In this document: piece by piece, positions 1 to 64,000 of the stretch
Numbering within the stretch: the stretch's first letter is position 1
Layout of the letters: every line of letters begins with the position of its first letter
DNA from: Thermodesulfobacteriota bacterium
GTDB taxonomy: Bacteria; Desulfobacterota; BSN033; UBA1163
DNA: 64,000 nucleotides
Direction: 5' to 3'
Assembly (NCBI GenBank): GCA_035625415.1
Contig: DASPPQ010000032.1
Coordinates: forward strand, 18,866-82,865
The notes under the pieces: generated by a model
Seen by the model: the letters and a program-made list of their open reading frames with translations, nothing else
The model's database searches: none
What the model was told of the DNA's origin: nothing
Program-made: the position numbers and the translations under genes

Positions 1-541
1 AGGGTATGTCAAGATCCAGGTCAATACGAGACGGAAGCTCGAAATTGCCGAATCGTCCGTAGTCGAGCGTGGCTTTGATTTCCCTGCCTTCGGAAGGAGG
101 GATTTTTATCTCTCTGATCAGGCTGCGGTCCGTGTCAATCGTCAATACGAAGCCCTTGTTGAAGGTGGTCGTATCCATCGGAGTGAGTTTCAGCTTGACT
201 GCCTTTCTACCGTCATAGATCAAACGCTTTACCAGTCTGATGTCGAAATCTTTTTTCTTGAACAGAGAGGGGTTGAAATATCCGCCCTCCTGAGGAAAGA
301 AGAAGATTCTCTTGGACTCCACTTTCATCTTGTCGGGAGCCTTGTAGTAAAGGTTGGCTTGCAGGTCGGGTGCCTTAAGCGCCTCGATGTCGAAATGCAC
401 GTTCACATCGACGATGTAATCCTTCAACCCGGCGTACTTCTTTTCTATCGGATCGAGATAGCGGGAAGCGTCTTCCTGGGCTTGAATCTGCTCAGTCGAG
501 AGCAGAAGGAGAACCCCCACCAGTAGTATGACTTTCTTCAA
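1..541 (-). CDS. Secreted LolA-like / lipoprotein-sorting-fold protein, partial (gene continues beyond window start)
   Basis: Minus-strand frame is open from 541 to position 1. It is absent from the ORF track only because no stop falls in the window. The TTG start at 539-541 overlaps the stop of the upstream permease gene. N-terminus LKKVILLVGVLLLLSTEQIQAQE is a signal peptide. ANLYYKAPDKMKVE...DGRKAVKLKL resembles the LolA-like beta-barrel (cf. GKLYVKRPNLFRWE). Confidence 0.4.
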   Translation of the reverse strand, partial: MKKVILLVGVLLLLSTEQIQAQEDASRYLDPIEKKYAGLKDYIVDVNVHFDIEALKAPDLQANLYYKAPDKMKVESKRIFFFPQEGGYFNPSLFKKKDFDIRLVKRLIYDGRKAVKLKLTPMDTTTFNKGFVLTIDTDRSLIREIKIPPSEGREIKATLDYGRFGNFELPSRIDLDLDIP

Positions 542-1380
542 CTCTTGATGTCCTTTCTGTTGAAGGCGATGAAAGCGATCAAAAACAAGCCAATACTGTG
601 AAGACCGAGGATCGCGGCTGATCTGACGATATCCTGCCAGGGTATCGGCTGATCAAAAAACCGCTGCCAGAAGACCATATAGGTCGTAAAGAGATACGGA
701 CTCAATAACCGGAAGAAATCAAAGGGAAAGTTTCCGAGGACGAGGAAGACAATGACCACAGCCATCGTGCCAATGATCGGGCCGATCGAGTTCTCTGCCA
801 GCGTCGAAAAAAGAAAGGCGAGAGAAGCCACGACCGCCATGGCCCAGACTGCCGCCGTAAAAGCAAGGAGCATTCGTAAAGGGACTTCCGTCTCGGGAAT
901 AAAGACGAGGCGGAACTTGGTTGTATAGTTCATGATCAAATCGCCGTTGCCAAACAGAAGAAGACCGAGAGTGACGCATATCAGCCCGAGAAAGATGACC
1001 AGCCCCGTCGTGTAAAAAAGAGTGGTCAGATATTTGGCTGTAATGATCTTGCTTCGCGAAGGGGGTCGAATCAACAGAAGCCTCACGGTCCCCGAAGTGG
1101 CCTCGTTTGAGACAATGTCTCCGGCCACGAGGGTAATAAAAAAGGGGATGTGGATATGGAGGCTGTTCATGATAAAGGCTGTAATGAACCAGCCGTTCAA
1201 GACATTCCCAAAGATGAGAAAGTCCTTCTGGAAAGATCTCATCATACGATAAAGGATCTCATTGGCACTTAACTTCATCACCACTTCCGTCATGATGACA
1301 ATCAAAGCGATGAAGCCAAAACTGATGTACGTGCGCCATCGGCTGAATATCTTGTAGGTTTCAAACCAGAAGAGCTTCAT
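538..1380 (-). CDS. ABC-2 family transporter permease
   Basis: 280-aa polytopic membrane protein with about six TM helices. It overlaps the downstream ATPase gene by 4 nt, which is the typical ABC-2 exporter operon layout. Confidence 0.7.
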   Translation of the reverse strand: MKLFWFETYKIFSRWRTYISFGFIALIVIMTEVVMKLSANEILYRMMRSFQKDFLIFGNVLNGWFITAFIMNSLHIHIPFFITLVAGDIVSNEATSGTVRLLLIRPPSRSKIITAKYLTTLFYTTGLVIFLGLICVTLGLLLFGNGDLIMNYTTKFRLVFIPETEVPLRMLLAFTAAVWAMAVVASLAFLFSTLAENSIGPIIGTMAVVIVFLVLGNFPFDFFRLLSPYLFTTYMVFWQRFFDQPIPWQDIVRSAAILGLHSIGLFLIAFIAFNRKDIKS

Positions 1381-2309
1381 ATCTCAGAGGTCCCTTCGGT
1401 GATCTTCAGAAAAAAATCTTCGAGTGTTCGATGGGGATAAAAGGATAAGACCTCGATTTGATTCGATACCAGAACCCGGTTCAGCCTGGAAGCAAGACCG
1501 GGCTCCACACGCAATTCGATCTTGTTGTCCTCGGCGGCGAGAACCTCCACCCATGGGAGCTTCTCCAGGAGTCGGACCGCTGAATCAAGGGGCGAGACTT
1601 GGATGGAATACTCCATGGGTTCCTTGTCAAGCAGCTCTGAAACAGACCCCTGAGCAATCAGCTCACCCCGATTGATGACCGCCATCCTCGTGGCAACCAG
1701 TTCCACTTCTGAAAGGAGGTGGGAAGAGAGGAAGATGGTCATCTTTTTCTCGCTGGCAAGCTCTTTAATCAGCCCTCTGACTTCCTTCATTCCTTGTGGG
1801 TCGAGTCCCGTCGTCGGTTCGTCGAGGATGATCAGTTCCGGCTTCGTCAATAAAGCCTGGGCGATTCCGAGCCGTTGTTTCATCCCATGAGAAAACGTTT
1901 TGACTTTTTCAAAGGCACGGGATGTCAACCCGACCACATTGAGGGCCTCCATGATTTCTTCTTTCTGAACACGGCGGGTCATCGAACCGAGTATCTCGAG
2001 GTTCTTGTAGGCCGAAAGGTAGAGGTAAAAATCGGGCTTCTCGACGATTCCGCACACCCGTGAGAGGACGGCATACCGGCGTTTACGAAGGTCCATCCCG
2101 AAAATTTCAATCGAGCCGGCTGAAGGCATGAGGAGCGTCAGGATCATGCGGATGGTTGTACTTTTCCCTGCACCGTTTGGACCGAGGAAACAGAAAACGT
2201 CTCCTCGGTGGACCTCCAGGTTTAAATCCTTAGCGGCCCAGCGCTTTCCAAACTTCTTACTCAAGCCACGGGTTCGCAGAATAACTTCTTTGCGGGAATC
2301 ATCTTCCAT
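1377..2309 (-). CDS. ABC transporter ATP-binding protein (ABC-2 exporter type)
   Basis: Walker A GPNGAGKSTT, signature FSHGMKQRLGIAQAL and Walker B ILDEPTTGLD. The C-terminal extension is typical of ABC-2 ATPases. Confidence 0.9.
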   Translation of the reverse strand: MEDDSRKEVILRTRGLSKKFGKRWAAKDLNLEVHRGDVFCFLGPNGAGKSTTIRMILTLLMPSAGSIEIFGMDLRKRRYAVLSRVCGIVEKPDFYLYLSAYKNLEILGSMTRRVQKEEIMEALNVVGLTSRAFEKVKTFSHGMKQRLGIAQALLTKPELIILDEPTTGLDPQGMKEVRGLIKELASEKKMTIFLSSHLLSEVELVATRMAVINRGELIAQGSVSELLDKEPMEYSIQVSPLDSAVRLLEKLPWVEVLAAEDNKIELRVEPGLASRLNRVLVSNQIEVLSFYPHRTLEDFFLKITEGTSEI

Positions 2310-2405
2310 GATATCACATGAGCCGGAGAAACCTCTTCAACCCTCTCCTTTTCTTATAGCCCGCCCGACCCGTGGAGCTGAGAAAAAATTGGTTCAACGG
2401 GCCGC

Positions 2406-3368
2406 TTATTCCGGATGGAAACGGATTCCGATCTCAAAGGTTTCGTCGCTGAATTCTTTAGGAATAGGGGGTAGAGGTTCTGCCTTCTTAATCGCTCGCA
2501 TCGCCATCTGGTCATAGTGGGCATTGCCGGATCTTTTTTCAAACCATGATTTTTGAACTTTGCCGTCCCTTTCTACGATGACGACGATGACTGTTTCCAG
2601 GTCCTTTTTTCCTTTGGGGAGATCTTCCGGAAGAGTCCATTCCTTTTTGATTTTTGCCCATATCGTACTGTAGTAATCGTTCAGTTTGGATTCCAATGCG
2701 GAGGAACCTCCGGAGGAAGACCCCCAGGGTGATCCGCCCGATGGGGAACCCACTGGTCCCGATCCGGTTCCCGATCCCGTTCCTGTTCCTGTCCCAGATC
2801 CGGAGGCCATCACCCCCTGAGATGGACGGGTCACTGGAGATTCCTCTTTCGCACCCCTCTCGGATCGCTCACGACGGGCTACCTTCTTCTGAATGTCTTC
2901 AAGGGCTGCCTTTTTATCAATATCCTCGATGGCCTCTTCAAGAGACTTCAGAGACTTTTTTCTTTTTTCCAAACTCCATCCCTTCTCTGCAGCCTCCACC
3001 TTCTTTTCCGCTTTTTTCTGACGCGATTTGGTGGCCTCGGTTTTTTCAGTCCCTTTTTGATTCGCAGCGGGCTTCGGCTTTTCACCCGGTGGAGATGAGG
3101 GGAGTTCCACGGTCCGGCCAGGCGGCCCCGGAATGGGGCTACCCAGCGGCGTTCCGTCTCCTTGGGGCGAAAATGACCGAATCGTGACCCGGTAAATCGA
3201 TGGCCCGATTTTTGTCATGGAGGACCTGGCGCTGAGAATCAGCGTGACCGCTAAGGTAATGTGAAGGAGGAGCGAGAAAAATCCTGTCTTCAGCAATCGT
3301 CCCCTGCCGGGGACATCCGGATCGTTGAACCGAGAATGCTGGTGTCTTTGACCTCGTAATCTGTTCAT
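2406..3368 (-). CDS. TonB/TolA-family energy-transducer protein
   Basis: N-terminal TM helix, then a Pro-rich segment (GSPIPGPPGRTVELPSSPPGEKPKP). A Lys/Glu-rich helical stretch follows, then a Gly/Ser/Thr low-complexity run (GSGTGTGTGSGTGSGPVGSPSGG). The C-terminal ~90 aa are a TonB_C-like domain. Lies downstream of exbB and exbD. Confidence 0.6.
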   Translation of the reverse strand: MNRLRGQRHQHSRFNDPDVPGRGRLLKTGFFSLLLHITLAVTLILSARSSMTKIGPSIYRVTIRSFSPQGDGTPLGSPIPGPPGRTVELPSSPPGEKPKPAANQKGTEKTEATKSRQKKAEKKVEAAEKGWSLEKRKKSLKSLEEAIEDIDKKAALEDIQKKVARRERSERGAKEESPVTRPSQGVMASGSGTGTGTGSGTGSGPVGSPSGGSPWGSSSGGSSALESKLNDYYSTIWAKIKKEWTLPEDLPKGKKDLETVIVVIVERDGKVQKSWFEKRSGNAHYDQMAMRAIKKAEPLPPIPKEFSDETFEIGIRFHPE

Positions 3369-3475
3369 TCTATTCGTATCGACTCTCCATCACGGGCACG
3401 ACACAGTCTCAATATCGCTCATCCATCCGAATTTGGCAAGAATCATATTTAGGCTATTTGCCTCGTTTTCCCTTG

Positions 3476-5080
3476 TTAGCGGGGTCCTCGAAGAGATCGG
3501 ACAAAACCGGTGCCCTTGTCGAGAAGTGCTTTTGCCTCGGGTATGCCAAAACCGGTTGCCACTCCGAAATAAGTAATACCATACATTCCCAAAGAGACGA
3601 TCGCCAGCACGATCGGATGACTCTGATTCATCATCAGTTTGCCTCCCCAGCCGGCGGCCGCAGCAGCCCCCGCAGAAACCCATAGTTTCAGGACAAACCC
3701 GGCCGGGAGGCCGGTTTCGCCAATCCGCCCCTTCATTGAATTTCTGAGCAGAGCCAGCTCAAGCCATCCGCAGAATCCCGCCGAAGCAGTCAGCCCCGCC
3801 ACCCCCCATCGCGGGTCCACGCCAAGAGCGGGCGGCAGTGGCAGAGCGCAAACATACCCGAGGACTGCGGTGAGGAATACCCTGAGCATCGCATAACGCA
3901 GTGGGGTGACGGTGTCTCTGAGAGCGTAATACATCGAAGCATACAGCCTTCCCAACGTGCTGGCTAAAAGGCCGATCCCGGAGCCGGCCAAGATCCCCCA
4001 CACATACACGGAATCGTGCCGAGTAAATTGGCCTGTCTGGTAGATTGCTGCAACGATCACATCGCCTAAAGCGAAAAACGCCATGGCAGAAGGAACGACA
4101 AGGAAGGCGATCTGACGAAGACCGGCATTCAGCCGCCTTCGCAAATAAGCATTTACTCCATCGGCATCGCCCGTGGCGCTGGACAGAACAGGGAGCTCCG
4201 CTGCGGAGACCGACATGCCGAAGAGACTTACCGGAAGAATGTACAAAGTCTGGGCGTAGGTCAGAGCCGCGACGGCGCCTGTCGGCAAGAGGCTTGCCAG
4301 GAAGGCATCAACGTACGCGCTGATCTGGACGACACCCCGGCTAAAAAACACCGGCACAAAATTTCGGACCACCATTCTTACGGCTTCCATCGAAAACCCC
4401 AGCGAAAGTCGAAATCGATGCAGGAGACGAGCTACTGAGGGTAATTGCACTCCAAACTGCATGAGGCTGCCGGCAACGGAGCCCCATGCCAAGATCTTAG
4501 CAAGGGGAAATTGTTTGAACGAACCGCCGAACACGACTAAGGAGACGATCATCACAAGATTCCACACCACCGGCGCCGTATAGGAAATGAAAAATCGGCG
4601 GTGGCTGTTGAGAATGCCGAGGCACCATGCCGAGAGAGCCAGCAGGCCGGCCCCGGGAAACAGAATGCGCACGAGGTCGGTCGTCAATTCGCGCTTGACC
4701 CCCTTGAATCCGGGTGCGATGGCATCGATCAGGAAGGGCGTGACCAGGACTCCGGTCAAGACCAGAACGGAAATGACTAGAGACAGCAGGCAGAAAACGG
4801 CAGCGGCCACATCGTCTGCCCGCTCCCGTTCCTCTTTAGCCAGCAGGCCCGCGTAAACAGGAATGAATGACGCCGAGAGCACCCCCTCTCCAAACAGGTT
4901 CTGTAGGAAATTTGGAATGCGAAGGGCTGCCTTGAAGGCATCGGCGGCGTCAGAATTTCCAAAATAGTGGGCGAAGACGCGATCCCTGACCAATCCCGCG
5001 ATGCGACTGAGCAGGATCCCTGTCGCCACGATCGATGCATGACGGCGCAAATCTGTCTGCGGGTGTTCTTCAGGCTGCAA
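3476..5080 (-). CDS. murJ: Lipid II flippase MurJ (MviN)
   Basis: 534 aa with about 14 TM helices. The N-terminal motif ILLSRIAGLVRDRVFAHYFGNSDAADAFKAALRIPNFLQNLFGEGVLSASFIPV is diagnostic of MurJ/MviN. Confidence 0.85.
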   Translation of the reverse strand: MQPEEHPQTDLRRHASIVATGILLSRIAGLVRDRVFAHYFGNSDAADAFKAALRIPNFLQNLFGEGVLSASFIPVYAGLLAKEERERADDVAAAVFCLLSLVISVLVLTGVLVTPFLIDAIAPGFKGVKRELTTDLVRILFPGAGLLALSAWCLGILNSHRRFFISYTAPVVWNLVMIVSLVVFGGSFKQFPLAKILAWGSVAGSLMQFGVQLPSVARLLHRFRLSLGFSMEAVRMVVRNFVPVFFSRGVVQISAYVDAFLASLLPTGAVAALTYAQTLYILPVSLFGMSVSAAELPVLSSATGDADGVNAYLRRRLNAGLRQIAFLVVPSAMAFFALGDVIVAAIYQTGQFTRHDSVYVWGILAGSGIGLLASTLGRLYASMYYALRDTVTPLRYAMLRVFLTAVLGYVCALPLPPALGVDPRWGVAGLTASAGFCGWLELALLRNSMKGRIGETGLPAGFVLKLWVSAGAAAAAGWGGKLMMNQSHPIVLAIVSLGMYGITYFGVATGFGIPEAKALLDKGTGFVRSLRGPR

Positions 5081-5319
5081 CGCTTTCGCTATCTCCTTCG
5101 TCCTTTATCTTGGGATATCATCACGTTTCCTATGCTGTCGTGTTGATAAATAGACCGCGGACAAAGAGAATGAAGACGGAGAGAAATAACCGGATGCCTC
5201 GATGGGACTCCTTCATGAGAATAAAGATTCGATTGAAATCGTTATGCGGAAGGGGATCGGGCCTTCTCCTTTTCTGACAGGGATAAATATCCATTGTCTC
5301 CCCGCATTTTTCAGTCCAT

Positions 5320-5721
5320 TCATTTTTTTAGTTCTATTCCCAGACCGGGATTCTTCACGCCCGATTGGGTCAAGACGTCCATCACCTGTATCACAGAATC
5401 ATATTTCACATCCTTATCCCCGTTCACAATCACAAACGCGTCCGGCCTGCTCCTCATCATTGCCCTCAGCTTGTATTTGAGTGCCTCTAAATCAAGTTTC
5501 GTATCCTCGAAGAAAACCTCGCCTTGAGCATTAATATTGATAATGATGTCTCGCGATGTGTCCTCGGATTTCGTTGCCTTGGGTAGCTGGACTTTCAGGC
5601 TGGATTGATAAATAAAAGGGGTAGCGATCATGAAAATGATTAGCAGAACCAGAACCACATCGGTGAAAGGGGTGATGTTAATTTCTGCCATTAATCTCGA
5701 TCTTCTATTTTTCCTCTTCAT
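5320..5721 (-). CDS. exbD: Biopolymer transport protein ExbD/TolR
   Basis: 133 aa. The segment INITPFTDVVLVLLIIFMIATPF has the conserved Asp in the TM helix. Sits directly downstream of exbB. Confidence 0.85.
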   Translation of the reverse strand: MKRKNRRSRLMAEINITPFTDVVLVLLIIFMIATPFIYQSSLKVQLPKATKSEDTSRDIIININAQGEVFFEDTKLDLEALKYKLRAMMRSRPDAFVIVNGDKDVKYDSVIQVMDVLTQSGVKNPGLGIELKK

Positions 5722-5725
5722 GGAT

Positions 5726-6388
5726 CTATCCCTTGCCTATGAGGTCGGTTAATTCGGAAGCGCATAATTCCATATCATTAATGAAACGTTCAACCTTTTT
5801 CATAAAATAATTGAAGGCGATCACGGCAGGCACGGCGACGAAAAGGCCCATGGCGGTACAGACGAGTGCCTCCGCTACACCCCCGATGACGATACTCATC
5901 CCGCCGGCTCCGGCTGCAGCAATGTCATGAAATGCCCTGATGATTCCCAAGACTGTCCCGAAGAGCCCGATATAAACGGCCGTGTTGCCAATGGTTCCCA
6001 CAATGCCTGTCAGGCGCTCCAATTTTGTGGTTTCAACTGTGATCTCTCGTTCCATGGCGCTGGATATTTCTTTCTCATGGTGATCGTGGAGGATGAGTCC
6101 GGAATAGACAACGTTCGAGAAAGGAGCGTGACTCTGCTTGCAGATTTCCATTGCCTTTTCAAGACTCCCACTTTTCAAGGCTCTCTTGATTCTCGTCATA
6201 AATTCCGATCTTTTCGTCCTGGATCGTCTTCGGTAATAAAAGATCCTTTCCAAAAGAATGGTGATAGACAAAAAAGAGCAGAAGAGCAAGACATACATCG
6301 TGAACCCACCGATCTGAATGATTTCCCAGATTGTTTTTCCTGCAAACATCTCATTCCTCCTTTGAGGGAATACTTCTTCGTGGAACAA
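5726..6388 (-). CDS. exbB: MotA/TolQ/ExbB proton-channel protein
   Basis: 220 aa with three TM helices. The motif GLFGTVLGIIRAF...AEALVCTAMGLFVAVPAVIAFN is ExbB/TolQ-like. Confidence 0.85.
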   Translation of the reverse strand: MFHEEVFPQRRNEMFAGKTIWEIIQIGGFTMYVLLFCSFLSITILLERIFYYRRRSRTKRSEFMTRIKRALKSGSLEKAMEICKQSHAPFSNVVYSGLILHDHHEKEISSAMEREITVETTKLERLTGIVGTIGNTAVYIGLFGTVLGIIRAFHDIAAAGAGGMSIVIGGVAEALVCTAMGLFVAVPAVIAFNYFMKKVERFINDMELCASELTDLIGKG

Positions 6389-6424
6389 TATTACTCATCC
6401 GTTAGGATTTGGCAAGCGCTATCG

Positions 6425-7375
6425 TCAATGCTGTTTCTGGCGGGGGTCAGATGGCATCAAGAAGTTTTGAATCTTTTTCAGGGTGGGAATTCCTTTTCTC
6501 CCGCCAAGCTCTCCACATTTGAGGGCCGCTGCAGCGTTGGCAAATCTCAAAATCTCGCTTACCTCCCAATTCTGTAGGAGACCGTAAACGAACCCTGCAT
6601 GAAAAACGTCGCCCGCGCCCGTCGTATCGATGGCACTTATTTCGAATCCTTTCACATGAAGAATTTCTCCGTCGACGAAGGCGATGGCACCTTCATGGCC
6701 CAGGGTTACGCAGAGGAATCCGGGGATCTGTCTCTGCAATTCGACGAGGGCCTTTTCAGGGTCTGACATTCCCGTAAAGAGCGTGGGGAACGCCGATGAG
6801 GTAATGACGAAGTTAATGTTCTTAATCAGCTCAGACGTAAGCGGTTCTACTTTATCGAGGTCAACGACAATGGGAATTCCTTCTTCCTTTGCCCACGTTG
6901 CGCTTTGAATAGCAGCATAGACATCGTGTCCATCCAGGTGGAGGAGTTTTCCAGAGCAGATCTCCTGTTTCCGAAGTTCTCCTTTGCGATACATCAAGCG
7001 TTCGTCCCGGTCCCAGAGGATCGTTCGTTCTCCTGAACTGCGATCCACGATGATCGCGGCAAACTGATTTGTGGCGATGGGCTCAATGGTCACTGAAGAG
7101 ACATCCACTCCCTCCTGACGCATGGAATGGAGAGAAAATTGACCCAATTCATCCTCTCCAACTTTTCCAATATATTTTGTTCTTGCACCCCACCGGCTCA
7201 GGGCCACCAGGGCCGTGGCCACCTGGCCCCCACCCTGTTTGGAAAACTGGAGCATCCTCATTTTTGAATTCGGAGCAGGGAATTCCGGAACCACACAAAG
7301 GAAGTCGACCGAATTGAGGCCCATCCCCACCACGTCAAAAGGTTTATCTTTTGAAAAATGAAGGTCGAATCGCAT
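6425..7375 (-). CDS. PfkB-family carbohydrate kinase (ribokinase-like)
   Basis: 316 aa. GG motif near the N-terminus, and C-terminal DTTGAGDVFHAGFVYGLL, the PfkB anion-hole and catalytic Asp motif. Confidence 0.8.
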   Translation of the reverse strand: MRFDLHFSKDKPFDVVGMGLNSVDFLCVVPEFPAPNSKMRMLQFSKQGGGQVATALVALSRWGARTKYIGKVGEDELGQFSLHSMRQEGVDVSSVTIEPIATNQFAAIIVDRSSGERTILWDRDERLMYRKGELRKQEICSGKLLHLDGHDVYAAIQSATWAKEEGIPIVVDLDKVEPLTSELIKNINFVITSSAFPTLFTGMSDPEKALVELQRQIPGFLCVTLGHEGAIAFVDGEILHVKGFEISAIDTTGAGDVFHAGFVYGLLQNWEVSEILRFANAAAALKCGELGGRKGIPTLKKIQNFLMPSDPRQKQH

Positions 7376-7622
7376 GCTTCTTTTTAAAAACTTTTAACCG
7401 GGATTTCAACGAATCCCAAGCATTCTCGGTCGGGTTCAGGGCATATACCCTTCGACTCCTTGAGCCCTGCCGAAAGGCCTGCTGACCAGTGCCAGTACTC
7501 CGTATTTTACTGGATGATCGGAGAATAACCTAAGGGAGAATAGATAGCTACTGAAGAACAGAAACTTGTCAATTTACGAATGTTCCCCCTGTTTTTCAAG
7601 AGACAAAATATTCCTTCTGTCG

Positions 7623-8453
7623 TTAACGATTCGTTTTAGAAGAGGAGACCTCCTTAACGAAGCTATCTGGATAATTTTTGAGAATCTTTTTGTCTTTTAA
7701 AAACTGGGCCGCCTCATTTTCATCCGTGAATTGTCCCACAAGGACTCTGTGTAAGCTTCCACTCCCCTTGCTTTTTATGGTGATCCAATAGGCTTCCAAC
7801 CCTTCCTTCTTAAAAGCTTCCACAACCTCACGAACATTTTCCATATCGCTAAATGCCCCAACCTGTATGGCATAATATTTTCTCCGGGGGGCAGGTTTAT
7901 TGGGTTTCACGATTTCCTGCGGTTTTGATGCTCCTTTTTCTGCTTCTTCTTGGGTCCTTTTGACCGCTTCCTGTTTTGTCTGGACCGGGAGCGATTGGGA
8001 AGGGAGCTTTGGGGACACAGCTGGGGATGAGACGACAGAGGGGGAGGGCGGGGCTGCTGAAGAAGTTGCAACGGCTGGGGGCTTTGGAGGTTCTGCCGAG
8101 GTCACAGCAGGAGGGGGTTTAGGGGCCGACGGAGAGGGAACGACCGCAGGGCGTTTGGAGAGTGCTCGAGGGGTGACAATCGTTGGCGGCTGTGTACTGC
8201 CCGTTTTCAAACGCTGGAGGAGGGTCATGGGGTCAAAGATTGTTATCGCGAAGATAGATGCCAATACAACAAAGAATACGGATGCCAGGATAATAATAGT
8301 GCGGTACGAACGCCTTTTCTTCTCTATCGGCTTTATCTTTAGAGGGGGTGGGGCTTGTTCTGCTTCTTCCTCCTTTTCGATATCAGCAACCCGCTGATAC
8401 ATCGTGTCCAATTCGTCGAGGAGTTCTTCTTCCGATATCTCTTTGTCTTTCAT
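7623..8453 (-). CDS. SPOR-domain protein (putative cell-division / septal peptidoglycan-binding)
   Basis: N-terminal acidic region, one TM helix and a long Pro/Ala/Ser-rich linker. The C-terminal SPOR domain reads YYAIQVGAFSDMENVREVVEAFKKEGLEAYWITIKSKGSGSLHRVLVGQFTDENEAAQF. Confidence 0.7.
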   Translation of the reverse strand: MKDKEISEEELLDELDTMYQRVADIEKEEEAEQAPPPLKIKPIEKKRRSYRTIIILASVFFVVLASIFAITIFDPMTLLQRLKTGSTQPPTIVTPRALSKRPAVVPSPSAPKPPPAVTSAEPPKPPAVATSSAAPPSPSVVSSPAVSPKLPSQSLPVQTKQEAVKRTQEEAEKGASKPQEIVKPNKPAPRRKYYAIQVGAFSDMENVREVVEAFKKEGLEAYWITIKSKGSGSLHRVLVGQFTDENEAAQFLKDKKILKNYPDSFVKEVSSSKTNR

Positions 8454-8506
8454 TTTTTAGTGTCTCCTTCTTGGGCGTGAGAGGGGAACTTTTTCTTTCT
8501 GCTTCT

Positions 8507-9145
8507 TTAGTCATGGATTCTCTTTAAATAACGACTTGCCACGACGTCCGCATCCAACCCCATGCATTGGGCGTAGGCCCTCAAGAAACCCTTCAGGAAT
8601 ATTCGGGATGGGGTTTTCTCAAACTGGTCGTTCTCGATGGCATGCAAGTAAACAATCCGAACCTTCACCATTTCTGCGATCTCCTCAAGGGATATCCCCA
8701 ATTCATCCCTGATCTTTCTTAAATCGTTTCCTGATAGGACATCGTTGGCGAGAATCTCTTGGATCACGGGGTTTGAGGACGCGATCGGTTTCAACCTGTC
8801 TCTTACCCTTAACGCTGTATTCGCGGCAAAACGCTTCGCATCGTACGAGAGACTCACCCTTGTCCGATCCCCCTGATGTTGTGTCGCCTTTTCAAGGATG
8901 CCCAGTTCAATGAGTGATTGGTCATAGTGGGATCTTTTCCTTTCATCCATCAGCGCGGAATACGCCTCGTCCAGCTTCGCAAGTATCCCCTCTCTCTCCT
9001 CCTTCGAAAAAAAAGAATAGCTTGCCAAAGAATCGTCATGGTAGAGTTGAATCATTTCTTTGTATGCCTGATGGACCTCGAAAGGGGAGGCGTCGTATGC
9101 AATTTCCAAAAGTTCATAGTAGTTCAGATCCTCGGTTCTTTTCAT
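8507..9145 (-). CDS. J-like domain (HPD to HDD) fused to a RodZ-type HTH_25 domain protein
   Basis: The N-terminus NYYELLEIAYDASPFEVHQAYKEMIQLYHDDS...EGILAKLDEAYSALMDERKRSHYD matches all four J-domain helices, but the HPD tripeptide reads HDD. The C-terminus LRKIRDELGISLEEIAEMVKVRIVYLHAIENDQFEKTPSRIFLKGFLRAYAQCMGLD matches the RodZ N-terminal HTH. Confidence 0.55.
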   Translation of the reverse strand: MKRTEDLNYYELLEIAYDASPFEVHQAYKEMIQLYHDDSLASYSFFSKEEREGILAKLDEAYSALMDERKRSHYDQSLIELGILEKATQHQGDRTRVSLSYDAKRFAANTALRVRDRLKPIASSNPVIQEILANDVLSGNDLRKIRDELGISLEEIAEMVKVRIVYLHAIENDQFEKTPSRIFLKGFLRAYAQCMGLDADVVASRYLKRIHD

Positions 9146-9191
9146 ACCATCATGACCTACTATTAATACCCGCTGAAGTGAAAGCCGGGGC

Positions 9192-10145
9192 TTACGAAGC
9201 CACGGCCTGCTCCTCTCTCATTCCCGTGATGGCTTTGATGACGACTTTAAGATCCAGAGTTGCCTGGGAGTAGGAATACTGATCGACAAAGGACTCTTTC
9301 TTACACACCGCCTCGTGGACCCGTTCGTCAAAACTTACATTGCCTATGAACTGAATTTTCATGCCGAGGTGTTTCTCTACGATCCTGCAGATCAGCGCTC
9401 CGGTTTTCGGATTATCCTGTCTTCTAACCTGATTAAGAACCAGCTTGAATTGGAACGCCTTCAAAATCCTTTCTATCTTACTGCCTTGCTCTGGATCGAT
9501 CGTTTTCAGCACTTCGAGAAGATATTCGGGATGATGGACGACGGCATCCCGGTTCTGTCTTTCTGCTTTCTCGGCCAGGCTCCTGAAGCGATCGATCTTA
9601 AGCACCTGGCGGATCTTGCGAAGATAAACGGAGCGAATCAGCCTGTAAATATTTTCGATGGACGTGGGTTCCGGATTGCAAACAAAGATTCCGGAGTCCC
9701 ATACGGTAAAAAAATCGATGGTATTAAAAGAGGTCCCAGTGCCAAGGTCGAGCAGAATATAGTCATAATCAAGTCTCGATATCGCCCGCAATACTTTCAT
9801 CTTCTGCTCATGGGCGAGATTGGCGATGTCCAGTTTATTTCTGGCCCCGCTGATCAGAAAAAGATTATGAACCGGCATTTCGAGGACGGTTTCCTCGAGG
9901 GTTGCCACCCTCTTGTTGAGGAAATCGGAAAGGCTTATGGTGGGATTGGGCAGGCCGACGATCGTATGAAGATTGGGTGCGCCGAGGTCGGCGTCGATCA
10001 GAAGGGTCTTGAACCCATTCCTGGCTAGCAGAATCCCCATGTTGCTGGTGAGAAAACTCTTGCCAGTTCCACCCTTCCCTCCACCGATGGGCCATATATG
10101 AGGCGTAAAGTCCGAGCTATATTGATTGAGTCGACTCATTATCAA
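9192..10145 (-). CDS. ParA/MinD-family P-loop ATPase
   Basis: Deviant Walker A GGGKGGTGKSF and Walker B YILLDLGTG. The 317-aa length includes a C-terminal extension. Confidence 0.75.
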   Translation of the reverse strand: MIMSRLNQYSSDFTPHIWPIGGGKGGTGKSFLTSNMGILLARNGFKTLLIDADLGAPNLHTIVGLPNPTISLSDFLNKRVATLEETVLEMPVHNLFLISGARNKLDIANLAHEQKMKVLRAISRLDYDYILLDLGTGTSFNTIDFFTVWDSGIFVCNPEPTSIENIYRLIRSVYLRKIRQVLKIDRFRSLAEKAERQNRDAVVHHPEYLLEVLKTIDPEQGSKIERILKAFQFKLVLNQVRRQDNPKTGALICRIVEKHLGMKIQFIGNVSFDERVHEAVCKKESFVDQYSYSQATLDLKVVIKAITGMREEQAVAS

Positions 10146-10460
10146 ACCTTATGTTGATGCATTTTCCATACCAACCATTATCTTTATAGTATCGTGTTCC
10201 GGCAAACAATAACCCATAGAGGCGACCTTCCGTGACCGGCAAGTGCCCCGTCCTGAACGGGCGGCCGGAAGCTTCACTTATGGGGCAGAAGGTCCGTAAA
10301 CCTTCTATTTCGCAAACTAATTTACACCCCTAAAACGTTCTTGTCAACCGTTTGCCCGGCTAGTGCCCCGTGCCGCCAAAACAGGATGGGGAAAGCTTCG
10401 CTTAGAAGGCGTCTAAGGTTGACGAAAAGACCCCTTCATAGTATAAATGAAGTCAAATGA

Positions 10461-11867
10461 TTGCGAAAGGATAGAGGCTTGGAAAGTATTACAACCGTCA
10501 TCCTTGCTGCCGGGAAAGGGACTCGGATGAAGTCGGACCTTGTAAAAGTGCTTCATCCCATACTGGGACTTCCCATGCTTTCCTATCCCATTGAGCTTTC
10601 CTTGAAAGGAATCAAATCCGGAAAGACGATTGTGGTGGTAGGCTATCAAGCGGACCAAATCAAAGAGAGGTTTAAAGACCCTCAGATTCAGTTCGCCTTC
10701 CAGGAAGAACAGCTGGGGACAGGTCATGCAGTGTTGCAGGCTATTCCATTTCTAAAAAGAGCCACGAGGACGGTTCTCATCCTCTGCGGCGATGTTCCCT
10801 TAGTGAAAGCAGACACCCTTCATTCCTTTATCGATGCTTATGACAAAAGCGACGCGACCCTCTCGGTGTTAACGACCGAGGTGGACGACCCGTTTGGATA
10901 CGGCCGCATCGTCCGTAATCCCGAGGGTTGGATAGAAAAGATTGTGGAAGAGAAAGATGCCTCAAGGGAGGAAAAATCGATCCGAGAGATCAATTCAGGG
11001 ATATATTGTGTGAAAGCCTCCTTTTTGATAGAAAGATTAACCGAGATTGGAAAGGACAACGCCCAGAGGGAGTACTACCTCACCGACCTGGTTGGGATTG
11101 CAAAGAAAAGAGGACTGAGATGTTCTGCCTATTGTTTGCGGAATCCAGCGGAGGTGATGGGAATCAACACAAGGGTCGATCTTGCCGTTGCCAATGAAGT
11201 CCTTAAACTTGAGAAACTGAAGGAGCTCATGCTTTCCGGAGTGACTGTTCTCGACCCCAAAACGACCTACGTGGAGAGAACGGTTGAGGTGGGAAGCGAA
11301 ACAACTCTCTACCCGAATTGCTATCTCCATGGGATGACCAAGATCGGCGAGCGCTGTATCATCGAATCGAACTCAAAGATCACAGACTCCGTGCTCGGCA
11401 ACGAGGTGACGATTCGCTCGAACGTTGTGATCACAGAGAGCAAGGTTGAAGATGGGGCTATCATCGGACCGTTTGCCCACCTGAGGCCTCTATGTGAGAT
11501 TAAGACAAAAGCAAAGATCGGGAACTTTGTGGAGGTGAAGAAATCGGTCGTCGGAAAAGGTTCCAAGGCCAACCATCTTACCTATATCGGAGATTCCTTG
11601 GTCGGAGAGGGTGTAAACATCGGTGCGGGAACGATCTTCTGTAATTATGACGGGTTCGAAAAGCATCAGACGATCATCGGTGACCGAGTTTTTGTGGGGT
11701 CGAACGTGGAACTTGTAGCTCCCGTCAAGGTTGGGAATGGTTCCACGATCGGTGCGGGGTCCACCATCACAAAAGATGTTCCAGCAGGGGCGTTAGCGAT
11801 CAGCCGAACGAAGCAGAAGAACATCAAGGGGTGGGGTAAGAAGATAGAGCATCGCCGCAAAAAATGA
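10461..11867 (+). CDS. glmU: Bifunctional UDP-N-acetylglucosamine pyrophosphorylase / glucosamine-1-phosphate N-acetyltransferase
   Basis: N-terminal ILAAGKGTRMKS nucleotidyltransferase motif. The C-terminal half carries hexapeptide left-handed beta-helix repeats. Confidence 0.9.
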   Translation: MRKDRGLESITTVILAAGKGTRMKSDLVKVLHPILGLPMLSYPIELSLKGIKSGKTIVVVGYQADQIKERFKDPQIQFAFQEEQLGTGHAVLQAIPFLKRATRTVLILCGDVPLVKADTLHSFIDAYDKSDATLSVLTTEVDDPFGYGRIVRNPEGWIEKIVEEKDASREEKSIREINSGIYCVKASFLIERLTEIGKDNAQREYYLTDLVGIAKKRGLRCSAYCLRNPAEVMGINTRVDLAVANEVLKLEKLKELMLSGVTVLDPKTTYVERTVEVGSETTLYPNCYLHGMTKIGERCIIESNSKITDSVLGNEVTIRSNVVITESKVEDGAIIGPFAHLRPLCEIKTKAKIGNFVEVKKSVVGKGSKANHLTYIGDSLVGEGVNIGAGTIFCNYDGFEKHQTIIGDRVFVGSNVELVAPVKVGNGSTIGAGSTITKDVPAGALAISRTKQKNIKGWGKKIEHRRKK

Positions 11868-11886
11868 GAAAGAGGAGGAGTGAAAG

Positions 11887-13716
11887 ATGTGTGGTATTGT
11901 CGGATATATCGGCACAAGAGAGACGGCGAAGATTCTGATCGACGGGCTCAAGCGACTCGAATATCGAGGATATGACTCTGCGGGCATCGCGGTTTTTCAT
12001 CGAGGGAAGGTTGAGATCCGAAGGAAAGAAGGAAAGTTAACACGATTGGAGGAGTTAATCGGAAAGGAGACCTTTGATGGAAAGGCGGGAATCGGTCATA
12101 CCCGATGGGCGACTCATGGAAGGCCATCGGATGAAAATGCCCACCCGCATAAGGCGGGCAAGGTCGCCGTGGTCCACAATGGCATCATTGAAAACTATCT
12201 TCCTCTCAAGGAAACGCTCAAGAACAAAGGTCATGTTTTCACATCTGAAACGGATACGGAGATCATCTCTCATCTGATTGATGAACTCGTTCAGGAAGGA
12301 TATTCCTCCCTAGAGGCCGTGAGAAGAGCGTTAGATAAAATTAAAGGTTCTTATGCCCTGGGAATTCTTTTCGAAGGCAATGAACAGTCGTTGGTCGCCG
12401 CCCGCAAAGAGAGTCCCTTGGTGATCGGCCTGGGAAAAGGAGAGTATTTCATCGCCTCAGATGTTCCTCCCATTCTTCCCTATACCCGGGACTTTATTTT
12501 TATGGAGGATGGCGAGGTAGCCCTTCTCTCTTCCGAAGGAGTGAAAGTGTTTGATTCCAAAGGGACGGAGCTTTCGAAGGAACCAAAGCATGTGAACTGG
12601 GACCCTCTCATGGCTGAAAAGGGTGGGTATAAACATTTTATGCTTAAAGAGATCTTTGAACAGCCGAGGGCGGTGACCGATACCATCCGGGGCCGGCTTT
12701 CGGAGGAGAAAGGCGATGTCGTCCTCGAAGGCATTCACTTAGACCCACAGTTCCTGAAGAAGATTCGGAGGGTCCACCTGATTGCCTGTGGCACCTCATA
12801 CCATGCCGCCCTCGTGGGAAAGTTTCTTATCGAAGAATTTTGCCGAATTCCAGTGGAGGCGGATATCGGATCTGAGTTTCGATATCGGGATCCAATTATA
12901 GGAGCGGATAATCTCCTTGTGGCCATCTCCCAATCCGGAGAGACGGCGGATACCCTGGCGGCGTTGAGGGAAGCAAAGCGAAAGGGAGCAGCGACATTAG
13001 CCATTTGCAATGTGGTGGAGTCGAGTTTAGCAAGGGAGGCGGACCATGTGATCTATACCCATGCGGGTCCTGAGATCGGTGTTGCTTCCACCAAGACGTT
13101 TGTCACTCAATTGGTCATTCTTTTCCTGATAGGTCTTCGAATAGGCAGAGGGCTGGGTTTTCTCACCCATGAGAAAGGTAAGGCCTTGATTGAAGAGCTG
13201 GTCAGGGTTCCGCACCTCATGGAGGAAATGCTGAAAGCTTCCGATCAAGTAGCAAGGGTCGCCAGAAAGTACCTCCAGGCCAGAGATTTTCTCTATCTTG
13301 GGAGAGGGATCAACTATCCCATCGCCTTGGAAGGGGCGTTGAAATTGAAGGAGATCTCTTATGTCCATGCAGAAGGCTATCCGGCTGGTGAGATGAAACA
13401 TGGCCCCATCGCCTTGATCGACCGGGAGATGCCGGTCGTCGTCCTGGCCACCCAGAACGATGTCTACGAGAAGGTGATCTCGAATATCGAAGAGGTCAAG
13501 GCAAGGGAAGGAAAGATCATTGCCCTTGCTTCTCCGTCCGATCGAGAGATCGTCAAAAAGGCCGACGATGTGATTTACATCCCCGAGACGCTTCCTTGTC
13601 TCACTCCCATTCTCCTCACCATTCCCATTCAACTCCTGGCTTACTATATGGCTGACTTCAAAGGCACGGATGTGGATCAGCCGAGAAACCTGGCCAAAAG
13701 TGTGACCGTGGAATAG
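11887..13716 (+). CDS. glmS: Glutamine--fructose-6-phosphate aminotransferase
   Basis: Starts MCGIVGYIG with the Ntn-Cys. Two SIS domains follow. The C-terminus ends KSVTVE. Sits 19 nt downstream of glmU. Confidence 0.95.
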
Positions 13717-13726
13717 TAAGGAATTC

Positions 13727-13848
13727 AAACTCTAAATCCTAAACTCTAAATCCTAAATAAACTCCAAATCCAAATGTTCAAAACCCCAACTCTTGAGTTT
13801 TTTCCATTTTGAGTTTATTTAGAGGTTAGAGTTTTAAGTTTAGGATTT
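13727..13848. repeat. Long imperfect palindrome / A+C-rich tandem repeats (aaactctaaatcct x2 ... gagtttatttagaggttagagttttaagtttaggattt)
   Basis: The left arm at 13733-13763 is nearly the reverse complement of the right arm at 13811-13848. Likely the glmS terminator plus a structured spacer before pcrA. Confidence 0.6.
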
Positions 13849-13856
13849 GTCGATTT

Positions 13857-16097
13857 ATGTCTCTTCTCAACGATCTCAACCCCGTTCAACAGAAGGCGGT
13901 TTTGGAAACCGAAGGGCCACTTCTTGTTTTTGCAGGGGCCGGAAGTGGAAAGACCAGGGTCCTGACCTACCGGATCGCCTATCTCATTCAAGAAAAAAGG
14001 GTGCACCCATGGAACATCTTTGCCGTCACTTTTACCAATAAGGCAGCCGATGAAATGCGGGAAAGGGTGGAGCGGCTTCTTGGAGGGTCGGCGAGGGGGA
14101 CCTGGATCTCGACGTTTCATTCAGCCTGTGCCCGCATCCTGAGGCAGCATATTGAGCCTCTCGGTTTTAAAAGAAATTTTGTGATCTATGACGATCAGGA
14201 TCAGGAGCGGCACCTCAAAACCATCATGAAGGAGTTGAACCTCGATTTCAAGATGTTTCCTCCACGGGCGATCCAATCGGGTCTTGACCAATTGAAAAAT
14301 GTGGGGGTCACTCCGGACCAGTATTCTCCTAATCCCTATAATATCTTCCAAAAGAGGCTGGCGGTGGTCTATCAACGCTATCAAGAAGATCTCTATAGAA
14401 ACAATGCCCTCGACTTTGGAGATCTGCTTAGCTTCGTGGCGATTCTTTTCAGACGCTTTCCGGAGGTTCGCAGGTCTTATCAGGAACTCTGCCGCTATGT
14501 GATGGTGGATGAGTTTCAAGATACCAACCTGATCCAATATCAGCTCATCAGACAGATGGCGGAGACGCATCACAACATCTGCGTGGTCGGGGATGATGAC
14601 CAATCCATCTACCGCTGGAGGGGAGCCGAAGTGGGAAATATTTTGAACTTTGAGAAGGACTTTCCCGAGGCGAGCGTTATCACCCTGGAACAGAATTACC
14701 GCTCCACGCAGAACATCCTCCAGGCTGCCAGCCATGTCGTGCGGAAAAACCGCTACCGGAAAGAGAAGAAACTCTGGACGGAGAATCCGGAGGGGGAGCC
14801 CCTCGCTTTTTACGTGGCCGAGGACGAAGAGGACGAAGCGCGATTTGTCGCACAGAAGATCATGGAACATCTCGCCACGGGGAAATCCGGCAGATCGTAC
14901 CGTGACGTGGCTGTTTTCTATCGGATCAATGCCCAGTCTCGTGCCGTGGAAGATGAACTGGTCAAAAACCGGATACCCTATACGGTGGTGGGGGGGATGA
15001 AGTTTTATGAGCGAAAAGAGATTAAGGATGTCCTGGCTTACCTGAAGCTGATCGATAACCCCTCCGACGGTCTCAGTCTGAAAAGGATCATCAATGTCCC
15101 ATCGAGGGGGATCGGGGAGAAAACAGTTGAGAAGATAGAGGCCTTCTCCAGAGAAAAGGGGCTTCCCCTTTATGAGGGATTGAAACAGGGGATTGAGGAA
15201 GATTGGCTGCCGCCGGCTGTCAAGACCAAGATGAAAGAGTTTATCCAATTGATAGAAGCGTTCCGAAAAGATGCAGGATCCTTCACCCTTAGTCAGCTGA
15301 CTTTGGCGCTACTCGCCAGGACGGGCTACCTTCAACGCTTGAAGGAGGAAAGAACGGATGAAGCCATTTCAAAGATGGAAAACGTTGATGAGCTCATCAA
15401 CGTGATGATGGGTCTTGAGCAAGGAGAAGAGAAGGTTTTGCTCGAAAGTTTTTTGGATAAGGTCTCGCTGGTGACGGATGTGGATCTTTACGAGGATAAG
15501 GGGAATCGCGTTTCCCTGATGACCCTTCATTGTGCGAAGGGATTGGAGTTTCCGGTGGTTTTGATCGTTGGAATAGAAGAGGGACTTCTTCCCCACTACC
15601 GGAGGGGCGAGGAGATTGAAGATATGGAGGAGGAGAGGAGACTCTTCTACGTAGGGATGACACGTGCGAAGGAGAGGCTCTTTCTTTCACGGGCGGAAGA
15701 ACGGTCTACTTTCGGTGTAGGCCGCGCCAATCTTCCCTCCCGCTTTGTTGATGAACTTCCGGTCGAATTGATGGAATTCGAGGAGAAAAAGAGAAGAATG
15801 GAAAGCCTATTTTCGCAAGATGTTCCTTGGAGAGAGGAGACTCATCAGACCGAGATCGTGCCCGAAGACCTGTCCCAGGAGATTTTCTTTCCCGAGAGGC
15901 GTGGCCTGGTGCTGAGCCCAGAGGGGTTCTTCCCGCTGAAAATCGGGATGCACGTGAGACATCCAAAGTTCGGCGAGGGAAGAGTCAAATCCGTTGAGGG
16001 GATGGACGAGAATCAAAAGGCAACCGTTGTTTTTGGGACCGTGGGCAGCAAACGTCTGAAAGTCTGTTCTGCTCACCTGGAGATCCTGGAGTCATAA
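13857..16097 (+). CDS. pcrA: ATP-dependent DNA helicase PcrA/UvrD
   Basis: Motif I AGAGSGKTRVLTYRIAYLI, motif II VMVDEFQDTN, and the C-terminal region VVLIVGIEEGLLPH...YVGMTRAKERL. Confidence 0.9.
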   Translation: MSLLNDLNPVQQKAVLETEGPLLVFAGAGSGKTRVLTYRIAYLIQEKRVHPWNIFAVTFTNKAADEMRERVERLLGGSARGTWISTFHSACARILRQHIEPLGFKRNFVIYDDQDQERHLKTIMKELNLDFKMFPPRAIQSGLDQLKNVGVTPDQYSPNPYNIFQKRLAVVYQRYQEDLYRNNALDFGDLLSFVAILFRRFPEVRRSYQELCRYVMVDEFQDTNLIQYQLIRQMAETHHNICVVGDDDQSIYRWRGAEVGNILNFEKDFPEASVITLEQNYRSTQNILQAASHVVRKNRYRKEKKLWTENPEGEPLAFYVAEDEEDEARFVAQKIMEHLATGKSGRSYRDVAVFYRINAQSRAVEDELVKNRIPYTVVGGMKFYERKEIKDVLAYLKLIDNPSDGLSLKRIINVPSRGIGEKTVEKIEAFSREKGLPLYEGLKQGIEEDWLPPAVKTKMKEFIQLIEAFRKDAGSFTLSQLTLALLARTGYLQRLKEERTDEAISKMENVDELINVMMGLEQGEEKVLLESFLDKVSLVTDVDLYEDKGNRVSLMTLHCAKGLEFPVVLIVGIEEGLLPHYRRGEEIEDMEEERRLFYVGMTRAKERLFLSRAEERSTFGVGRANLPSRFVDELPVELMEFEEKKRRMESLFSQDVPWREETHQTEIVPEDLSQEIFFPERRGLVLSPEGFFPLKIGMHVRHPKFGEGRVKSVEGMDENQKATVVFGTVGSKRLKVCSAHLEILES

Positions 16098-16175
16098 CAA
16101 GACGCGGAGACACTAAGGCACGGGACGGGAAGAGAACGTCTTGGGCATTGACCGCGCCAATCCACGGGAGACACC

Positions 16176-16715
16176 ATGAAAACCTACTTTATACTATCCG
16201 CAATGGGGAAGGATCGACCGGGCATTGTCGCCGATGTTTCGGAAGTGATTTATGAGTGTGGAGGAAACATCGAGGATTCGAGTATGAGCCTTCTTCGAAA
16301 TCACTTCGCCCTTCTTCTTCTTTTTTCTACAGAAAGGGAGGAGGTGAATCAGAAACTGTCTTCCGCCCTGAAGCGAGTGGAATGGGAGAAGAAATTGACT
16401 GTCTTCTATTCGCCGATCAGCTTCGAAGAGGCTTATCCTAAGTTAGAGGAGCAAACTGACCGTTTTAAGATTACCACTTCGGGGGTGGATCACGCGGGAA
16501 TCGTCTTCAAAATCTGCCGCCTTCTAGCTGATCGTAAGGTCAACATCATCGACATGGAAACGCGCCGCGTGCTTTCCGCAGAGAGCGGGACTCCTCTCTT
16601 CGAAATGGATACGGATATTAGCATCCCGAGATCGATTTCTGAACAGGGACTAAGGGAAGATCTTCACCGTCTGGCTAATGAACTGAGGATCGATTTGGTC
16701 CTAAGAAAAATCTAA
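16176..16715 (+). CDS. Tandem ACT-domain protein, GcvR-like (putative glycine cleavage system regulator)
   Basis: 179 aa with two ACT domains (ILSAMGKDRPGIVADVSEVIYECGGNIED and ITTSGVDHAGIVFKICRLLADRKVNIIDMET). Same architecture as GcvR. Confidence 0.6.
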   Translation: MKTYFILSAMGKDRPGIVADVSEVIYECGGNIEDSSMSLLRNHFALLLLFSTEREEVNQKLSSALKRVEWEKKLTVFYSPISFEEAYPKLEEQTDRFKITTSGVDHAGIVFKICRLLADRKVNIIDMETRRVLSAESGTPLFEMDTDISIPRSISEQGLREDLHRLANELRIDLVLRKI

Positions 16716-16741
16716 TCTTCCGGTAACTCCTCATTTCCCTT

Positions 16742-16788
16742 AACCCCTCTTCATCCCCCCTTAATTTAAGGGGGGATGAAGAGGGGTT
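16742..16788. terminator. Perfect 23-bp palindrome (aacccctcttcatccccccttaa|ttaaggggggatgaagaggggtt), bidirectional terminator between convergent genes
   Basis: Exact inverted repeat read directly from the sequence. It lies between the + strand gcvR-like gene and the - strand dehydrogenase gene. Confidence 0.7.
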
Positions 16789-16825
16789 ACAAGGGGGGTC
16801 AAAAGGGGGGCTAGGGGAGCGTCAC

Positions 16826-17998
16826 TTAAATCTGGATATTCCCTTTCTTCAGGGTCTCGGTGGGCATAAACCACTTAATGCCAAGCTTCTTCGAGATGGC
16901 CTCGCATCGTTCAGCCACTTTTGCCCAGCCCATTCCCTTGCCTAGGGTAAAAGGGCCAATGATGGACCCACCGCCATTCACAACCGCTTTGTCGATCTCC
17001 GCAACGCTCTTGGTAACGCCGGCTTCCAAGAGTTTAGTCCCTTCATTCACCTGAATACAGATAATATCCATGGGGTCAAAGTTGGGATCCGCCTTGCTTA
17101 TATCGATCGTCGGCCTGGCGCCCCCCGGCCAGGAGAAAATACCTTTGCCGGTCTTCTTGCCAAGCGTTCCGGCGTCGTTCATCTTCTTGAGCCAGTTCGG
17201 CACCTTGAATTCAGGCGACAGTGTTTCAGAAAAATATTCCATACCGTGCAGATTTACGTCCAGTCCGGTGTAATCCATGATCTCATAGGGGCCCATCGGC
17301 GCACCAATGGACCTGATTTTGGCGTCAACGGCCTCAGGGTTCACGAGGCCTCTATCGTATAACACAGAAATATATAGCCCCACAGGTGCCCCAAGCCTGT
17401 TGTAAATAAAGCCCGGCGTGTCTTTTTCCACACCGACCGGAACCATGACGCCCCTGAAGTTTTTAAATTTGAGAATAAGGTCATGGCTCACCGTCATGGT
17501 CTCGTCAGAGGTCTTCTGGCCACGGATGACCTCAACCAGAAGCATCATGACCGGAGGGTTAAAAAAATGGAGGCCGACGACCTTGTCCGGTCTTTTCGTT
17601 GCGGCGCCCATCTTGGTAATGCTCATATTGGATGTGTTCGAGGCAAGGGTGGCGTGCTTCGGTGCGTATTGGTCAATTTCCTTGAATATCTTGACTTTAA
17701 GGTCGAGTATTTCAGGGGCAGCCTCGATCATGTAATCGATATCCTTCACCGCATCCTTTAGAATGATGAACCCCTGGATATTGTCCATCGCCTTATTCAT
17801 ATCCTGTGCGGTCATCTTCTGTTTTGACACCTGCTTCTCGAGGCTTTCCTTCATTTTGCTCTTACCCTTGTCCACAAATTCCTGCTTGATGTCGTAGAGA
17901 TTTACCTTAAGGCCTGCCATGGCAGCGATTTCCGCAATGCCATGGCCCATGTCACCTGCGCCGACGACTGCGATCTTCTTGATGTCTTCTGCTTTCAT
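16826..17998 (-). CDS. 3-hydroxyacyl-CoA / 3-hydroxybutyryl-CoA dehydrogenase (with duplicated C-terminal domain)
   Basis: N-terminal Rossmann motif KIAVVGAGDMGHGIAEIAAMAGLKV. The 390-aa length fits the extended HAD family. Confidence 0.85.
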   Translation of the reverse strand: MKAEDIKKIAVVGAGDMGHGIAEIAAMAGLKVNLYDIKQEFVDKGKSKMKESLEKQVSKQKMTAQDMNKAMDNIQGFIILKDAVKDIDYMIEAAPEILDLKVKIFKEIDQYAPKHATLASNTSNMSITKMGAATKRPDKVVGLHFFNPPVMMLLVEVIRGQKTSDETMTVSHDLILKFKNFRGVMVPVGVEKDTPGFIYNRLGAPVGLYISVLYDRGLVNPEAVDAKIRSIGAPMGPYEIMDYTGLDVNLHGMEYFSETLSPEFKVPNWLKKMNDAGTLGKKTGKGIFSWPGGARPTIDISKADPNFDPMDIICIQVNEGTKLLEAGVTKSVAEIDKAVVNGGGSIIGPFTLGKGMGWAKVAERCEAISKKLGIKWFMPTETLKKGNIQI

Positions 17999-18229
17999 AA
18001 ATTTAAAGCTCCTTTCGATAGAATATTAATGAGAACCTTCCTCATTTCGTCGCTATGTGCCCGGGAAGCTTCACAAAAATTTGCTTTCGGGTGAATTAAA
18101 TATATGAGAAAGGGAGTTGTGTGTCAAGAAAAAAGGATCGTTGTCGGTAATCCCTCGGACGGACTCCACCCTCAATAAATGAGGGCGCATGATTTATCAT
18201 AAACTAAATTGGCGCATTCGGGCAAACCC

Positions 18230-18256
18230 GTCATTCCCGCGAAGGCGGGAATCCAG
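18230..18256. repeat. REP-like singlet of the gtcattcc-hairpin-ggaatccag family
   Basis: Reads gtcattcccgcgaaggcgggaatccag. Same module as the left half of the elements at 28684, 32610 and 59003. Confidence 0.6.
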
Positions 18257-18283
18257 AGGAAAAACGAATCCACTCCTCGTCAT

Positions 18284-20464
18284 TCATCTCTTCTCAAAGG
18301 TCTCGCCGGTATCTTGGTCATTTTCTGAATCACTCTTTCTTCTTTTCGGATAATCTTGATTGACCGGTAAATTGATAAAAAAGGAGGATCCCTTTTCCAC
18401 CCGACTCTCCACATCAATATAGCCTCGGTGGTCTTGAATGATCTGATGTGAGATGGAGAGCCCTAATCCGCTCCCTGTACTTTTTGTGGTAAAGAAGGGA
18501 TTGAAGATTTCCTCTATATGCTCCGGCGGAATTCCACATCCAGTATCTGTACACTCGATCTGAATGTAGGGTTCACCACCTGGTTTTATAAAGGAGCGGG
18601 TCTTTACCGTAATCTTTCCACTCGCGGATGTGGCCTGAACCGCATTCAACAAGATATTTAAAAGAACCTGTTTGATTTGTTCCCGATCAATCTGGACAGG
18701 GGGTAAATCCGAAGCATAGTTTCTAAGAATGTTGACTTGTTTCTTCTTCGTTTCTGTTGAAACCAAGAGAATCATTCCATCCAAAATCGTGTTGATATCC
18801 TCAAACTCCAGCTTTGGATCGGAAGGCCTGGCAAAATCGAGGAGCTCCTCGACTAACGAAGAAATCCGATCGACTTCCCCGGCGGCAATCTTGAGGAATT
18901 GGTCTCGAAATTCGTCATCCTCAAGCCGTTCCGGCAATAGTTGAGTTAAGGTCTTGATGGCCACCAACGGATTACGAATTTCATGGGCCAGCCCCGCCGT
19001 AAGGGTTCCCAGGGAGGCAAGACGGTCTGCTCTTCGGATATAGGATTTTGATTTTTTCAAATCTTCATAGAGCCTTGCATTCTCAATGGCGATTGCCGTC
19101 TGGTTTGCCAGGGTGCTGAGTAATTCGATATCTTCCTGGGAATAAATGTCTCTATTAAACTTATAGCCCAGGTTAAGCATCCCGATAAGTTGTCCTTTTG
19201 AAATGAGGGGGAGACTTACTTCTGCCCCTATCAGGGACATCATATTAACAATATATTTCAATTCCGGATTCTTATCCCCCTTGGTCAATTCTTCTCGGAT
19301 GATGATCTCTCCAATTTTTTGCAGATAATGCGGGAAGGGGTCATCCTTAGGAAGTTGGGGGTTTGCTGTGGTCAGATTAATATTCTTTGATTCGAATAAA
19401 GAGTAGGTCCCTTTCTCCTCATCCAATAAAAATAGAGATGCCTTCTCAACCCCCATCGTCTGTGTAATTGTTCCGAAGACACTTTTTGCAAGGGATTGTA
19501 AATCAAGAATGGTGACCATCGCTTTGCTGAATCTCGCCAGGATATCCCGATAATCATACCGATTTTTGAAAAGAAATTGCTCGACGGCCCTTTCTGTTCG
19601 AGGCTTAATTCTATCAAAAACGATCGTTACTAACAAAAGGAGGAACGAAAGAAAGCCCAATAAAAGGTAGTGGATATCTCCATAAACAAGCTTTTGGAAC
19701 AGGAGAGCTAAGAGAAAAGACGGAACAAAAAGGAGTAATATTAGGAGGGCATAGGTCGTCCCTTTTTTAAGGACAATATTGATATCCATCAACCGGTGTC
19801 TGACAATCGAATATGCTGCAAAACCAACATAGATTACCGTAAAAGACGGGCCGAGCCAATTATGTCTCGAAATCCCTGCCATTGGAAGAAATAGATTTGC
19901 ACCCACTCCGACACCAGCAGTTAAAGACATGCCCACGAAGCAGTATTTAATTTGTAGTCTAACAATACCAATAGCCTCTCTATAAGAGCTTATTAGAAAT
20001 ATGAAGCCCAAAAGGATGTAACTAGGTAAATAAACCGAGAAAAGCGGGTAAAATCGGCCGTAATTAAACATCTGAGAGCCAGAACTTAGAGAGGAAACTA
20101 TTTGATTAGTAAATGATAATCCGAAAAAAAATATTGAAGGCAACCCTAAGAATAATAGTTTTGTAGAACTCACATTCCTCCTTTCTTCAGGAAATATCAA
20201 GCTAAAACAAAGGAATGCAGCAGGTGTAATTCCCGATGTTGCAAAACTTATTCTCCCCCAAAATAACATCGAAGGAGATCCCATCAAAAGATATTCCATC
20301 AAAAGACTGAATGCCCACCCTGCACATGCCCAAGCTAGAACAGAAAAGGTTAAGTTCACTCGCCTGTGAGCTTGAGCTTTCCTGTAAACAAGCAAACCAA
20401 ACCCCAAGTTTGTTAGGAAGGCGAATAACAAGGATATTTGAGGAATAAGCAACCTTAACCTCAA
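18284..20464 (-). CDS. Sensor histidine kinase (polytopic N-terminus, GAF domain, HisKA, HATPase_c)
   Basis: About 7-8 N-terminal TM helices. H-box LASLGTLTAGLAHEIRNPL; N, G1 and G2 boxes (GCGIPPEHIEEIFNPFFTTKSTGSGLGLSI). No adjacent response regulator. Confidence 0.85.
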   Translation of the reverse strand: MRLRLLIPQISLLFAFLTNLGFGLLVYRKAQAHRRVNLTFSVLAWACAGWAFSLLMEYLLMGSPSMLFWGRISFATSGITPAAFLCFSLIFPEERRNVSSTKLLFLGLPSIFFFGLSFTNQIVSSLSSGSQMFNYGRFYPLFSVYLPSYILLGFIFLISSYREAIGIVRLQIKYCFVGMSLTAGVGVGANLFLPMAGISRHNWLGPSFTVIYVGFAAYSIVRHRLMDINIVLKKGTTYALLILLLFVPSFLLALLFQKLVYGDIHYLLLGFLSFLLLLVTIVFDRIKPRTERAVEQFLFKNRYDYRDILARFSKAMVTILDLQSLAKSVFGTITQTMGVEKASLFLLDEEKGTYSLFESKNINLTTANPQLPKDDPFPHYLQKIGEIIIREELTKGDKNPELKYIVNMMSLIGAEVSLPLISKGQLIGMLNLGYKFNRDIYSQEDIELLSTLANQTAIAIENARLYEDLKKSKSYIRRADRLASLGTLTAGLAHEIRNPLVAIKTLTQLLPERLEDDEFRDQFLKIAAGEVDRISSLVEELLDFARPSDPKLEFEDINTILDGMILLVSTETKKKQVNILRNYASDLPPVQIDREQIKQVLLNILLNAVQATSASGKITVKTRSFIKPGGEPYIQIECTDTGCGIPPEHIEEIFNPFFTTKSTGSGLGLSISHQIIQDHRGYIDVESRVEKGSSFFINLPVNQDYPKRRKSDSENDQDTGETFEKR

Positions 20465-20473
20465 TGCTATTGA

Positions 20474-21724
20474 TTAATTGAAGCCGTTAAACCTTCCAAT
20501 AATGACTACTGTATCGCTTCCGCCAAAACCCATCGCATTCACGAGGGCGACATTGACTTTGAGCTTTCTAAAATGATTTGGGACATAATTAAGATCGCAA
20601 TTTGGCCGTGGGTTTGTGTGATTAATGGTTGGTGGAACTATACTGGTGTTAATAGCTAAGAGACACGTAATTATTTGGAGGACTCCGGTAAGAGCAAAGC
20701 ATTGCCCAGTTATTGGCTTAATCGAAGTTACTGGAATCCGATATGCTAATTTTCCAAAAGTCTTCTTTATAGCAAGAGTTTCATTCAAATCAAATTCTGG
20801 CTGGGCATTACCATGCGCATTTATATAGTCGATATCTTCAGGCTTAAGGCGGGCATTCTCTAAAGCCTTTCCCATCACAATCGACCCTGCATCTCCGCTT
20901 GGATCTTTTTCAAACATATCGTAACATTCGTTTCCCGAAGCGTAGCCTAAAATTTCCCCGTAAATTCTCGTTTTTCTTTTCAGGGCATTTTGCAGCTCTT
21001 CCAGCACTAAAACAGCCCCGCCCTCGCCAAATACAATTCCATCCCCAGCGATATCAAATGGTCTCAGCGCAGCCTTAGGTTCCTTATTTTGTTTACTAAG
21101 AATTCCCCCCGCACAAAAAAGACCGACGTTACAGGGAGTGATCGGTGCCTCTCCGGCTCCGGCAAGCATGATATCAGCATCGCCCAATCTGATTGCGTTG
21201 TGAGCTGAGTAGAATGCGTCGAGACCAGAATTGCAGGCGGCAGATATTGTTGTATTCGGTCCTTTAAGCCCAAACTTCCTACTTATTATCCCGACAGCCG
21301 AATGAGTGCAAATAATCATTGCACCATGTGGACTTAGTCTCTTCATTCCCTTTTCTAAGAAAATGGCATATTGGCTTTCTATCCAGTCTCCCCCTCCAAT
21401 TCCTGTTCCGATGATTACCCCGATTCTGGATGGATCTGTTGAATTCAAGTCTATCTTCGAATCTTCAATTGCCGCTTTTGACGCTGCTAATGCAAATTGA
21501 GCGAATCTCGCCAATCTTTTTGCAGTTTTGGGGTCCATGTAATCGGTGGGGTCGAAATCTGGAACCTCGGCGGCTACTTGACACGGGTAAGAAGAGGCAT
21601 CGAAATGGGAGATTCTTCTAACTGCAGATCGGCCCTGAACTAAGGATTCCCAGAAATTCTCTATTCCTATACCGTTGGGGGCAACTACTCCCATTCCAGT
21701 TATCACGACTCTTCTTTTATCCAA
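20474..21724 (-). CDS. Beta-ketoacyl-ACP synthase II-like protein, divergent (Cys-His-Gln triad)
   Basis: Aligns end to end with FabF. The active-site Cys (ISAACNSG) and first His (NAHGNAQP) are present. The TGH motif reads KPITGQCFALTG, replacing the second catalytic His with Gln. C-terminus is AMGFGGSDTVVII. Confidence 0.8.
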   Translation of the reverse strand: MDKRRVVITGMGVVAPNGIGIENFWESLVQGRSAVRRISHFDASSYPCQVAAEVPDFDPTDYMDPKTAKRLARFAQFALAASKAAIEDSKIDLNSTDPSRIGVIIGTGIGGGDWIESQYAIFLEKGMKRLSPHGAMIICTHSAVGIISRKFGLKGPNTTISAACNSGLDAFYSAHNAIRLGDADIMLAGAGEAPITPCNVGLFCAGGILSKQNKEPKAALRPFDIAGDGIVFGEGGAVLVLEELQNALKRKTRIYGEILGYASGNECYDMFEKDPSGDAGSIVMGKALENARLKPEDIDYINAHGNAQPEFDLNETLAIKKTFGKLAYRIPVTSIKPITGQCFALTGVLQIITCLLAINTSIVPPTINHTNPRPNCDLNYVPNHFRKLKVNVALVNAMGFGGSDTVVIIGRFNGFN

Positions 21725-22010
21725 GTGGGACTCCTATGTATTACAGGGAAATAATAGATTGAATGTTTTTTAAATAATCCAAAAGACTCATGTATTATTA
21801 TTGAAAATTCTGAGTTTTGTCAACAAATTTGTATGCTTTCTTTTTGGTTGACAATGATGAGATTTCTTGCTAAACGTAATCACTGCAAATCAGGCTCTGT
21901 CATATTTTACTACCAATATTCACTGAAAAAGGAGGTGAGATGCAAGAGGAAAGGGGTTTTTTTTCATCCTGATAGATTTGACGTAACAATTTAAGAAAGG
22001 GGGTATTATC

Positions 22011-23531
22011 GTGTTTAAGAACAAACGAATCTTTTGCTTGTGTTTAATTTCTGTTTTCGTATTCATCCTTTTGGCACAACCTGCCTTCGCTCAAAATTTA
22101 ACTCCGGCGAAGAAAACAGCCGTCACTTGGGTTGACGGTGCAAAGGCAACTTATGAGGAAATTGCAAAATATATATGGAACAACCCTGAATTAAGCTTGG
22201 TTGAGTTTAAATCTTCTGGGAAATTACAGGAATATCTGGTGAAGAATGGGTTTAAAGTCGAGAAGGGTGTTTCGGGAATGCCCACAGCGTTTGTGGCCAC
22301 GTGGGGTTCCGGTAAACCTGTCATTGGATTTCTCGCAGAGTTTGATGCTCTTCCTGGCCTTTCTCAAGTTGCTGGAAAGGCAGTAAGGGAAGCGATGATC
22401 CAAGGGGGACCCGGTCATGGATGTGGCCATAACCTTTTTGGCACTTCAAGTGCCACGGCGGCCATTGCGACCAAAGTAGCCATGGAGAAGGAAGGTATTA
22501 AAGGCACTCTCAAGGTCTTTGGCACTCCGGCTGAAGAAACATTAGTGGGCAAAATTTTTATGGCCCGAGATGGACTATTTGATGGCGTCGACATAATGAT
22601 TTCCTGGCATCCTTATGATAAGAACGGGGCTCCCAATGAGTCGAACTTAGCAATGACAAGTGTTAAATTTCAATTCAAAGGGAAAGCAGCCCATGCCGCA
22701 ATTGCTCCTCATGCTGGCCGGAGCGCTTTGGATGCTGTAGAACTTATGGACGTTGGAATGAATTTTATGAGGGAGCATGTCATTCAGGAGGCGAGGATTC
22801 ACTACGTCATCACGAATGGAGGCCAGGCTCCAAATGTGGTGCCTGCAGATGCAGAGGTCTGGTATTTCATCCGGGCACCTCGAAGATTCCAGGTTGATCA
22901 AATCTGGAATTGGATGCAAGACGTTGCAAAAGGTGGAGCATTGATGACTCAAACTACAATGAGTTACAAACTTTTGTGTGCGACCTGGGAATCTCTTCCG
23001 AACAAAGTCCTCTGCAAATTAGGAGATACCAATGCAAGAGCGATTGGTGGCCCGCCTTTTACAGCTGAAGACCAAAAATTGGGTGAAGAGATCATCAAGT
23101 CGATGGGCGGACAAGTTAAGGGAGAAGCATTCGATAGTACTATTACGCCACCTGATCTCAGCAGAACATTTCCCAATGTCTCTCTTTTGATGGGTTCAAC
23201 AGACGAAGGAAATGTCAGCTGGATTGTTCCAACTGTATCCTTCCGCATTGCAAATTTAGCAAAAGGGACCCCTCTCCACACATGGCAATCAGCTTGCCAA
23301 ACGGGCACGACAACAGCCATGAAAAGTGGTCTGACGGTGAGCAAATGGATGGCTGCAACCGCCCTCGACTGCTTGACCAAACCAGAAATTATTTCAGAGG
23401 CATGGAAAGAGCATAACCAATACCTTGCTGAGACAAAGTATTACAACCCCATTCCTGCCGACCTTAAAGTGCCAACCTTTAAAGATCTGTATGGAATTGA
23501 GCCTGAAGCTGTCCCAGGCATGAAGAAGTAG
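22011..23531 (+). CDS. Secreted M20-family amidohydrolase/peptidase (AbgB-like)
   Basis: Signal peptide MFKNKRIFCLCLISVFVFILLAQPAFAQ. M20 metal-binding region (GPGHGCGHNLFG). The 506-aa length is similar to aminobenzoyl-glutamate hydrolase subunit B. Confidence 0.75.
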   Translation: MFKNKRIFCLCLISVFVFILLAQPAFAQNLTPAKKTAVTWVDGAKATYEEIAKYIWNNPELSLVEFKSSGKLQEYLVKNGFKVEKGVSGMPTAFVATWGSGKPVIGFLAEFDALPGLSQVAGKAVREAMIQGGPGHGCGHNLFGTSSATAAIATKVAMEKEGIKGTLKVFGTPAEETLVGKIFMARDGLFDGVDIMISWHPYDKNGAPNESNLAMTSVKFQFKGKAAHAAIAPHAGRSALDAVELMDVGMNFMREHVIQEARIHYVITNGGQAPNVVPADAEVWYFIRAPRRFQVDQIWNWMQDVAKGGALMTQTTMSYKLLCATWESLPNKVLCKLGDTNARAIGGPPFTAEDQKLGEEIIKSMGGQVKGEAFDSTITPPDLSRTFPNVSLLMGSTDEGNVSWIVPTVSFRIANLAKGTPLHTWQSACQTGTTTAMKSGLTVSKWMAATALDCLTKPEIISEAWKEHNQYLAETKYYNPIPADLKVPTFKDLYGIEPEAVPGMKK

Positions 23532-23550
23532 GGTAAAGGAATGCAGTATC

Positions 23551-23586
23551 GAGGGGTGCACCCCTTGGGTGCCCCCCTTTTTTTTA
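23551..23586 (+). terminator. Rho-independent terminator (ggggtgcacccc / gggtgcccccc + T9)
   Basis: GC hairpin followed by a run of 9 T, immediately after the M20 stop. Confidence 0.75.
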
Positions 23587-23803
23587 CGCCAAAAAGTTTT
23601 TCTTGACCTTCAAAACAACACAACACAATCTGCAGTTTGCCTTGACAACCCAACACTCTTACAATATATTATCACTCGCTCTTACTTAACGCAGCAGCGA
23701 AAGTACTAATACAAATGCAACAAATGAAATGACGTCACCCCCATCCTCACCCTCCCCCATCGAGGGGGCGGGGCGGCTGGGGGGGAGAAAGGGGGATCAA
23801 TCC

Positions 23804-24976
23804 ATGAAGAGAAGCTTTCTGGGTATACTGATGGTTTTGCTGCTGGGGATCTGTCTATCCAGCAATGTCTGGGCCGCAGACGTGATCAAAATTGGGTTTA
23901 ATATTGAATTAACAGGAGATATTCCGAAGGTGGGGGAAGCATCGAAGTACGCCGCCGAGATGCTCAAGGAGCAGATCAATCGTGCTGGCGGGTTGAAGGT
24001 AGGAACCAAATCCTATCAGTTGAATTTCATCTATGAGGACAATGAGGCCAAGGCCGAATCCGCTGCGGCCGCGGCTCTGAAGCTCATCACTCAGCATCAG
24101 GTCCTAGGGTTCGTCGGACCTCAGGCGAGCAAGCAAGCCATTCCGGCCGGAGAGGTTGCCGATACGAATCAAACGGTCATGATTACCGGCTGGTCGACCA
24201 ATCCGAAAACAACTCTGAATCGCCCCTGGGTCTTCCGCGCCTGCTTCTTAGATCCTTTTCAGGGCCCTGTGCTTGCCAAGTTCGCCACCGAGGAATTAAA
24301 AGCCAAGAAGGCGGCCATTCTGTACGACATTGCCAGCGATTATCCAAAAGGCCTGGCAGAATTCTTCAAGGAAGCCTTCGAGAAGATTCACGGAAAGGGT
24401 TCTGTCGTGGCCTTTGAAACGTTTACTACCAAAGACCGGGACTTCAGCGCCCAGCTCACCAAGATTGTGGCATCAAAGGCTGACATCCTGTTTACACCTC
24501 AGTACTACGATGAAGTGCCTCTGATCGTGAAGCAAGCCCATGAACTGGGTTGGAAGATGCCTATCCTGGGGAGTGATTCCTGGGGCTCGGCCGAACTCAT
24601 GAACCTCTGCGGCAATGATTGCAAAGGTCTCTTCTTCAGCACCCACTATGCAGCGGCTGGGGCCAAGGGAGCGACCAAGCAGTTCATCGATCAATATAAG
24701 GCCAAGTATGGATACGAGCCTGATGATGTGTCCGCTTTGACCTGGGACGCCACCCGCCTGCTGCTTCAGGCCATTCAGAACACAACGGGTCTGACAGGCG
24801 ACTTGAAGAAAGACAGGAAGGCCGTCCGCGATCAGTTGGCCAAGATCAGGGAGTTCGATGGAATCACCGGCAAGATGTCCTTCGACGGAAAGACAGGGGA
24901 TCCCATTAAGTGCGCAGTGATCGTCAAGATCAGTCAGGAAGGAAAGTTCGAGTTTTATAAATCCGTTTGTCCGTAG
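23804..24976 (+). CDS. livK: Branched-chain amino acid ABC transporter substrate-binding protein (LivK family)
   Basis: Type I periplasmic-binding fold. Start set at MKRSFLGILMVLLLGICLSSNVWAAD (signal peptide, strong RBS aaagggggat). The upstream in-frame extension in the ORF track is not credited. Confidence 0.85.
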   Translation: MKRSFLGILMVLLLGICLSSNVWAADVIKIGFNIELTGDIPKVGEASKYAAEMLKEQINRAGGLKVGTKSYQLNFIYEDNEAKAESAAAAALKLITQHQVLGFVGPQASKQAIPAGEVADTNQTVMITGWSTNPKTTLNRPWVFRACFLDPFQGPVLAKFATEELKAKKAAILYDIASDYPKGLAEFFKEAFEKIHGKGSVVAFETFTTKDRDFSAQLTKIVASKADILFTPQYYDEVPLIVKQAHELGWKMPILGSDSWGSAELMNLCGNDCKGLFFSTHYAAAGAKGATKQFIDQYKAKYGYEPDDVSALTWDATRLLLQAIQNTTGLTGDLKKDRKAVRDQLAKIREFDGITGKMSFDGKTGDPIKCAVIVKISQEGKFEFYKSVCP

Positions 24977-25023
24977 AGACCTTCGGGTAAGCTCCTTCAT
25001 GGAGAGCGGAGGCGGGCGGGTCA

Positions 25024-25998
25024 ATGGCTTCCTCCGCTCTTCTTTTAGTCCAGGAGATAAGAGAATTGACTCTCTCCATGTTCATTCAGAATATCATGAA
25101 TGCCCTCCAGTGGGGAAGCTTTTATGCCCTTATCGCCCTGGGTTATTCAATGGTCTACGGGGTCTTGCTTCTCATCAATTTTGCACACGGAGATATCTTC
25201 ATGGTGGGGGCCTACGTTGGGTTTTTCATCTCAACCTTTCTTCTGGGAGCGTATGGTTTCCAACTTCCTTGGAAATTGTCGGGTGGCCTGGTCATTTTTC
25301 TGACCTTTCTTCTGACCATAGCCATCACGTCCGGGGTCGGGGTGACCATCGAAAGGGTTGCCTACCGTCCCCTCAGGCGTAAGGGAGTCAGCCGGCTTTA
25401 CCTGGTGATCACTGCTCTGATGGTAGGATTGTTGCTTGAGAATGGGAATCTCGCCCTGCTCGGGGCCAGTCGCAGAAACTTTCCTGAATTGATTCCCAAG
25501 GTCCTTTACAGCGTAGGAGGGGTAAACTTCTCCAACACAAAGATCATTGTCATCGTCGTGACACTCTTGGTCTTCGTCTTCCTTCAGACGGTGGTGCTCA
25601 AGACCAAATGGGGTATGGCCATGCGGGCCATCTCTTACGAGCGAATGGCCGTTCCCTTGATGGGTATTCCAGTGGATACGATCATCGTCACGACCTTTGT
25701 GCTGGGATCTTCAATGGCCGCCGTGGCCGGAATCCTCTTCGCCGTCTCTTACCCGGTCTTGGAGCCTTACATGGGAGCGCTGGTGGGATGGAAGGCCTTC
25801 ATTTCAGCCGTGGTGGGAGGAATCGGTGACATTCGCGGGGCCATTGTGGGAGGATTCGTTTTGGGGTTCACGGAGATTTTTGTTGCGACTCTATTCCCTT
25901 CCACCTTCCGGGATCTCATTGCCTTTGGGGTCCTCTTGTTAATTTTGACCCTCCGTCCCAATGGAATCTTCGGCATTGCGAGGAGAACCAAGGTATAA
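25024..25998 (+). CDS. livH: Branched-chain amino acid ABC transporter permease LivH
   Basis: LivH/BPD_transp_2 family with 8-9 TM helices. An alternative start at 25078 (MFIQNIMNALQ) is possible. Confidence 0.85.
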   Translation: MASSALLLVQEIRELTLSMFIQNIMNALQWGSFYALIALGYSMVYGVLLLINFAHGDIFMVGAYVGFFISTFLLGAYGFQLPWKLSGGLVIFLTFLLTIAITSGVGVTIERVAYRPLRRKGVSRLYLVITALMVGLLLENGNLALLGASRRNFPELIPKVLYSVGGVNFSNTKIIVIVVTLLVFVFLQTVVLKTKWGMAMRAISYERMAVPLMGIPVDTIIVTTFVLGSSMAAVAGILFAVSYPVLEPYMGALVGWKAFISAVVGGIGDIRGAIVGGFVLGFTEIFVATLFPSTFRDLIAFGVLLLILTLRPNGIFGIARRTKV

Positions 25999-26087
25999 CT
26001 CTATTGCGGAATGGGGAATGCGGATTGCGGAATAATGGTGAATGACTCAATGACGTAATGACCCACTGACTCTATGACTTAAATATA

Positions 26088-27122
26088 ATGAAACAGTATT
26101 CGTTGACTATTCTTGCGTTTCTTCTATTCGTCTTGGTGGTGGGGCTATCCTGGAGCGGAACGATAAGCTCTTATGTTCAGTTGATCCTCATGTTCGTCGG
26201 CGTCAACATCATGATGTCGTCGAGCCTGAACCTTGTCAATGGTTACATGGGCGAGTTCTCCTGCGGACACGCGGGTTTCATGGCTGTAGGGGCCTACGCG
26301 GCTTCGCTCGTCAGCATCTGGTGTTTCACGGCCGGGTCCGTCTTTGGCCCTAACCTTCTGCCTCCTGCCTGGGCCGTTGTGCTTTTTCCTTTCATCCTCC
26401 TCTTCGGAGGGCTCATCGCAGCCCTAGCAGGGCTCTTGGTGGCCATTCCCTCCTTCCGTACCCGTGGGGATTACCTGGCCATCATTACCTTGGCGGTCAA
26501 CTATATCGTCAAGTCCGGCATTGAGAACATCCAGCCCATCGGCGGAGCCCGGGGCTTCATGGGCATGGCCCGGGTGGTCAATGGGATGAAAGAGGTGGCG
26601 GATATCCCGTGGATGATGATCTGGACATGGATCTTTGTTTTTCTGACCGTTTTGCTCATCAAGCGTTTCGTCTCCTCCACATACGGTAAGGGAATTATTG
26701 CTATTCGTGAGGACGAGATCGCTGCCGAGATTATGGGGGTCAATACTCGAAGGGCAAAGATGGTGGCCTTCATGCTCTCTTCCGGGCTTGCGGGGTTGGC
26801 GGGCGGATTGTTCGCTCACATCCTGGGCTACATCAACCCCGGCAGCTTCGGGATTATGAAATCTACCGAAGCCCTCGTGATGGTTTATTTGGGAGGGATG
26901 GGATCGTTGAGCGGGTCCGTGCTCAGTGCAGTCCTCTTTACGCTTCTCCTTGAGATCCTGAGGCCGTTGCAGCTTTATAAGTGGGTGGTCGTCCCATTGA
27001 TCCTGATCCTCCTGATGCTCTTTCGAACGGAAGGGTTGCTGGGTCATCGAGAGCTGACGGACGTTTTTCCACGTCTGAAGCGTGTTTTTGGGTCGAGGGA
27101 GGAAGTCCATGCCGTTCTTTGA
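26088..27122 (+). CDS. livM: Branched-chain amino acid ABC transporter permease LivM
   Basis: 344-aa polytopic permease of the LivM family, following livH. Confidence 0.85.
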   Translation: MKQYSLTILAFLLFVLVVGLSWSGTISSYVQLILMFVGVNIMMSSSLNLVNGYMGEFSCGHAGFMAVGAYAASLVSIWCFTAGSVFGPNLLPPAWAVVLFPFILLFGGLIAALAGLLVAIPSFRTRGDYLAIITLAVNYIVKSGIENIQPIGGARGFMGMARVVNGMKEVADIPWMMIWTWIFVFLTVLLIKRFVSSTYGKGIIAIREDEIAAEIMGVNTRRAKMVAFMLSSGLAGLAGGLFAHILGYINPGSFGIMKSTEALVMVYLGGMGSLSGSVLSAVLFTLLLEILRPLQLYKWVVVPLILILLMLFRTEGLLGHRELTDVFPRLKRVFGSREEVHAVL

Positions 27123-27876
27123 GGTGCGCGGGCTAACCCATTTTTTTGGAGGGCTGAAAGCCGTTTCCGACTTTAACCTCATCTTTGACGGTGGAGAGCT
27201 GATGGGCTTGATCGGACCCAACGGGGCTGGAAAGACGACGGTCTTCAACCTGGTGTGCGGGGTTTACCATGCTACTCATGGAGAAGTAAGAATTGAGGGG
27301 CGAAATCTTGGAAGACTCTACCCCCATCAGGTGACAGCCATGGGAATAGCCAGGACGTTTCAAAACATCCGTCTCTGGCCTGAAATGACAGTCCTGGACA
27401 ACATCCGGGTCTGCCATAATTATAGGTTGGGCTATCGATTTCTCGACACGATCTTTCAGACCTCCCGATACCGTACAGCCGAAAAAGCGATCTGGCGAAA
27501 GGCGAGAGAGGTCCTCGAGATTATGGGACTCCGGGATCATGCCGAAGAACTGGCGAAGAATCTTCCTTACGGCCTCCAGCGCAAGGTAGAAATTGCTCGG
27601 GCTCTGATCCTACGCCCAAAACTGCTCCTTCTGGACGAACCTTCTGCAGGCATGAACCTGGGCGAGAAGGAGGCGCTCATCGGGCTCATCCGATGGATCC
27701 GTAAGGAGTTCAACGTGACGATCTGGCTGATCGAGCACGAGATGAGAGTGGTGATGAACCTTTGCGAGAGGATTCAGGTCTTGGATTTCGGACAGACAAT
27801 CGCCCAAGGGACCCCCGAGGAAATCCAGGGCAACCCTCGCGTGGTGGAGGCTTACCTGGGGAAAGAGATGGATTGA
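27109..27876 (+). CDS. livG: Branched-chain amino acid ABC transporter ATP-binding protein LivG
   Basis: Walker A GPNGAGKTT, signature LPYGLQRKVEIARAL, Walker B LLLDEPSAGMN, H-loop IEHEM. Start at the ATG preceded by ggaggaag. Confidence 0.9.
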   Translation: MPFFEVRGLTHFFGGLKAVSDFNLIFDGGELMGLIGPNGAGKTTVFNLVCGVYHATHGEVRIEGRNLGRLYPHQVTAMGIARTFQNIRLWPEMTVLDNIRVCHNYRLGYRFLDTIFQTSRYRTAEKAIWRKAREVLEIMGLRDHAEELAKNLPYGLQRKVEIARALILRPKLLLLDEPSAGMNLGEKEALIGLIRWIRKEFNVTIWLIEHEMRVVMNLCERIQVLDFGQTIAQGTPEEIQGNPRVVEAYLGKEMD

Positions 27877-28601
27877 TGTTTCTCTCCGTTGAAGACCTGC
27901 ATGTTGGCTACGGCCCTATTGAGGCCCTTCATGGGATCACCTTTGATGTGAGGGAAGGGGAGATTGTTACCTTAATCGGCGCCAACGGTGCTGGAAAATC
28001 GACAACCCTGATGAGCATCATGCGCCTCCCTCCTCCAGAAGCTCCGGTCTATCACTCAGGGAAGATGATGTTTGAAGGGAGGGATCTCACGCAGTTTTCG
28101 CCCCATCACGTTGTGAGTCGTTTGGGAATCTCTCTGGTGCCGGAGGGGAGGCGGATCTTCGGGAATCTGACGGTATGGGAGAATTTGAAGATTGCAGCCT
28201 ATGCCCATGAGGATCGTCAACAGATTCAGCAGAAAGCAAGAAGGATCTTCGGCCTCTTCCCGAGGTTGGAGGAGCGCCGGCATCAGACGGCGGATACCCT
28301 GAGCGGCGGAGAACAACAGATGCTCTCCGTTGCCCGGGCCATGATGACCGGAGGCAGAATGATGCTTCTGGACGAGCCCTCCATGGGACTTGCTCCTTTC
28401 TTGATGTATGAGCTCTTTCACGTCTTGAAAGAGCTCAATCAGCAAGGGACGACGATTTTACTGGTGGAGCAGAATGCAAGGATCGCTCTCAAATATGCGC
28501 ACCGGGGTTATGTCTTGGAGACGGGCAGTATCCTTTTGGAAGGAAATGCAAAGGATCTGGCCAAGAATGAGGAAGTCAAAAAGGCCTATTTGGGAGAGTG
28601 A
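27876..28601 (+). CDS. livF: Branched-chain amino acid ABC transporter ATP-binding protein LivF
   Basis: Walker A GANGAGKST, signature LSGGEQQMLSVARAM, Walker B LLDEPSMGLAP, LLVEQNA. The ATG overlaps the livG TGA by 1 nt. The 38-aa upstream extension in the ORF track is spurious. Confidence 0.9.
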   Translation: MFLSVEDLHVGYGPIEALHGITFDVREGEIVTLIGANGAGKSTTLMSIMRLPPPEAPVYHSGKMMFEGRDLTQFSPHHVVSRLGISLVPEGRRIFGNLTVWENLKIAAYAHEDRQQIQQKARRIFGLFPRLEERRHQTADTLSGGEQQMLSVARAMMTGGRMMLLDEPSMGLAPFLMYELFHVLKELNQQGTTILLVEQNARIALKYAHRGYVLETGSILLEGNAKDLAKNEEVKKAYLGE

Positions 28602-28683
28602 AACTCTCAGATTAGAGAAATCTGGATATCCGGAACTCCCTGATTAGACCAACAGTACCTTGTGTCAAGAGTCCCTTTACTTT

Positions 28684-28770
28684 GTTTGTCATTCCGGACT
28701 TGATCCGGAATCCAGTCTCTTCAACTGGGTTCCCGCTGGAGTTTACCCCGTATCGGATACGGGACGGGAA
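28684..28770. repeat. REPIN-like doublet element (gtcattccggacttgatccggaatccag - spacer - hairpin - gggaatgac)
   Basis: Terminal 8-bp inverted repeats gtcattcc/ggaatgac enclose two hairpin modules. The 27-mer tgtcattccggacttgatccggaatccag is identical to the copy at 32609. Confidence 0.65.
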
Positions 28771-29031
28771 TGACACCTTGAGAAATAATGTAAAGAAGTG
28801 TTGGGCGTACCGCACGAGTGAAACAATTTTGCAGATCAGAAATGTACTGAAAATAGAGAGGGCGAGCTTAAGTGCATGTCTATCCTCTAAGCGGTCATCA
28901 ATATTCCGTTAGAGAAATTGAGATAAAGGATTATAATTGAAATTGGGTCAGTTCACGATTCACGCCCGCCTGCCGGAAAGGCAGGGAACACGAGCACGAA
29001 TCACGTCATTTTCTGAATAGGGGGGTGTATC

Positions 29032-29418
29032 ATGAGATTTCCTGAAGATTTGCTTTACGCGGAGAGCCACGAATGGCTGAAAGTCGAAGGAAGCCGGGTG
29101 ACGATCGGGCTGACGGACTATGCTCAGAGTCAGTTGAAGGATATTGTCTATGTGGACCTCCCTGAAGTTGGCTCTGAGTTTAAGAAAGGGGATAGCATTG
29201 GAGTGGTCGAGTCTGTGAAGACCGTTGCTGATGTTTACTCTCCGGCGACGGGTAAAGTGACGGATAGAAACCTTACCCTTAAGGATCATCCCGAATTCAT
29301 CAACGGAGATCCCTACGGGAAGGGATGGTTGGTTAAAATGGAGATTCAAGACAAGGAGGAGTTGAAAGAACTTTTATCCTCCAAGGCCTATCAGGGGTCT
29401 TTAACCGAGGAATTGTAG
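29032..29418 (+). CDS. gcvH: Glycine cleavage system H protein
   Basis: 128 aa. Lipoyl-lysine motif VVESVKTVADVYSP with YAESHEWLKVEG. Confidence 0.95.
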   Translation: MRFPEDLLYAESHEWLKVEGSRVTIGLTDYAQSQLKDIVYVDLPEVGSEFKKGDSIGVVESVKTVADVYSPATGKVTDRNLTLKDHPEFINGDPYGKGWLVKMEIQDKEELKELLSSKAYQGSLTEEL

Positions 29419-30762
29419 ATGCAGGGCCATAATCGTTACATTCCCCATACGGAAGAAGACATCCGAAAAATGCTCGACACCCTTGGCCTCGAAAAGATCG
29501 AGGATCTTTTCCAGGCCATTCCGAAAGAGTACAGGCTTTCCAACCCGTTGAACCTTCCGGAGCCTCTTTCCGAACCGGATCTTCTTCGCCACTTCGAGGG
29601 ACTCCAAGTTCCCATGATGAGTAGTTTTCTTGGAGCAGGGGCTTACCATCATTTCATCCCTGCCGTGGTTTCTCATTTGGTCTCCCGTTCCGAGTTTTCC
29701 ACTGCGTACACCCCTTATCAGCCCGAGGTTAGCCAGGGAACGCTTCAAGCGATCTTCGAATACCAGACATTGATGTGTCAGTTGACAGGGATGGAAGTCT
29801 CAAATGCGTCCATGTATGACGGCGCTTCGAGTCTGGCAGAAGCCGTTTTGATGGCACATCGGATCACGAAGAGGAAGAAAATCCTTCTCTCACAGGCGGT
29901 CCATCCCGAATATCGAAGAGTGGTTCAGACGTACATCGATCCTGACCAACAAGAGGTCATTCCGGTTCCTTATCAGAAGAAGGAAGGCCGAACGGATGAG
30001 AGGGTTTTGTTTGGACTCCTGAAAGAGGATGTGAGCGCGGTCGTGATTCAGAGCCCTAACTTTTTTGGCGTCGTTGAAGAGCTCCAACCTCTTGGGGAAA
30101 GGATCCACAGCTGTGGAGCGTTGATGATCGCAGGGTTCAGTGAAGCGGTCGCCTATGGAATTTTGCAGCCTCCCGGTGCGATGGGAGCCGATATCGTTGC
30201 AGGCGAAGGCCAGAGCCTGGGTATCCCTGTGTCTTATGGTGGTCCTTATCTCGGAATCTTCGCTACTGTTGGAACATTTGTCAGGAATATGCCCGGTCGC
30301 TTGGTTGGCGAAACGATTGATCTGGAGGGGAAGAGAGGGTTCGTCCTCACCCTGGCGACCAGGGAGCAACACATTCGGAGAGAGCGGGCTACCTCTAATA
30401 TCTGTACGAATGAAGGACTTTGTGCCCTGATGGCAGCGGTTTTTCTATCCTGCCTTGGAAAAGAAGGTTTGAAAGAATTAGCCATGATGAACCTGAGCAA
30501 AACGGAATATGCAAAGAAGGTTATTTCCCGAATTCGTGGCTGCAAACTAAATTTCACTGCTCCCACTTTTAACGAATTCGTCCTGCGGGTTGAAAAAAAC
30601 CCTGAAGAGATTTTGGAGAAGCTAAGGAAGAAGGGGGTTTTAGGCGGCCTTGCTTTAGAAAAATTTTATCCTGAACTCGATCATCATCTCCTCGTCACTG
30701 TAACCGAGATGAACAAGAAAGAAGAGATCGACCGCTGGGCTGAGTTTTTAGAGAAAGCATAA
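29419..30762 (+). CDS. gcvPA: Glycine dehydrogenase (decarboxylating) subunit 1
   Basis: 447-aa N-terminal P-protein subunit. Sits immediately after gcvH. Confidence 0.9.
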   Translation: MQGHNRYIPHTEEDIRKMLDTLGLEKIEDLFQAIPKEYRLSNPLNLPEPLSEPDLLRHFEGLQVPMMSSFLGAGAYHHFIPAVVSHLVSRSEFSTAYTPYQPEVSQGTLQAIFEYQTLMCQLTGMEVSNASMYDGASSLAEAVLMAHRITKRKKILLSQAVHPEYRRVVQTYIDPDQQEVIPVPYQKKEGRTDERVLFGLLKEDVSAVVIQSPNFFGVVEELQPLGERIHSCGALMIAGFSEAVAYGILQPPGAMGADIVAGEGQSLGIPVSYGGPYLGIFATVGTFVRNMPGRLVGETIDLEGKRGFVLTLATREQHIRRERATSNICTNEGLCALMAAVFLSCLGKEGLKELAMMNLSKTEYAKKVISRIRGCKLNFTAPTFNEFVLRVEKNPEEILEKLRKKGVLGGLALEKFYPELDHHLLVTVTEMNKKEEIDRWAEFLEKA

Positions 30763-30824
30763 TCCCCCTCTTTCCCCCTTTAGCAAAGAGGGATGAAGGG
30801 GGATTTGATAAGGTAGGTAATAGA

Positions 30825-32333
30825 ATGAAGAAAATAGATGATACCGGGCTTCTCCAAGATGAACTTCTGATATTTGAGCAAGGAGGCAAAGGAAGAAAAG
30901 GATATTCTTTGCCCCGGTGGGATGTAGAGGAAGTGGAAGTCCAGAACTTTTTTCCCCCCGGTCTCTTGCGCAAGGAGCTCGAAGGATTTCCGCAACTGAG
31001 CGAGGTCGATGTGGTGCGCCACTTCACACGACTTTCCCAATGGAACTACGGAGTGGATAGCGGGCTTTATCCATTGGGTTCTTGCACGATGAAGTATAAT
31101 CCGAAAGTGAACGAAGAGATTGCGAGGATGAGCGGATTTTCGAAAATCCATCCCTACACTCCCGAAGAACTTTCTCAGGGAATTCTGAGATTGATGTTCG
31201 GGCTTCAAGGCTTTCTTGGCGAGATTACCGGGATGGATCATGTCACATTACAGCCTGCGGCAGGAGCGCACGGGGAATTGACTGGGATGATGATGGTCAG
31301 GGCCTGTCTTCAAGCCCGTGGGGAGAAGAGAAAAAAAGTGTTAGTGCCGGATACCGCCCATGGAACCAACTGCTCTACTTCTTCGGTCGCCTCTTATCAG
31401 ATGATCGAGATTAAATCGAACGAAAATGGGGTGATCCCTCCGGAAAAAGTGAACGAGGTGATGGATGAAGAAGTGGCAGCCATCATGGTAACGAATCCTA
31501 ACACGCTGGGCCTATTTGAAGGACATCTGGACAAGATCGCCGGGATTGTCCATGGCAAAGGAGGGTTTGTCTATTGCGACGGTGCCAATCTCAATGCCCT
31601 GATGGGTGTGGTAAAACTGGGTGAATTGGGGGTGGATGTGGTCCACATCAATCTCCATAAGACCTTCTCAACTCCTCACGGTGGAGGAGGTCCCGGAGGC
31701 GGCCCGGTGGCCGTCAAAAAGGAGCTTGCCCCCTATCTCCCGATTCCGGTGATTGAAAGACGGGGAGAAAGTTATCGGCTGAACGATGACCGGCCTCACA
31801 GCATCGGAAAGGTGAAGACCTTCTACGGGAACTTCGGAGTCTTGATCAAAGCTTATGCCTACATCCTCTCGATGGGAGCGGAAGGGCTCAAGAAGGCGAG
31901 TGAGATGGCCGTGCTTAACGCCAACTATCTGATGAAAAGGCTAAAGGACTATTATCATCTTCCCTATGATCGACCTTGCATGCACGAGTGTGTCTTTACT
32001 GACCGGATTCAAGAAAGATATCAGGTCAGCACCCTCGACATCGCCAAAAGGCTGATTGATTACGGTTTTCATCCTCCGACAATCTACTTCCCCCTGGTTG
32101 TGAAGGGTGCGCTGATGATGGAGCCTACAGAGACGGAGAGCAAGGAAAGCATCGATCGATTTATTGAAACGATGATTATAATTGCTAAAGAGGCAGAAGA
32201 AGATCCGGACCTCCTTCGACAGGCGCCTCAGAAGGTGAAGGTAAGGAGGCTCGACGAAGTCCTGGCTGCGAGAAGGCCGAAATTGAAATGGACTGCTCCC
32301 TCGCCCTCTTCTCCCCGACGGGGAGAGAGATAA
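30825..32333 (+). CDS. gcvPB: Glycine dehydrogenase (decarboxylating) subunit 2
   Basis: 502-aa C-terminal P-protein subunit with the PLP-Lys region (HINLHKTFSTPHGGGGPG). The last ~20 aa run into the repeat region and may be an over-extension. Confidence 0.9.
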   Translation: MKKIDDTGLLQDELLIFEQGGKGRKGYSLPRWDVEEVEVQNFFPPGLLRKELEGFPQLSEVDVVRHFTRLSQWNYGVDSGLYPLGSCTMKYNPKVNEEIARMSGFSKIHPYTPEELSQGILRLMFGLQGFLGEITGMDHVTLQPAAGAHGELTGMMMVRACLQARGEKRKKVLVPDTAHGTNCSTSSVASYQMIEIKSNENGVIPPEKVNEVMDEEVAAIMVTNPNTLGLFEGHLDKIAGIVHGKGGFVYCDGANLNALMGVVKLGELGVDVVHINLHKTFSTPHGGGGPGGGPVAVKKELAPYLPIPVIERRGESYRLNDDRPHSIGKVKTFYGNFGVLIKAYAYILSMGAEGLKKASEMAVLNANYLMKRLKDYYHLPYDRPCMHECVFTDRIQERYQVSTLDIAKRLIDYGFHPPTIYFPLVVKGALMMEPTETESKESIDRFIETMIIIAKEAEEDPDLLRQAPQKVKVRRLDEVLAARRPKLKWTAPSPSSPRRGER

Positions 32334-32609
32334 GGTCAGGGGGAAATCCCAAATTTCAAATCCCAAGTTCCAAATAATGACCAATTATCAAACTCCAAAA
32401 GTGAAAATTGAATATACCCCCTCTCCCATGGTGGGAGAGGGCGACGGTGAGGGGGGCCATACCATACCCTCCCCCACCTTGATCCTCCCCCATAAAGGGG
32501 GAGGATAGGCTTTGGCCTGCATGCGCGAAGTCCCGCGTTGCGGGACGGAGGCAGGTGCTCGGGATTTGGAATTTTAATGTGACGTCTCATAAATTATTTT
32601 ACAGAGACT

Positions 32610-32673
32610 GTCATTCCGGACTTGATCCGGAATCCAGGCTTTTCAACTGGATTCCCGCTTTCGCGGGAATGAC
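32610..32673. repeat. REPIN-like doublet element, second copy
   Basis: Reads gtcattccggacttgatccggaatccag ggcttttcaactggattcccg ctttcgcgggaatgac. Same architecture as the copy at 28684. Confidence 0.65.
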
Positions 32674-32733
32674 GACCGGCATCATCATTGTAATGAAGTG
32701 TTAGATTCACTACACTATTGCATAGAGCGAACC

Positions 32734-33405
32734 ATGGAAAGATCTGGTTACATCATCGATCTTGGCCTGCTCGATTACCAGAAGGCATGGGACCTTCAGC
32801 ATCAACTCTGGTCGAGGCGGGTGGAAGAAGAGCTACCGGATGTATTACTGATCCTTGAACATCCCCATGTGATTACTCTTGGAAGGCGTGGAGACCGATC
32901 CCATCTGATTGCCTCTTCAGAAGTCTTGGAGGAAATGAAGATTCCCGTTTTCCATGTAGAGAGGGGCGGGGACGTCACCTACCACGGTCCCGGACAGATG
33001 GTGGTTTACCCCATCCTCAATCTGAAAGAGTACGGGTATCGGGTTGTTCGATACGTCGGTCAGCTAGAAGAGGTCATTCTGCGCGTCCTCAGAGATTTTG
33101 GGATCGAAGGAAGAAGAGACCCCTCGAATCGGGGTGTCTGGGCGGGTGAAAAGAAGATTGCGTCGGTCGGGGTAGCGATAAAAAGAAGGGTATCCCTCCA
33201 TGGGATTGCTCTTAACTACGAGACGGACCTAAAATACTTTAATCTCATCAACGCCTGTGGGCTTGAGGGGAAAAAAGTAACCTCCGTGGCGGAGATTCTT
33301 GGGACAGGAATCTCTCGAGCGCGGCTGCTTGAGAGGGTGATTTTCCATGTCAAAGAGATTTTCGAAAGAAATTGGGAAGAGAAGAGCCTGGAAGAGTTGA
33401 TATAG
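32734..33405 (+). CDS. lipB: Octanoyltransferase LipB
   Basis: Motifs LILEHPHVITLGRRG, KIASVGVAIKRRVSLHGIALN and the catalytic Lys region. Start moved to MERSGYII (32734). Confidence 0.85.
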   Translation: MERSGYIIDLGLLDYQKAWDLQHQLWSRRVEEELPDVLLILEHPHVITLGRRGDRSHLIASSEVLEEMKIPVFHVERGGDVTYHGPGQMVVYPILNLKEYGYRVVRYVGQLEEVILRVLRDFGIEGRRDPSNRGVWAGEKKIASVGVAIKRRVSLHGIALNYETDLKYFNLINACGLEGKKVTSVAEILGTGISRARLLERVIFHVKEIFERNWEEKSLEELI

Positions 33406-33411
33406 ACAGTT

Positions 33412-33915
33412 ATGGATAAAAAGGAAGAAGGTGGCACAGGCTTCCAGCCTGTGAGTTCCTTCAGAATTAGCAGAAGAAATCTCCCTCATTGGCAGGAACC
33501 TGACAGAGTATATTTTTTGACATGGCGATGCCTGAAGGAACAACTCTTATCACACGAAGAGCGCACAATAACCTTGGACTGTCTATGTTACTGGATTGGA
33601 CAAAAGTGGACTCTCTATGCGGCCGTGGTTATGCCGGATCATGTCCATACTTTGTGTCAACCATTGGCCAAGAAGAAAAGCGGCACATATGACTTAGGAG
33701 AGATTTTGCACAGTGTGAAGAGTTTTAGTGCACATAGAATCAACCAGCAAAGAGGAACGAAGGGATCGATCTGGTTAGATGAGCGGTTTAATCGCATTGT
33801 GCGTGATGAGAAGGAATTTGATGAAAAGTGGCAGTATATAAGGAACAATCCAGTAAAGAATGGGCTTTCTGAAAGGCCTGAAGACCACCCCTGGTTTTAT
33901 GAGTCGGTTTTATAA
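33412..33915 (+). mobile_element. REP-associated tyrosine transposase (RAYT, IS200/IS605 Y1 HUH family)
   Basis: 167 aa. RRNLPHWQEPDRVYFLTWRC matches the RAYT N-terminal motif. HUH motif MPDHVHTL and a downstream Tyr region (RIVRDEKEFDEKWQYIRNNPV). Flanked by matching hairpins cacaggcttccagcctgtg at 33436-33454 and cacaggccggaggcctgtg at 33919-33937. Confidence 0.75.
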
Positions 33916-33964
33916 CACACAGGCCGGAGGCCTGTGCCACCTGTGCTTTGGGAGTTTAAATAAA

Positions 33965-35380
33965 ATGAATATGGATCCTAAAAAGGTGGTTGTGATCGGA
34001 GGAGGACCGGGTGGCTATGTGGCGGCGATTCGAGCTGCCCAACTGGGAGCCAGAGTCACCCTGATAGAAAATGATAAAATCGGAGGAACCTGTCTCAACC
34101 GGGGTTGCATTCCAACCAAGGCGCTTCTCTTTGATGCGAAAATACTCCGATCACTGAAACGTTCCACAGTTTTTCAATCCCTTTTTAATGAGAGATTTAA
34201 TCCCTTCAAGTCAATGATGGACCGGAAGGAAAAGGTGGTTCAGGAATTGGTGAAGGGTGTGGAGATACTTCTCGAATCCCATCGTGTGACGGTTAATCAT
34301 GCCCGGGCCGACCTTTTGGGATCTAATCGAGTGGGTTTATTATATAGTGATGGAAAAAGGGAGATCGTCGAAGGCGATGCGATCATCCTGGCACCTGGCT
34401 CAAAATCGAAAGCCCTCTCTCAAATTGCGCCTGATGGTGAGAAAATCATCACCAGCGATGAGGCATTGCAGATCAAAAAGATTCCCCGTGAGATGGCCAT
34501 CGTGGGGGGAGGGTATATCGGGGTTGAGTTCGCGACGATATTCAATGTTTTAGGTTCACAAGTGACAATCATTGAAATGCTGGATAATCTTCTGCCCGGT
34601 CTTGAAGATGAATTGGCTCGGAATCTTCGAAGGTTCTTGGAGAGGGACGGGATAAAGATTTTGACGAAGTCGAAAGTCGGAGCTCTCCATCTCGCGGAAG
34701 ATAAATTGAGATTAACTCTCGACACCCCGCAGGGAATTCAGGAAACTGCGGTTGAGAAGCTGCTTTTGGCTGTCGGGAGGAGCCCCAATTTAGACATCGA
34801 TTTTCAAAAAGCTGGCATTGAGATCTCGCCGACAGGCATACGAGTCAACCGCCGGATGGAAACCACGGTTCCGTATATTTATGCGGTCGGTGATGCGATT
34901 GGAGGGACAATGCTGGCCCACGTGGCGATGGAGGAAGGAGTGGTAGCAGCTGAAAATGCGATGGGGATTAACCGTGAAATGGAAGATCGTTTCATCCCTC
35001 TCTGCATTTTCTCTTATCCGGAGATCGCCTCCATCGGATATACCGAAAAGGAGGCAAAAGGGAAAGGGGCAATAAAGATAGGCCGCTTCCCCTTCCGTTC
35101 CAATCCAGCGGCGTTAATCTCCGGTGAGACCGATGGTCTCATCAAAGTGATTGCTCGTCGAGAGGATGACCAGGTTTTAGGGGTTCACATCATTGGCCAC
35201 GACGCCAGCACTCTGATTTCAATTGCTTCCTCTCTGATGGAGCAGCATGCCAAGGCCAAAGAGTTTGGCAGGCTGATTCAGGCTCATCCAACCACTCCGG
35301 AGGCTCTGAAAGAGGCGTGTCTCGATGTGGCTGGCTCAGCCATCCATCTCCCGAGGCCCCTGCGGAGGTTAAGCGCATAG
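33965..35380 (+). CDS. lpdA: Dihydrolipoyl dehydrogenase (L-protein / E3)
   Basis: FAD motif VVVIGGGPGGYVAAIRAAQLG. Redox disulfide GGTCLNRGCIPTK. A second Rossmann motif MAIVGGGYIGVEFA. The C-terminal dimerisation region carries the His. Start set at MNMDPKK. Confidence 0.9.
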   Translation: MNMDPKKVVVIGGGPGGYVAAIRAAQLGARVTLIENDKIGGTCLNRGCIPTKALLFDAKILRSLKRSTVFQSLFNERFNPFKSMMDRKEKVVQELVKGVEILLESHRVTVNHARADLLGSNRVGLLYSDGKREIVEGDAIILAPGSKSKALSQIAPDGEKIITSDEALQIKKIPREMAIVGGGYIGVEFATIFNVLGSQVTIIEMLDNLLPGLEDELARNLRRFLERDGIKILTKSKVGALHLAEDKLRLTLDTPQGIQETAVEKLLLAVGRSPNLDIDFQKAGIEISPTGIRVNRRMETTVPYIYAVGDAIGGTMLAHVAMEEGVVAAENAMGINREMEDRFIPLCIFSYPEIASIGYTEKEAKGKGAIKIGRFPFRSNPAALISGETDGLIKVIARREDDQVLGVHIIGHDASTLISIASSLMEQHAKAKEFGRLIQAHPTTPEALKEACLDVAGSAIHLPRPLRRLSA

Positions 35381-35451
35381 CGCAGAGCGTATACTACAAG
35401 ACCAACTAATATCTAACATTTTGCATTTTCCAATTTGCAGTTATCAATGAT

Positions 35452-36309
35452 ATGAGAAAACCTCCTTGGCTGAAAAAACGAATTCCCCCTTTTCAGGATG
35501 TTCAGAAAGTCAGATCGATCCTGGAGCAGACAGACCTTCACACGGTTTGCCAGGAGGCCCGCTGTCCAAACCTGGGTGAATGCTTCGCCAGGGAGACGGC
35601 CACCTTTCTGATTCTGGGAAGGGTTTGTACAAGAGATTGTGGTTTTTGTGCTGTGGAGCGTGGTGCACCTGGTCCGCCCGATGAAGCAGAACCCCAGAGG
35701 GTTGCCCAGGCTGTTCAGAAGATGGGTCTTCATTATGTGGTCATCACCTCGGTCACCCGGGATGATCTTCCGGATGGGGGAGCATCTTCTTTTGCTAAAA
35801 CGATTCGGGCCATTCGAGCATTGAATCCAAAGATAAAGGTTGAGGTATTGATTCCGGATTTCAAAGGAGATCAAGACTCCTTGAAGACCGTTCTAAAAGA
35901 ATCACCGGAGATCCTGAACCACAATATCGAGACCATCCCACAATTTTATCCTAGAGTCCGCCCCCTTGCGGACTACAAAAGGTCACTGGATTTGCTTAAA
36001 AAATCAAAAAAGGATTGCTCCCACATTCCCACCAAATCGGGTTATATGCTTGGATTCGGAGAGACTCGGGAAGAGGTCTTAGAACTCCTTCGAGATTTGA
36101 AGGAGGCAGGGTGTGACTTCTTAACGATCGGCCAATACCTTCAACCCCGTCAGGATCGTTTACCGGTCATACGATTTGTTCCTCCGGAGGAATTCGAAGA
36201 GTATAAAAGAATTGCAGAAAGGATGGGTTTTAGAGCTGTTGCCTCAGGTCCTTTTGTCCGAAGTTCCTTTCATGCCGCCCAGATGTTTGAAACAAATGCC
36301 ATTCGGTAG
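35452..36309 (+). CDS. lipA: Lipoyl synthase
   Basis: Auxiliary cluster CQEARCPNLGEC, radical-SAM motif CTRDCGFCAV, and the C-terminal RSSFHAAQ. Confidence 0.95.
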   Translation: MRKPPWLKKRIPPFQDVQKVRSILEQTDLHTVCQEARCPNLGECFARETATFLILGRVCTRDCGFCAVERGAPGPPDEAEPQRVAQAVQKMGLHYVVITSVTRDDLPDGGASSFAKTIRAIRALNPKIKVEVLIPDFKGDQDSLKTVLKESPEILNHNIETIPQFYPRVRPLADYKRSLDLLKKSKKDCSHIPTKSGYMLGFGETREEVLELLRDLKEAGCDFLTIGQYLQPRQDRLPVIRFVPPEEFEEYKRIAERMGFRAVASGPFVRSSFHAAQMFETNAIR

Positions 36310-36324
36310 CCTTCGAGCAAGAAT

Positions 36325-36373
36325 CCCCTCACCCCCTCCCTCTCCCAGCGGGGAGAGGGGAAGGGTGAGGGGG
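36325..36373 (+). terminator. G/C-rich hairpin terminator (cccctcaccccctccctctcc cagc ggggagaggggaagggtgaggggg)
   Basis: Near-perfect 21-bp stem directly after the lipA stop. Confidence 0.6.
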
Positions 36374-36413
36374 CAATGGATGATATGGTAGATATCTGAA
36401 GGAGGGAAAAAGA

Positions 36414-37331
36414 ATGAGTCTAAATAAGTTATCTTGCATTCTTGTCGTTTTAGTACTGGCATTCACATCCTGTACCCTGAAGGAGACTCAAGCTCCTCCC
36501 GTGGTTCAGCCACCGCCGGTTGTTCAACCTGCTCCTATACCGGCCAAGATCGCTTTGGTCTTAGGGGCAGGCTCATCAAAAGGGTTTGCCCATATCGGGG
36601 CGCTCAAGATCCTCGAAGAGAATAAAATACCGATTCACCTGATCGTGGGAACCAGTGCGGGGAGTGTCGTGGGGAGCCTTTATGCCTATGGCATGGATGC
36701 CTTCTCGCTTCAGAAGCTTTCTTTCTCGGTACAAAAAGACGATATTGTTGATCTTCTCTATATTCCGAGCAACGGGTTTATTAAGGGTGAGAAGCTCGAG
36801 GAATTCATCAACAAGACGGTGAATTATACTCCAATGGAAAAGTTAAAGATCCCCTTTTACGCCGTGGCTACGGATTTGGAAAGAGGTCAGGAGATGATCT
36901 TCGGAAAAGGCAACACGGGGACAGCGGTCAGAGCGAGTTGTTCCATCCCGGGGATTTTCAGGGCGGTAAGAATTTCTGATCGAATTTATGTGGATGGGGG
37001 GGTTGTCAGCCCGGTGGCTGTGGAGGCGGCAAAGAGACTTGGAGCGGATGTCGTCATTGCGGTGGATATTTCTTCGGCGGTTGATCGCACCCAGCCGGAG
37101 GGAACGATTGATACCATCCTGCAATCCATCAATATCATGTATTCAAAACTTGGTTCGATCCAGCTTGCCAAGGCGGATGTGGTCATCAAACCGAAAGTGG
37201 CCTACATCGGGTCAGCCGATTTTTCAAAAAGGCACGAGGCAATTCTGGAGGGAGAGAGGGCTGCGATCGGAGCCTTACCGCAAATTATGCAAATCATCAC
37301 TCAACTCCGGCAGGAAGGAAGATTGGAGTGA
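36414..37331 (+). CDS. Patatin-like phospholipase, lipoprotein
   Basis: Lipobox LAFTSC. Oxyanion motif GAGSSKG, nucleophile motif GTSAGS and catalytic DGG. Confidence 0.8.
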   Translation: MSLNKLSCILVVLVLAFTSCTLKETQAPPVVQPPPVVQPAPIPAKIALVLGAGSSKGFAHIGALKILEENKIPIHLIVGTSAGSVVGSLYAYGMDAFSLQKLSFSVQKDDIVDLLYIPSNGFIKGEKLEEFINKTVNYTPMEKLKIPFYAVATDLERGQEMIFGKGNTGTAVRASCSIPGIFRAVRISDRIYVDGGVVSPVAVEAAKRLGADVVIAVDISSAVDRTQPEGTIDTILQSINIMYSKLGSIQLAKADVVIKPKVAYIGSADFSKRHEAILEGERAAIGALPQIMQIITQLRQEGRLE

Positions 37332-37397
37332 AAAAGGCGAGCAGATAAAGACGGCAACTGGAGAGTTTCGGGTTACTACATCAAATGACGCCTTGGC

Positions 37398-38015
37398 TCA
37401 CCGGGAGCCGGGTTTATTGCCGATTCGACGCACGGACTCGTTAAGCCCGGCTTTAGTCTTGAGTTCCCCGTATCTGAAACAACCCACGACATGATCGTTT
37501 ACCATGCCGACTGCTTGCATGAATGCATAACAAATAGTTGTCCCAACAAACTTGAATCCTCTTCTCTTCAAATCCTTACTCATGGCATCAGATTCTGGAG
37601 TGCTAGAGGGAATATCCGTTATCTTTTTCCATGAATTCCGGATTGTTTTTCCTTTAACGAACTGCCAAATGTAATTGTCAAAACTTCCAAATTCTTTCTG
37701 TAACTGCAGAAACGCTCTGGCGTTAGTGATCGTCGCGCTGATTTTAAGCCTATTTCTTATGATCTCAGAGTTGTGCAGTAACCTAGGAATGTCAGCCTGT
37801 GAGTATTTGGAAATCTTCCGGGCATCGAAGTTATTAAAAGCCTTTCTGTAGCCTTCCCGCTTCTTGAGAATAGTAGACCAACTCAACCCCGCCTGCGCAC
37901 CTTCTAAAATAAGAAACTCGAACAGACTTCTGTCATCGTGGATGGGTACACCCCATTCATCGTCGTGATAGGACTGTTCGAGCTCGCCCCTGTCAGCCCA
38001 CTCACAACGTCTCAT
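37398..38015 (-). CDS. tag: DNA-3-methyladenine glycosylase I
   Basis: MRRCEWADRGELEQSYHDDEWGVP matches the Tag N-terminus. The ...FVGTTICYAFMQAVGMVNDH motif and a Zn-binding C...HxxxC pattern are present. Confidence 0.85.
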   Translation of the reverse strand: MRRCEWADRGELEQSYHDDEWGVPIHDDRSLFEFLILEGAQAGLSWSTILKKREGYRKAFNNFDARKISKYSQADIPRLLHNSEIIRNRLKISATITNARAFLQLQKEFGSFDNYIWQFVKGKTIRNSWKKITDIPSSTPESDAMSKDLKRRGFKFVGTTICYAFMQAVGMVNDHVVGCFRYGELKTKAGLNESVRRIGNKPGSR

Positions 38016-38058
38016 CTGCCGCCCTCGCTTGATTCCTTTGATGAATGACGACTGGAGT

Positions 38059-38298
38059 CAGCGGTGGCTTTTGGCCGTCCGCTGCACCTCATTAGGCAAG
38101 TGCCTTTCGATTTGCTCATAAGACAGAGAAGGAAGGCTTGCTTGCTTTCTGGCATGCTCAATCGTCATGGCAACCAAATTGCCAGAAGTATCGAGATCGA
38201 TGCAAATATTTTCATTTATCTCTTTGGTTTCAGCAACTTTACGGTCAGAAAACTCAACTAAGGCCGTATCGGTATCAGAGAAATACTTTTATCTTCAT
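38059..38298 (-). pseudogene. DUF2283-family antitoxin-like gene with a +1 frameshift
   Basis: ATG AAG ATA AAA G|TAT TTC reads MKIK, then one extra nucleotide shifts the frame into YFSDTDTALVEFSDRKVAETKEINENICIDLDTSGNLVAMTIEHA (DUF2283 pattern MKIxYD..DALYI...DxDxxGxLVGIEIL). It is not in the ORF track because of the frameshift. Confidence 0.5.
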
Positions 38299-38299
38299 T

Positions 38300-38488
38300 T
38301 CATTCCTCCCTTAAATCTCCTATCAAAAAAGCATTATGAACGGTTTCGCCATCTGGAAGCAAGATCACGCGGAGAAACCTACCCTCCTCCTTGATCTTTT
38401 TCCACTTTCGGACCCTCTTATCCGATTGAACCTCCATAAAGTCCGGATTCCTAATCGTCTCTTCAATCCATTCCGCCATTATTTCCAA
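38300..38488 (-). CDS. DUF4258-like small protein (putative toxin partner of DUF2283), possibly N-terminally short
   Basis: 62 aa. ...IRNPDFMEVQSDKRVRKWKKIKEEGRFLRVILLPDGETVHNAF fits the DUF4258 core. Its stop abuts the DUF2283-like start, the usual toxin-antitoxin operon layout. Confidence 0.4.
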   Translation of the reverse strand: MEIMAEWIEETIRNPDFMEVQSDKRVRKWKKIKEEGRFLRVILLPDGETVHNAFLIGDLREE

Positions 38489-38526
38489 TCAGCCCACTAA
38501 GACCGCCTTATTATCATTTTTTACGT

Positions 38527-39099
38527 ATGCTGTCTATAAAATACTTGATTGTATTCTGTAAAGATGTAACTGATATTGTCCTCATCTATCATCTCTTGCG
38601 AAAACATATCTTTGTTAAGGGGATAAAGGACACGTGGACTGAAGTTAGCTCCAATCTAACCACTTATTGGAAAAACACGCAGAAACAATTAATGGTCTAT
38701 CAAAGGGGAAAGGCGAGGGATTCTGGAAAACTCGACCGTGTGAGGATCGAGTTGACCGTATCCCGTGACCTCTTGAGAAAAAGAAGAATCCTTACTCTTG
38801 AGGACATGATTCGAGATATCAAATTCTCCGAAGCATGGCAGGAGGTACTCCGTTTTGAGCATTTCACGTCGCCCAATATGCCGGAAGATCGCAACTATTT
38901 AGCTAAAGACAGAGAAGGTAATTTTGACGCCTTCCAGCTTGAATATTTGGAGAGAAACAAAAGTGAGAAGGACATGGCAAAGTGTATGGAGAGTTTGAAG
39001 GAATTGGATTCATTTAAAGATCGCCTTTCAAATGTTGTAAAGGAATTCGATGAGAAATGGAAGTGGCCAGAATATTTATGTGTCCTTAACAGTAAGTAA
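38527..39099 (+). CDS. Hypothetical protein (AT-rich island)
   Basis: 190-aa ORF with coding-like composition. No motif recognised. Confidence 0.35.
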   Translation: MLSIKYLIVFCKDVTDIVLIYHLLRKHIFVKGIKDTWTEVSSNLTTYWKNTQKQLMVYQRGKARDSGKLDRVRIELTVSRDLLRKRRILTLEDMIRDIKFSEAWQEVLRFEHFTSPNMPEDRNYLAKDREGNFDAFQLEYLERNKSEKDMAKCMESLKELDSFKDRLSNVVKEFDEKWKWPEYLCVLNSK

Positions 39100-39126
39100 T
39101 TTGCAAGAAACTGTATCATTAAAGAT

Positions 39127-39612
39127 TCACCACCTCCGTGGAGGCAGCGACCTCAAATCAATCAAATCAATAAGAGTCTTGACAACATTGCTCTTTATTG
39201 TTTTTCCTTTATAAATATATTGAACATAACATTCCAGCGTGTATGAACCAGACACCATAGCGCCAGGAGTCTTAGTTTGAACTTGAATCTTTCCTGCTGC
39301 CACATAATCTTCATCTGTTACATTAACACAGTATGGACCGTCACCTGACCAGAAGAAACAAACTGTTTTTATCTCTCGTTCGTCGTCTGCCTGAAAACTA
39401 ACATTAACCACAAAAGGAGTGGTCATCGTGACAGAATCAGCCGCCGGCACCTCTATTCTTAATAATCTAACCTCGCCCTCTGCGAGAGGTCCGGTGGGCA
39501 CTGAGGCGCAAGAAGAAACTAATAAGAAGCCGCAACCTACTAAAACAGCAATTAAAGTAGACCTCATAGCTAAAAATCTTGCCCATCTCAACATTACCAT
39601 GAATGCCTTCAT
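39127..39612 (-). CDS. Hypothetical lipoprotein/secreted protein
   Basis: Signal peptide with lipobox-like LVGCGFLLVSSCAS. 161 aa with no recognisable domain. Confidence 0.4.
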   Translation of the reverse strand: MKAFMVMLRWARFLAMRSTLIAVLVGCGFLLVSSCASVPTGPLAEGEVRLLRIEVPAADSVTMTTPFVVNVSFQADDEREIKTVCFFWSGDGPYCVNVTDEDYVAAGKIQVQTKTPGAMVSGSYTLECYVQYIYKGKTIKSNVVKTLIDLIDLRSLPPRRW

Positions 39613-39874
39613 AGTGAGAGAAGATACCAGAAATGTTCAAAGAAGTCAAATAAGTAACAATCTGTTTTGTGGAAATTATCCTTTTATCAATTCCTTTTTC
39701 AAAAGGGAATCAGAGCAATGAATTTATCGATCTGGTAGGGATTGATTTAAGACACTGAATATACCAAATGTATCTATTTTAGGGCGTGTGTTTAGTTAAA
39801 GGGGTGAGAGAGAAATAATAAAGGCCATGAAATTTCGAGTAAACGTTTCATATGAATCACGACAAGATAAGATG

Positions 39875-40378
39875 CTATTTCCCACGGACCCTTTTTGGAC
39901 GTTTCCTCCCGCGCAAAGGAACCTTCTTTTCAGCCCTCTGTGCCGCTTTATCTTCGAGAAGCTTTCTTGCCTCACGACGGCCAAACTTTCGAAGCGCCAC
40001 GATCGCCGCTTTCTTTTTCATGCTTGGCTTAAACTGACCGCTCTCCCATTGATGCACTGCTCCGACGGTGACATCCGTCAGAACGGCCAACTCCTTTTGA
40101 GTGATGCCTAAATGTCTCCGCAGGCTTCGGATCAAGCGGGGAGAGAATCGCGACACCTGTACCTCTTCCGGAGCCGCCTCGAGAGGTTTCTTTCCTTTTT
40201 CCAACTCTTTTTGCTGACTGGTTGTAATTCGTTGAAGTGTTAAAACCGCTTTGCGAAGTTGCGAGACCACAGTTTTTAAGGACCGGACATCACGGCCCAA
40301 TGGAACAGAGATCTTTCGCACTTCCCGCTTTGCCAAACGGACAATTTCAGATTTGATAATTATCTCGAACTTTGCCAT
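39875..40378 (-). CDS. XRE-family helix-turn-helix DNA-binding protein with basic C-terminal tail
   Basis: HTH LGITQKELAVLTDVTVGAVHQWESGQ. The Lys/Arg-rich C-terminus reads RGRKRPKRVRGK. Confidence 0.55.
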   Translation of the reverse strand: MAKFEIIIKSEIVRLAKREVRKISVPLGRDVRSLKTVVSQLRKAVLTLQRITTSQQKELEKGKKPLEAAPEEVQVSRFSPRLIRSLRRHLGITQKELAVLTDVTVGAVHQWESGQFKPSMKKKAAIVALRKFGRREARKLLEDKAAQRAEKKVPLRGRKRPKRVRGK

Positions 40379-40829
40379 AAGTCCCCCTCCTTCGATTTTT
40401 CAATGAAAACCCGTCCATTCTCTAAAACCATCTAATCCATTATAGAAACAGGAACCTTTTGTCAAGCATTTTTTGTCCCCTGTAAGGATAAACTTTACCA
40501 TTCAAAAGAATTGTTAGCATAAACGATTATGGGTGAGACTGTCGAAAAAGTCCCCAGGCAGATTCTTGGGTGAGATGCAGAAAAAAATGACCTCACAGAA
40601 TGCACCACAATCAACGATCCCATAATTGCGAGGGGTCATGAGCCCCCCGAAAATCACCCATTAACTATGCTGGAGGGTTTTTCGACAGTCTCGGTTGTAA
40701 TCTGCACTATTAAGGCAAAATGACTTGCAGAAGATTACAGGGCAATCTTCGGACAAGTGACCCCAATATTCCGCCGAAAGATATTCAGGCAGGTCATGAC
40801 TTCATGGATAGGTCGCTAAAAACAGATGA

Positions 40830-40880
40830 GTTCGAATAAGCGTCATTCCGCAACTTCGCTACGGAATGACGCTTATTCGA
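40830..40880. repeat. Perfect 20-bp stem hairpin (ttcgaataagcgtcattccg-11 nt loop-cggaatgacgcttattcgaa) related to the gtcattcc repeat family
   Basis: Exact inverted repeat in the sequence. It contains the gtcattcc/ggaatgac termini of the REPIN-like family. Confidence 0.6.
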
Positions 40881-40984
40881 AAGCGAGTATAGCAATCAAA
40901 CTTAGAGGTGTGACGGTAAACCCCCTCTCTTTGGACGAGAGGAAGGGGTTAGTAGGCTGGTTTGGTAACCTAAAACTGGGGAAA

Positions 40985-41431
40985 TTATCGACATAACTTC
41001 CAATATAAGGCTCCTATTGAATGCTCTTGCCACACAGGAACCCACTCTTCCAGTTGTCGCCTGTGTATGTTGCTGAAAATAATCCCACCTTCTTCCGAAC
41101 AAATCATATAAAATCTCCTGCGACACTCCTTTTTCTTACAGTTTATTTCAGAAACGTTTATTTGGTACGCAGCTTTCTCGTATTCACTTCTTGTGAATCC
41201 CGAGGATCTCAATTCTTCTTTCGTATGGAAGACTTCTTTCCACCAAACTCTTATGATATTTTCTGGCAACCTATTAACGGTATCAGAGTCATAAAACAAA
41301 TCGGACTCTAAATCGTGCGAGAAGAATATCCAGTTCCAACTTTCTCCATATGCTTTCGTTTGAATCACTACGAGACCGATAACCACAAGCATGATTCCCC
41401 ATTTCATCCGGAATCGTCTCTTTTTGCTCAT
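40985..41431 (-). CDS. Hypothetical secreted protein
   Basis: N-terminal signal/TM segment MKWGIMLVVIGLVVIQTKAYG. 148 aa, Cys-containing, no recognisable domain. Confidence 0.35.
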   Translation of the reverse strand: MSKKRRFRMKWGIMLVVIGLVVIQTKAYGESWNWIFFSHDLESDLFYDSDTVNRLPENIIRVWWKEVFHTKEELRSSGFTRSEYEKAAYQINVSEINCKKKECRRRFYMICSEEGGIIFSNIHRRQLEEWVPVWQEHSIGALYWKLCR

Positions 41432-42588
41432 AACCTTTCCCTCCTCTGTTCGGATCTGTTTGTACGAGGTGACCTTAAAACAAAAGTGAATAAGAAGAGG
41501 TTAGGAATGACAAAAAATTTCCGAGAAAGTTAAAGCAACTAAGATAATTACCTTTTTTACCGCCTCCTTTTTTCTTGAGAGTCAACTCTCATTCTTTTAG
41601 GTATTCACTTTTTTACTGTTCTCAAGAATCGAGCCAAAGCTGAAAAGATTCAAGAAAAATTTTTGATAAGAATAGAATGAGATGGAATTACATTGAGTTA
41701 GAAAGAAGTAGGACAAAGACCAAAAAATATTATTCCTCAAGAAATGGATATGATAATGCTGAATATTTCTGCAGTACTCGTTAGCAGAGTTTCTTAAATG
41801 CTTAAGAATTATGCATATTTTATTGTTGAAAATGTAAACATTGCTCTGTTAATATTCTCAGCACTTTTAATTGGCAGTGTTAGTGTGTAAGTCTCAATTG
41901 AAAGTTTTTCTCTACTAGAAAAGATAATACTTATTTTTTATGCGGTTAGATTGTTAGCGGGGTATTGATGAACGGATTTAACGAACCGATAACGGGGGAT
42001 AGGGGGTCAAAATTCTCGGATGATGGGCCTTGTTGTTATGCTAACCCTCACAAATTTTTTATGTCATTTTTGATATTGAAATGTGAGGTTGTAGCTTTAT
42101 CTCCTTGTTTGATATGAGGTTTAAATCAAGGGTTATACAGTGGGTAATGCCGAGGAAGGGAAGGGCTAATGTCATATTGCAACCTTCAAGGAGGTGCGTA
42201 TAGTGGCAAGAACATCGGGCCATCGTAGGCGGGGAACTTCACATGATTTGAATCGGTAATCACCGGTGCTACTTTTCTTGACATACTAGTCCCTTTATTT
42301 TATATTGCCTCTGTTTTTGGCGGGCTTATCCATGGCAGCGGATGTTCTGGCTCCTATCAAGCGGAGGCCCAGGCATTGCGGTGCGCGCCGTCTTCGTGAA
42401 AACCGGGCAGTTGGGTCTAACGAGGGTCTGGTGCGGCATTTCCAAAATAGTTCGATATGATGATTCGGCCTAAATGGCACTCAGCAGCCAATCATGGGCA
42501 CGCTTCATATCGGAAACTTACGAGATGCTGCGCTGGAGAATCGAGGGATTTTCCCTGTCATTAATTTCAATGGAAGGAGGGTACGTCA

Positions 42589-43890
42589 ATGTTAGCCAAA
42601 AGTGCTAAGTCTATCATTATGTGTCTGGTGGTCGCGGGGTTCTTAATGGCAGCCATTAGTGCTGATGCTGTTGCAGCCGACCAGAAGGCAAAAATTCCGA
42701 CTGAGCCGATCAAGATAGGTTTTGTGGTTCCCCTGTCGGGAGTTGCTGCCACGCTTTCACCTAATGCCGGGATAAATGCCGGTCTGGCCGTCGATTATAT
42801 CAACAAGTACGAAAAGGGTATATTGGGCCGCCCTGTAAAGACGATCATATACGACGAAAAAAATGCTCAGAACGCAGTCGAGGTATTCGGAAAGCTGGTC
42901 GAGAATGACAAGGTTGAGGCGATCTTAGGGCTCCTCTCCTCCAGTAGCGGACTGGCCGTTGCCCCGCAGGTGGAGACGAAATGGAAAATACCGACTCTTT
43001 TCCTTGAATCGACGACCATGGCTCTGTTTACTAAGGTTATTCCCAATCCCACGTATGTTTACAGAATCGGGCCCGATGATGTCATGCAATCAATGGCCCA
43101 TGTGACCGCAGTCCTCAAGGAGAAACCCAATTTAAAGACGATCGCCATAGGCGCTCCGGATTACGAATGGGGCCACGATGTGGTGAAACGTTTCCAGGAA
43201 ATTATGCAGAAGTTCAAACCCGACGTGAAGTTCGTATACACGTTCTTTCACCCGTTCGGGGAAGCAGGTCCTAACTTTTCTGCCTATATCACCAACGTCA
43301 TGCAGCATAAACCCGATGTCTACGTGGGATACTCTTGGGGTTCGGATGGAGTGGCCTGGCATAATCAAGCCGAAGCGATGGGACTCTACAAGAGGGTACC
43401 CCTGGTATTCGATGTCTTCAGTGGAACCGCCAAGGGAGAGATGGCGAGGGAAGGGGTACTGGGAGAAACCAGAGCAGGGAATGGTACCTTCCCTCCGTAT
43501 GTCTTGGGCTATCCGAACAGTAAGCTCACCCCCATGATCCTTGAGAAAACTGGCGTTCTACCCACATATGGAATGGACATCCATATGCTGACGGGTCTGC
43601 TTTATCTGAAGAAAGCGTACGAGAAAGTGTATGATTTAACCGGTCAATACCCTACGCCTGCAATGGTGGCAAAGATGCTGGATGGGTTATCCATCATGGG
43701 TCCCGATGGACTATCGTCGATGATCAATCACCAGTCGTCTGCTCCTGGCATGGCTGTCGGTAGACTTCACAAGGAGAAAAACGTCTGGGTTATGAAGGAT
43801 ATGATCTTTGTTCCCGATTATCTGAGGATTGTGCCGCCCTGGATGACTGTGGAACAGTTCATCAACAGTTTGGACAAGCTCGGAAGGTAG
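42589..43890 (+). CDS. Liv-type (type I periplasmic binding fold) ABC substrate-binding protein, module 1
   Basis: Signal peptide MLAKSAKSIIMCLVVAGFLMAAISADAVAAD. PIKIGFVVPLSGVAATLS...GILGRPVKTIIYDEKNAQNAVEVFGKLVENDKVEAILGLLSSSSG matches the LivK/Peripla_BP_6 family. Confidence 0.8.
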   Translation: MLAKSAKSIIMCLVVAGFLMAAISADAVAADQKAKIPTEPIKIGFVVPLSGVAATLSPNAGINAGLAVDYINKYEKGILGRPVKTIIYDEKNAQNAVEVFGKLVENDKVEAILGLLSSSSGLAVAPQVETKWKIPTLFLESTTMALFTKVIPNPTYVYRIGPDDVMQSMAHVTAVLKEKPNLKTIAIGAPDYEWGHDVVKRFQEIMQKFKPDVKFVYTFFHPFGEAGPNFSAYITNVMQHKPDVYVGYSWGSDGVAWHNQAEAMGLYKRVPLVFDVFSGTAKGEMAREGVLGETRAGNGTFPPYVLGYPNSKLTPMILEKTGVLPTYGMDIHMLTGLLYLKKAYEKVYDLTGQYPTPAMVAKMLDGLSIMGPDGLSSMINHQSSAPGMAVGRLHKEKNVWVMKDMIFVPDYLRIVPPWMTVEQFINSLDKLGR

Positions 43891-43926
43891 CGGCGGTACT
43901 CAAGCGATCATTGCCTGTGCTGTGGC

Positions 43927-44877
43927 ATGGCGCAGGCAATGATCCCCCTCATGGCACGCAGAGTGGCCCATTTTGAAAGACAGCCAATGCTCAGCACACT
44001 CTTTTCGTACGTCTTCAATTCCCTACCCATGGTCTCATACATCATCATGTTATCCTTTTCGTTAAACTTCATCTTATATATCTCCGGCCGGGTCTCCCTT
44101 ACCTTTGCCGGAATTTACCTGGTAGGAGCATACCTAACCGTTTCACTAAGTACGTTTTTATTAGGGAACAGTTTCTCTTTTTTGGCTTTTCTTGGGATTC
44201 TGCTTCTTGTAAGCCTATTGGGAGCAGCAATAGCGTTAGTCGTATACGGGGTATTTGAACGCTACCTGAAAACGGATGTTCACCGGATGATCGCTACTTC
44301 CTCATTGCTCATGGCTTTTAGCGGTGCAATCAAACTGAAATGGGGAACCACTCCGATTACCTATTCAGCTCCTTTCTTAGAAATGGGGACAACCGAAGTG
44401 CTCGGGAATTTTGTTTCCAACTATTACTTTTTCATGTTTGGGTTTGCCTTGGTGGTGATGCTTGTGCTGGCACTTTTTCTTCATAGGACCTCCTGGGGCT
44501 TGAGATTTCGTGCAAGTTCGCTGGACGGTGACAGGACAATGGCCCAGGTTTGTGGCGTGAACCAGAACGTCGTGACCATTATCACCTTCGCAATCACCGG
44601 GATATTGGCAAGCCTGGCCGGAGGTTTGTATGCTCCCATCGCTGGCGCTTCTTACGGAATTGAGGGCAATGCCCTTCTCCTGGCAGCACTCACGATCATC
44701 ATCGGTGGGGTCGGCAGCATAGGCGGAGCGGTCCTGACTGCTTTTATAATAGGAATCGCCAGAGTCGTCACCGCTGTTCAGATGCCAGTACTCGAACTTG
44801 CTATCCCGTTTATCATAGCCTCTGCAACATTGATGGTCAGGCCCTTCGGCCTATGGGGCAAAGAGTTCAAACATTGA
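43927..44877 (+). CDS. Liv-type ABC permease (LivH-like), module 1
   Basis: BPD_transp_2 family. The likely true start is MLSTLFSYVFNSL at 43987. Confidence 0.75.
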   Translation: MAQAMIPLMARRVAHFERQPMLSTLFSYVFNSLPMVSYIIMLSFSLNFILYISGRVSLTFAGIYLVGAYLTVSLSTFLLGNSFSFLAFLGILLLVSLLGAAIALVVYGVFERYLKTDVHRMIATSSLLMAFSGAIKLKWGTTPITYSAPFLEMGTTEVLGNFVSNYYFFMFGFALVVMLVLALFLHRTSWGLRFRASSLDGDRTMAQVCGVNQNVVTIITFAITGILASLAGGLYAPIAGASYGIEGNALLLAALTIIIGGVGSIGGAVLTAFIIGIARVVTAVQMPVLELAIPFIIASATLMVRPFGLWGKEFKH

Positions 44878-45018
44878 AAAACCCCCACCCAGCCGCTCCC
44901 CTCGAGAGACTGCGTCACAATCAAGCATGCGAGGGAGGAGGCAGTCGGGTTCCAAAGCTTTAGAACGCGGGTCTTTTAGGTATGGGAGACCGGCGTTGGA
45001 TGAAGCTAAGTCAAGCAG

Positions 45019-46044
45019 ATGAACCGTAAAGGAAGTATGGCGATTCGTTCTCGGGGCAGCAACGCCAAATTGATCGGAACACTGCTGTTAATAGCCATAG
45101 CGGTGGTTATCCCTTTTTTCATCAGCGGGTATCAGCGGACCTTGATACAAAAGTTCTTAATATGGACACCGGCAACCTTTGGGGTATATTTTCTGTATAA
45201 TCTTTTGCGTCAGGTTCATTTCGGTCAATCGATTTTTATCGGCATCGGCAGCTACATTATTGCTTTTTCAGCAGGAAAGTACGCGATCACCAACGAACTC
45301 ATGATATTGCTGCCCGCAGCCGTGGTCATCAGCATCTTCGTCGCCTACATATTGGGAATTTTCATCACCAAGAGGACGGGCTTTTACTTTGCGGTCATGG
45401 GTATTGCTGTCACCATGGTCTTCTGGTCACTCGTATACAAAGCGAGAGAAATAACCGGCGGCAGCGATGGTATCTCGCGTATCAAGAACCCGACCCTATT
45501 TACGGTACCACTAAACGATCTTGCCCTGTATTACTTATGCCTGCTCGTCTCAGTAGGGATGATCGTGCTGATGCTCCGGATCCTGAATTCGGCCTTTTCC
45601 CTTCAGCTTCGGGCAATTGCCGGAGACCTGGAAAAGGCCGAATCGATCGGTATTCCGGTGGATAGAATACAGAGGTTAGCATTTACGATTGCAGGAGTAA
45701 ACGCTGGAATCACCGGTGCTCTTCTTGCATTCACTTACAGCTACGTGAGCCCATCGACATTCGAGTGGGGGTATGGAGCCAACTTCGTTCAATCAGCCAT
45801 CATTGGAGGCGTCAATTCCGTCGCGGGTCCGATCGTTGGCGCATTCGGTTTTATCCATTTGGAATTCTTTATTTCTACATGGTTCGCCGACCTCTGGGAG
45901 ATCATTATCGGACTCAGCATAGCCATCATCGTTTTGACGGTAGGGGAAGAAGGGGTCACCGGCATTGCGCAAGCCGTCTTTGGCAAGATCAAAAGCAAAT
46001 TGAGAAGTCAGCAAGAGAGCACCGACGAGCATGTCAAATCATGA
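45019..46044 (+). CDS. Liv-type ABC permease (LivM-like), module 1
   Basis: 341-aa polytopic permease of the LivM family, in order after the LivH-like gene. Confidence 0.75.
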   Translation: MNRKGSMAIRSRGSNAKLIGTLLLIAIAVVIPFFISGYQRTLIQKFLIWTPATFGVYFLYNLLRQVHFGQSIFIGIGSYIIAFSAGKYAITNELMILLPAAVVISIFVAYILGIFITKRTGFYFAVMGIAVTMVFWSLVYKAREITGGSDGISRIKNPTLFTVPLNDLALYYLCLLVSVGMIVLMLRILNSAFSLQLRAIAGDLEKAESIGIPVDRIQRLAFTIAGVNAGITGALLAFTYSYVSPSTFEWGYGANFVQSAIIGGVNSVAGPIVGAFGFIHLEFFISTWFADLWEIIIGLSIAIIVLTVGEEGVTGIAQAVFGKIKSKLRSQQESTDEHVKS

Positions 46045-46801
46045 ACAGAAGCCGCATTTGATAAGCGTAAGTAAGCTGAGAAAACATTACGGTGAAGTAA
46101 AGGCCGTCGATGATATTTCTCTGGAAATTTCTGGAGGCCAAGTGATCACCCTCGTCGGCGCAAACGGCGCAGGCAAGACGACTTTGTTGAACCTGCTTAC
46201 GGGCTTGATCAGACCGGATCGCGGAGAGATCAGTTTACTTGGCGAAAAGATCACCGGGGTTCCGGCCGATCAAAGGGCCAAAAGAGGGGTTGTTAAAACT
46301 TTTCAGCTCGAACATGTATTTGGGGAAATGACGGTTTTTGATAATATGAGAGCTGCCTGCGTCTCAGCCGCAGGGAAGCATTATTCGATGTTCAAGGACA
46401 TCCAAAATGAAAAAGAGATCAATGAAAGAACCGAACATTTACTGGAGCTATTCGATCTATCAAGCGTGAAGGATAGTCTTGTGAAGAACCTGGGGCACGG
46501 TTATAGAAAAGTCATTGATATCGCCATGTGCTTTGCGATGAAACCCAGAATTCTATTGGTTGACGAGCCTACAAGCGGCGTGGGTGAAGAAGAAAAGTAT
46601 CGAACCATGGGTCTATTGATGGATCAAATACAAGCAAACAATCTCGCAGCGATCATCGTAGAACATGATCTTCAGCTCGTAAAGGAATTGTCGAAGGAGA
46701 CGATTGTTATGTGTGATGGGGAGTTCATCGCCAGAGGAACACCGGAACATGTATTCAGCCAGGAAAAGGTCATCGAGATCCTTGTTGGAAAAGGATTTTA
46801 A
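46031..46801 (+). CDS. Liv-type ABC ATPase (LivG-like) with degenerate signature motif, module 1
   Basis: Walker A GANGAGKTT and Walker B LLVDEPTSG. The LSGGQ position reads NLGHGYRKVIDIAMCF. Confidence 0.8.
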   Translation: MSNHEQKPHLISVSKLRKHYGEVKAVDDISLEISGGQVITLVGANGAGKTTLLNLLTGLIRPDRGEISLLGEKITGVPADQRAKRGVVKTFQLEHVFGEMTVFDNMRAACVSAAGKHYSMFKDIQNEKEINERTEHLLELFDLSSVKDSLVKNLGHGYRKVIDIAMCFAMKPRILLVDEPTSGVGEEEKYRTMGLLMDQIQANNLAAIIVEHDLQLVKELSKETIVMCDGEFIARGTPEHVFSQEKVIEILVGKGF

Positions 46802-47488
46802 TTGCTTGAAATAGATAAACTCACGGTTTCTTATGGGTCTGAGAGAGCGGTCAACGAAGTCTCCTTGAAGGTATCGGGCGAAGTCGTCTGCCTGTGCGGC
46901 CGAAACGGCGCAGGCAAATCCACTGTGCTGAAAGCGGTTGCAGGGGTAGTGGATGTAGGTTCTGGTCGGATATTGATGGATGGGCAAGATGTCATCACCA
47001 TCCCCCTTTTCAAGCGGTTGGAAAGCGGTATTGGTTATGTTCCGGAGGATAGAAAGCTCTTCAAAGAGATGACCGTGAGGGAGAATATAGAAGTAGCCAG
47101 AATCGGCGGAAGAGTCTCAGGAAGAAAAGAGATGAATATTGATGAACTCTTGCCGGAACTGGCACGCCTCTATAACAGAAAGAGCAAATTATTGAGTGGA
47201 GGGCAACAGAAAATTGTCAGTATTGCCAGAGCGATCATTACCTCTCCCGGTGTCCTGTTATTTGATGAATTGCTGGAAGGACTCGCACGGTCAATGATGA
47301 TTAGGATTTCTGAGATTGTGGTGAAACTAAAGGCGGAAGGAAAAGACATTCTCTGCGCCGAGTCAAGCTTGGATAAGGCGAGTTATTATGCAGATAGAAT
47401 CATCTGGTTAGAAAAGGGTCAAACCGTCGCAACAGGAAGCCCTGCCGAAATCAAGAAACAAATGATGGATGCCATTAGAGCAAAATAA
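46802..47488 (+). CDS. Liv-type ABC ATPase (LivF-like), module 1
   Basis: Walker A GRNGAGKST and an intact signature LSGGQQKIVSIARAI. The Walker B region is divergent (LLFDELLEGL). ILCAESS replaces LLVEQN. Confidence 0.8.
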   Translation: MLEIDKLTVSYGSERAVNEVSLKVSGEVVCLCGRNGAGKSTVLKAVAGVVDVGSGRILMDGQDVITIPLFKRLESGIGYVPEDRKLFKEMTVRENIEVARIGGRVSGRKEMNIDELLPELARLYNRKSKLLSGGQQKIVSIARAIITSPGVLLFDELLEGLARSMMIRISEIVVKLKAEGKDILCAESSLDKASYYADRIIWLEKGQTVATGSPAEIKKQMMDAIRAK

Positions 47489-47571
47489 GACGCATCTCTA
47501 TTTGGGCTGAAGCAATCTATACTTGGTAAGTGAATTTCACCGTTGATCGGAAATATGAGGTTTTCTGAAAA

Positions 47572-48216
47572 ATGGAAAAAGAAGAAGTTGAATCTTTTTA
47601 TAAAGCCTTAAGGGACACTCATCTTTCCACGATGGAAACGCTTGTGAAGGAGTGCATCGGGAAGGGAGCGTCGCCCATGATTATCCTGAATGAAGGGCTC
47701 ATCGGTGCCATGGCGATAGTCGGCCAGGAGTTCAAGGCGTGTCAAGTCTGGGTGCCAGAAGTCCTTCTGGCTGCAAGAAACATGAACCGGGGAATCGAAA
47801 TCCTCAAGCCAGAGCTCCTCAGGGAGAAATTGCCAAGCAAGGGCACATTTGTTATCGGGACAGTGGAAGGAGATATTCACGACATCGGGAAGAATCTTGT
47901 CACCATGATGATGACGGGCGCTGGATACACGGTGATCGACCTGGGAATCAATGTTCCGAAAGATCGATTCCTGGAAGTCATTCCAAAGGAGCAACCAGAC
48001 CTGGTTGGCCTCTCCGCCCTTCTCACCACGACGATGCTCAAGATGAAAGATGTCATAAGGGCGATCCGCCAATCCGTATCTAACCCTCCGAAGATCATTG
48101 TGGGTGGCGCCCCGGTTACCCAAACATTTGCCGACGAGATTGAAGCAGACGGCTATGCGGAAGATGCGGTCAGGGCAATGGAGTTGGCCAACCGTCTGCT
48201 TTCAAGAGGAGGATGA
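47572..48216 (+). CDS. Corrinoid (cobalamin-binding) protein, MtaC/MtbC-like, module 1
   Basis: N-terminal B12-binding_2 helical cap. Cobalamin-binding motif GTVEGDIHDIGKNLVTMMMTGAGYTVIDLG (DxHxxG...G.G) in a Rossmann domain. Confidence 0.85.
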   Translation: MEKEEVESFYKALRDTHLSTMETLVKECIGKGASPMIILNEGLIGAMAIVGQEFKACQVWVPEVLLAARNMNRGIEILKPELLREKLPSKGTFVIGTVEGDIHDIGKNLVTMMMTGAGYTVIDLGINVPKDRFLEVIPKEQPDLVGLSALLTTTMLKMKDVIRAIRQSVSNPPKIIVGGAPVTQTFADEIEADGYAEDAVRAMELANRLLSRGG

Positions 48217-49259
48217 GGATGGAAAGCGGTCTTCGATCTACGCCCAAGCGTCGATTCCTTTCAGGTCTCCTCGGAGGGAGGAAAGGAAACCGAATATGCG
48301 TAGCCAACCCCACTTCAATCGTTTCGGTTGAATTGATGGAGAAAACAGGTGTCTATTTCCCGGAAGCTCATCTGGATCCTTTAAAAATGTCTCAACTCGC
48401 AGCAAGTGGATGTGAAATCCTGGGTTTTGACTCCATTATGCCGGAGTTTAGTGTCCAGCAGGAAGCTGAGGCTTTGGGATGTGTGGTCGATTGGGGAAGT
48501 CCCACCATGATGCCAGATGCTAAAACGCATCCTGTGAAAGAGGTGGAGGACCTTACCATTCCTGACAATATTCTTGAAAAACCTTCAATGGCGGTCGTGC
48601 TCAGAGCTCTGGAAATCTTGAGCCGAACCTATGGAGACCGCGCCGCCATTGTCGGGAAAGTGATGGGCCCATGGACGATTTCATATCATCTGTGCGGTGT
48701 CCAGGATTTTCTGATTTGGACCTTGACTGAGCCAGAAAAGGTGAAGGAGCTTCTCCGTCAGCTCAAGGAGGTATCGATAACATTTGCCAATGCCCAATTT
48801 CGCGCTGGCGCGGATGCGGTCGTGATTGCGGATCATGCGACAGGAGACCTTGTTAGCCCCAAGGCCTATCAGGATTTTCTCCTTCCTGTTCATCAGGAGA
48901 TGAATCGGCGGATTGGAGGACCAACCATCCTTCACCTCTGCGGGAACTGCTCTGACCGACTGAGGCTCTTTGTCGAGGCTGGTTTTGACGCCTACCATTT
49001 CGAATGGCAGGTAGAGGCCAAGATGGCTGTTCAAGAGGTCAATCATGAAATGTCTCTCATTGGTAATATTGCTAACAAAAATGTGCTCTTCGGAGGAACT
49101 CCGGAGGACGTTTATAAACAAGCCCGTTACAGCATACAGGCTGGTGTGGATATCCTTGCTCCGGAATGCGCTGTTCCTCTCCAAACTCCACTTGCAAACC
49201 TGAAGGCGATCGTCGAGGCAGCCAAAGAAGGTTACGGAGCTCAGGGGCTTCAGCCCTGA
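48213..49259 (+). CDS. URO-D-family methyltransferase (MtaA/CmuA-like, HxCxxC zinc motif), module 1
   Basis: The N-terminus RRFLSGLLGGRKGNRICVANPTSIVSVELMEKTGVYFPEAH matches the MtaA N-terminus. Putative Zn ligands lie in ILHLCGNCSD. Confidence 0.8.
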   Translation: MRMESGLRSTPKRRFLSGLLGGRKGNRICVANPTSIVSVELMEKTGVYFPEAHLDPLKMSQLAASGCEILGFDSIMPEFSVQQEAEALGCVVDWGSPTMMPDAKTHPVKEVEDLTIPDNILEKPSMAVVLRALEILSRTYGDRAAIVGKVMGPWTISYHLCGVQDFLIWTLTEPEKVKELLRQLKEVSITFANAQFRAGADAVVIADHATGDLVSPKAYQDFLLPVHQEMNRRIGGPTILHLCGNCSDRLRLFVEAGFDAYHFEWQVEAKMAVQEVNHEMSLIGNIANKNVLFGGTPEDVYKQARYSIQAGVDILAPECAVPLQTPLANLKAIVEAAKEGYGAQGLQP

Positions 49260-49676
49260 TTAATAGCCCTAGAAGGTTGAGTTATGAAAGCCGATCGAAC
49301 TCAATATGCCGAGCAACAAGAAAGTCCGCTATTTCTGACGGCCTTTTAGATCCCCACTTTCGCCAGGAGAAGCTTTCATCTTGGCAACGTCCCACTCTTC
49401 CGCACAGTTACCCATGCAGTCCCATCGGCGCTGAAGAGCTTAACTTCCGCACTAGGGATGGGGATGAGTATGACCCCTTGGGACAACTCGTGATCTTATC
49501 CTTAAGTTCAAGATAGTTGGACTACTCAGGCTTCGGTCCTACTATTTGATCAATCATTTGGCATTGACAATCACATATTAGTAGAATAGATATCAATACT
49601 ATGTATCAGAAATTGGGAGAGCCATGATCTGGGAGCTTCTTTTTATTTGTTACCATTTTAAGAAAGGAGGATAGAG

Positions 49677-50972
49677 ATGGAAAGGACAAGGCGTGAATTT
49701 GTAAAGTTAGTTGGAGGGGCGGCTTTGGGTGCAGGCGTGATACTTGCAGGTCAAGGCAGGGCAAGGGCGCAGGCCAAAACGTTTAAGGGAGTACCGTCAG
49801 AGCCGATAAAGATTGGGGCGATGCCAGGTTTGGCGGGTGTGATCGCTGTACCCGGTACCGCAGCCTGGCGCACGACCCAGATGTGGGTGGAAGAGGTCAA
49901 CGCAGCCGGCGGCATACTTGGAAGGAAGATCGAGCTCTTCATGGAAGAGGAAACGAGTGCCAAGGACTGCGTGGAACGGTTCAGAAAACTCACCCTGGAA
50001 AAGAAGTGCGATGTGATTGTAGGTCTGATGTCGACTGGGAACGGACTCGCCGTCGGACCGGTGGCAGAGGAAATGGGCCAATTATGGCTCTCTTGGGACG
50101 CCACAACCCAGAAAGGCGTTGAAGAAACAATGCCCAAGACCAAATTTGTTTTTAAAAGTACTGATAACGAGGCAGAAGCCATTGGAGGCGCGATCCTGAC
50201 AGCGAAATTTTTCCCCAATATTAAAACCGTCGCTGGAATTAACAATGATTACTCCTACGGTCGAGACTGCTGGGATACTTACCAGGCAGTTCTCAAGAAT
50301 TTTCTTCCCAACGTAAAATTTGTTGAAGCCCTATGGCCGAAATTGGGCGAGACTGATTTTACTTCCCATATCGCTGCCCTCAAAAAGGCCAATGCGGATT
50401 TGATCATGACCAGTTTTTGGTCCGGAGATGTACCCGTTCTAATGAAACAGGGAACAGCGGCTGGCCTTTTTAAGAAGAGCAAAGCCTGCTTTACCACCGG
50501 GGGTGGTGCCCATTATACCCTCAAGAAAGAATTCACCCCGGAAGGGATTATCCTCGGGTATAACAGCTACTATTTCAGGTGGACGGATACCTGGCCATTG
50601 CTCAAGAAATTCAACAAGTCGTACCATGAAAAATACAAGGAATACCCCGTCTATGAGTGTGACCATGCCTACTTTGTTCTCCAGGCCTACAAAGCTGCGG
50701 TGGAGAAATGCTATAACCTTTTTGGTAAATGGCCGACAAAGGAAGAGATCGGGAAGGCCCTGAGTGGTATCGAAGTGCCATCGATTTCCGGCTTAAGGGG
50801 ATACAGGGAAGATAACATTATGACCTGCAACTTCTTCCAGGGTCTCACCACATATAAGAATCCCTACGATTTCGTCACCATTAGTCCAATAGAAGTTCTG
50901 ACACCGGTACAGATTATGAAACCCACTGCTGGAGAGAAGTTGTACGATTGGATTAAGGGATGGAAATCTTAG
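49677..50972 (+). CDS. Liv-type ABC substrate-binding protein with Tat signal, module 2
   Basis: Tat motif TRREFVKLVGGAALGAGVILA. Peripla_BP_6-type fold (PIKIGAMPGLAGV...GGILGRKIELFMEEE). Confidence 0.8.
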   Translation: MERTRREFVKLVGGAALGAGVILAGQGRARAQAKTFKGVPSEPIKIGAMPGLAGVIAVPGTAAWRTTQMWVEEVNAAGGILGRKIELFMEEETSAKDCVERFRKLTLEKKCDVIVGLMSTGNGLAVGPVAEEMGQLWLSWDATTQKGVEETMPKTKFVFKSTDNEAEAIGGAILTAKFFPNIKTVAGINNDYSYGRDCWDTYQAVLKNFLPNVKFVEALWPKLGETDFTSHIAALKKANADLIMTSFWSGDVPVLMKQGTAAGLFKKSKACFTTGGGAHYTLKKEFTPEGIILGYNSYYFRWTDTWPLLKKFNKSYHEKYKEYPVYECDHAYFVLQAYKAAVEKCYNLFGKWPTKEEIGKALSGIEVPSISGLRGYREDNIMTCNFFQGLTTYKNPYDFVTISPIEVLTPVQIMKPTAGEKLYDWIKGWKS

Positions 50973-51062
50973 AATCTTTTCAGGCCCCCTCGCTCCCTTT
51001 TCTTCTAAGGGGGGGATCGGGGTCGGCTGGAAGAAAAGGAAGCGAATCATTTTGACGGGAAG

Positions 51063-51950
51063 ATGATCGAGACAATTCTTAACATACTCTTTAGCGGCGT
51101 TTTTAATGCATCAACCCTTTTTCTGGTTGCAGCAGGGCTTCAAGTCGTCTTCGGTGTGCAGAAGGTCTTCAACCTGGCGTGTGGCACGTTCTATGCCCTC
51201 GGAGCCTATGTTGGTATTACAGTGGTAAAAAGCCTTGTCGCGGGGGGATTCCCAACTCCGCTATTCATTGTTCCGCTGATTATGGCTGGGTTATTGCTGG
51301 GCTTCATCGGGCCTATTTTTGAACGTGGGCTGATCAAGTTTGTCTATGACCGGGATGAGACGTTCCAGCTCCTCTTGACCTTTGCCATGGTGATGATGAT
51401 TGAGGACATCATTAAGTTCATCTGGGGGACGTCTCCGCAGACCATGGGAGGCATTGACCTCGTTTATGGACAACTGAATATTTTGGGAGCCACGATTCCG
51501 GTTTACAACCTCATTGTCATCGGATGTAGTTTCGGCATGGCGATCCTGATCGGATACATTCTCTTGAATACGAAGTTCGGCCGGACTATTCGTGCGGCCG
51601 CAGACAAGAGGGAGATGAGTGAGGCCCTGGGCATCAATATGACCTGGATCTATGTCAAGGTTTTCACCCTGGGAACAATTCTTGGGACATTGGGTGGCGC
51701 TTTGGTCATCCCTGCTGGTGCGGCCGTCTCAGAGATGGGCGTGGAGTTGATCGTCCTGGCTTTTGCTGTTGTTGTTATTGGCGGGCTTGGAAGCATGAAG
51801 GGAGCCTTTGTCGGTGCCCTGGTAGTGGGAGTGTTGAAGTCGATCGCCATTTCAACTTATCCGGAACTCGAAATGCTCACGATCTATATCATCGTGATTG
51901 TCGTTCTAGTGATCAAACCTCAAGGACTGTTCGGAGGTGGTAGAGTTTAA
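51063..51950 (+). CDS. Liv-type ABC permease (LivH-like), module 2
   Basis: 295-aa BPD_transp_2 family permease. Confidence 0.8.
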   Translation: MIETILNILFSGVFNASTLFLVAAGLQVVFGVQKVFNLACGTFYALGAYVGITVVKSLVAGGFPTPLFIVPLIMAGLLLGFIGPIFERGLIKFVYDRDETFQLLLTFAMVMMIEDIIKFIWGTSPQTMGGIDLVYGQLNILGATIPVYNLIVIGCSFGMAILIGYILLNTKFGRTIRAAADKREMSEALGINMTWIYVKVFTLGTILGTLGGALVIPAGAAVSEMGVELIVLAFAVVVIGGLGSMKGAFVGALVVGVLKSIAISTYPELEMLTIYIIVIVVLVIKPQGLFGGGRV

Positions 51951-52933
51951 TGCGAAATCGGCGGGAGGTAACGGCCCTTAAGAGTTTTAGGATAGTGTCA
52001 CTCGTTGTGGGCGGCCTTTTTTTGCTTGGGTTGCCGCTGTGGACAAGTCAATTCATCAGTTATTTGATGCTGACGTTCTTTGCTTATGCAATTACCGTGA
52101 TCGGTTTCAATCTTCTCTTTGGATATACTGGCCTCTTGTCTTTCGGCCACGCCCTTTTTATGGCCGTGGGCGCTTACACGGCAGCCTTCCTGACGTCAAA
52201 ATTTTCATTCCATTATATGGAGATCATACTCGTTGTGGCCGTGATCGTGGCTTCTCTCCTGGCTGCATTGATCGGGGCCATTTGCGTCCGGTACATCAAA
52301 ATTTACTTTGCAATGCTCACCCTGGCTTTCGGGATGCTCTTTTACACATTCCTGCTAAAGTTCTATTACCTGACCGGAGGGGACGAAGGGATGCGTGTCT
52401 TGAGGCCTTATCTGTTGGGGTTCAACTTTTCTGAGATTCCCAAGATGCAATTTCTTACGGGAAGCTATTATCTTTATACGTTTGCCCTTCTGGCCGTCCT
52501 TACTTTCGTCATGTGGAAAATTGTCTCTTCGCCTTTGGGGCTGTGTTTGAAGGCGATCAGGGATAATCCCGAGAAGGCTGAATACCTGGGGGTGAGTGTC
52601 AGGAAATACCGATGGTTCGCATTTGTCATTTCCGGGGCTTACGCTGCGATTGGCGGAGCGCTCCTGGCTCCTGCCATCGGCCAGGTGGATCCAGGGCTGA
52701 CTTATTGGACTCATTCGGGGACTCTGGTTTTTATGACGCTCCTCGGGGGCTTTGAAAACTTTCTCGGCCCTCTGATTGGCGGCGTCGTCTATATTTTCCT
52801 TCAGGACAAGGTAATGTCTCTTACACAGTATTGGAGGTTTATCTTTGGAGGTATCCTTGCGTTTATCGTCATTGCGGCACCGGGGGGTATCGCCGGGATG
52901 ATCAGTTCTTTGGTGAGAAGGAGAAAGAGTTGA
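51950..52933 (+). CDS. Liv-type ABC permease (LivM-like), module 2
   Basis: 327-aa polytopic LivM-family permease. Confidence 0.8.
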   Translation: MRNRREVTALKSFRIVSLVVGGLFLLGLPLWTSQFISYLMLTFFAYAITVIGFNLLFGYTGLLSFGHALFMAVGAYTAAFLTSKFSFHYMEIILVVAVIVASLLAALIGAICVRYIKIYFAMLTLAFGMLFYTFLLKFYYLTGGDEGMRVLRPYLLGFNFSEIPKMQFLTGSYYLYTFALLAVLTFVMWKIVSSPLGLCLKAIRDNPEKAEYLGVSVRKYRWFAFVISGAYAAIGGALLAPAIGQVDPGLTYWTHSGTLVFMTLLGGFENFLGPLIGGVVYIFLQDKVMSLTQYWRFIFGGILAFIVIAAPGGIAGMISSLVRRRKS

Positions 52934-52950
52934 ACGAAGCAAGGGGGAAG

Positions 52951-53739
52951 ATGATTCTTTCTGCAGAAGATCTTCATAAGCACTATGGGGAGTTCTGTGC
53001 TTTGGGTGGAGTCAGTTTTCAGGTCTACGAAGGAGAGTTTATCTCCATCATCGGACCGAACGGAGCGGGGAAGACTACTTTGATCAATGTCTTGACCGGC
53101 CTGCTGAAACCGAATCGAGGAAGAGTCTTTTTTAAAGAAATGGAGATTACGGGGATCGGTCCTGAGAGGCTTTCCAGATTAGGACTTGCCCGGAGTTTTC
53201 AACTGGTCAACATTTTCCCAAATTTTACTGTCCTTGAATTTCTGATGGTTGCCATTGTTTCAAGACTCGGCAAAGTAAAGAACTTTTTCTCATCGCTCCT
53301 TCGTGACCAGGAGGTAACCGAAGAGGCGTTGGTAGTGGCAAAGCTCTTCGGGCTCGACGAGAAAAGGGATATGCTCACTAAGAATTTGCCCCAAGGGGAC
53401 AAAAAGATGCTCGATGTGGCGTCTGCCTTTGCCCTCCATCCGGAGGTCATCTTACTCGATGAACCGACCAGCGGCGTGAGCACGAGCGACAAGAACAAAA
53501 TTATGGAAACGCTAGTATCTGCATCGAAGAAGATTGGGATTAAATCGATCATCCAAGTGGAACACGACATGGATATCGTCTTTTCGTACTCGGATCGGAT
53601 CATTGCCCTGCATCAGGGGAAGATCCTTGCGGATGGCGCCCCAGAAAAGATCGAAAAGGATGAAGAGGTGGTATGCACGGTGGTGGGGCAGAAGGAATGT
53701 TTCAAGATCTTCAGGGCCGTATTGAACAGAGAGAATTGA
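52951..53739 (+). CDS. Liv-type ABC ATPase (LivG-like) with degenerate signature motif, module 2
   Basis: Start at the ATG after RBS aagggggaag. Walker A GPNGAGKTT and Walker B ILLDEPTSG. The signature position reads LPQGDKKMLDVASAF. Confidence 0.8.
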   Translation: MILSAEDLHKHYGEFCALGGVSFQVYEGEFISIIGPNGAGKTTLINVLTGLLKPNRGRVFFKEMEITGIGPERLSRLGLARSFQLVNIFPNFTVLEFLMVAIVSRLGKVKNFFSSLLRDQEVTEEALVVAKLFGLDEKRDMLTKNLPQGDKKMLDVASAFALHPEVILLDEPTSGVSTSDKNKIMETLVSASKKIGIKSIIQVEHDMDIVFSYSDRIIALHQGKILADGAPEKIEKDEEVVCTVVGQKECFKIFRAVLNREN

Positions 53740-53751
53740 AGGCAACTCACG

Positions 53752-54462
53752 ATGATACTCGAAGTTAAAAACCTCAATGTATATATTAAGGCCAGTCACA
53801 TTATCAGAGATGTGGCGATCCAAGTGGGGGAAGGGGAGGTCGTCTGTCTCATCGGAAGAAATGGGGCGGGGAAAACCACCCTTCTCAGATCGATTATGGG
53901 ATTTCTGAAACCTGAGGCAGGTACCGTCAGGTTCAAAGGGGAGGAGATGAAAGGATTAACTCCTCATGAGATCGCTCTGAAGGGGATGGGCTTTGCTCCT
54001 GAGGAAAGCGAAATTTTCGCTGATTTAACCACCTTAGAAAATATTGAGATCGCGACATGGACTCGAAAAACGTCTCGTTCAGCAGAAGAAAGGATCAGGC
54101 TTGCTTATTCTGTATTTCCATCTTTGGAAAGATATAAGGCGAGAAAGGGGACACAGATCAGTGGAGGAGAGAGAAAAATGCTCTCCATCGCGAGAGCTCT
54201 TGCCATGGACCCTCACATGTTGTTGCTCGATGAGTCCTTCGAAGGGCTCTCACCTGGCATCATCCCCCAAATTGCGGAGAGCATCCATGAGATTGCCAAG
54301 ATGGGCCGCTCGATCTTTCTTGCCGAGTCCAACATCTACCATGTCCCTGATTTCACGGATAGGGTTTACGTGATCGAGCGAGGCGAGATTATTTTTTCGG
54401 GAAAACCTGAAGCGTTGATAAAGGATAAAGCCGTCCTGAAGATTGTGGCAGGAGCTGCTTAA
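53752..54462 (+). CDS. Liv-type ABC ATPase (LivF-like), module 2
   Basis: Walker A GRNGAGKTT, signature ISGGERKMLSIARAL and LLLDESFEGL. IFLAESN replaces LLVEQN. Confidence 0.8.
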   Translation: MILEVKNLNVYIKASHIIRDVAIQVGEGEVVCLIGRNGAGKTTLLRSIMGFLKPEAGTVRFKGEEMKGLTPHEIALKGMGFAPEESEIFADLTTLENIEIATWTRKTSRSAEERIRLAYSVFPSLERYKARKGTQISGGERKMLSIARALAMDPHMLLLDESFEGLSPGIIPQIAESIHEIAKMGRSIFLAESNIYHVPDFTDRVYVIERGEIIFSGKPEALIKDKAVLKIVAGAA

Positions 54463-54685
54463 TAGAATAGTAAAGGGGAGAGGGGAAGGGTGAGGGGAGG
54501 TCATTTGGAATTAGAATTTACGCGGAACGGTTTGAAACCGTTCCCTACAAGGATTTACCTGCCTGCTCTGTACCATATTAGGTTCAGGGCCTGCCGGTAG
54601 GCAGGGAATTTGTGATTTGGGATTTTGAACGCTGTGCGCTCCGCGCTTAGCGCTATGCGTATCTTCTAAATGAGGGAGGGTTAAC

Positions 54686-55327
54686 ATGCCTGAGACGACA
54701 ACTGTGAAAGAGGAACTTAAAGAGGCCATCATCAAGGGGAAGCGGGATGCGGTCGAGCCATTGATTCGAAAGGCCTTGTCCGAGGGATTAAGACCCGAAG
54801 AAGTCATGGATAAGATGATGATCCCCGCCATGGACGTGGTAGGAGACCGGTTTTCCCGAAATGAGATTTTTCTGCCGGAGATGATGATTGCCGCCCGGGC
54901 GATGAACACAGGACTGGATATCCTCCGCCCGATGCTCGTTGCACAAGGACTTTCGAGCAAAGGGAAGGTGGTGATCGGTTCGGTGAAAGGCGACATCCAC
55001 GATGTGGGGAAGAGCATCGTCTCAATGGTTCTTCAAGGGGCCGGGTATGAGGTCATCGATTTGGGAATCGATACTCCGCCCGAGAAATTCGCCGATGCCG
55101 TGAGGCAGCATCAGCCCAGGTTTGTGCTGATGTCCGCTCTTCTCACTTTGACCATGTCGATGATGGAAGAGACGATCAAAGCTCTCAAGCAGACAGGGCT
55201 AAGGGAAAAAGTGAAAGTTGGCGTGGGAGGAGCTCCACTCACCCAGAGTTTTGCGGATCGAATTGGGGCAGACTTTTACGGCAAAGATGCCCGCGCCGCT
55301 GTGATAAAATGCAACGAGTTAATTTGA
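54686..55327 (+). CDS. Corrinoid (cobalamin-binding) protein, module 2
   Basis: Motif GSVKGDIHDVGKSIVSMVLQGAGYEVIDLG. Paralogue of the 47572 protein. Confidence 0.85.
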   Translation: MPETTTVKEELKEAIIKGKRDAVEPLIRKALSEGLRPEEVMDKMMIPAMDVVGDRFSRNEIFLPEMMIAARAMNTGLDILRPMLVAQGLSSKGKVVIGSVKGDIHDVGKSIVSMVLQGAGYEVIDLGIDTPPEKFADAVRQHQPRFVLMSALLTLTMSMMEETIKALKQTGLREKVKVGVGGAPLTQSFADRIGADFYGKDARAAVIKCNELI

Positions 55328-55345
55328 AATGATGGGGGATAGAAC

Positions 55346-56443
55346 ATGAAACCAAGGGAAAGAATTCTAACCGCACTAAGGAGAGGGACTCCGGATCAGG
55401 TTCCCTGGATAGAGAATGATATTGAAGAAGGCCTTCAGGAAAGAATCATGGGCACGACCGACTTCACGCCCGGTGACCTCTGCGAGAAGCTCGGAATGGA
55501 TGGCTTTGGGTATCATTTCCCGATGGGCGGGAAAGCGACTGCGGGCCAGGCCATGCAGGCAGCTGTGGGGTTCAAGGAAAGTTACTATTATCCGCAAAAG
55601 GTGACCTTCGATTTCGTCCCTCCCTGGATTTCGGAGATGGGAGTCACTGAAAGCGGTCGGACGTTTATCAAAAAGGGGCTCCTTACTTCCAAGGATTCCT
55701 TAAAACTTTTTGATGAATATCTTCCCGACCCGGATCATCCAGCCCGGTATGACAAGGTGTCTAAGTGGATCGCTCAATTCAAGAGGGACTATGCGGTCTT
55801 CGCGAGAATCCGATTGGGTTCCGCTTCGTTGCTTGAAAGTATGGGAGTCGTCGAGTTCGCTTATAATGTCTACGATAACCCAGACCTAATCAAAGAAGTC
55901 CATCAAAGGTTCTCAGAATGGTCGGCGAAAGTCGTGGAACATCTGAACCAAATGGATTTTGATTATTACTGGGCAAATGATGACCATGCCGATACGAAAT
56001 CGACCTGGATGAGCCGGGAACAGTATCGAGAATTTTTCTTGCCCTATCAAAAGATTGTGGCGAATGTCATGAAGAAACCCTGGGTTTTTCATAGCGATGG
56101 CAATCTCATGCCCATTCTGGACGACCTGCTTACCTTGGGGATGAACGGACTTCACCCCATTCAACCCGCCGCCATGGACATCAAAGAAGTCAAAGCCAAA
56201 TACGGGCAAAAGGTCTGCATTCTTGGTAACGTCGATCTCGATTATACCCTTACCCTTGGAACACCCGACGAGGTGGATAAGGAAGTGAAGGAAAGAGTCG
56301 CTGTCGCTGGACCCCGAGGTGGGTACATTGTGACGAGCGCCAACAGTCTGACAGATTACTGCAAGACCGAGAATGTTTGGGCCATGGCCCGTGCCATCAA
56401 GAAATACGGGAAGTACCCATTGGACCCAAATTTATTCAAATAG
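55346..56443 (+). CDS. URO-D-family methyltransferase-like protein lacking the HxC zinc motif, module 2
   Basis: N-terminus RILTALRRGTPDQVPWIEND is of the URO-D/MtaA type. The Zn-motif position reads VFHSDGN, with no Cys. Confidence 0.65.
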   Translation: MKPRERILTALRRGTPDQVPWIENDIEEGLQERIMGTTDFTPGDLCEKLGMDGFGYHFPMGGKATAGQAMQAAVGFKESYYYPQKVTFDFVPPWISEMGVTESGRTFIKKGLLTSKDSLKLFDEYLPDPDHPARYDKVSKWIAQFKRDYAVFARIRLGSASLLESMGVVEFAYNVYDNPDLIKEVHQRFSEWSAKVVEHLNQMDFDYYWANDDHADTKSTWMSREQYREFFLPYQKIVANVMKKPWVFHSDGNLMPILDDLLTLGMNGLHPIQPAAMDIKEVKAKYGQKVCILGNVDLDYTLTLGTPDEVDKEVKERVAVAGPRGGYIVTSANSLTDYCKTENVWAMARAIKKYGKYPLDPNLFK

Positions 56444-56517
56444 TTTTTGCCCCTCATCTTGTCCGTCTTCAGCCCTATTTCCTCCCCCTTGACGGGGGAG
56501 GGTGAAGGTTGGGGTGA

Positions 56518-57327
56518 ATGAAGGTTGAATCCATGCTGATCGTCGGAGAAAGAATCAACGCCTCTCGAAAGCCTATTGCCGAAGCCATCGCCTCACGTAA
56601 CGCCGTCTTTATTCAGAATGAAGCAAAGGCTCAGGCCATTGCAGGAGCTAACTATCTCGATGTCAACGCCGGGACGTTTGTGGGAGAAGAGGCGAGACAT
56701 CTCCAGTGGGTTATCGAAACAGTTCAGGAAGCCGTAGCCCTTCCCTTATGCATTGATAGTCCGGATCCTTCTGTGATCAAGGCGATGATTCCTTTGGCAA
56801 AGAAAACTCCGATGATTAATTCCATCACACTGGAGCCCTCACGGTTGGAAGGAATCCTGCCGTTAATTGTTAAGCATAAGACCAAGGTCATCGGTCTTTG
56901 CCAATCGGGAGACGCTATTGCTGATACCGCAGAGGCAAAAGTGAAAATGGCTGGACAGTTGATTGAGGGCGTGAAGGCTGCGTCCATTCCTCTGGATGAC
57001 CTCTACATCGATCCCCTCGTCTATCCCCTCGCGACGAATGACAGGTCAGCGTTGGCCACACTTAATGCCATGGAGCAGATCATAACCCAATTTCCGGGTG
57101 TTCATACCACTTGTGGCCTAACGAACGTTTCTTACGGACTCCCGAACCGAAAGCTTGTCAATCGAACCTTTCTTGTGGCGGCCATCGCTCGTGGTCTGGA
57201 TTCCGCTATCCTGGACCCTACTGACAAAGAGCTCTTCGGCGCTCTCAAGGCCGCTCTTCTGGTTTCCGGCAAGGATGAATTCTGCATGGGATATATCTCA
57301 GCCTTTCGCGAGGGAAGGTTTGAGTAA
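56518..57327 (+). CDS. Pterin-binding methyltransferase (methyl-corrinoid:tetrahydrofolate methyltransferase, MetH/AcsE/MtgA-like)
   Basis: Motifs IVGERINASRK, ANYLDVNAG, GLTNVSYGLPNR and AILDP match the DHPS-like pterin-binding TIM barrel of MetH and methyl-THF:corrinoid methyltransferases. Confidence 0.85.
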   Translation: MKVESMLIVGERINASRKPIAEAIASRNAVFIQNEAKAQAIAGANYLDVNAGTFVGEEARHLQWVIETVQEAVALPLCIDSPDPSVIKAMIPLAKKTPMINSITLEPSRLEGILPLIVKHKTKVIGLCQSGDAIADTAEAKVKMAGQLIEGVKAASIPLDDLYIDPLVYPLATNDRSALATLNAMEQIITQFPGVHTTCGLTNVSYGLPNRKLVNRTFLVAAIARGLDSAILDPTDKELFGALKAALLVSGKDEFCMGYISAFREGRFE

Positions 57328-57360
57328 ATTTATTGACTGATCGCGTATAGCTGGTCGCGG

Positions 57361-58026
57361 ATGGCAAACATAAAATACCTGGTGATCGCCTGTAATATTA
57401 TGAAGGACGAGATTCTCCGTTTTCAGGCCAACGGAATCTCCTTCGTTTTCTTGGAGCAGTCCCTCCATCGAACGCCCCAGAAGATGAAGCCGATCATTCA
57501 GGCGGAGATCGACAAGGCTGAAGAACAGGATTGGGATTACATTATTTTGAGCTATGGGCTTTGCAGTAACGGGATCTTGGGTGTCAAGTCGAAAAATCAT
57601 CCCATCGTCATTCCTCGTGTCCACGACTGCATTGCTCTTTTTCTTGGCTCGTGGGAAAAATACATTGAGGAGCACAGGAAGGAACCGGGCACCTACTATT
57701 TGACCAAGGGATGGATCGAAGAGGGCAAATCGCCTCTCGGAATATTTCAGGAATATTGTCAGCGCTACGATAAAGAGACGGCCGAATGGGTGATCAGGGA
57801 GGAGTTGAAGAACTACACGAGAATTGTGTTGGTGGACATGGGTGCCGAGTCGGAGGCCCTTCGGGAACATGCGAGGGAGAACGCGCATTTCCTCAATTTG
57901 AGGTATGAGGAGATGAGAGGGTCTTTGGAATTTTTTGAGAAGATGCTCCAGGGATGCTGGGATAAGGATTTTATCATCTTGAAACCCGGTGAAGAAGTAA
58001 CACAGGAATTATTTTTAGATCTTTAG
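57361..58026 (+). CDS. DUF1638-like protein (family recurrently found next to corrinoid methyltransferase genes)
   Basis: 221-aa soluble protein sitting between the methyltransferase and the activator remnant. The family assignment is from memory and was not computed. Confidence 0.4.
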   Translation: MANIKYLVIACNIMKDEILRFQANGISFVFLEQSLHRTPQKMKPIIQAEIDKAEEQDWDYIILSYGLCSNGILGVKSKNHPIVIPRVHDCIALFLGSWEKYIEEHRKEPGTYYLTKGWIEEGKSPLGIFQEYCQRYDKETAEWVIREELKNYTRIVLVDMGAESEALREHARENAHFLNLRYEEMRGSLEFFEKMLQGCWDKDFIILKPGEEVTQELFLDL

Positions 58027-58065
58027 CCGACTTTTGTCTTACTTTGCTTTTTATAAGAAGAATCG

Positions 58066-58976
58066 ATGAAAAAGTTTGAAATAATCTTTCAACCTTCGGG
58101 GGTGAGAGGTGAAGTTTTGGAGGCAAAGAGCATCCTTGAAGCCTCGAGGGAATTGGGGGTCGAAATAGAATCTCTCTGTGGAGGGAAGAGGGCCTGCGGC
58201 AAATGCAAGGTTAAGTTGGTGGAAGGGTCCCTTTCGGCCTTCACGGATGATGAAGCCAAGTTCATCACGGAAAGAGAAAGAGTTGAGGGTTATCGACTTG
58301 GATGCGCGGCTCAGATTAGAGGAGATGTTTCAATTCTTGTGCCCGAGGAGAGCCGTCCCGGAAAGCAGGTGCTCAGAAAGGCGGCTACCGGAAGATCAAT
58401 TGAACTGAATCCTGCGATCCATCCCTACTATGTCGAACTCTCCCTACCATCACTCGAGATCCTCATGGAGATCTTGATCGGCTTAAAAAGGGACTTTTCG
58501 AAAAGTATCATCTCTCCTCACTCCGTATCGATTACCATGCCTTGTTAAGGCTTCCGACGCTTCTGCGGCAGGGAAATTGGAAAGTCACTGTTGCCGTATG
58601 GATGGAGAAAGAGATTCTGGATGTCAAGCCTGGAAAGCTAGAGGATGCTTATGGGTTGGCTGTCGATGTTGGAACCACAACAGTTGCTGCCTATCTCTGC
58701 AATCTCAGAAGCGGAGAGGTGATAGCGACTGAATTGATGATGATTCCTCAGATCAGTTACGGTGAGGATGTGATGTCAAGAATCACTACTTTGACCCATC
58801 CAGAGGACGGTCTTGAAAGGATGCACAGGTTGATTATTGACGGACTGAACCAATTGGTCAGAGATATCACCGGAAAATGCCACCTCGGCGCAGAGGATAT
58901 TTTAGAGTTGACCTTTGTGGGTAACACTGCCATGCATCATTTCTTTATGAAGATCGATCCTCGGTACCTAGTGTAG
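58066..58976 (+). pseudogene. RACE-type reductive activator of corrinoid enzymes (RamA/RACo-like), frameshifted and truncated
   Basis: The N-terminal 2Fe-2S ferredoxin domain reads CGGKRACGKCKV...GCAAQI. A -1 frameshift lies near 58460-58540 (frame +2 ...SLPSLE, frame +1 ...DPHGDLDRLKKGLFEKY). The ASKHA domain begins LAVDVGTTTVAAYL...VGNTAMHHFFMKIDPRYLV, then hits a stop at 58976. Only about 300 of an expected 550-650 aa remain. A repeat element starts 27 nt downstream. Confidence 0.65.
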
Positions 58977-59002
58977 TGCGTCCAACACTTCTTTACAAAA
59001 GT

Positions 59003-59089
59003 TCAGAAGCTATCATTCCTGCAAAAGCAGGAATCCAGTTGAAATCATTGGATTCCCCCGTGTCAAGCACGGGGCAAGCTTGGTCAAGC
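59003..59089. repeat. REPIN-like doublet element, third copy (atcattcctgcaaaagcaggaatccag ... ccggaatgac)
   Basis: Same bipartite architecture and termini as the copies at 28684 and 32610. Related partial copies occur at 59379-59405 and 54580-54600 (cctgccggtaggcagg hairpin). Confidence 0.6.
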
Positions 59090-59734
59090 CCGGAATGACA
59101 TTCAAAGTAAAGGGACTTCTGACGCAGTAAACCAGTTGCATAACCTTATCTTCCCATTTATTCTTCGTAAGAACTTAAAATTAGTATCCGGCCGAATTCT
59201 CCTAGTGTTCTAAACCACTTTTTAAACAATCCCGCAGGCGTATCGGTCCCCATCCTCCAGTGCCCCCTAACCACCTAAATCATTTTGCTTGTATGGGATG
59301 GCAGGAGCTGAGACCCGGGTCGCTCGTCGGAACCGCTGCGTTTTGTGAAGCCTGCTGAGCAATCCTTCATGACGCGAGCGTCATTCCTGCCTGCCGGTAG
59401 GCAGGGCCGATGGTGGGGCAGGCAGGCTCAAACCATGAAAAACATAAATCCCCCCCGTCCCCCTTTAGTAAAGGAGGGTTGGGGGGATTTGCAAATGTAT
59501 CTTTCAGGCAATAATGTTACCGTTAACACAAATGTCCATGTTACAATTAGCACAACCGTGTTTATTTCGAGTCAGGCGCGGCATCAAATAAAATATATAT
59601 GAGATAATATATTGAAATAATTTAGAAATAAATTTTACATTCACTTTGATAAAAAATTCACTTTTTTGTTGAAACTTTAGGTTATTGGTTCTATAATTAT
59701 GGCCAATTCATAACTCAGAACGGAGGAAATTAAT

Positions 59735-61006
59735 ATGGGTAGAAAAGGCTGGTTAGTCACTTTCTCAGGAATGGGTTTGAATCTGGCTTTAGGCGTCTTA
59801 TATTCATGGAGCGTTTTTGGCAAGCAGTTTACAGAGGCTATTGATAAAGGCGGTTTTGGCTGGAGCAAAACCAATGCGGCTCTGCCATATACGATAGCCA
59901 TAGCTTTTTTTGCCGCGATGATGGTTCCCGCCGGTCGGCTTCAGGATAAGTTTGGTCCCCGGATTATAGCCACGATGGGTGCCCTGCTAACGGGTTTGGG
60001 GCTCGTCGTAACGAGCTTTGCTTCACCGGGGAATATCTTACCTGCTCTGATCGGGTTCGGTGCTATGGCCGGGACAGGAATTGGTTTAGGATATGCCACC
60101 GCCACCCCTGCGGCGGTGAAATGGTTTCCTCCGGAGAAAAAAGGCTTGATTACGGGTATTGTTGTGAGCGGTTTTGGTCTTGCTTCTGTTTATATCGCCC
60201 CTGTCAGCAGATCTTTTCTTGCTGCCTATGGGGTGAAAGGGGCGTTCTTGATTCTCGGCATCGGTTTTGCCGTGATCACCTTCATCCTGGCCCAATTTAT
60301 AAATAATCCTTCCACTCCTGCCGTGAGTTTGAATCAGAATGCCTCTAAGAACAAGAACAATTATAAGATTGATTATTCCTGGTCAGAAATGCTTAAGACT
60401 CGAACCTTCTACCTCCTCTGGATTGAGTTCGCATGCGGGGCCATGGCAGGCCTGATGATTATTGGACACCTCGCCAAGATTGTATCTGTCCAATCGGGAA
60501 ATGCCATCCAGATCGGGTTCATCTTCGTTGGGCTCCTTGCTATTTTTAACGCCGGAGGTCGTCTCGTTGCCGGTTTGGTATCGGACTATATCGGCCGATT
60601 AAAGACAGTGCTCATTATCTGCTTAAGCCAGGCCGTCGTCATGTTTTTCTTCTCGAGGATTTCGACGGTCCCGACCTTCGTCTTAGGGTCTGCGGTTGTG
60701 GGATTTAGTTACGGGGCCTGTCTCTCTCTGTTCCCCTCGACCTGTGCCGATTATTGGGGAACAAAAAATCTGGGCATGAATTACGGGATCCTTTTTACGG
60801 CATGGGGCGTCGGAGGAGTATTCGGGCCTATCCTCGCTGGTAAGATTGCAGACGCTTCGGGCAATTATAATACGGCCTATATCATCTCGGCCGCTCTGAT
60901 GATTTTTGCCGCTCTCCTCACCTTTTTCACCAAGGTTCCCGAAAGAGAGACGGTAGAGGAATTCTCCCACCCGGTTCTTGCAGGAAAACTACAGACGACG
61001 GATTGA
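59735..61006 (+). CDS. MFS transporter, oxalate/formate antiporter (OFA) family
   Basis: 423 aa with 12 TM helices. N-terminus WLVTFSGMGLNLALGVLYSWSVFGKQF is typical of the OFA family. Confidence 0.75.
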   Translation: MGRKGWLVTFSGMGLNLALGVLYSWSVFGKQFTEAIDKGGFGWSKTNAALPYTIAIAFFAAMMVPAGRLQDKFGPRIIATMGALLTGLGLVVTSFASPGNILPALIGFGAMAGTGIGLGYATATPAAVKWFPPEKKGLITGIVVSGFGLASVYIAPVSRSFLAAYGVKGAFLILGIGFAVITFILAQFINNPSTPAVSLNQNASKNKNNYKIDYSWSEMLKTRTFYLLWIEFACGAMAGLMIIGHLAKIVSVQSGNAIQIGFIFVGLLAIFNAGGRLVAGLVSDYIGRLKTVLIICLSQAVVMFFFSRISTVPTFVLGSAVVGFSYGACLSLFPSTCADYWGTKNLGMNYGILFTAWGVGGVFGPILAGKIADASGNYNTAYIISAALMIFAALLTFFTKVPERETVEEFSHPVLAGKLQTTD

Positions 61007-61022
61007 GACTTGATCCTTTCGG

Positions 61023-61052
61023 AAAAGCCCCCCGCATGGGGGCTTTTTTTTT
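61023..61052 (+). terminator. Rho-independent terminator (aaaagccccccgcatgggggc + T10)
   Basis: 7-bp GC stem followed by a run of 10 T, 17 nt after the MFS stop. Confidence 0.85.
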
Positions 61053-61434
61053 ACCTACTGGCGTTATACTGGTTCCCCAAGAGATTCTCTCGTAATCATG
61101 ATGGAGAAGAGAGGCGGGGACGGAGCAGGCGGTCAGATTCCTCAGCTTTAGGGTCCGGCCATTTAGAGGTATAGGTAATGGAGCTTCTTGCAAATGTAAT
61201 CTTTTCATGGGCCTGCAGCCCGGTAGTTGACCGACAAAAGGTTTCAGCCCTAAAGCTTTGTTACCTGACAGCCCGCTCCGTAATGTTCGGAGAGCGGTTT
61301 CTCGCTCATTACAACACAGTCTCGTTGGGGAGAGGAGAGAGGGTCTGTTGCTTCCGTTTCAAAACTCGCTTAAAATGGATATTTAGATCAAGAAAGGTTT
61401 TTGTAGGCCCTATCCGAACGAGGAGAGTTTGAGC

Positions 61435-64000
61435 ATGCCAAAAGACTTGAAGAGGACGGCCCTTTATCCCTGGCATAAGGAGCACGGCGGGGAAATGGTC
61501 GAGTTTGCCGGTTGGGAAATGCCTGTTGCCTATCAACAAGGCATTCTCGAGGAGCACTTGAGGACAAGGAAATTCGGGGGGCTGTTCGATATCTCCCATA
61601 TGGGACGTTTCTTGATTCGGGGAATAGATGCGGTTCCTTTTATGCAGCATTTCCTGACCAACAATGTGACGGCTCTTGATCCGGGTGTGGCCCAGTATAC
61701 GTTGATTCAGAATGAGGAGGGAGGCTTGATTGACGATGCTTACGTCTATCGGCTGGAAGAAGGGGATCCCTCCCTGGAAACAAATTATCTCCTTGTTGTG
61801 AACGCGGCGAATAAGGAGAAAGATTGGAATTGGTTTCTCGATCATAAGAAACGGTACAAGAATGTGGTGATGGACGACAAAACCGATGAAATCGGAATGA
61901 TCGCACTGCAAGGTCCTCACGCCAGGAGGGTTTTAGAAAAAATTCTCTTAGAAGATCATACAAAACTTCCTGACCCGTGGAGAAATCGATTAAGGGTGTG
62001 TGAGTTAGAGGGAGAGCACGTCCATATCACGATCTCAAGAACAGGATACACGGGTGAGCCCATCTGTTTCGAACTATTTTTGCCCGGGGAGAAGCTAAGG
62101 CTCATATGGGAGAAGATCCTCGGCACGGGAGAGGAAGAGGGGATCGTTCCAGTGGGCTTAGGGGCAAGGGATACCCTGAGGCTGGAAGCAGGACTTCCCC
62201 TTTATGGTCACGAGTTAGGGCTGGATGCGCAAGGAATCGATATCCCGATTTACGCGGTCCCTTCGGCGGCAAGATTGGCCATGAGTTTCTCTCCCCTAAA
62301 AGGAGAATTCATCGGAAGGGATATCCTGAAAAGGCAATTTGAAGAGGTGACGGCAAGAGAAAGTGGAAAACCTTTACCTCCTAAAGAAAGACAGTTAGTT
62401 CCTAAGAGGATATTCCCGATCACCCTCACCGGCCAGGGGATTGCCAGACAGGGCTACGAGGTTTTTGCAAACGGGGAGCTGGTTGGACATGTGTCGAGCG
62501 GGACGATGGTTCCCTATTGGGTCTTCTCGGATCGAGGGATCCTTTCAGAGCCCACAGACGAAAAAAAAATGAGATCGATCGGCCTTGCTTATATCGATTC
62601 AGATTTGAAGGAAGGCCAGAAGGTAGAAATTTCTTACCGGGGGAAGAAGGTCGAAGGGGTGATCGTAGAAAGGCATCTTTCCAGCGAAGCTCCGCCTTAT
62701 GCTCATCCCATCCTGATACAAGAACCGAGGAAGATGCGTGCTCCGACGGGAAGCTTAAAAGACTTGTCTGAAAGACTTGTCCGTCGTGTGGCGGAGAATA
62801 CCCATTGGAGACAGAGAGAGACAGTCAATCTCATCCCTTCGGAATCGACCCCTTCTCTTCTTGTGAGACTTCTCACGGTTTCAGACCCATCGGGCCGATA
62901 CGCCGAACACCGGTTGATGAAGGCCTTTAAGGAAAGCGATGTCTTCTATTATCAGGGGACCAAGTTGATCGGAGAAGTGGAGGCTCTGGTTGCCGATGAG
63001 CTTCGACGCTTCATCGGATGCTCGGAAGTCGAGGCGAGGGTGATCAGCGGCCAGATGGCCAATACCGCTGTCTTCAGCGGAATCGTCGATTACCTCAACC
63101 GTTTGGACCGGAGAAGGGAGCCCCGCAGGATCAGAAAGGTGATGAACCATCATATCGGGAGGGGAGGGCATCTGAGCGCTCAGCCCATGGGCGCCTTGAA
63201 AGATTTTATCGCTAACAATCCAACGACAGAAAGGCCGGCGGCCGTCCCTTTCCCAGTGATGAAGGATGACCTATACAGGATCGATCTTTTGAAGACCCGT
63301 GAACTGTTGGAAGAGCATAAGCCCGAATTGATCGTAATGGGCAAGAGCATGGTCATCTATAAAGAGCCTTTAAGGGAGATTGCCGAAATGATCTCCCATG
63401 TCAATCCAAAACCGATCCTTCTTTACGACATGGCCCACGTCCTGGGACTGATCGGACCTTATTTCCAGGAGCCCTTTAAGGAAGGTGCGGATATTGTGAC
63501 AGGGTCCACCCATAAGACTTTCTTCGGGCCGCAAAGAGGGATCATTTCGAGTAACATGTCGGAGGAGACGGAATATGAGGAGCTCTGGGAAGCTATCGTC
63601 CGTAGGGTCTTTCCCGGTAGCGTCAGCAATCACCACCTGGGAACACTGGTGGGCCTCTTGCTCGCTGCCTATGAAATGAATGCCTTCAAATCAAATTATC
63701 AGAAAGAGGTGATCTCCAACGCCAAGGCATTTGCCCGTGGCCTAAAGAATCAGGGATTAATGGTGGAGGGAGACCCACGCCTCGGATATACGGAGACACA
63801 TCAGGTGATCGTCAGGGTTGGCTATGGAAAGGGGCCATGGGTGGCCGAACGATTGGAAGAAAATAACATTATCGTCAATTACCAGGGTGCGCCGGATGAC
63901 GAGGCCTTTACGACAGCGAGCTGCCTGAGGATGGGGGTTCAGGAAATGACGCGGTTCGGGATGAAAGAAGACGATTTTGCTCAACTGGCGGAGTACATGG
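61435..64000 (+). CDS. gcvT: Fusion protein: aminomethyltransferase (GcvT) N-terminal domain + serine hydroxymethyltransferase-like C-terminal domain; 3' end beyond window
   Basis: Single frame with no stop from ATG 61435 to 64000, checked codon by codon. Absent from the ORF track because it has no in-window stop. The N-terminal ~370 aa align with full-length GcvT ([48 protein letters not shown]). The C-terminal part carries SHMT motifs [21 protein letters not shown] and PLP-Lys [13 protein letters not shown]. Confidence 0.8.
   Translation, partial: [855 protein letters not shown]

Follow-up and report, generated by a model that had tools for sequence, protein, structure and literature searches.

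Hairpin pairs carried on probable miniature transposons of about 160 bp in an uncultured Thermodesulfobacteriota bacterium

The DNA analysed here, a stretch of 64,000 nucleotides (the window), contains three bipartite copies of a hairpin repeat, one singlet hairpin and several partial hairpins, and the underlying motif is far more frequent than expected by chance. The pattern TCATTCC-N11-GGAATCCAG occurs twice in the window (0.05 expected) and ATTCC-N6-16-GGAAT ten times (2.6 expected). The 8-mer GTCATTCC was found 13 times on both strands, 9 of them in the features described below, against about 2 expected by simple arithmetic from length alone. The initial annotation proposed a dispersed family of extragenic hairpin repeats; all the sequences that it cited are present, and the proposal is supported.

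Copy 1 (28655..28815, plus strand) is a 161-bp element with degenerate ends, in which the core (28688-28774) lies between a left and a right arm. Hairpin 1 of this core is simple (GGACTTGATCC) and hairpin 2 carries an extra module, GGAGTTTACCCCGTATCGGATACGGGA. Copy 1 lies between an ABC ATPase gene and gcvH, is fixed in seven strains of the same species with SNPs only, and is missing from the much shorter orthologous spacers of the related loci L143 and L145. Copy 2 (32577..32715, plus strand; core 32610-32673) is a 139-bp element of arm subfamily B, bordered by TA on both sides (32575-32576 and 32716-32717) and located between gcvPB and lipB. The two copies flank gcvH-gcvPA-gcvPB, as annotated, and share the identical 29-nt sequence tgtcattccggacttgatccggaatccag, previously recognized as a 27-mer. 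The copy 2 site is also occupied in L131, L088 and L097, where the loop module of hairpin 2 differs, and the element is missing from the orthologous site in L143, L145, L146 and L148. Copy 3 (58971..59132, minus strand; core 59012-59099) is a 162-bp element of arm subfamily A with a TA at 58969-58970 and the module AAGCTTGCCCCGTGCTTGACACGGGG in hairpin 1. It coincides with the truncation point of the activator (RACo) gene, as had been noted: the stop codon of the truncated ORF (58974-58976) falls within the terminal repeat of the element. The core limits given earlier hold for copy 2 and need a shift of 4-10 nt in copies 1 and 3, and alignment shows that copy 3 is opposite in orientation to the other two, its supposed left module being the right hairpin.

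The singlet hairpin CGTCATTCCCGCGAAGGCGGGAATCCAG (18229..18256, plus strand) is located just 3' of a histidine-kinase gene. The palindrome TTCGAATAAGCGTCATTCCG-loop-CGGAATGACGCTTATTCGAA (40831..40881) has the perfect 20-bp stem reported earlier (40831-40850/40862-40881), with GCGTCATTCC on the 5' side of both strands; its GTCATTCC/GGAATGAC ends relate it to the family, and it lacks both the GGAATCCAG 3' flank and the arms. In a partial member (59379..59405, plus strand), CGTCATTCC is followed immediately by a CCTGCC-GGTA-GGCAGG hairpin module (59390-59405), with no closing GGAAT arm. The same hairpin stands alone at 54590..54605, and a CCTGCC-GGAAA-GGCAGG version is found at 28969..28985, upstream of gcvH. 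All three CCTGCC hairpins are present, but rather than being GTCATTCC hairpins they form a separate class of small accessory module, which occasionally occurs inside family members such as the full element of L099.

Folding of the copies revealed strong structure (z = -3.7 to -5.5), with copy 3 at -3.7 on the minus strand and -2.8 on the plus strand; 96% of cells were paired, and two compensatory pair changes were found. All copies are intergenic and several lie just past stop codons, as might be expected of ordinary gene-specific transcription terminators or attenuators that merely resemble each other. However, neither copy 1 nor copy 2 has a called terminator-like site, the hairpins have no T-runs, near-identical 64-nt cores with conserved 30-bp arms recur at no fewer than about 110 unrelated loci across phyla, and presence or absence varies at orthologous sites. 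We consider this explanation barely credible, and terminators are refuted as the origin of the repeats.

The bipartite copies form the cores of longer elements (139-162 bp in the window), which have sharp ends with imperfect terminal inverted repeats of about 30 bp, 5'-GTGTA...TACAC-3', flanked by TA. The unit was thought to be bounded by GTCATTCC...GGAATGAC; these termini are present, but the conserved arms extend beyond them. In approximately 95 non-redundant copies among the matches listed, homology begins and stops abruptly at (C)TA/GTGTA... and ...TACAC/TA(G), and the median element size is 161 bp (range 136-240 bp). TA is present at 69% of both junctions, a count in which the TA is not strictly separable from the inverted repeat itself, with C at -3 in 59% and G at +3 in 57%; positions further out are random. 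A census gave 14 matches among 185,579 species genomes and at least 118 metagenome loci, which together represent at least about 110 distinct loci, so the family is neither confined to a few copies nor devoid of conserved termini. Among the matches listed, the sources are mostly Thermodesulfobacteriota MAGs and peat, wetland and sediment metagenomes, and an identical 64-nt core is common to 25 loci. A contig end lies less than 150 nt away for 33 of 144 matches. A related 5.2-Mb MAG has only three exact-pattern copies, suggesting that copy number per genome may be modest. One orthologous site downstream of an M23 peptidase gene is filled in L085 (about 202 nt) and empty in L189 (3 nt), with flanks that are 83% identical and a TA that is not clean; the orthologous gcv spacers of relatives likewise lack the element.

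By these sequence features, the whole unit has the hallmarks of a miniature inverted-repeat transposable element (MITE) of the IS630/Tc1-mariner style. The GTGTA...TACAC ends abutting TA suggest that the 136-240-bp unit spreads as a non-autonomous MITE moved in trans, most likely by a DDE transposase of the IS630/Tc1-mariner type that targets TA. Insertion at TA, which is duplicated, is the rule for the IS630 family (PMC2170065). The element resembles such MITEs, for example the Neisseria Correia elements, in being about 140-240 bp long and non-coding, in having imperfect terminal inverted repeats of about 26-30 bp and a TA at either junction, with CTAG preferred, and in being able to disrupt genes. 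Its termini TAGTG...CACTA recall the Correia TATAGTGG...CCACTATA (bioRxiv 10.1101/2021.07.10.451892), a likeness seen in a few terminal bases. In contrast to these MITEs, its interior is a pair of putative nuclease-recognition hairpins rather than transposase remnants, and no cognate transposase was found: a search of about 1 Mb of element-bearing DNA for one with matching terminal repeats was negative, all arm pairs being about 190 bp apart.

The ORF at 33412-33915 was annotated as a RAYT, and this assignment stands (NCBIfam NF047646, 91.3 bits against a cut-off of 80). The annotation also linked this gene to the repeats, which would then be REPINs whose inverted pairs are copied by a Y1 HUH transposase recognizing ssDNA hairpins. 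The bipartite copies do have a REPIN-like architecture, with two extragenic hairpins in inverted orientation about 60-90 bp across, and a genuine RAYT lies 740 bp from copy 2. In addition, work on Neisseria took the hairpin ATTCCCGCGCAGGCGGGAATC for the REP in REPINs linked to a Group 2 RAYT (bioRxiv 10.1101/2021.07.10.451892). However, the window RAYT is flanked by hairpins of different sequence (GGCACAGGC...GCCTGTGCC): the gene and its own REP pair occupy 33412..33943 (plus strand), with GGTGGCACAGGCttccaGCCTGTG (GGTGGCACAGGCTTCCAGCCTGTG) at 33431-33454 and the inverse CACAGGCCGGAGGCCTGTGCCACC at 33918-33943, and do not belong to the repeat family. L146, which lacks copy 2, has an orthologous RAYT with this pair conserved on either side, and about 1 Mb of element-bearing DNA contained no other occurrence of the hairpin; no RAYT is near any of about 110 other loci among the matches listed. 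L143 and L145 have neither RAYT nor element and L146 has the RAYT alone, indicating that the two occur independently. The inverted repeats abutting TA are also of the DDE style and not a product of Y1 transposition. The repeats are independent of the RAYT, which is not supported as the mover of the GTCATTCC hairpins, and REPIN mobilization by this gene appears very improbable.

Two hairpins, the singlet at 18229-18256 and the right hairpin of copy 2 read on the minus strand (32647-32674), are identical in sequence to the 28-nt Neisseria NTS consensus CGTCATTCCCGCGMAVGCGGGAATCYRG (28/28), the site that the GIY-YIG nuclease SsnA recognizes in ssDNA (PMC11893778). They were also the only matches to the published degenerate SRM pattern in the window, most of whose hairpins (GGACTTGATCC loop type) are variants. 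The likeness includes the oriented hairpin, the 5' CGTC and 3' C-after-palindrome features, and the extragenic, dispersed distribution. It extends to gene context on related contigs, where inverted hairpins flank apparent ssn-like genes of 94-96 aa with a single GIY-YIG domain. L085, which has two MITE copies, encodes a 96-aa protein that matches Pfam GIY-YIG (62.6 bits) and whose Y8/Y19/E66 spacing equals that of the mutated SsnA residues Y6/Y17/E64. Its gene lies between perfect 50-bp inverted repeats, GTCATTCC-[module]-GGAATCCAG ... CTGGATTCC-[module]-GGAATGAC, with the same module type as hairpin 2 of copy 1. Homologues in six further, different gene neighbourhoods have the same arrangement (seven contexts in total). 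The Pfam match, size, residue spacing and context suggest that this protein, whose family has more than 7,900 members, belongs to cd10448 (Ssn family). The present system differs from NTS/SsnA in several respects. The host is an uncultured anaerobic Thermodesulfobacteriota, and the text of PMC11893778 contains no Desulfo-, Deltaproteo- or Syntropho- taxa. Most copies consist of two inverted hairpins 9 nt apart with no gene between them, inside a MITE whose inverted repeats abut TA, and the dominant variant has a CTTGA pentaloop with optional nested hairpin modules. As in REPIN-RAYT systems (REP doublets forming hairpins, Group 2/3 RAYTs), short inverted palindromes form non-coding, extragenic, multi-copy pairs and a single-copy partner gene is flanked by the same hairpins, but the partner here, the ssn gene of relatives, encodes a GIY-YIG nuclease instead of a Y1 HUH transposase, the window RAYT carries another REP, and the inverted repeats of the elements, which abut TA, are of the DDE type.

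Because such hairpins flank a single-domain GIY-YIG gene in relatives, the window cores look like gene-less NTS pairs, and it is likely overall that the hairpins are Ssn-related motifs (NTS/SRM) whose gene-less pairs have spread as a MITE. The GTCATTCC-stem-loop-GGAATCCAG hairpins would be oriented ssDNA sites bound by small single-domain Ssn-family nucleases and cut a few nucleotides upstream. In this lineage, the ancestral setting may have been a cassette of about 430-480 bp comprising an NTS, a 96-aa ssn gene and an inverted NTS. The bipartite cores would correspond to this cassette minus the gene, presumably lost by deletion, leaving two outward-facing NTS hairpins 9 nt apart, placed between the imperfect repeats of about 30 bp that abut TA, preferably CTAG. 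Since the 64-kb window contains neither an ssn/GIY-YIG homologue nor a transposase gene for the element, we infer both partners; ssn is carried by only 1 of about 140 element-bearing loci, and the source genome presumably encodes an Ssn that cuts these sites. By analogy with Neisseria, the motifs may limit the integration of incoming ssDNA that carries them.

Alternatively, it could be the hairpin pair itself that moves or expands, with the Ssn nuclease as its driver in a GIY-YIG analogue of REPIN-RAYT; the arms would then be one of several invaded contexts, and the loop modules would be inserted when Ssn cuts ssDNA that is then rejoined. Arm-less cores are found in other phyla (Hydrogenophilaceae L008, Planctomycetales L002 and L064), L006 has no left arm, the core is better conserved than the arms across subfamilies A and B, and modules change in situ. 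The ssn cassette boundaries (yATTC/GTCATTCC...GGAATGAC) are identical in the seven unrelated neighbourhoods, without arms, which suggests that the cassette moves on its own, and NTS-ssnA-NTS was likened to an insertion sequence by its authors (PMC11893778). On the other hand, cleavage by SsnA is restricted to one strand orientation of the motif and the enzyme is not known to join DNA (PMC11893778), inverted repeats would yield one cut per strand and no excised unit, and the 60-odd armed copies all end at the arms, not at the core. We therefore regard an Ssn-driven pair as unlikely.

Two hairpins, the singlet among them, also fit the dRS3 definition ATTCCC-N8-GGGAAT, and the repeats share with Neisseria dRS3/NIMEs the inverted pair around a spacer, the mosaic structure and the variation at orthologous sites, recalling the recombination-driven variation of NIME arrays (PMC1797815). 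They might be NIME-like substrates for recombination, or sites at which an IS110/Piv-type recombinase integrates DNA, by analogy with dRS3 and Nf prophages of Neisseria; Ssn would then play no part. NIMEs, stated in 2007 to be unobserved outside Neisseria (PMC1797815), form long arrays whose RS units measure 50-150 bp and fall into more than 100 families, whereas the pairs found here are isolated, have a 9-nt spacer and are enclosed by defined outer inverted repeats with TA junctions. No IS110/Piv-like gene is present among the window ORFs examined, and the genes found in direct association with the hairpins are GIY-YIG genes, leaving little probability for this reading, less than for an Ssn-driven pair.

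Under the preferred reading of Ssn-related motifs spread as a MITE, the hairpin loops would serve as slots that gain and lose small CTTGA-loop hairpins, even at orthologous sites, probably through recombination or conversion between copies. We identified 176 hairpins with a CTTGA-type loop, compared to 3-18 for control loops, with four fully compensated stem classes. The loop of copy 2 is TTTC, and L088 and L097 carry a 27-nt module instead in their orthologous copies; a difference in modules is likewise seen between the ssn cassettes of the orthologous L085 and L189 sites.

The hairpin repeats cited in the initial annotation are present in the window, where TCATTCC-N11-GGAATCCAG occurs twice (0.05 expected) and ATTCC-N6-16-GGAAT ten times (2.6 expected). 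The sequence GTCATTCC occurs 13 times over both strands, with nine of the 13 occurrences inside features cited in that annotation. When the three bipartite copies were aligned together with flanking sequence, copy 3 could be matched to copies 1 and 2 solely as the reverse complement, and arms of approximately 33-45 nt per side proved to be conserved outside the GTCATTCC/GGAATGAC ends. The units extend over 28655-28815 (copy 1, plus strand, core at 28688-28774), 32577-32715 (copy 2, plus strand, core at 32610-32673) and 58971-59132 (copy 3, minus strand, core at 59012-59099). The core has the nested palindromic layout GTCATTCC-hairpin1-GGAATCCAG-(4 nt)-TTCAA-CTGGATTCC-hairpin2-GGAATGAC, and the units fold well beyond shuffled controls (z = -3.7, -2.8 and -5.5). 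Intrinsic terminators were rejected as an explanation, with no terminator-like call (GC-rich stem and T-run) at copies 1 and 2 in a terminator scan. A search of the whole window against Rfam at the gathering threshold returned no family, and accordingly neither a glycine riboswitch nor another known RNA is located at the element sites.

A literature search with the hairpin sequence itself led to two papers, one of which describes the Neisseria Transformation Sequence (NTS) CGTCATTCCCGCGMAVGCGGGAATCYRG, which contains dRS3 (PMC11893778). The NTS is recognized by SsnA, a 94-aa single-domain GIY-YIG protein (cd10448), which binds the hairpin only as ssDNA and cuts it a few nucleotides upstream, and the NTS-ssnA-NTS architecture has been reported across many phyla (PMC11893778). 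The singlet hairpin at 18229-18256 (plus strand) and the right hairpin of copy 2 at 32647-32674 (minus strand) both match the NTS consensus CGTCATTCCCGCGMAVGCGGGAATCYRG at 28 of 28 positions. In simulated windows, the degenerate pattern of the Ssn-related motif (SRM) gave a mean of 0.36 matches. Hairpins with a CTTGA loop are missed by the published SRM pattern, yet they share the same GTCATTCC...GGAATCCAG frame. All full hairpins have the form (C/T)GTCATTCC...GGAATCC, with GTC 5′ of the palindrome and C directly 3′ of it. Thus, in motif and orientation the window hairpins correspond to NTS/SRM sites, and they represent putative substrates for ssDNA cleavage by Ssn. The Ssn/NTS system has been known only since 2025; here the exact Neisseria hairpin is found in a distant uncultured anaerobic lineage.

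The dRS3 signature ATTCCC-N8-GGGAAT is shared at 18233-18252 and 32651-32670, whereas the remaining window hairpins are ATTCC-N-GGAAT variants. In the Neisseria NIMEs, dRS3 brackets RS units of 50-150 bp, often in long arrays, but the copies described here are isolated pairs with a 9-nt spacer, and the window contains no long arrays of the dRS3 type.

Exact protein matches (HYA90410-HYA90426) assign the window to a Thermodesulfobacteriota MAG. The distribution of the family was analyzed using the central pattern GGAATCCANNNNNTTCAACTGGNTTCC as a query against 185,579 species genomes (one per species) and the JGI metagenomes. The species genomes gave 14 matches, including 12 in metagenome-assembled genomes (MAGs) of Thermodesulfobacteriota, Syntrophaceae or "delta proteobacterium", and one each in MAGs of Planctomycetales and Hydrogenophilaceae, and the metagenomes gave at least 118 loci, chiefly from peat, wetland and sediment samples. 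With these numbers, conserved termini and about 110 distinct loci among the matches listed, the repeat is therefore a dispersed family, as the initial annotation had claimed, and not a motif with few copies and no conserved ends. An identical 64-nt core recurs at 25 loci among the matches listed, and in 33 of the 144 matches listed a contig end lies within 150 nt, as expected for a repeat that breaks assemblies. A search of IMG/VR with the bipartite pattern gave no matches. Twenty-three viral contigs from this database (L163-L185) contain exact intergenic copies, as singlets, of the 27-mer GTCATTCCGGCGAAAGCCGGAATCCAG that flanks ssn genes, and none of them has an ssn homologue nearby or a bipartite core. 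A Hydrogenophilaceae contig (L008/L066, 3527-3553) carries an arm-less inverted pair in which the hairpins are of the Neisseria type (ATTCCCGCGCAGGCGGGAAT) and the TTCAACTGG spacer is unchanged, and the pair architecture therefore crosses phyla.

No small GIY-YIG gene was found in the 64-kb window, and neither the window nor the loci gave a match to regular expressions for GIY-YIG. A tblastn search with GIY-YIG consensus sequences produced a single match, in the related contig L085, which also has two copies of the element. The L085 ORF encodes a 96-aa protein (Pfam GIY-YIG, 62.6 bits), in which Tyr8, Tyr19 and Glu66 show the same spacing as Tyr6, Tyr17 and Glu64 of SsnA. On one side this ssn-like gene is bordered exactly by GTCATTCC-[module hairpin]-GGAATCCAG, and on the other by the perfect inverse of this 50-bp sequence. 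Homologues sharing 80-100% identity were found in six further unrelated gene neighbourhoods, and inverted hairpins flank the gene of the 96-aa protein in all seven contigs (L085, L150, L152, L160, L186, L187 and L189) with the same cassette boundaries, (y)ATTC|GTCATTCC...GGAATCCAG-ssn-CTGGATTCC...GGAATGAC. The window hairpins share motif and orientation with the NTS/SRM-Ssn system, and the flanking gene association is seen in relatives. The junction TTCAA|CTGG in the cores resembles TTTGA|CTGG at the 3′ end of ssn. From these likenesses we infer that the window cores are ssn cassettes without the gene, derived by deletion. A search of plasmids with the ssn cassette gave only a weak match to a Shinella GIY-YIG gene, and a PDB search for a solved Ssn structure only a weak UPF0213 match. 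In L152, the ssn homologue is located amid arrays of variant hairpins (GTCATACC..., GTCATGCC... and GGGGTGAC types) at 1330-1500 and 1792-1900, which suggests that motif subfamilies co-exist around one nuclease gene.

The outer ends of the element were determined by listing the flanks of about 95 non-redundant copies anchored on the core. Homology begins and ends abruptly, as (C)TA|GTGTACTGCGTCAGAAGTCCCTTTACTTTGAATG-core on the left and core-CAGCTTCTGAACTTATGTAAAGAAGTGTTGGACGCACTACAC|TA(G) on the right, with arms of two subfamilies (A and B). According to the consensus sequences, the two arms form inverted repeats over their terminal 12 bp, with 11 of 12 positions in agreement, and the unit size varies from 136 to 240 bp (median 161). 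The element is short and non-coding, its terminal repeats are inverted and its ends are sharp and conserved, as is typical for a MITE. TA is present at 69% of the left and 69% of the right junctions; outside it, C is found at -3 in 59% and G at +3 in 57% of the copies, and further positions are random. IS630 itself presumably prefers CTAG. Members of the IS630 family insert at TA, which is duplicated (PMC2170065). The ends and the TA junctions are a signature of IS630/Tc1-mariner-type MITEs, and TA duplication at these junctions is likely.

Mobility of the element is evidenced by the spacer downstream of orthologous M23-peptidase genes, which is approximately 202 nt in L085 and 3 nt in L189. 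The extra segment is an arm-to-arm unit, with the insertion points located to within approximately 2 nt of the arm ends, in flanks too diverged to show TA. In relatives with LipB identities of 80-86% (L143-L148), the gcv spacers contain neither copy 1 nor copy 2 and are too diverged for junctions to be seen. Copy 2 is present at the same site in the closer relatives L131, L088 and L097, and copy 1 is fixed across seven conspecific strains. No full-length element with the same inverted repeats and a DDE transposase gene was found in approximately 1 Mb of element-bearing loci; the arm pairs in these loci are all approximately 190 bp apart, and there are two solo arms. The element shares inverted repeats and size with IS630/Tc1-mariner-type MITEs, but no transposase for it was found in these loci. 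A blastn search of 72,556 plasmids with the element gave no match.

Across 16 distinct 64-nt cores, 96% of the cells pair, and double changes occur at two stem positions (A-T to G-C and C-G to T-A), each probably a single event at the subfamily level. Both hairpin loops are slots able to hold extra hairpins. The CTTGA-type pentaloop hairpins number 176, as against 3-18 for control loops, and fall into four fully compensated stem classes. The loop of copy 2 is TTTC, whereas a 27-nt module occupies the orthologous site in L088 and L097, and the ssn cassettes of L085 and L189 differ in module content. These differences at orthologous sites point to exchange of modules between copies, as has been proposed for NIMEs (PMC1797815).

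The element appears to function like two paired hairpins for Ssn recognition, with a MITE as their carrier. In the proposed scenario, the ssn gene would have been lost from between its two flanking hairpins, and the resulting gene-less pair would then have been amplified inside a conventional TA-flanked MITE. The combination of gene-less NTS pairs, MITE packaging, CTTGA-loop modules and a Thermodesulfobacteriota host is new. The data suggest a route by which NTS sites multiply, and NTS expansions may not need a nuclease acting as a transposase. An alternative that we regard as improbable is that the Ssn GIY-YIG nuclease itself propagates the hairpin pairs and loop modules as a GIY-YIG analogue of REPIN-RAYT, which additionally hitch-hikes on a DDE-type MITE, with the MITE spreading targets of the nuclease over the chromosome of an anaerobe in which natural transformation is not known. 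If true, this would be a second, independent partnership of a domesticated nuclease and a hairpin replicator.

The initial annotation had linked the hairpins to a REP-associated tyrosine transposase (RAYT). The ORF at 33412-33915 does pass the NCBIfam model for these proteins, and the bipartite copies do have the REPIN-like architecture, but the defining flank test fails here. Comparison of the RAYT flanks revealed a bracketing inverted pair of a different hairpin, GGTGGCACAGGC-N5-GCCTGTG, unlike the GTCATTCC family. In L146, which has no element upstream of lipB, this pair is likewise found around the orthologous RAYT, and L143 and L145 have neither RAYT nor element. There is no RAYT in about 0.9 Mb around the other copies, and a tblastn search of all loci with the RAYT recovered the syntenic gcv locus only. 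On the flank comparison, mobilization of the hairpins by the RAYT was rejected. Since the standard flank criterion fails, the window RAYT and the GTCATTCC family, as judged by the sequences flanking the gene, are not partners; the flank test separates two systems, and a RAYT adjoining hairpin repeats is no evidence of mobilizing them. The Neisseria form of the hairpin has been treated as a RAYT-linked REPIN by Bertels and Rainey (bioRxiv 10.1101/2021.07.10.451892). On this hairpin the RAYT-linked REPIN and Ssn literatures disagree, and a partner RAYT may be present elsewhere in the source genome. The RAYT with its own inverted REP pair (33412-33943; 5678-6260 in L146) is inserted between lipB and lpd within the gcv-lipB-lpd string, and the insertion is kept in L146 (81% LipB identity) and absent from L143, L145 and L148. 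Its REP was not found at any other site in approximately 1 Mb, and the gene therefore resembles a solitary RAYT that has no accompanying population of REPINs.

The positions of the copies relative to genes were as initially annotated. Copies 1 and 2 bracket the gcv genes, and the stop codon of the corrinoid activator (RACo) ORF lies inside the terminal repeat of copy 3, at the truncation point of the gene; the elements therefore reshape operon spacers. The remainder of RACo (ATPase domain) is not found downstream of copy 3. The gene (58066-58976) is broken into a Fer2 part (58066-58548) and a linker/middle part (58542-58976) in different frames, ends inside the MITE and is probably a pseudogene.

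A second repeat class, palindromes of the GGGGAGAGGGGAAGGGTGAGGGG and CCCCCTTTAGCAAAGAGGG type, occurs at 32320-32342, 32432-32454, 36350-36372 and 54475-54497, and also at 30754-30801 and 59439-59486. An approximately 140-bp block of these palindromes upstream of copy 2 is present in the window and L131, and not in L088 and L097. AT-rich short repeats of the AAATCCCAAATTTCAAAT / TTTGGCATTCATTTGACATTTG type recur in spacers adjoining the elements in several relatives (32345-32420 in the window, 4870-5000 in L143 and the right flank in L012). The stretch from 38000 to 42000 has a low GC content (0.41 versus ~0.49) and contains an ORF for an HTH/MqsA-like antitoxin (39875-40378), three ORFs without a Pfam match and the GTCATTCC palindrome with a 20-bp stem; it may represent an acquired islet.

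Follow-up and report, generated by a model that had tools for sequence, protein, structure and literature searches.

Two head-to-tail operons in a Thermodesulfobacteriota genome from peat, at positions 42589-56443 of the window (the whole 64,000-nucleotide stretch of DNA that was analysed), are fairly likely to encode two independent uptake-plus-demethylation units, each made up of an importer, a corrinoid protein and a UroD-fold methyltransferase (MT I), with one MT II methyltransferase for both.

Organization of the locus

In module 1 (42589-49259) the gene for a binding protein (SBP1) is followed by those for LivH-like and LivM-like permeases, LivG-like and LivF-like ATPases, a corrinoid protein (CP1) and a methyltransferase (MT-1), and module 2 (49677-56443) has the same gene order. 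Pfam and NCBIfam scans bore out the genes and domains named in an earlier, sequence-only reading of the locus:

42278..42306, + strand: sigma-70-like promoter candidate 5' of module 1 (TTGACA-17-TATATT, 11/12 matches; consensus match only)
42589..43890, + strand: SBP1, HAAT-family (LivK-type) periplasmic binding protein with Sec-type signal (Peripla_BP_6, PF13458, 137 bits)
43927..44877, + strand: LivH-like permease, module 1 (BPD_transp_2, PF02653)
45019..46044, + strand: LivM-like permease, module 1 (BPD_transp_2, PF02653)
46031..46801, + strand: LivG-like ABC ATPase, module 1 (ABC_tran, PF00005)
46802..47488, + strand: LivF-like ABC ATPase, module 1 (ABC_tran, PF00005)
47572..48216, + strand: CP1, corrinoid protein with cap and Rossmann B12-binding domains, GDIHDIGKN (B12-binding_2, PF02607; B12-binding, PF02310)
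48213..49259, + strand: MT-1, MtaA/CmuA-family UroD-fold methyltransferase with His-Cys-Cys zinc site, HLCGNC (URO-D, 223 bits, full length)
49558..49587, + strand: sigma-70-like promoter candidate 5' of module 2, inside the inter-module gap (TTGGCA-18-TAGAAT, 10/12; consensus match only)
49677..50972, + strand: SBP2, HAAT-family binding protein with Tat signal TRREFVK (PF13458, 159 bits)
51063..51950, + strand: LivH-like permease, module 2 (PF02653)
51950..52933, + strand: LivM-like permease, module 2 (PF02653)
52951..53739, + strand: LivG-like ABC ATPase, module 2 (PF00005; start from gene calls on identical contigs)
53752..54462, + strand: LivF-like ABC ATPase, module 2 (PF00005)
54686..55327, + strand: CP2, corrinoid protein, GDIHDVGKS (PF02607, PF02310)
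55346..56443, + strand: MT-2, UroD-fold methyltransferase of an uncharacterised clade, H-S-D-G-N motif, without Cys ligands (PF01208, 77 bits, C-terminal half only)
56518..57327, + strand: MT II, methylcorrinoid:tetrahydrofolate methyltransferase, TIM barrel (Pterin_bind, PF00809; GERINASRK, LDVNAG, GLTNVSYG)
57361..58026, + strand: DUF1638 protein (PF07796, 153 bits)
58066..58976, + strand: RACo/RamA-type reductive activase pseudogene in two fragments (PF00111, PF17650, PF17651)

The start of the LivG-like ATPase of module 2 is probably 52951 (262 aa) and not the TTG at 52831. With a 417-nt gap between the modules and a promoter-like site ahead of each SBP gene, the modules would form separate transcription units. 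Their description as two tandem modules holds for the gene order but not in the sense of copies of each other, and an origin as paralogous duplicates was rejected on the identities between SBP1 and SBP2 (29%), CP1 and CP2 (44%) and MT-1 and MT-2 (23% over ~200 residues). The suggestion that the modules handle two related substrates is doubtful, since the modules are unrelated and MT-1 is of the MtaA type with a thiol-type zinc site. The two-module arrangement was assembled independently in three ENA samples and is therefore not an assembly artefact; a JGI peat contig carries module 1 only.

Methyltransferases and corrinoid proteins

The start of MT-1 overlaps the stop codon of CP1, and CP1, which is MtgC/MtbC-like by NCBIfam though under the equivalog cut-offs, lies immediately 5' of MT-1 in nearly all related loci of sufficient length. 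MT-1 scores above the cut-offs of PRK06252 (296.7 against 244) and TIGR01463 (268.9 against 235.4), matches the MtaA structure 4ay7 with E = 6e-55 and aligns with MtaA at the zinc ligands (LHLCGN with LHICGN, APECAV with APGCGI), which upholds its reading as a URO-D/MtaA-like enzyme; membership of the O-demethylase clade was rejected. Its relatives form more than 120 clusters at ≥78% identity in Thermodesulfobacteriota MAGs. Cys ligands are also used by some O-demethylase MT I enzymes. By a correlation taken from the literature, a His-Cys-Cys site marks the S/Se-methyltransferases of the superfamily, and the O-methyltransferases have carboxylates replacing Cys (PMC10418091). Since the zinc site of MT-1 is of the kind found in thiol methyltransferases, its substrate appears more likely to be methylthio than methoxy.

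MT-2 retains the His and has Asp at the Cys position (FHSDGN), a motif invariant in 17 homologues, so that the absence of HxC was read correctly. The AF2 model (pLDDT 85.6) predicts a full UroD fold with MtaA 4ay8 as top PDB fold match (TM 0.70-0.75), and the sequence match to CdmB 9rui is weak (E = 6e-10 over 140 residues). Homologues with 56-91% identity occur in at least 7 phylum-level groups. That the URO-D-like proteins are bona fide uroporphyrinogen decarboxylases (HemE) is excluded, the hemE model reaching 68 bits against a cut-off of 303.

MT II (PRK07535 317.6, cut-off 259) is most similar to the MT II of the D. hafniense O-demethylase (PDB 4o0q, E = 1e-54), in line with the predicted resemblance to O-demethylase enzymes, and is indeed the single pterin-binding methyltransferase, with one tblastn match within the window. 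It would be common to CP1 and CP2; such sharing would span two corrinoid proteins that are 44% identical, and the related module-1 loci L093, L094 and L176 have an MT II paralogue of their own. The next gene was correctly recognized as DUF1638-like, and DUF1638 co-occurs with MT-2 in 47/62 loci and has elsewhere been genetically linked to B12 reactivation (PMC5764234). The remnant of a RACE-type activator that had been noted behind it is a truncated RACo, consisting of a Fer2 (2Fe-2S domain) fragment (58066-58548) and a fragment with the linker and middle region (58542-58976), with a frameshift near 58455-58548. Of a 631-aa homologue, only residues 13-128 and 186-311 are matched, and the RACo_C_ter/ATPase half was not found in the remnant by Pfam scan. 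The 1-nt indels differ between samples and all copies seen are pseudogenes, so that the locus may not be fully functional; with the local RACo dead, an activase would have to be encoded elsewhere, or the system is decaying.

Importers and synteny

Both SBPs show only remote similarity to binding proteins with known ligand. The SBP1 family is narrow (~30 clusters), and models for branched-chain amino acid (BCAA) and urea binding score far under their cut-offs in the NCBIfam scan. A fold search with its AF2 model (pLDDT 79.5) gave 3i45 as top match, followed by 4eyg and 4ey3, which are vanillate and 4-hydroxybenzoate binders, with E-values nearly flat among aromatic, amino-acid and urea binders. 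The Tat signal recognized earlier in SBP2 was borne out, the motif being kept in most orthologues (8/9 aligned sequences).

Orthologues of SBP2 (44-85% identity) adjoin MT-2 in Actinomycetes, Chloroflexi, Alpha- and Betaproteobacteria and Thermodesulfobacteriota, and permeases orthologous to those of module 2 found beside MT-2 elsewhere are 53-86% identical. The unit of SBP2, LivHMGF, CP2, MT-2 and MT II occurs without module 1 in L013-L015, with DUF1638 3' of it in L013 and L014, while L015 stops at MT II; orthologous importers lie beside MT-2 in Actinomycetes (L036), Chloroflexi (L053) and Proteobacteria (L046, L058, L064), and SBP1-type importers adjoin MT-1-like His-Cys-Cys genes in a Firmicutes MAG (L173) and in L176. 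Importer and methyltransferase are thus coupled as had been proposed, their synteny recurring among phyla, but "hard-wired" was too strong a word: among loci of at least 10 kb, MT-2 is accompanied by the orthologous Liv-type importer in 8/62, by TRAP transporters in 29 and by MFS transporters in 5, and MT-1 by Liv-type importers in 2/23 and by TRAP in 10. In 11/23 long loci MT-1 and its corrinoid protein have no transporter or MT II nearby, which makes a diffusible substrate or another role possible. TRAP binding proteins typically bind a carboxylate. Those beside MT-2 and MT-1 most resemble binders of lactate and 2-oxoacids (2zzv, 7ug8).

Proposed function and alternatives

In the proposed pathway, a binding-protein-dependent HAAT-family ABC importer would capture a scarce methylated solute, the UroD-fold MT I would transfer the substrate methyl to Co(I) of the small corrinoid protein, MT II would pass it from methyl-Co(III) to tetrahydrofolate, and DUF1638 together with a RACo activase would maintain cobalt in the reduced state. 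The two MtgC/MtbC-like corrinoid proteins, two UroD-superfamily methyltransferases and one MT II support the earlier view of corrinoid-dependent, three-component-type systems feeding tetrahydrofolate. Delivery into the adjacent glycine C1 genes gained no such support: no operonic link was found to the glycine cleavage genes, the intervening ~6 kb hold a patatin-like gene and several opposite-strand genes over a low-GC stretch, and gcvT is absent from the window. For MT-1, whose thiolate-binding His-Cys-Cys site is that of MtaA, MtsA and MtpA, the most likely substrate would be a carboxylate-bearing methyl thioether, for instance a methylthio-carboxylic acid or S-methyl amino acid, and MT-2, with His/Asp instead of His/Cys, would most likely demethylate a carboxylate-bearing methyl ether. 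The idea of carboxylated substrates draws on TRAP and MFS as alternative partners.

It is rather unlikely that both modules are instead classical aromatic O-demethylases for lignin-derived methoxylated aromatic acids (vanillate, syringate, ferulate), in which case the His-Cys-Cys site of MT-1 would not be diagnostic of sulfur chemistry. The peat habitat would agree with this, as would the relationship of MT II to the D. hafniense enzyme, the vanillate/4-hydroxybenzoate binders that follow 3i45 among the ligand-annotated folds nearest SBP1 (4evs besides the two named), a tannase/feruloyl-esterase gene within one MT-1 locus (L005), MFS genes flanking MT-2 in Bacillota as in Mto clusters, and the uptake of lignin aromatics by R. 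palustris via HAAT ABC and TRAP transporters, both of which families are seen here (PMC3610893). However, MT-1 is an MtaA/CmuA-family enzyme whose thiol-type ligands are intact, MT-2 is remote from the MtvB/MtoB/CdmB clade, the fold E-values of SBP1 barely discriminate, and the neighbouring TRAP binders point to small aliphatic acids.

MT-1 might instead act in the accepting direction like MtaA, passing a methyl group from CP1 to a thiol (sulfide, methanethiol or an imported mercapto acid) to yield volatile or excreted methyl sulfides; CP1 would then receive its methyl group either through MT II from methyl-THF or from the substrate of MT-2. Among characterised enzymes it is closest to MtaA and MtbA, two methylcobamide:thiol methyltransferases, and a related Mlp from a clostridium uses methylcobalamin to methylate selenide and sulfide (PMC10418091). 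MT-1 and MT-2 occur together in several arrangements (L016, L017, L019, L077, L102, L105, L111, L113), and published work describes DMS formation in anoxic peat through the methylation of thiols, as well as freshwater isolates whose O-demethylation depends on sulfide (PMC5607357 and references therein). The direction is nevertheless improbable, as MT-1 has its own corrinoid protein and, at this locus, its own importer, which fits a substrate-capturing MT I, MtpA is an MT I for thioethers with the same fold, and sulfide needs no ABC importer. That the importers are ordinary amino-acid transporters adjoining the methyltransferase genes without functional coupling is highly improbable, even though a third Liv-type importer in the window adjoins the glycine cleavage genes, no Liv-type importer is present at the majority of MT-1 and MT-2 loci and a Desulfobaccales SBP1 orthologue sits next to an acyl-CoA synthetase with no methyltransferase near: orthologous importers lie beside MT-2 in at least 5 phylum-level groups despite shuffled surroundings, the narrow SBP1 family is found beside MT-1-like genes in two further lineages, and BCAA-specific models fall far short.

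Comparison with known systems

As two proposed uptake-plus-demethylation units, the modules resemble the three-component O-demethylases of Acetobacterium, Desulfitobacterium and Moorella and the archaeal Mto systems, which likewise comprise a UroD-superfamily MT I, a DxHxxG corrinoid protein, an MT II and a RACo-type activase. In contrast to these, MT-1 belongs to the MtaA/CmuA branch and not to MtvB/OdmB/MtoB, MT-2 is no more than a remote relative of the latter, the transporter, encoded by five genes, is a HAAT ABC importer, the activase gene has become a pseudogene, and two MT I/corrinoid protein pairs apparently share one MT II. The coupling of importer and demethylase had been thought undescribed, which seems true of the HAAT-ABC version, as a literature search found no paper on such an importer coupled to a corrinoid demethylase; the principle is not new, since Mto O-demethylase clusters contain MFS transporters (PMC8630106, PMC8359953).

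The MtsA/MtsB and MtpA/MtpC(/MtpP) systems of methanogens likewise pair an MtaA-like zinc methyltransferase with its own corrinoid protein, MtpA being a thioether:cob(I)alamin MT I for the carboxylated thioether MMPA (10.1101/548461); here the host is bacterial, the importer is of the ABC type and the predicted acceptor is tetrahydrofolate via MT II, not coenzyme M. Compared by description, the type 1 mlp clusters of Kountz and Balskus also hold bacterial CoM methyltransferase homologues with His-Cys-Cys sites, a corrinoid protein and a RACE protein, and methyl-sulfur or methyl-selenium compounds are their proposed substrates, but they have at least two distinct Mlps (Mlp2, Mlp3) and characteristically no THF methyltransferase (PMC10418091), whereas each module here has a single such enzyme and an MT II is present. 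The alternation of Liv-type and TRAP partners parallels CouPSTU and TarPQM of Rhodopseudomonas palustris, where HAAT ABC and TRAP are interchangeable for carboxylated substrates (PMC3610893), although these feed CoA-dependent aromatic degradation and not corrinoid methyl transfer; CouP (4jb0) ranks 46th among the SBP1 fold matches. Split methionine synthase and MtgBCD share the separate pterin-binding methyltransferase, corrinoid protein, RamA/RACo-like activase and DUF1638, and an MT II serving two functions; among the differences is that they run in the biosynthetic direction (PMC5764234, PMC12478193).

The locus thus represents an ordinary kind of methyl-harvesting system, drawn from two uncharacterised enzyme clades, whose substrates are probably methyl thioethers and methyl ethers that bear a carboxylate.

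Organization of the two modules

The two tandem modules belong to the known class of corrinoid-dependent three-component methyltransferases, and on balance we favour, with moderate confidence, reading them from gene content and active-site motifs as two independent uptake-plus-demethylation operons that would feed tetrahydrofolate (THF); the probable substrates, both bearing a carboxylate, are a methyl thioether for module 1 and a methyl ether for module 2.

Features of the methyltransferase locus (positions in the window)
42278-42306: sigma-70-like site 5' of the SBP1 gene (consensus match only)
42589-49259: module 1, with the substrate-binding protein SBP1, LivHMGF-type genes, the corrinoid protein CP1 and the UroD-fold methyltransferase MT-1 (48213-49259)
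49558-49587: sigma-70-like site 5' of the SBP2 gene (consensus match only)
49677-56443: module 2, in the same order, with SBP2, CP2 and MT-2 (55346-56443)
56518-57327: MT II, pterin-binding methyltransferase
57361-58026: DUF1638 gene
58066-58976: RACo activase pseudogene

Scans with Pfam and NCBIfam profiles recovered every gene listed in the earlier sequence-only reading, with coordinates, domains and motifs as it had described them: each module encodes a Peripla_BP_6 SBP, two BPD_transp_2 permeases, two ABC_tran ATPases, a corrinoid protein and a URO-D protein, and 3' of the modules lie Pterin_bind, DUF1638 and a RACo activase in two fragments. The importer set of the HAAT type (the LivJHMGF-type ABC importer family) is thus complete in both modules, each with one type I PBP (PF13458), a pair of PF02653 permeases and a pair of ABC ATPases. 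CP1 and CP2 both combine a helical cap and a B12-binding Rossmann domain (PF02607 and PF02310) and carry the DxHxxG motif, as GDIHDIGKN and GDIHDVGKS, respectively. The window belongs to a metagenome contig; the arrangement was assembled independently in three ENA samples, module 1 is also present on a JGI peat contig, and identical or near-identical public proteins are named as coming from Thermodesulfobacteriota or Syntrophaceae MAGs.

Recent tandem duplication of one module is ruled out, because the two share 23-44% identity (SBPs 29%, corrinoid proteins 44%, URO-D proteins 23% over about 200 residues). Their signal peptides also differ, that of SBP1 being of the Sec type and that of SBP2 carrying a Tat motif conserved in its orthologues. 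Since each SBP gene has its own sigma-70-like site and the modules are separated by 417 nt, they probably form two transcription units; a search for riboswitches and other known RNAs gave no match that reached the gathering score in any part of the window. Two stretches have markedly low G+C content (18000-22000 and 38000-42000, 41-43% against about 49%). The second lies directly upstream of module 1, contains no genes other than hypothetical ORFs and an XRE-type HTH gene, and may represent acquired DNA.

A link to glycine metabolism had been proposed in the sequence-only reading, and this finds no support: there is no operonic evidence, and gcvT is missing from the glycine cleavage cluster of the window.

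29032-36309: glycine cleavage region, about 6 kb from the methyltransferase cluster

The intervening 6 kb contain a patatin-like gene and several genes on the opposite strand and cross a low-GC region. In the wider region (22011-36309), gcvH, gcvPA, gcvPB, a lipoate ligase gene, lpd and lipA follow directly on an M20-family peptidase gene and the third Liv-type ABC importer of the window (23729-28601), and an IS200-like Y1 transposase fragment (33412-33915) overlaps the start of the lpd ORF.

MT-1 and MT-2 differ at the zinc-ligand positions of MtaA

In the UroD superfamily, a His-Cys-Cys ligand set marks S- or Se-methyltransferases, while carboxylates replace the cysteines in O-methyltransferases (Kountz and Balskus, PMC10418091). 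MT-1 scores above the cut-offs of the MtaA/CmuA family (TIGR01463, 268.9 vs 235.4; PRK06252, 296.7 vs 244) and below the equivalog cut-offs for MtaA (292.8 vs 400) and MtbA (205.4 vs 600). Methanosarcina mazei MtaA (PDB 4ay7) matches it end to end (E = 6e-55), and the alignment shows all three zinc ligands retained, LHLCGN and APECAV of MT-1 corresponding to LHICGN and APGCGI of 4ay7; the His-Cys-Cys positions are invariant across 11 homologues. A precedent for a substrate:corrinoid methyltransferase (MT I) acting on a carboxylated thioether together with its own corrinoid protein is Methanosarcina MtpA (10.1101/548461). No match was found between MT-1 and the CdmB structure 9rui.

MT-2 lies outside the MtaA/CmuA family (61.1 vs a cut-off of 235.4 for TIGR01463; 58.6 vs 244 for PRK06252), and the Pfam URO-D profile matches only its C-terminal half. 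AlphaFold modelling that used 17 homologues gave a complete UroD-type barrel (pLDDT 85.6, pTM 0.87), for which MtaA is the best solved fold match (TM 0.70-0.75). By sequence, the sole other solved relative is CdmB (9rui), a weak match (E = 5.7e-10) restricted to residues 219-357; CdmB is a chloromethane MT I of the O-demethylase clade (PMC13222342). At the position of the MtaA H-x-C motif the MT-2 family has an invariant H-S-D-G-N, and the third cysteine is absent, so that the thiol-type ligand set is lacking and MT-2 is assigned to an uncharacterised clade with a predicted oxygen-type or metal-free site.

Among the findings that would contradict it, the sequence-only reading had listed that the URO-D proteins are genuine uroporphyrinogen decarboxylases (HemE) in a heme context. 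HemE identity is ruled out for MT-1, which scores 68.2 against the TIGR01464 cut-off of 302.95, and MT-2 gives no TIGR01464 match at all; domain scans of the window revealed no heme genes near the modules.

MT II and the decayed activase

MT II (PF00809) is the sole pterin-binding methyltransferase gene of the window as judged by tblastn. It exceeds the PRK07535 cut-off (317.6 vs 259) and is closest to the O-demethylase MT II of D. hafniense (4o0q, E = 1e-54) and to AcsE-type enzymes; 2yci matches with E = 6e-51. The neighbouring DUF1638 family has genetic links to B12 reactivation alongside RamA-like proteins (PMC5764234; PMC12478193).

An intact RACo/RamA activase is not encoded at the locus. 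The remnant of a RACE-type activator that had been recognised from the sequence proved to be a RACo pseudogene, which corresponds to residues 13-128 and 186-311 of a 631-aa homologue, retains the Fer2, linker and middle domains, lacks the ATPase half and is frameshifted. With the local activase dead, function would therefore depend on a copy elsewhere. The indels differ by sample: relative to a third locus (L003, copy at 14846-15889), the window and two related loci (L001, L002) lack one G near 58455, and L003 itself has one extra G near 58791. Every copy is cut off at the position equivalent to 58976 and is followed by palindrome-rich non-coding DNA, including a 22-nt inverted repeat (59446-59490). 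After about 750 nt of non-coding DNA follows an MFS_1 transporter gene (59735-61006) with a strong promoter-like site at 59669-59697. Because a 46%-identical MFS gene adjoins MT-2 in Desulfotomaculum copahuensis (L077), the MFS_1 gene may belong to the same functional neighbourhood as the methyltransferase locus.

Coupling of importers and methyltransferases across genomes

Synteny was surveyed in 80 genome loci with an MT-2 alignment, annotated by tblastn and clustering, and in 80 metagenome loci for MT-1, annotated by a tblastn-based approach. Homologues of MT-2 (56-91% identity) occur in Thermodesulfobacteriota, Burkholderiales, Hyphomicrobiaceae, Rhodospirillales, Bacillota, Chloroflexi and Actinomycetes, and the core set around them is CP2-MT2-MTII-RACo-(DUF5981-MTHFR)-DUF1638. 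Three loci carry SBP2-LivHMGF-CP2-MT2-MTII without module 1 (L013-L015), with DUF1638 next in L013 and L014 and L015 ending at MT II. Orthologous importers stand beside MT-2 also in Actinomycetes (L036), Chloroflexi (L053) and Proteobacteria (L046, L058, L064), their SBPs being 44-57% and their permeases 53-66% identical. Among the 62 MT-2 loci of at least 10 kb, a Liv-type importer is found in 8, a TRAP transporter (DctPQM) in 29, an MFS transporter in 5 and none of these in 20.

Databases contain more than 3,000 relatives of MT-1 at E ≤ 1e-20, and CP1 directly precedes MT-1 in almost every surveyed locus that extends far enough. The module-1 importer accompanies only the closest relatives (L092-L094, L099), TRAP being the commoner partner in long MT-1 loci (10 of 23, with no transporter nearby in 11). 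The SBP1 family is small (about 30 clusters). Two of its members adjoin MT-1-like genes that keep H-x-C…C: in a Firmicutes MAG (L173) the SBP is 67% and the methyltransferase 44% identical, and in L176 the values are 86% and 59%, with a GntR regulator, MT II and DUF1638 also present. An orthologue in Desulfobaccales neighbours an acyl-CoA synthetase gene, and a methyltransferase is absent there. These mixed Liv, TRAP, MFS and transporter-free neighbourhoods show that the coupling, which the sequence-only reading had taken to be hard-wired, is real and recurrent yet not a fixed feature, the Liv-type importer being one of several interchangeable uptake solutions. A group of more distant MT-1 homologues (about 70% identical; L133-L171) consistently has an enoyl-CoA hydratase-like gene and a corrinoid protein upstream (22 loci), often without a transporter or MT II inside 10 kb.

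MT-1 and MT-2 co-occur beyond the window, in Thermodesulfobacteriota loci around a TRAP transporter (L016, L017, L019, L102, L105, L111, L113) and in D. copahuensis (L077). This co-occurrence suggests either a regulon that harvests methyl groups from several substrates or the stepwise demethylation of related compounds, for which one may speculate on DMSP to MMPA to mercaptopropionate, S-methylmethionine to methionine to homocysteine, or dimethylglycine to sarcosine to glycine. In the seven Thermodesulfobacteriota loci the TRAP transporter has a Tat signal and takes the place of Liv-type importers, and around it lie MT-2, CP1-MT-1, an MT II paralogue (35-41% identity to the MT II of the window) and a third UroD-like methyltransferase of about 420 aa with the motif CHCDGEN. 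The MT-2 clade (56-70% identical) is also common in MAGs of Burkholderiales, Hyphomicrobiaceae and Rhodospirillales (L021-L091, e.g. L022, L029, L035, L082). Its conserved cluster there encodes a corrinoid protein together with MT II, intact RACo, DUF5981-MTHFR and DUF1638, and also a TRAP transporter, PhyH dioxygenases, an FAD oxidoreductase, a GntR regulator and a CmuA-like protein in which UroD-like and corrinoid domains are fused. This cluster resembles a cobalamin-dependent locus for methyl harvesting, in lineages that are not commonly counted among the strict anaerobes.

Substrate class

TRAP SBPs typically require a carboxylate. Because the partner transporters are of the HAAT ABC, TRAP and Sugar_tr-type MFS kinds, the neighbourhoods point to an organic acid as substrate. 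Three observations favour aromatic acids: among the fold neighbours of SBP1 with an annotated ligand, the closest after the unannotated 3i45 are binders of vanillate or 4-hydroxybenzoate; a tannase-family gene is present in one locus (L005); and R. palustris takes up lignin monomers by exactly this HAAT/TRAP pair (PMC3610893). Small aliphatic acids are favoured by the TRAP SBPs of the MT-2 and MT-1 loci, whose nearest relatives bind lactate and 2-oxoacids (2zzv, E = 1e-70; 7ug8). The SBPs of the modules themselves do not reach the curated cut-offs for branched-chain amino acid LivJ/K (NF011933, 32 and 49 vs 477) or urea UrtA proteins (TIGR03407, 37 and 72 vs 492), and in sequence, profile and fold searches their closest solved relatives are structural-genomics entries; for SBP2 the best are the unannotated 3i45 and the urea binder 8tg1. 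Aromatic-acid, amino-acid and urea binders score almost equally, and therefore no ligand can be assigned.

Comparison with known systems and implications

That no coupling of importer and demethylase is known, as the sequence-only reading put it, is too strong, since MFS transporters are on record inside the Mto clusters of Methermicoccus and Archaeoglobus (PMC8630106, PMC8359953). A literature search that combined corrinoid proteins and demethylation with branched-chain ABC and substrate-binding proteins found no paper, and in the searchable literature a five-gene importer of the HAAT ABC type in this role, the MT-2 clade and the pairing of a bacterial MtaA-type thiol-site enzyme with a THF-dependent MT II appear undescribed. 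Membership of the type 1 mlp cluster is ruled out on architecture: that cluster has at least Mlp2 and Mlp3, a corrinoid protein and RACE and characteristically lacks a THF methyltransferase, whereas the window has one SCMT-like gene and an MT II.

A wider and more doubtful reading would make module 1 a bacterial thioether demethylase pathway of non-methanogenic anaerobes in freshwater peat, which together with MT-2 and the third UroD-like enzyme might form a multi-substrate methyl-scavenging regulon whose MT-2 branch has also reached Burkholderiales and further lineages beyond the classical strict anaerobes. Such a pathway would comprise high-affinity uptake, an MT I of the MtaA-like type, a corrinoid protein and an MT II that uses THF, and it would take methyl groups from methylthio-carboxylates or S-methyl amino acids. 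If true, this would supply missing enzymology for the anaerobic bacterial turnover of methylated sulfur compounds.

MT-1 and MT-2 represent two abundant and highly conserved MT I clades with uncharacterised substrates. These substrates could be approached experimentally through the dedicated SBPs (SBP1, SBP2 and the TRAP SBPs), because ligand screening of SBPs is much easier than anoxic enzymology. Corrinoid methyltransferase systems govern the entry of plant and microbial methyl groups into anaerobic carbon and sulfur cycling, which in peat is relevant to methane and dimethyl sulfide emissions; a bacterial thioether:THF demethylase, if MT-1 is one, would close a gap in anaerobic sulfur cycling.

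Follow-up and report, generated by a model that had tools for sequence, protein, structure and literature searches.

The segment at 58066-58976 on the forward strand of the window (the whole 64,000-nucleotide stretch of DNA that was analysed) is a unitary pseudogene of a RACE-type reductive activator (RACo/RamA/AE family), and it is real and decaying. The first 302 of ~637 codons are kept, encoding 47% of the full protein. Activators of the RACE type are ASKHA ATPases that bear a flexibly tethered [2Fe-2S] domain and carry out the ATP-driven reduction of corrinoid Co(II) to Co(I) (PMC7317905, PMC6739815). An earlier note on this DNA had described the locus as a frameshifted, truncated remnant of such an activator ending at a dispersed repeat, and the Pfam analysis, the alignment to the RACo structure 3ZYY and the relatives of 622-650 aa all agree with that description. 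The account as a whole, comprising the pseudogene, a history linked to a miniature inverted-repeat element (MITE) and the servicing of the corrinoid proteins in trans, is considered very probable.

The remnant is read in two open reading frames that sit in different frames. The first (58066-58548, 160 aa) matches the Pfam Fer2 domain (E = 2e-11) and the start of RACo_linker; the second (58542-58976, 144 aa) matches the end of RACo_linker and profile positions 1-107 of the 163 in Raco_middle (E = 2.5e-34). Part 1 of the pseudogene (58066..58455, + strand, codons 1-130) runs to the frameshift and covers the plant-type [2Fe-2S] ferredoxin domain as well as the first portion of the linker. In tblastn it shares 73-76% identity with relatives, and it aligns to 3ZYY from residue 1. 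The Fer2 cysteine ligands C38, C44, C47 and C80 do not vary in the alignment of the family. Part 2 (58458..58971, + strand, codons ~132-303, -1 frame) comprises the rest of the linker and the 107 of 163 Raco_middle positions, contains the motifs DVGTTT and GNTAMHH, and loses homology at ...DPRYL(G). The linker (PF17650) is present but is split by the frameshift, and Raco_middle (PF17651) is incomplete, with the break falling mid-domain and not at a domain border.

When the two frames are joined, the 302 residues correspond to residues 1-313 of the 631 in RACo of Carboxydothermus hydrogenoformans (3ZYY; phmmer E = 5e-44), and are 60-83% identical to many metagenomic homologues. The C. hydrogenoformans protein (PDB 3ZYY, 4C1N) has the same N-terminal order of plant-type [2Fe-2S] domain, linker and start of the ATPase core, and its ATPase-core motifs DVGTTT and GNTxMHH are shared by the remnant. 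Unlike RACo, the remnant has no PF14574 (RACo_C_ter/DUF4445) and carries a frameshift at codon 131, and it is not a working member of the family. In a first homology search all of the best homologues appeared to be truncated; this was rejected as an artefact of cluster representatives and error-rich assemblies, and a 637-aa member was found to share a cluster with the 419-aa representative P0002.

The start of an ASKHA/DUF4445 ATPase domain had also been proposed at this locus. Raco_middle with its DVGTTT motif is indeed present; PF14574/DUF4445 proper, the C-terminal ASKHA ATPase part, is wholly absent, with no Pfam match at the remnant, and in L001-L029 the same part follows directly. The C-terminal halves of four relatives (residues 304-637), searched by tblastn against the whole 64-kb window, gave no match even at E ≤ 10, in keeping with the earlier statement that nothing downstream continues the gene. 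An uninterrupted reading frame of ~620-650 codons is missing from the window, whereas 17 relative loci have reading frames of 622-650 aa, the closest of 637 aa. With PF14574 missing altogether and Raco_middle short by a third, the remnant is predicted to be unable to work as an ATP-dependent activator.

The -1 shift noted earlier arose when an ancestral GG at 58455..58456 (+ strand) was reduced to a single G, which changes CTCGGAGAT to CTCGAGAT. The window reads CTCGAGAT at 58453-58460; the 99%-identical sister contig L013 and all relatives read CTCGGAGAT. The frame moves between ...LSLPSLE and DPHGDLDRL..., at codon 131. The G at 58455/58456 is kept in L013, L044, L046 and all intact relatives. 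Further downstream, similarity to the intact relatives stops at 58967-58971 (tblastn extends to 58966-58973). The preceding homology ends in ...DPRYL, the window carries CTAG at 58968-58971, and the intact relatives run on past the break as ...DPQYLGVSPF.... Since the repeat begins where the RACo homology ends, the TAG stop codon of the remnant (58974-58976) is repeat sequence. At the site corresponding to the break, TATTTAGGAG is found in the closest intact relatives, so that a YTAG site existed where the element now starts.

The repeat itself is a MITE-like element of 168 nt (58968..59135, + strand) with imperfect terminal inverted repeats, CTAGTGTAGTGCGTC ... GACGCAGTAAACCAG, and nested hairpins (DNA fold z = -3.9). 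It had been placed at 59003-59089, 27 nt after the stop; its true extent puts the stop codon inside the repeat. The terminal inverted repeats match at 12 of 15 positions in this copy and at 14 of 15 in the L043b copy. Further copies were identified in the window at 28653-28820 and 32590-32719, both on the - strand, and as a fragment at 18229-18263; outside the window they occur in L043 (13305-13493) and L032 (8338-8462). The element is thus short (<500 nt), non-coding and present in at least five copies at unrelated loci within ~100 kb. The full copies all have CTAG or CTAG-like bases at their boundaries, and these may be either a target-site duplication or part of the terminal inverted repeat. 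The right flank of the 58968-59135 copy is not RACo sequence, and no target-site duplication is therefore demonstrable there.

The element has the look of a MITE, and calling it REPIN-like, as was done earlier, goes further than the data. Its resemblance to REPINs lies in its shortness, its palindromic sequence with strong hairpins and its dispersal between genes. However, REPINs consist of two inverted REPs mobilised by RAYT transposases, whereas here there is one 168-nt unit with 15-nt terminal inverted repeats and CTAG ends. No RAYT gene was found within the window by Pfam, and no parent insertion sequence or transposase for the repeat was seen in the sequence examined. We take the CTAG ends to resemble IS5-type YTAR targets. 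As in known cases of gene inactivation by insertion of a MITE or IS with adjacent deletion or repeat recombination, a short, non-autonomous, multi-copy element with terminal inverted repeats lies exactly at the break, and alternative junctions occur at the element within one population; the present case differs from these in that the parent IS was not found and no target-site duplication can be demonstrated at the 58968-59135 copy. Permissive Rfam scans of 58900-59760 and 41400-42620 gave nothing beyond a sub-threshold match of the MITE core to FtrB (28.5 bits against a threshold of 66), which was taken as chance.

The proteins of the neighbouring DUF1638 and MFS genes, searched for exact matches, led to some 20 contigs of the same population, 97.7-99.97% identical and derived from several ENA and JGI assemblies. 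The truncation is common to ten contigs of this ~99%-identical population; RACo is left at 58968 in every contig that reaches that base, and the 3' half is present in none. The deletion of G58456 is carried by the window and by seven independent contigs (L033, L043, L045, L047, L048, L049 and L051), and the three without it have other inactivating mutations. An additional G after 58791 is present in L013, L044, L046 and L048, and L013 and L044 carry C58519G, which creates a TGA stop. L048 has in addition a 5-nt deletion (58109-58113) at codon 15, inside the ferredoxin domain, which indicates that the ferredoxin part is not maintained either. The lengths of the remnant reading frames vary by strain (143, 151, 160 and 250 aa). 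The lesions are biological and are not sequencing errors. As the truncation is shared and the secondary lesions differ, the truncation is old, and the point lesions are younger and strain-specific.

The remnant evolves neutrally and its neighbours do not. Over its 300 codons, the window and strain L044 differ by 11 nonsynonymous and three synonymous changes, compared with 18 nonsynonymous and 34 synonymous changes in nine flanking genes together (Fisher p = 0.005). Between the same two sequences the remnant has ~15 differences per kb, against 0-13 in its neighbours. The Fer2 part alone shows four nonsynonymous and two synonymous changes between strains. Relative to the nearest intact relative, L004, dN/dS is mildly raised in the remnant (0.23, against 0.10-0.18 for intact genes), which fits a fairly recent inactivation. 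As a rough estimate, the gene was inactivated before the strains split and well after their split from L004.

Beyond the remnant, 58977-59734 contains no convincing gene, as had been noted for the stretch after the remnant. The spacer on the MFS side of the junction (59136..59734) is non-coding and is where the strains diverge most (18 differences in 608 nt); it adjoins the MITE and the MFS gene in both RACo-linked and DctP-linked contigs. The MFS gene starts at 59735 and has its own promoter-like site at 59669-59697 (promoter scan 11/12). Three arrangements were observed around the repeat. That of the window, in which the truncated gene (RACo') is followed by the MITE, the spacer, the MFS gene and GcvT/SHMT, is spanned in L033/L042, L044 and L051; L013 extends to 59167 and L045 to 59153, and two different haplotypes are represented. 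In L043, RACo' and the MITE are followed by a TPR lipoprotein gene, and the MITE is cut off at 59110 and lacks one nucleotide at 59089. In L032 and L036, DctPQM genes precede the same MITE, spacer and MFS gene, and identity to the window starts exactly at 58968. Because of differences at 58977 and 59089, the MITE copies of the RACo-linked and DctP-linked contigs have at most ~111 identical bases in common. This is less than the k-mer size of 141 that the ENA contig names (k141_) suggest, and by this reasoning both arrangements are regarded as real and not as assembler chimeras. The delG allele occurs in both arrangements following RACo', and a non-delG allele also occurs in that of the window, which calls for either recurrent recombination or allele movement (gene flow) between strains.

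A repeat-associated deletion, which had been thought plausible, fits the evidence, since the strains differ in the sequence joined to the repeat and the L043 repeat is cut at 59110. With a tentative order of events and a tentative direction of change between arrangements, the simplest history likely has four steps. The 168-nt MITE would first have inserted at the YTAG site across codons 302/303 (Leu-Gly). A deletion would then have taken away the MITE's right tip together with the gene's 3' half, a step that the state of L043 fits. In some strains, including that of the window, this MITE may subsequently have recombined with a direct-repeat copy upstream of the MFS gene (DctP/MFS), which would have placed the remnant beside the MFS and GcvT-SHMT genes; both arrangements are observed, and it is the direction of change that we infer. 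Neutral decay completed the sequence, a step documented by the strain-specific lesions, delG58456 being the one in the window.

Many contigs end inside or just after the repeat (L034, L035, L045-L049), two different continuations follow it, and L001, a distant relative, belongs to an assembly in which many genes are split, all of which would suit an assembly or sequencing artefact in which the frameshift is a homopolymer error, the join through the dispersed repeat is chimeric and the real gene is intact. Such a reading is already largely refuted and is extremely improbable: seven independent ENA and JGI contigs share the same 1-nt deletion while those without it have other lesions, all contigs reaching 58968 leave RACo at the same base with no 3' half in any, the RACo'-MITE-MFS junction recurs in at least four further assemblies and two haplotypes (L033/L042, L044, L051, L013), the identity shared by MITE copies is, by the reasoning above, too short to be joined at k = 141, and the substitution pattern of the remnant is neutral. 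A functional product from the remnant, either a working stand-alone [2Fe-2S] ferredoxin or one half of a split activator whose ATPase half is encoded elsewhere, is very unlikely. While the 160-aa reading frame has an intact Fer2 domain with its four cysteine ligands and a start codon within the operon, and some RamA-like genes are naturally split, as reported for a Roseobacter (PMC5764234), the excess of nonsynonymous over synonymous changes in the Fer2 part, the codon-15 deletion in L048 and the variable lengths of the reading frame among strains all argue against maintenance of the ferredoxin; the break lies in the middle of Raco_middle instead of at a domain border, and no second half is found within the visible 74 kb.

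The rearrangement might also have been an inversion or translocation between MITE copies instead of a deletion, in which case the 3' half would survive elsewhere beside another copy. This is unlikely, even though the element is multi-copy (at least five in ~100 kb) and demonstrably mediates alternative junctions in the population, and clusters A and B stand in another order than in L001. RACo 3' sequence lies beside none of the five MITE copies identified and was not seen in the same-population contigs that were fetched, and the L043 MITE, truncated at 59110, looks like a deletion end. The reading of the locus as a pseudogene, truncated with deletion at the MITE, is preferred. For annotation, it should be entered as a pseudogene and not as a ferredoxin followed by a hypothetical protein. 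The locus offers a small, clean case in which a MITE breaks a gene and then serves as a recombination site that reshuffles neighbours within one natural population. The type of gene loss is ordinary, is unusually well documented across strains and leaves the current understanding of RACE enzymes unchanged.

The remnant closes corrinoid methyltransferase cluster B (49677..57327, + strand), after the DUF1638 gene. By Pfam, the cluster consists of a Liv-type ABC transporter, a B12-binding corrinoid protein (54686-55327), a URO-D-type methyltransferase (55346-56443) and a pterin-binding methyltransferase (56518-57327). The DUF1638 gene (57361..58026, + strand; PF07796, E = 7e-45) is intact, and the strains differ in it by one synonymous and no nonsynonymous change; its family usually accompanies RamA-like activators. 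Across the cluster genes together, 17 synonymous and eight nonsynonymous differences were found between strains. Cluster B is syntenic with L001, L006 and L007, in which a full-length RACo ends the cluster, so that the syntenic locus in relatives does hold an intact gene, as the earlier note had proposed to check. RACo of C. hydrogenoformans, one of the RACE-type ASKHA metallo-ATPases (with RamA, the activating enzyme AE/OdmC of O-demethylases, RamQ and AcsV), has the same genomic setting, closing a cluster that carries a corrinoid protein and methyltransferases. A second module of importer, corrinoid protein and URO-D genes is present at 42589-49259.

No second RACE was found in the window or in the ~10 kb upstream of it on the 83-kb contig (~74 kb covered). 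Loss of the cognate activator by the cluster, as the earlier note put it, is supported for this locus and for ~74 kb of the contig and does not extend to the genome as a whole. The rest of the cluster, including DUF1638, is under purifying selection, so the system still seems to operate, and an activator elsewhere is implied. Most likely, a further RACE paralogue encoded at another site in the genome services the corrinoid proteins in trans. The demethylase cluster should not be counted as self-sufficient in cofactor repair.

DUF1638 and DUF4445 (RamA-like) proteins co-occur, and both are required for B12 reactivation in Phaeobacter (PMC5764234). The locus resembles the Phaeobacter/Desulfovibrio pair (Price et al. 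2018, PMC5764234) in that DUF1638 lies directly upstream of the RamA-like gene and that B12-binding and pterin-binding genes adjoin here too. It differs from that pair in that the RamA-like partner is a pseudogene next to an intact, conserved DUF1638, and the presence of URO-D-type methyltransferases and an ABC importer makes the cluster look like a substrate demethylase and not a split methionine synthase.

Different wrecks of the same activator gene are carried by three independent lineages, namely the window population, L014 and L021/L023. The L014 gene has a TGA stop, a mutated motif (DVGTIT) and an internal deletion of ~325 codons, from about residue 296 to the last 13 codons. In L021/L023, the gene is cut at residue ~281 and joined to a glutamate-dehydrogenase-like C-terminal fragment, and L023 has an extra stop. 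The loss of the activator in two other lineages and the retention of DUF1638 in the window population give a hint that one corrinoid activator can stand in for another, which would bear on how metabolic potential is inferred from clusters in metagenome-assembled genomes. A broader proposal, that the cluster-linked RACE is repeatedly dispensable among these uncultured anaerobes and that reactivation may need no cognate RACE, being provided by a generalist in trans or by a RACE-independent route involving DUF1638, is considered quite doubtful.

A stretch without listed reading frames at 61000-64000 was considered as a possible pseudogene desert and rejected, as one GcvT-SHMT reading frame runs off the end of the window. 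Rfam at gathering thresholds gave nothing across the whole window, and a tRNA scan found none. No MITE copies were found at the cluster A/B rearrangement breakpoints (42247 and 49288-49665). The DNA further upstream of the 42589-49259 module holds glycine-cleavage and lipoate genes, and the ~10 kb upstream of the window carries cobalamin salvage genes and a TonB receptor.

A structural comparison of contigs showed that the junctions of the 168-nt MITE-like repeat bordering RACo', the frameshifted, truncated RACo/RamA-type activator pseudogene, are polymorphic within one population of ~99% identity. The sites compared were window 58968-59135, L043 11608-11749, L032 3137-3304 and L036 1498-1665. 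Some strains carry the arrangement RACo'-MITE-MFS, and others carry RACo'-MITE-TPR, with the repeat cut at 59110, along with DctPQM-MITE-MFS. The coexistence of these arrangements suggests MITE-to-MITE recombination by which a segment is deleted or moved.

Further copies or fragments of the MITE family were present in the window at 28653-28820 and 32590-32719 (both on the minus strand) and at 18229-18263, and the glycine-cleavage genes gcvH, gcvPA and gcvPB are flanked by such further copies or fragments. The copies share the core GTCATTCC...GGAATCCAG...GGAATGAC. At 58999-59103, the hairpin-rich MITE core gives a sub-threshold Rfam match to FtrB, the Francisella sRNA B, which is probably due to chance; it scored 28.5 bits (E = 0.02), where the gathering threshold is 66. 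Besides the MITE family, the window contains other short dispersed or palindromic repeats. These include a G-rich CCCCC...GGGGG repeat upstream of two genes (23735-23771 and 56481-56517), an AT-rich 49-nt palindrome after glmS (13726-13849), and a 29-nt inverted pair (33429-33457 and 33914-33942) that brackets the ORF at 33412-33915.

Independent RACo pseudogenes were identified in further lineages. The L014 pseudogene (1315-2250) contains a TGA stop and lacks ~325 internal codons, but its last 13 codons remain. Those of L021 (1923-2795) and L023 (10001-10876) both break off at codon ~281, where a GDH-like C-terminal fragment is attached. In the relative L001 (ERZ25039467 contig_58165, 367 kb), many genes are broken into two or three ORFs, including those for a binding protein, a permease, URO-D and RACo. 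This pattern looks like the indel error of long-read assembly, and frameshifted top matches from such assemblies should not be called pseudogenes.

The two corrinoid/ABC-importer modules are reversed in order between the window and L001. Module A (42247-49288) precedes module B (49665-58962) in the window, whereas in L001 module B with a full RACo (1461-10905) is followed by module A (11991-18946). No MITE copies were found at the module A/B breakpoints in this comparison. Upstream of module A lies a ~340-nt leader (42247-42589), 85% conserved with L001, that starts with a TTGACA-17-TATATT promoter-like site. As no Rfam family matches the leader, it is considered a candidate regulatory leader or riboswitch.

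The region 61435-64000 appears gene-free in the ORF list because its single long ORF, a GCV_T (aminomethyltransferase) domain fused to an SHMT (serine hydroxymethyltransferase) domain, is cut by the window end and thus unlisted; in both L032 and L033 the ORF spans 900 aa. The contig just upstream of the window (L052, 11975-18053) encodes a TonB-dependent receptor, CobU, CobS, CobT and a BtuF-like binding protein. This cobamide salvage and remodelling set fits with heavy corrinoid use by the organism.

Follow-up and report, generated by a model that had tools for sequence, protein, structure and literature searches.

The stretch of DNA analysed here, hereafter the window, covers 64 kb of a contig from a member of Thermodesulfobacteriota and ends within a long open reading frame (ORF) in which a gene for the glycine cleavage system (GCS) T-protein, gcvT, continues in frame into a gene for serine hydroxymethyltransferase (SHMT). 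The features pertinent to this ORF are listed below in the order in which they occur along the window.

29032..29418, + strand: gcvH, lipoyl carrier H-protein (Pfam GCV_H, 150 bits), presumed partner of the T half
29419..32333, + strand: gcvPA (29419-30762) and gcvPB (30825-32333), two-subunit glycine decarboxylase (Pfam GDC-P, GcvP2_C)
32698-33405, + strand: lplA/B, lipoylation (Pfam LplA-B_cat)
33860-35380, + strand: lpd, L-protein (Pfam Pyr_redox_2/Pyr_redox_dim), true start probably near 33969
35452-36309, + strand: lipA, lipoylation (Pfam Radical_SAM and LIAS_N)
61029..61052, + strand: terminator-like GC hairpin and T-run, 3' of an MFS transporter gene (consensus scan only)
61420..61427, + strand: Shine-Dalgarno-like GAGGAGAG, 7 nt 5' of the ATG (direct sequence reading)
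61435..64000, + strand: gcvT::shmt fused ORF (no in-frame stop; same three Pfam domains in 900-aa homologs of 82-97% identity)
61435..62679, + strand: GcvT (aminomethyltransferase) half, residues 1-415 (Pfam, NCBIfam, alignment with E. coli GcvT)
62680..62772, + strand: connector, residues ~416-446 (alignment of 59 fused proteins)
62773..64000, + strand: archaeal-type SHMT half, residues ~447-855, continuing past the window (Pfam, PDB match, residues)

Frame 1 runs from the ATG at 61435 to base 64000 through 855 codons and zero stops, as the sequence-only reading that first drew attention to this locus had maintained, and the Pfam searches which that reading had recommended matched GCV_T, GCV_T_C and SHMT on the translated ORF. 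The window end cuts the gene: a homolog of 97% identity and 900 aa (P0001) runs 45 residues further, and the full protein is accordingly predicted at about 900 aa, with its last ~45 codons beyond the window end. Could such a frame be an artefact of assembly or sequencing, in which neighbouring gcvT and glyA genes were merged via a missed stop or a frameshift? The window is one unverified sequence without read data, but the same junction is in frame in each of 63 independent genomes, a recurrence of architecture that the sequence-only reading had proposed to look for, and also in hundreds of metagenome contigs (ENA, JGI, NCBI, Logan); moreover, a conserved motif is found inside the connector and no locus shows a clean split there. 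We give this explanation next to no probability and consider it effectively refuted already. Frame breaks in the fused loci are few and located within domains, which is the pattern expected of sequencing errors; a natural split into gcvT, stop and glyA was rejected for L025, L028 and L069, where the breaks fall inside domains, while L072 is ambiguous as a split candidate and the remaining candidates are contig-end truncations.

The GcvT half consists of a folate-binding domain and a C-terminal barrel, with Pfam matches to GCV_T PF01571 at residues 10-263 (258 bits) and to GCV_T_C PF08669 at residues 380-414. It aligns end to end with E. coli GcvT at 33% identity, and the proposal that the first ~370 residues form a complete T-protein was right about completeness and wrong about the end, which lies at ~415 because of two insertions relative to the E. 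coli protein (~aa 305-325 and 362-378). The IDD motif is kept, E. coli D97 corresponding to D100 here, as is one further GcvT motif, and the equivalent Asp is invariant across 23 diverse fused proteins; we take D97, mutated in PDB 3A8K (ET-D97N), to be the catalytic residue of E. coli GcvT. The T half thus looks catalytically competent from its residues. Its closest PDB entries are the GcvT proteins of B. subtilis, T. maritima and P. horikoshii, and its three-domain fold resembles that of standalone GcvT (B. subtilis 1YX2, T. maritima 1WOO, E. coli 1VLO/3A8I; target TM-scores 0.83-0.90), with 33-35% identity, both the D97-equivalent Asp and the further motif in common, and the same operon partners, gcvH and gcvP. 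In contrast to these proteins, the T half is ~50 aa longer through its two insertions, carries a C-terminal EAPPY-x-RPI extension and runs on into SHMT; among standalone GcvT proteins there are also "long" ones, of 414-452 aa, which match residues 3-430 of the fusion.

A different assignment would make the N-terminal half a GcvT-family enzyme with a different substrate (DmdA-like, sarcosine/dimethylglycine-type or TMAO demethylase), which would supply methylene-THF to the SHMT half independently of the GCS. The GcvT fold is common to many THF-dependent demethylases, several of which match weakly here, and in the window the gene is not beside gcvH/P and adjoins methyl-transfer genes. However, the cut-offs of both NCBIfam GcvT models, equivalog and subfamily, are passed (PRK00389, 317.3 versus 300; TIGR00528, 263.9 versus 235.85), whereas the DmdA, SoxA, TMAO-demethylase and LigM models score far under their own, and the PDB ranking gives GcvT at E = 1e-65 against ~1e-20 for sarcosine oxidase, DMGDH and TMAO demethylase. 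Since, in addition, the fusion stands in the position of gcvT in no fewer than 12 loci, in clusters without another gcvT, and its association with GCS and lipoylation genes appears ancestral in the lineage (see below), we judge both parts of this assignment, the other substrate and the independent supply, to be very improbable. In DMGDH and SoxA, the GcvT-like domain captures the C1 unit produced by the fused partner. The fusion differs from sarcosine oxidase alpha, DMGDH and TMAO demethylase in that its partner is a PLP enzyme consuming methylene-THF rather than an upstream oxidase.

As to the remainder of the ORF, its SHMT hallmarks, already pointed out from the letters alone, translate into a full-length domain with intact catalytic residues: Pfam SHMT PF00464 covers residues 450-855 (profile positions 9-399 of 399; 126 bits versus a cut-off of 27), and the PLP lysine is K694, in STHKT. 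Residues corresponding to S35, Y55, E57, Y65, H126, D200, H203, H228, K229 and R363 in E. coli numbering are all present in the window protein, and these 10 positions do not vary among the 63 fused and 8 standalone members of the clade; their functional roles are assumed here to be those of the established literature. The SHMT half consequently looks catalytically competent as well, as far as residues can tell. The archaeal character that had been proposed for the PLP-lysine motif extends to the nearest solved structure, M. jannaschii SHMT 4UQV/4BHD (E = 1.9e-52, against 1.5e-23 for E. coli 1DFO), with which Foldseek gives a target TM-score of 0.88 and an rmsd of 2.7-2.8 Å. Shared with that enzyme are a PLP-lysine motif ending (G/R)G, the FPG-x-VSNHH motif and Gln at the position of E. 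coli R235. M. jannaschii SHMT prefers tetrahydromethanopterin; the fusion, in contrast, has a bacterial, presumably THF-using host, is joined to GcvT, and shows extra insertions, located within the Y55-Y65 loop and behind the first Rossmann strand, which standalone bacterial clade members have too. With PRK00011, the NCBIfam model of GlyA-type SHMT, the score of 241.4 bits does not reach the cut-off of 335, and we have therefore filed the domain under a divergent archaeal-type SHMT clade, not under canonical GlyA; standalone members of the same clade are present in other phyla. Three substitutions relative to E. coli GlyA (R235Q, N347Q and R372F) suggest that folate handling may differ from that of the E. 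coli enzyme.

The missed NCBIfam cut-off and the changes at E. coli positions 235, 347 and 372 could also be read as signs that the C-terminal half does not function as an SHMT, being either another fold-type-I aldolase or transaldolase, or mainly a scaffold for dimerisation of the T-protein. The structural matches include L-threonine transaldolase 7K34, and in one fused sub-lineage (P0137) the PLP lysine K229 is gone together with E57, H126 and H203 while the T-half residues are retained, which implies that SHMT catalysis is not universally required. Against this stands the complete set of catalytic residues in the window protein and in 63/63 genomic copies, including the folate-linked E57, Y64/65 and R363. 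A better match to another fold-type I PLP family, the outcome that the sequence-only reading had named as contrary to its proposal, did not emerge either: true SHMTs rank first by a wide margin, and 7K34, the top non-SHMT match, follows at 4e-29 over a partial stretch. The same substitutions, furthermore, occur in standalone clade members, which may be working SHMTs, and the SHMT half is better conserved than the T half (67% versus 56% mean identity among fused proteins). We thus regard a C-terminal half devoid of SHMT function as improbable.

Between the two halves lies a connector much shorter than the ~70-aa linker originally proposed: the alignment of 59 fused proteins reduces it to ~20-30 aa, namely the conserved EAPPY-x-RPI motif and then a variable stretch of ~20 residues, nearly constant in length. 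In the AF2 model this region is without regular secondary structure (pLDDT ~71-77), the entire chain reaching a pLDDT of 88 and a pTM of 0.83; no solved structure spans both halves, the maximum query TM-score being 0.43. The fixed length of the connector and the pTM of the whole chain are only indirect hints regarding channelling.

The fusion is widespread. At 90% identity it forms at least 120 clusters, each of ~900 aa with the same domains, and at 50% identity about a dozen, with ~11 full-length clusters; GCV_T was found in 23/23 aligned members and SHMT in 22/23. Its hosts include Thermodesulfobacteriota, SAR324, Dehalococcoidia, Spirochaetota, Phycisphaerae, Nitrospirota, Thermoleophilia and Woesearchaeota-labelled MAGs. 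Near-identical genes are present in peat and soil samples (SPRUCE and MFD), and more complete genomes with the fusion include the 2.97-Mb contig CAVXWK010000001, CP070673 and Dethiosulfatarculus sandiegensis SPR. Pairwise identities of the T half and of the SHMT half correlate with a Pearson r of 0.95, and the two halves have evidently co-evolved as one unit.

In the window, the fusion sits 26-32 kb downstream of gcvH/P, with ~21 kb of lineage-specific DNA separating it from the otherwise compact gcvH-PA-PB-lplA/B-lpd-lipA cluster. The observation that gcvH, gcvPA, gcvPB and lpd have no adjacent gcvT was accurate, these genes starting at 29032, 29419, 30825 and 33860. Relatives clarify the arrangement. 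In 80 related loci, each carrying ±10 kb, gcvH lies beside or near the fusion in 18; the order fusion-gcvH-gcvPA-gcvPB occurs in 10 loci and gcvH-PA-PB-fusion in 2, showing the fusion in the place where it would stand in for gcvT in GCS operons. Clustering of 848 ORFs identified GCS and lipoylation genes as the sole neighbours conserved across lineages, and the lplA/B-lpd-lipA block is collinear with that of relatives, where it lies just 3-5 kb from the fusion; a compact cluster of GCS, lipoylation and fusion genes is, on this comparative ground, the apparent ancestral arrangement of the lineage. By tblastn, no second GcvT or SHMT homolog was found within the 64-kb window. The claim that the fusion is the only T-protein holds within this window and by synteny in relatives, but does not hold in general: the cultured D. 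sandiegensis (L055) carries a standalone gcvT besides the fusion, the former within a riboswitch-controlled gcv operon and the fusion located apart, so that the fusion need not be the sole T-protein. Recurrent neighbours also include ATP synthase subunits, UPF0047/YjbQ, a lipoprotein, and QueG-like and DUF362-like genes (the last two named by eye); they were discarded as functional partners, their recurrence being lineage-restricted synteny without functional link.

Immediately upstream of the fusion is the MFS gene that had been assigned to the formate/oxalate family, an assignment which is valid in the broad family sense only: the gene passes the equivalog for the L-lactate transporter SfMCT (425 bits versus 320) and stays under the cut-off for the oxalate/formate antiporter family (245 bits versus 375). 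The hairpin and T-run that follow it suggest that the fusion is transcribed apart from the transporter. An 84-aa ORF abutting the start codon (61178-61432) was rejected as spurious, having no protein-level conservation in relatives. No Rfam family, glycine riboswitch or other regulatory RNA, reached its gathering score in the 380 nt upstream of the fusion, and at E <= 1 the same 380 nt give only terminator-like chance matches. Glycine riboswitches, which are classically ON-switches for glycine catabolism, were found neither in the window nor in its 7 closest relatives; elsewhere, they lie immediately 5' of the fusion in three loci (L032, L065 and L027) and head a dehydrogenase-aminotransferase-fusion operon in two more (L030 and L063). 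The dehydrogenase of the latter operons is hydroxypyruvate/glyoxylate-reductase-like, and L063 alone has a glycerate-kinase-like gene 3' of the fusion.

In functional terms, we consider it likely that the ORF encodes a genuine and conserved bifunctional enzyme, with an N-terminal T-protein, a short connector of fixed length and a C-terminal archaeal-type SHMT, which would convert two glycines into serine. GcvPA/PB would load the aminomethyl group on lipoyl-H-protein, from which the T half would take it over, yielding 5,10-methylene-THF and NH3; the SHMT half would then combine methylene-THF with a second glycine to form serine, regenerating THF. The net reaction would be 2 Gly + NAD+ -> Ser + CO2 + NH3 + NADH. 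This is the chemistry of the GDC-SHMT couple in plant mitochondrial photorespiration, where SHMT recycles the methylene-THF of the T-protein. Both there and in anaerobes, for which glycine and serine metabolism provides the GCS-SHMT context (PMC12674515), the net chemistry is the same, but T-protein and SHMT are separate polypeptides instead of one chain. Fusion guarantees 1:1 expression of both halves, and proximity would probably limit the loss of labile methylene-THF as formaldehyde. For the GCS in vitro, breakdown of methylene-THF to formaldehyde is a substantial by-product (PMC7227101), which provides a rationale for coupling the two halves; a hand-over of methylene-THF between them is plausible. 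Consecutive folate-dependent activities on one polypeptide are found also in FolD, DHFR-TS and formiminotransferase-cyclodeaminase.

The direction of flux could nevertheless be the opposite one. In a reductive-glycine-type route, reverse GCS would form glycine out of CO2, NH3 and methylene-THF, and a second methylene-THF, added by SHMT, would give serine; both halves would then consume methylene-THF and there would be nothing to channel, the fusion merely co-localising two consumers. Both reactions are reversible by established biochemistry, the hosts, Thermodesulfobacteriota and Syntrophaceae-type MAGs, are anaerobic, and an island of corrinoid methyltransferase genes generating methyl-THF lies just upstream in the window; furthermore, routes combining GCS, SHMT and serine dehydratase are discussed for syntrophic anaerobes (PMC12674515). 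Yet a glycine riboswitch precedes the fusion or its operon in 5 loci, Lrp/AsnC regulators and amino-acid ABC transporters are nearby, and neither fhs nor folD was seen in the window. A tie between the fusion and the corrinoid methyltransferase and ABC-transporter genes (42.6-59 kb) was rejected, since they are conserved next to it in 0/80 related loci, and this block is missing in the closest relative (L001). We therefore hold the reductive route to be rather unlikely, and equally so a fusion that only co-localises two consumers.

Returning to the synthesis of serine from two glycines, the riboswitch-associated operons with dehydrogenase, aminotransferase and glycerate-kinase-like genes point to an assimilation running from glycine through serine to glycerate; the hydroxypyruvate-reductase-like and aminotransferase genes of L030/L063, and the glycerate-kinase-like gene of L063, resemble the downstream steps of photorespiration and of the serine pathway. 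A more ambitious view, which we offer as a speculation with the odds rather against it, is that of a glycine-to-serine "synthase" in which folate would stay bound and shuttle between T and SHMT sites within a dimer held by the SHMT halves. Such an enzyme could be the core of a widespread, unrecognised module, often controlled by glycine riboswitches and in some lineages complemented by hydroxypyruvate reductase, aminotransferase and glycerate kinase, providing photorespiration-like C2 assimilation to uncultured anaerobes of at least 10 phyla, possibly including DPANN archaea.

Both activities are those of textbook enzymes and the chemistry is not of a new kind; the novelty resides in recognition and description, not in sequence, for the family is already abundant in public databases under an inadequate name. 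Full-text literature searches with varied term combinations retrieved no description of a GcvT-SHMT fusion, in accord with the initial impression that none had been described, and a Spironucleus genome paper, checked as a possible earlier description, proved unrelated. GCS and SHMT are the two central reactions joining glycine, serine and the C1-folate pool, and the reductive glycine pathway, natural as well as synthetic, is built around them. A natural fusion of T-protein and SHMT would constitute direct "Rosetta-stone" evidence for a joint action of both enzymes as a single unit in many anaerobes, and would offer a ready-made part for the engineering of formate and CO2 assimilation with less leakage of formaldehyde from methylene-THF. 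It would also correct a systematic mis-annotation affecting thousands of entries: databases label the fused protein "GcvT" only, and consequently pathway reconstructions may score such genomes as lacking glyA.

Translation of positions 61435 to 64000 of the window gives 855 codons with zero stops, in agreement with the sequence-only reading that a glycine cleavage T-protein (GcvT) and a serine hydroxymethyltransferase (SHMT) share one uninterrupted ORF, and the profile matches place both enzymes along this frame:

61420-61427, GAGGAGAG, ahead of the fusion ATG
Fusion residues 10-263, GCV_T (Pfam, 258 bits)
Fusion residues 380-414, GCV_T_C (Pfam)
Fusion residues 450-855, full-length SHMT (Pfam, 126 bits, profile positions 9-399 of 399)

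The fusion also passes the NCBIfam GcvT models PRK00389 (317 vs a cut-off of 300) and TIGR00528 (264 vs 236), and it matches the bacterial SHMT subfamily model below the cut-off (241 vs 335). The window ends within the ORF, whose 97% identical homolog P0001 is 900 aa long, with 45 residues more; the open frame, the profile matches and this longer homolog make the sequence-level observation correct. The boundaries first proposed need revision: the T-protein ends not at ~370 but around residue 415, as judged from its end-to-end alignment with E. coli GcvT (33% identity, with two insertions in the T half), and the presumed ~70-aa linker is a connector in which the conserved EAPPY-x-RPI motif is followed by ~20 variable residues.

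Could such a chain be an artefact? Its distribution rules this out. The search for the same architecture that had been proposed from the sequence returned matches in many phyla: at least 120 clusters (~900 aa, 82-97% identity), each carrying the three domains found here, among 5.8 billion clustered proteins, the fusion clusters deriving from ENA, JGI, NCBI and Logan assemblies, and, in a scan of one genome per species, 72 loci that match practically the full-length query (51-95% identity). The latter belong to Syntrophaceae, Syntrophorhabdus, Desulfatiglandales, Desulfobacterales, Desulfocapsaceae, SAR324, Dehalococcoidia, Spirochaetota, Phycisphaerae, Firestonebacteria, Gemmatimonadetes, Thermoleophilia and Nitrospirota, as well as to an Olavius symbiont and the cultured Dethiosulfatarculus sandiegensis. 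One uninterrupted frame spans both halves in 63 of these loci; the others are cut by contig ends, have frame breaks within domains that look like sequencing errors or, in one case (L072), are ambiguous. Among 1.84 billion 50%-identity representatives, searched exhaustively with HMMER, there were about 11 full-length fused clusters (873-961 aa, 38-52% identity), two of them from MAGs labelled Candidatus Woesearchaeota. Since pairwise identities of the T and SHMT halves are correlated (r = 0.95 over 1,711 pairs), the fusion most likely had a single origin and then travelled as a unit.

The best solved relatives of the T half are bona fide T-proteins, namely those of B. subtilis (1YX2, 1e-65), T. 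maritima (1WOO), P. horikoshii (1V5V) and E. coli (1VLO/3A8I), whereas sarcosine oxidase, DMGDH and TMAO demethylase reach only about 1e-20. At the position of E. coli D97, which is the mutated residue of PDB 3A8K, the fused proteins invariably carry Asp. The strongest argument for the T half as T-protein in the glycine cleavage system (GCS) comes from synteny: the order fusion-gcvH-gcvPA-gcvPB recurs in 10 loci of Desulfatiglandales, Desulfobacterales, Phycisphaerae, Nitrospirota and others, and the order gcvH-PA-PB-fusion in two loci of Spirochaetota, with no second gcvT in any of these 12 clusters. Unbiased clustering of 848 neighbouring ORFs found gcvH, gcvP, lipA, lplA/B, lpd and an Lrp/AsnC regulator, and no further neighbour, recurring across lineages. 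Is the fusion then the only T-protein of its system, as initially suggested? Within the 64-kb window there is indeed no other GcvT, or SHMT, homolog. In D. sandiegensis (L055:4594-5961), however, a standalone gcvT-gcvH-gcvPA-gcvPB-lpd operon with a tandem glycine riboswitch ahead of it runs on the opposite strand, with the fusion ~4 kb away behind an AsnC-type regulator. This organism has two T-protein genes under different control, and hence the fusion is not always the sole T-protein.

For the SHMT half, the suspected resemblance to archaeal enzymes holds: among solved structures, M. jannaschii SHMT (4UQV/4BHD, E = 1.9e-52, target TM-score 0.88) comes nearest, E. coli GlyA being far weaker (1.5e-23). 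Residues S35, Y55, E57, Y65, H126, D200, H203, H228, K229 and R363 (numbered after E. coli GlyA from NC_000913) are present in the window protein and invariant in 63/63 fused copies. The substitutions R235Q, N347Q and R372F, together with characteristic insertions, are clade-specific and common to fused members and to standalone ones from Aminicenantales, Fischerbacteria, WOR-3, Hyd24-12 and Eubacteriales MAGs. The intact catalytic residues and these shared changes place the SHMT half, as an ordinary member, in a divergent clade of archaeal-like SHMTs; it is not a decayed remnant.

Two fused groups deserve separate mention. The divergent P0137/P0302 sub-lineage (889 aa; L085:7463-10132 and L086:3134-5803) has lost the PLP lysine (K to H) and carries E57T, H126L and H203Q, with T-half residues intact; its SHMT half could be a pseudo-enzyme that serves as a scaffold. 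Its neighbours are housekeeping genes (citrate synthase, LpxK, Kdo), and no gcv genes occur in the flanks read (for L085, 7.5 kb upstream and 10 kb downstream). The proteins P0147/P0155 (945-961 aa; L083:4502-7339), annotated 'hypothetical protein' in the Woesearchaeota-labelled MAGs (DPANN archaea), have all catalytic residues intact. A SufB gene with a LAGLIDADG intein lies among their neighbours, and neither gcvH nor gcvP is found in the contig's extent (4.5 kb upstream and 10 kb downstream).

AlphaFold2, run on a 23-sequence alignment of fused proteins, returned a mean pLDDT of 88.3 and a pTM of 0.83, a high value for a 900-residue two-enzyme chain. In this model connector residues ~421-440 are irregular (pLDDT ~71-77) and are followed by the long N-terminal helix of the SHMT half (441-462). 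The two halves are never covered by the same PDB chain (maximum query TM-score 0.43). Sequence and gene order show that the fusion comprises two complete, apparently competent enzymes in a single chain, which co-evolve and are tied to the GCS by genomic context. The T half would convert aminomethyl-H-protein and THF into methylene-THF and NH3, and the SHMT half would condense this methylene-THF with a second glycine to yield serine and THF. The SHMT halves would dimerise, as SHMTs are known to do, producing a T2-SHMT2 particle in which the proximity of the halves could limit methylene-THF loss. In vitro, formaldehyde from methylene-THF breakdown makes up a substantial by-product of the GCS (PMC7227101). 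Methylene-THF might also be channelled from one half to the other; a system running reductively would leave no intermediate to channel.

Full-length members carry the public names 'glycine cleavage system aminomethyltransferase GcvT', 'aminomethyltransferase' or 'hypothetical protein', and C-terminal fragments 'glycine/serine hydroxymethyltransferase'. We found no description of a GcvT-SHMT fusion among 8 million full-text papers and preprints, a scope that excludes most subscription journals and provides absence of evidence only. We rate the fusion as known enzymes in a new form rather than a new kind of system, useful and mildly surprising.

Regulatory elements bear on flux direction. The fusion has a glycine riboswitch immediately upstream in Phycisphaerae (L032), Nitrospirota (L065, glycine-GGAnGA type) and L027, and in two further loci such a riboswitch leads an operon of 2-hydroxyacid dehydrogenase, class I/II aminotransferase and fusion:

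L030:463-6559, riboswitch-led operon of Desulfatiglandales
L063:7387-14004, riboswitch-led operon of Thermoleophilia

The dehydrogenase is most similar to glyoxylate/hydroxypyruvate reductases, and a glycerate-2-kinase-like gene follows the fusion in L063; these names are family-level only, because scores fall below equivalog cut-offs. The layout fits glycine-induced expression and an assimilation route from glycine via serine and hydroxypyruvate to glycerate, and suggests such a route in these Desulfatiglandales and Thermoleophilia MAGs. Riboswitches are absent from the window's own clade, and no Rfam family, glycine riboswitch included, was found in the window.

The surroundings of the fusion in the window are as follows:

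29.0-36.3 kb, gcvH, gcvPA, gcvPB, lplA/B, lpd and lipA
38.1-59.5 kb, containing two Liv-type ABC systems, DUF1638 and a broken RACo
47572 and 54686, two MtgC/MtbC-like corrinoid proteins
48213-49259, MtaA/CmuA-family methyltransferase
55346, second URO-D-like protein
56518-57327, methyl-THF:corrinoid methyltransferase
59735-61006, MFS transporter upstream of the fusion, passing the SfMCT equivalog model (Syntrophobacter L-lactate transporter)
61029-61052, terminator-like hairpin after the MFS gene

Four related loci (L006, L007, L013 and L020) show collinearity with window 29.0-37.3 kb, and just ~3 kb further on they reach the fusion; in the closest relative, L001, window positions 38084 and 59510 correspond to 4218 and 8212. 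From this collinearity and these coordinates we infer that the ~21 kb at 38.1-59.5 kb are a lineage-specific insertion in an otherwise compact GCS-lipoylation-fusion supercluster, which explains why the gcv genes had been placed 30 kb upstream. The 38100-59500 block, missing from L001, looks like an inserted methyl-transfer (demethylase-type) island. Its methyl-transfer genes do not adjoin the fusion in any of the 80 related loci, and for this reason we do not accept a functional link between them. The MFS transporter, originally labelled formate/oxalate-family, passes the L-lactate SfMCT equivalog (425 vs 320 bits) and not the oxalate/formate models; among relatives, only the nearest keep it beside the fusion (upstream in L001, L005 and L070, downstream in L041).

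Within 58066-59700, the gene of the corrinoid activator RACo has a frameshift near 58545 and, truncated at ~58976, lacks the ATPase domain; it probably represents a pseudogene at a rearrangement junction shortly ahead of the MFS gene. The sequence past it, translating to PAKAGIQ..., appears by eye REP-like or repeat-like. A REP-associated tyrosine transposase (RAYT) ORF (33412-33915; NCBIfam 91 bits vs a cut-off of 80) separates lplA/B from lpd, a gap of only ~200 nt in relatives, and runs into the long lpd ORF at its annotated 5' end. A two-ACT-domain protein at 16176-16715, adjoining uvrD, weakly matches GcvR, the repressor of glycine cleavage (54 bits, below cut-off). In L084 the uvrD-ACT pair immediately precedes gcvH; in the window ~12 kb (16800-28600) intervene, containing 3-hydroxyacyl-CoA dehydrogenase, histidine kinase, ketoacyl synthase, M20 peptidase and a Liv ABC system.
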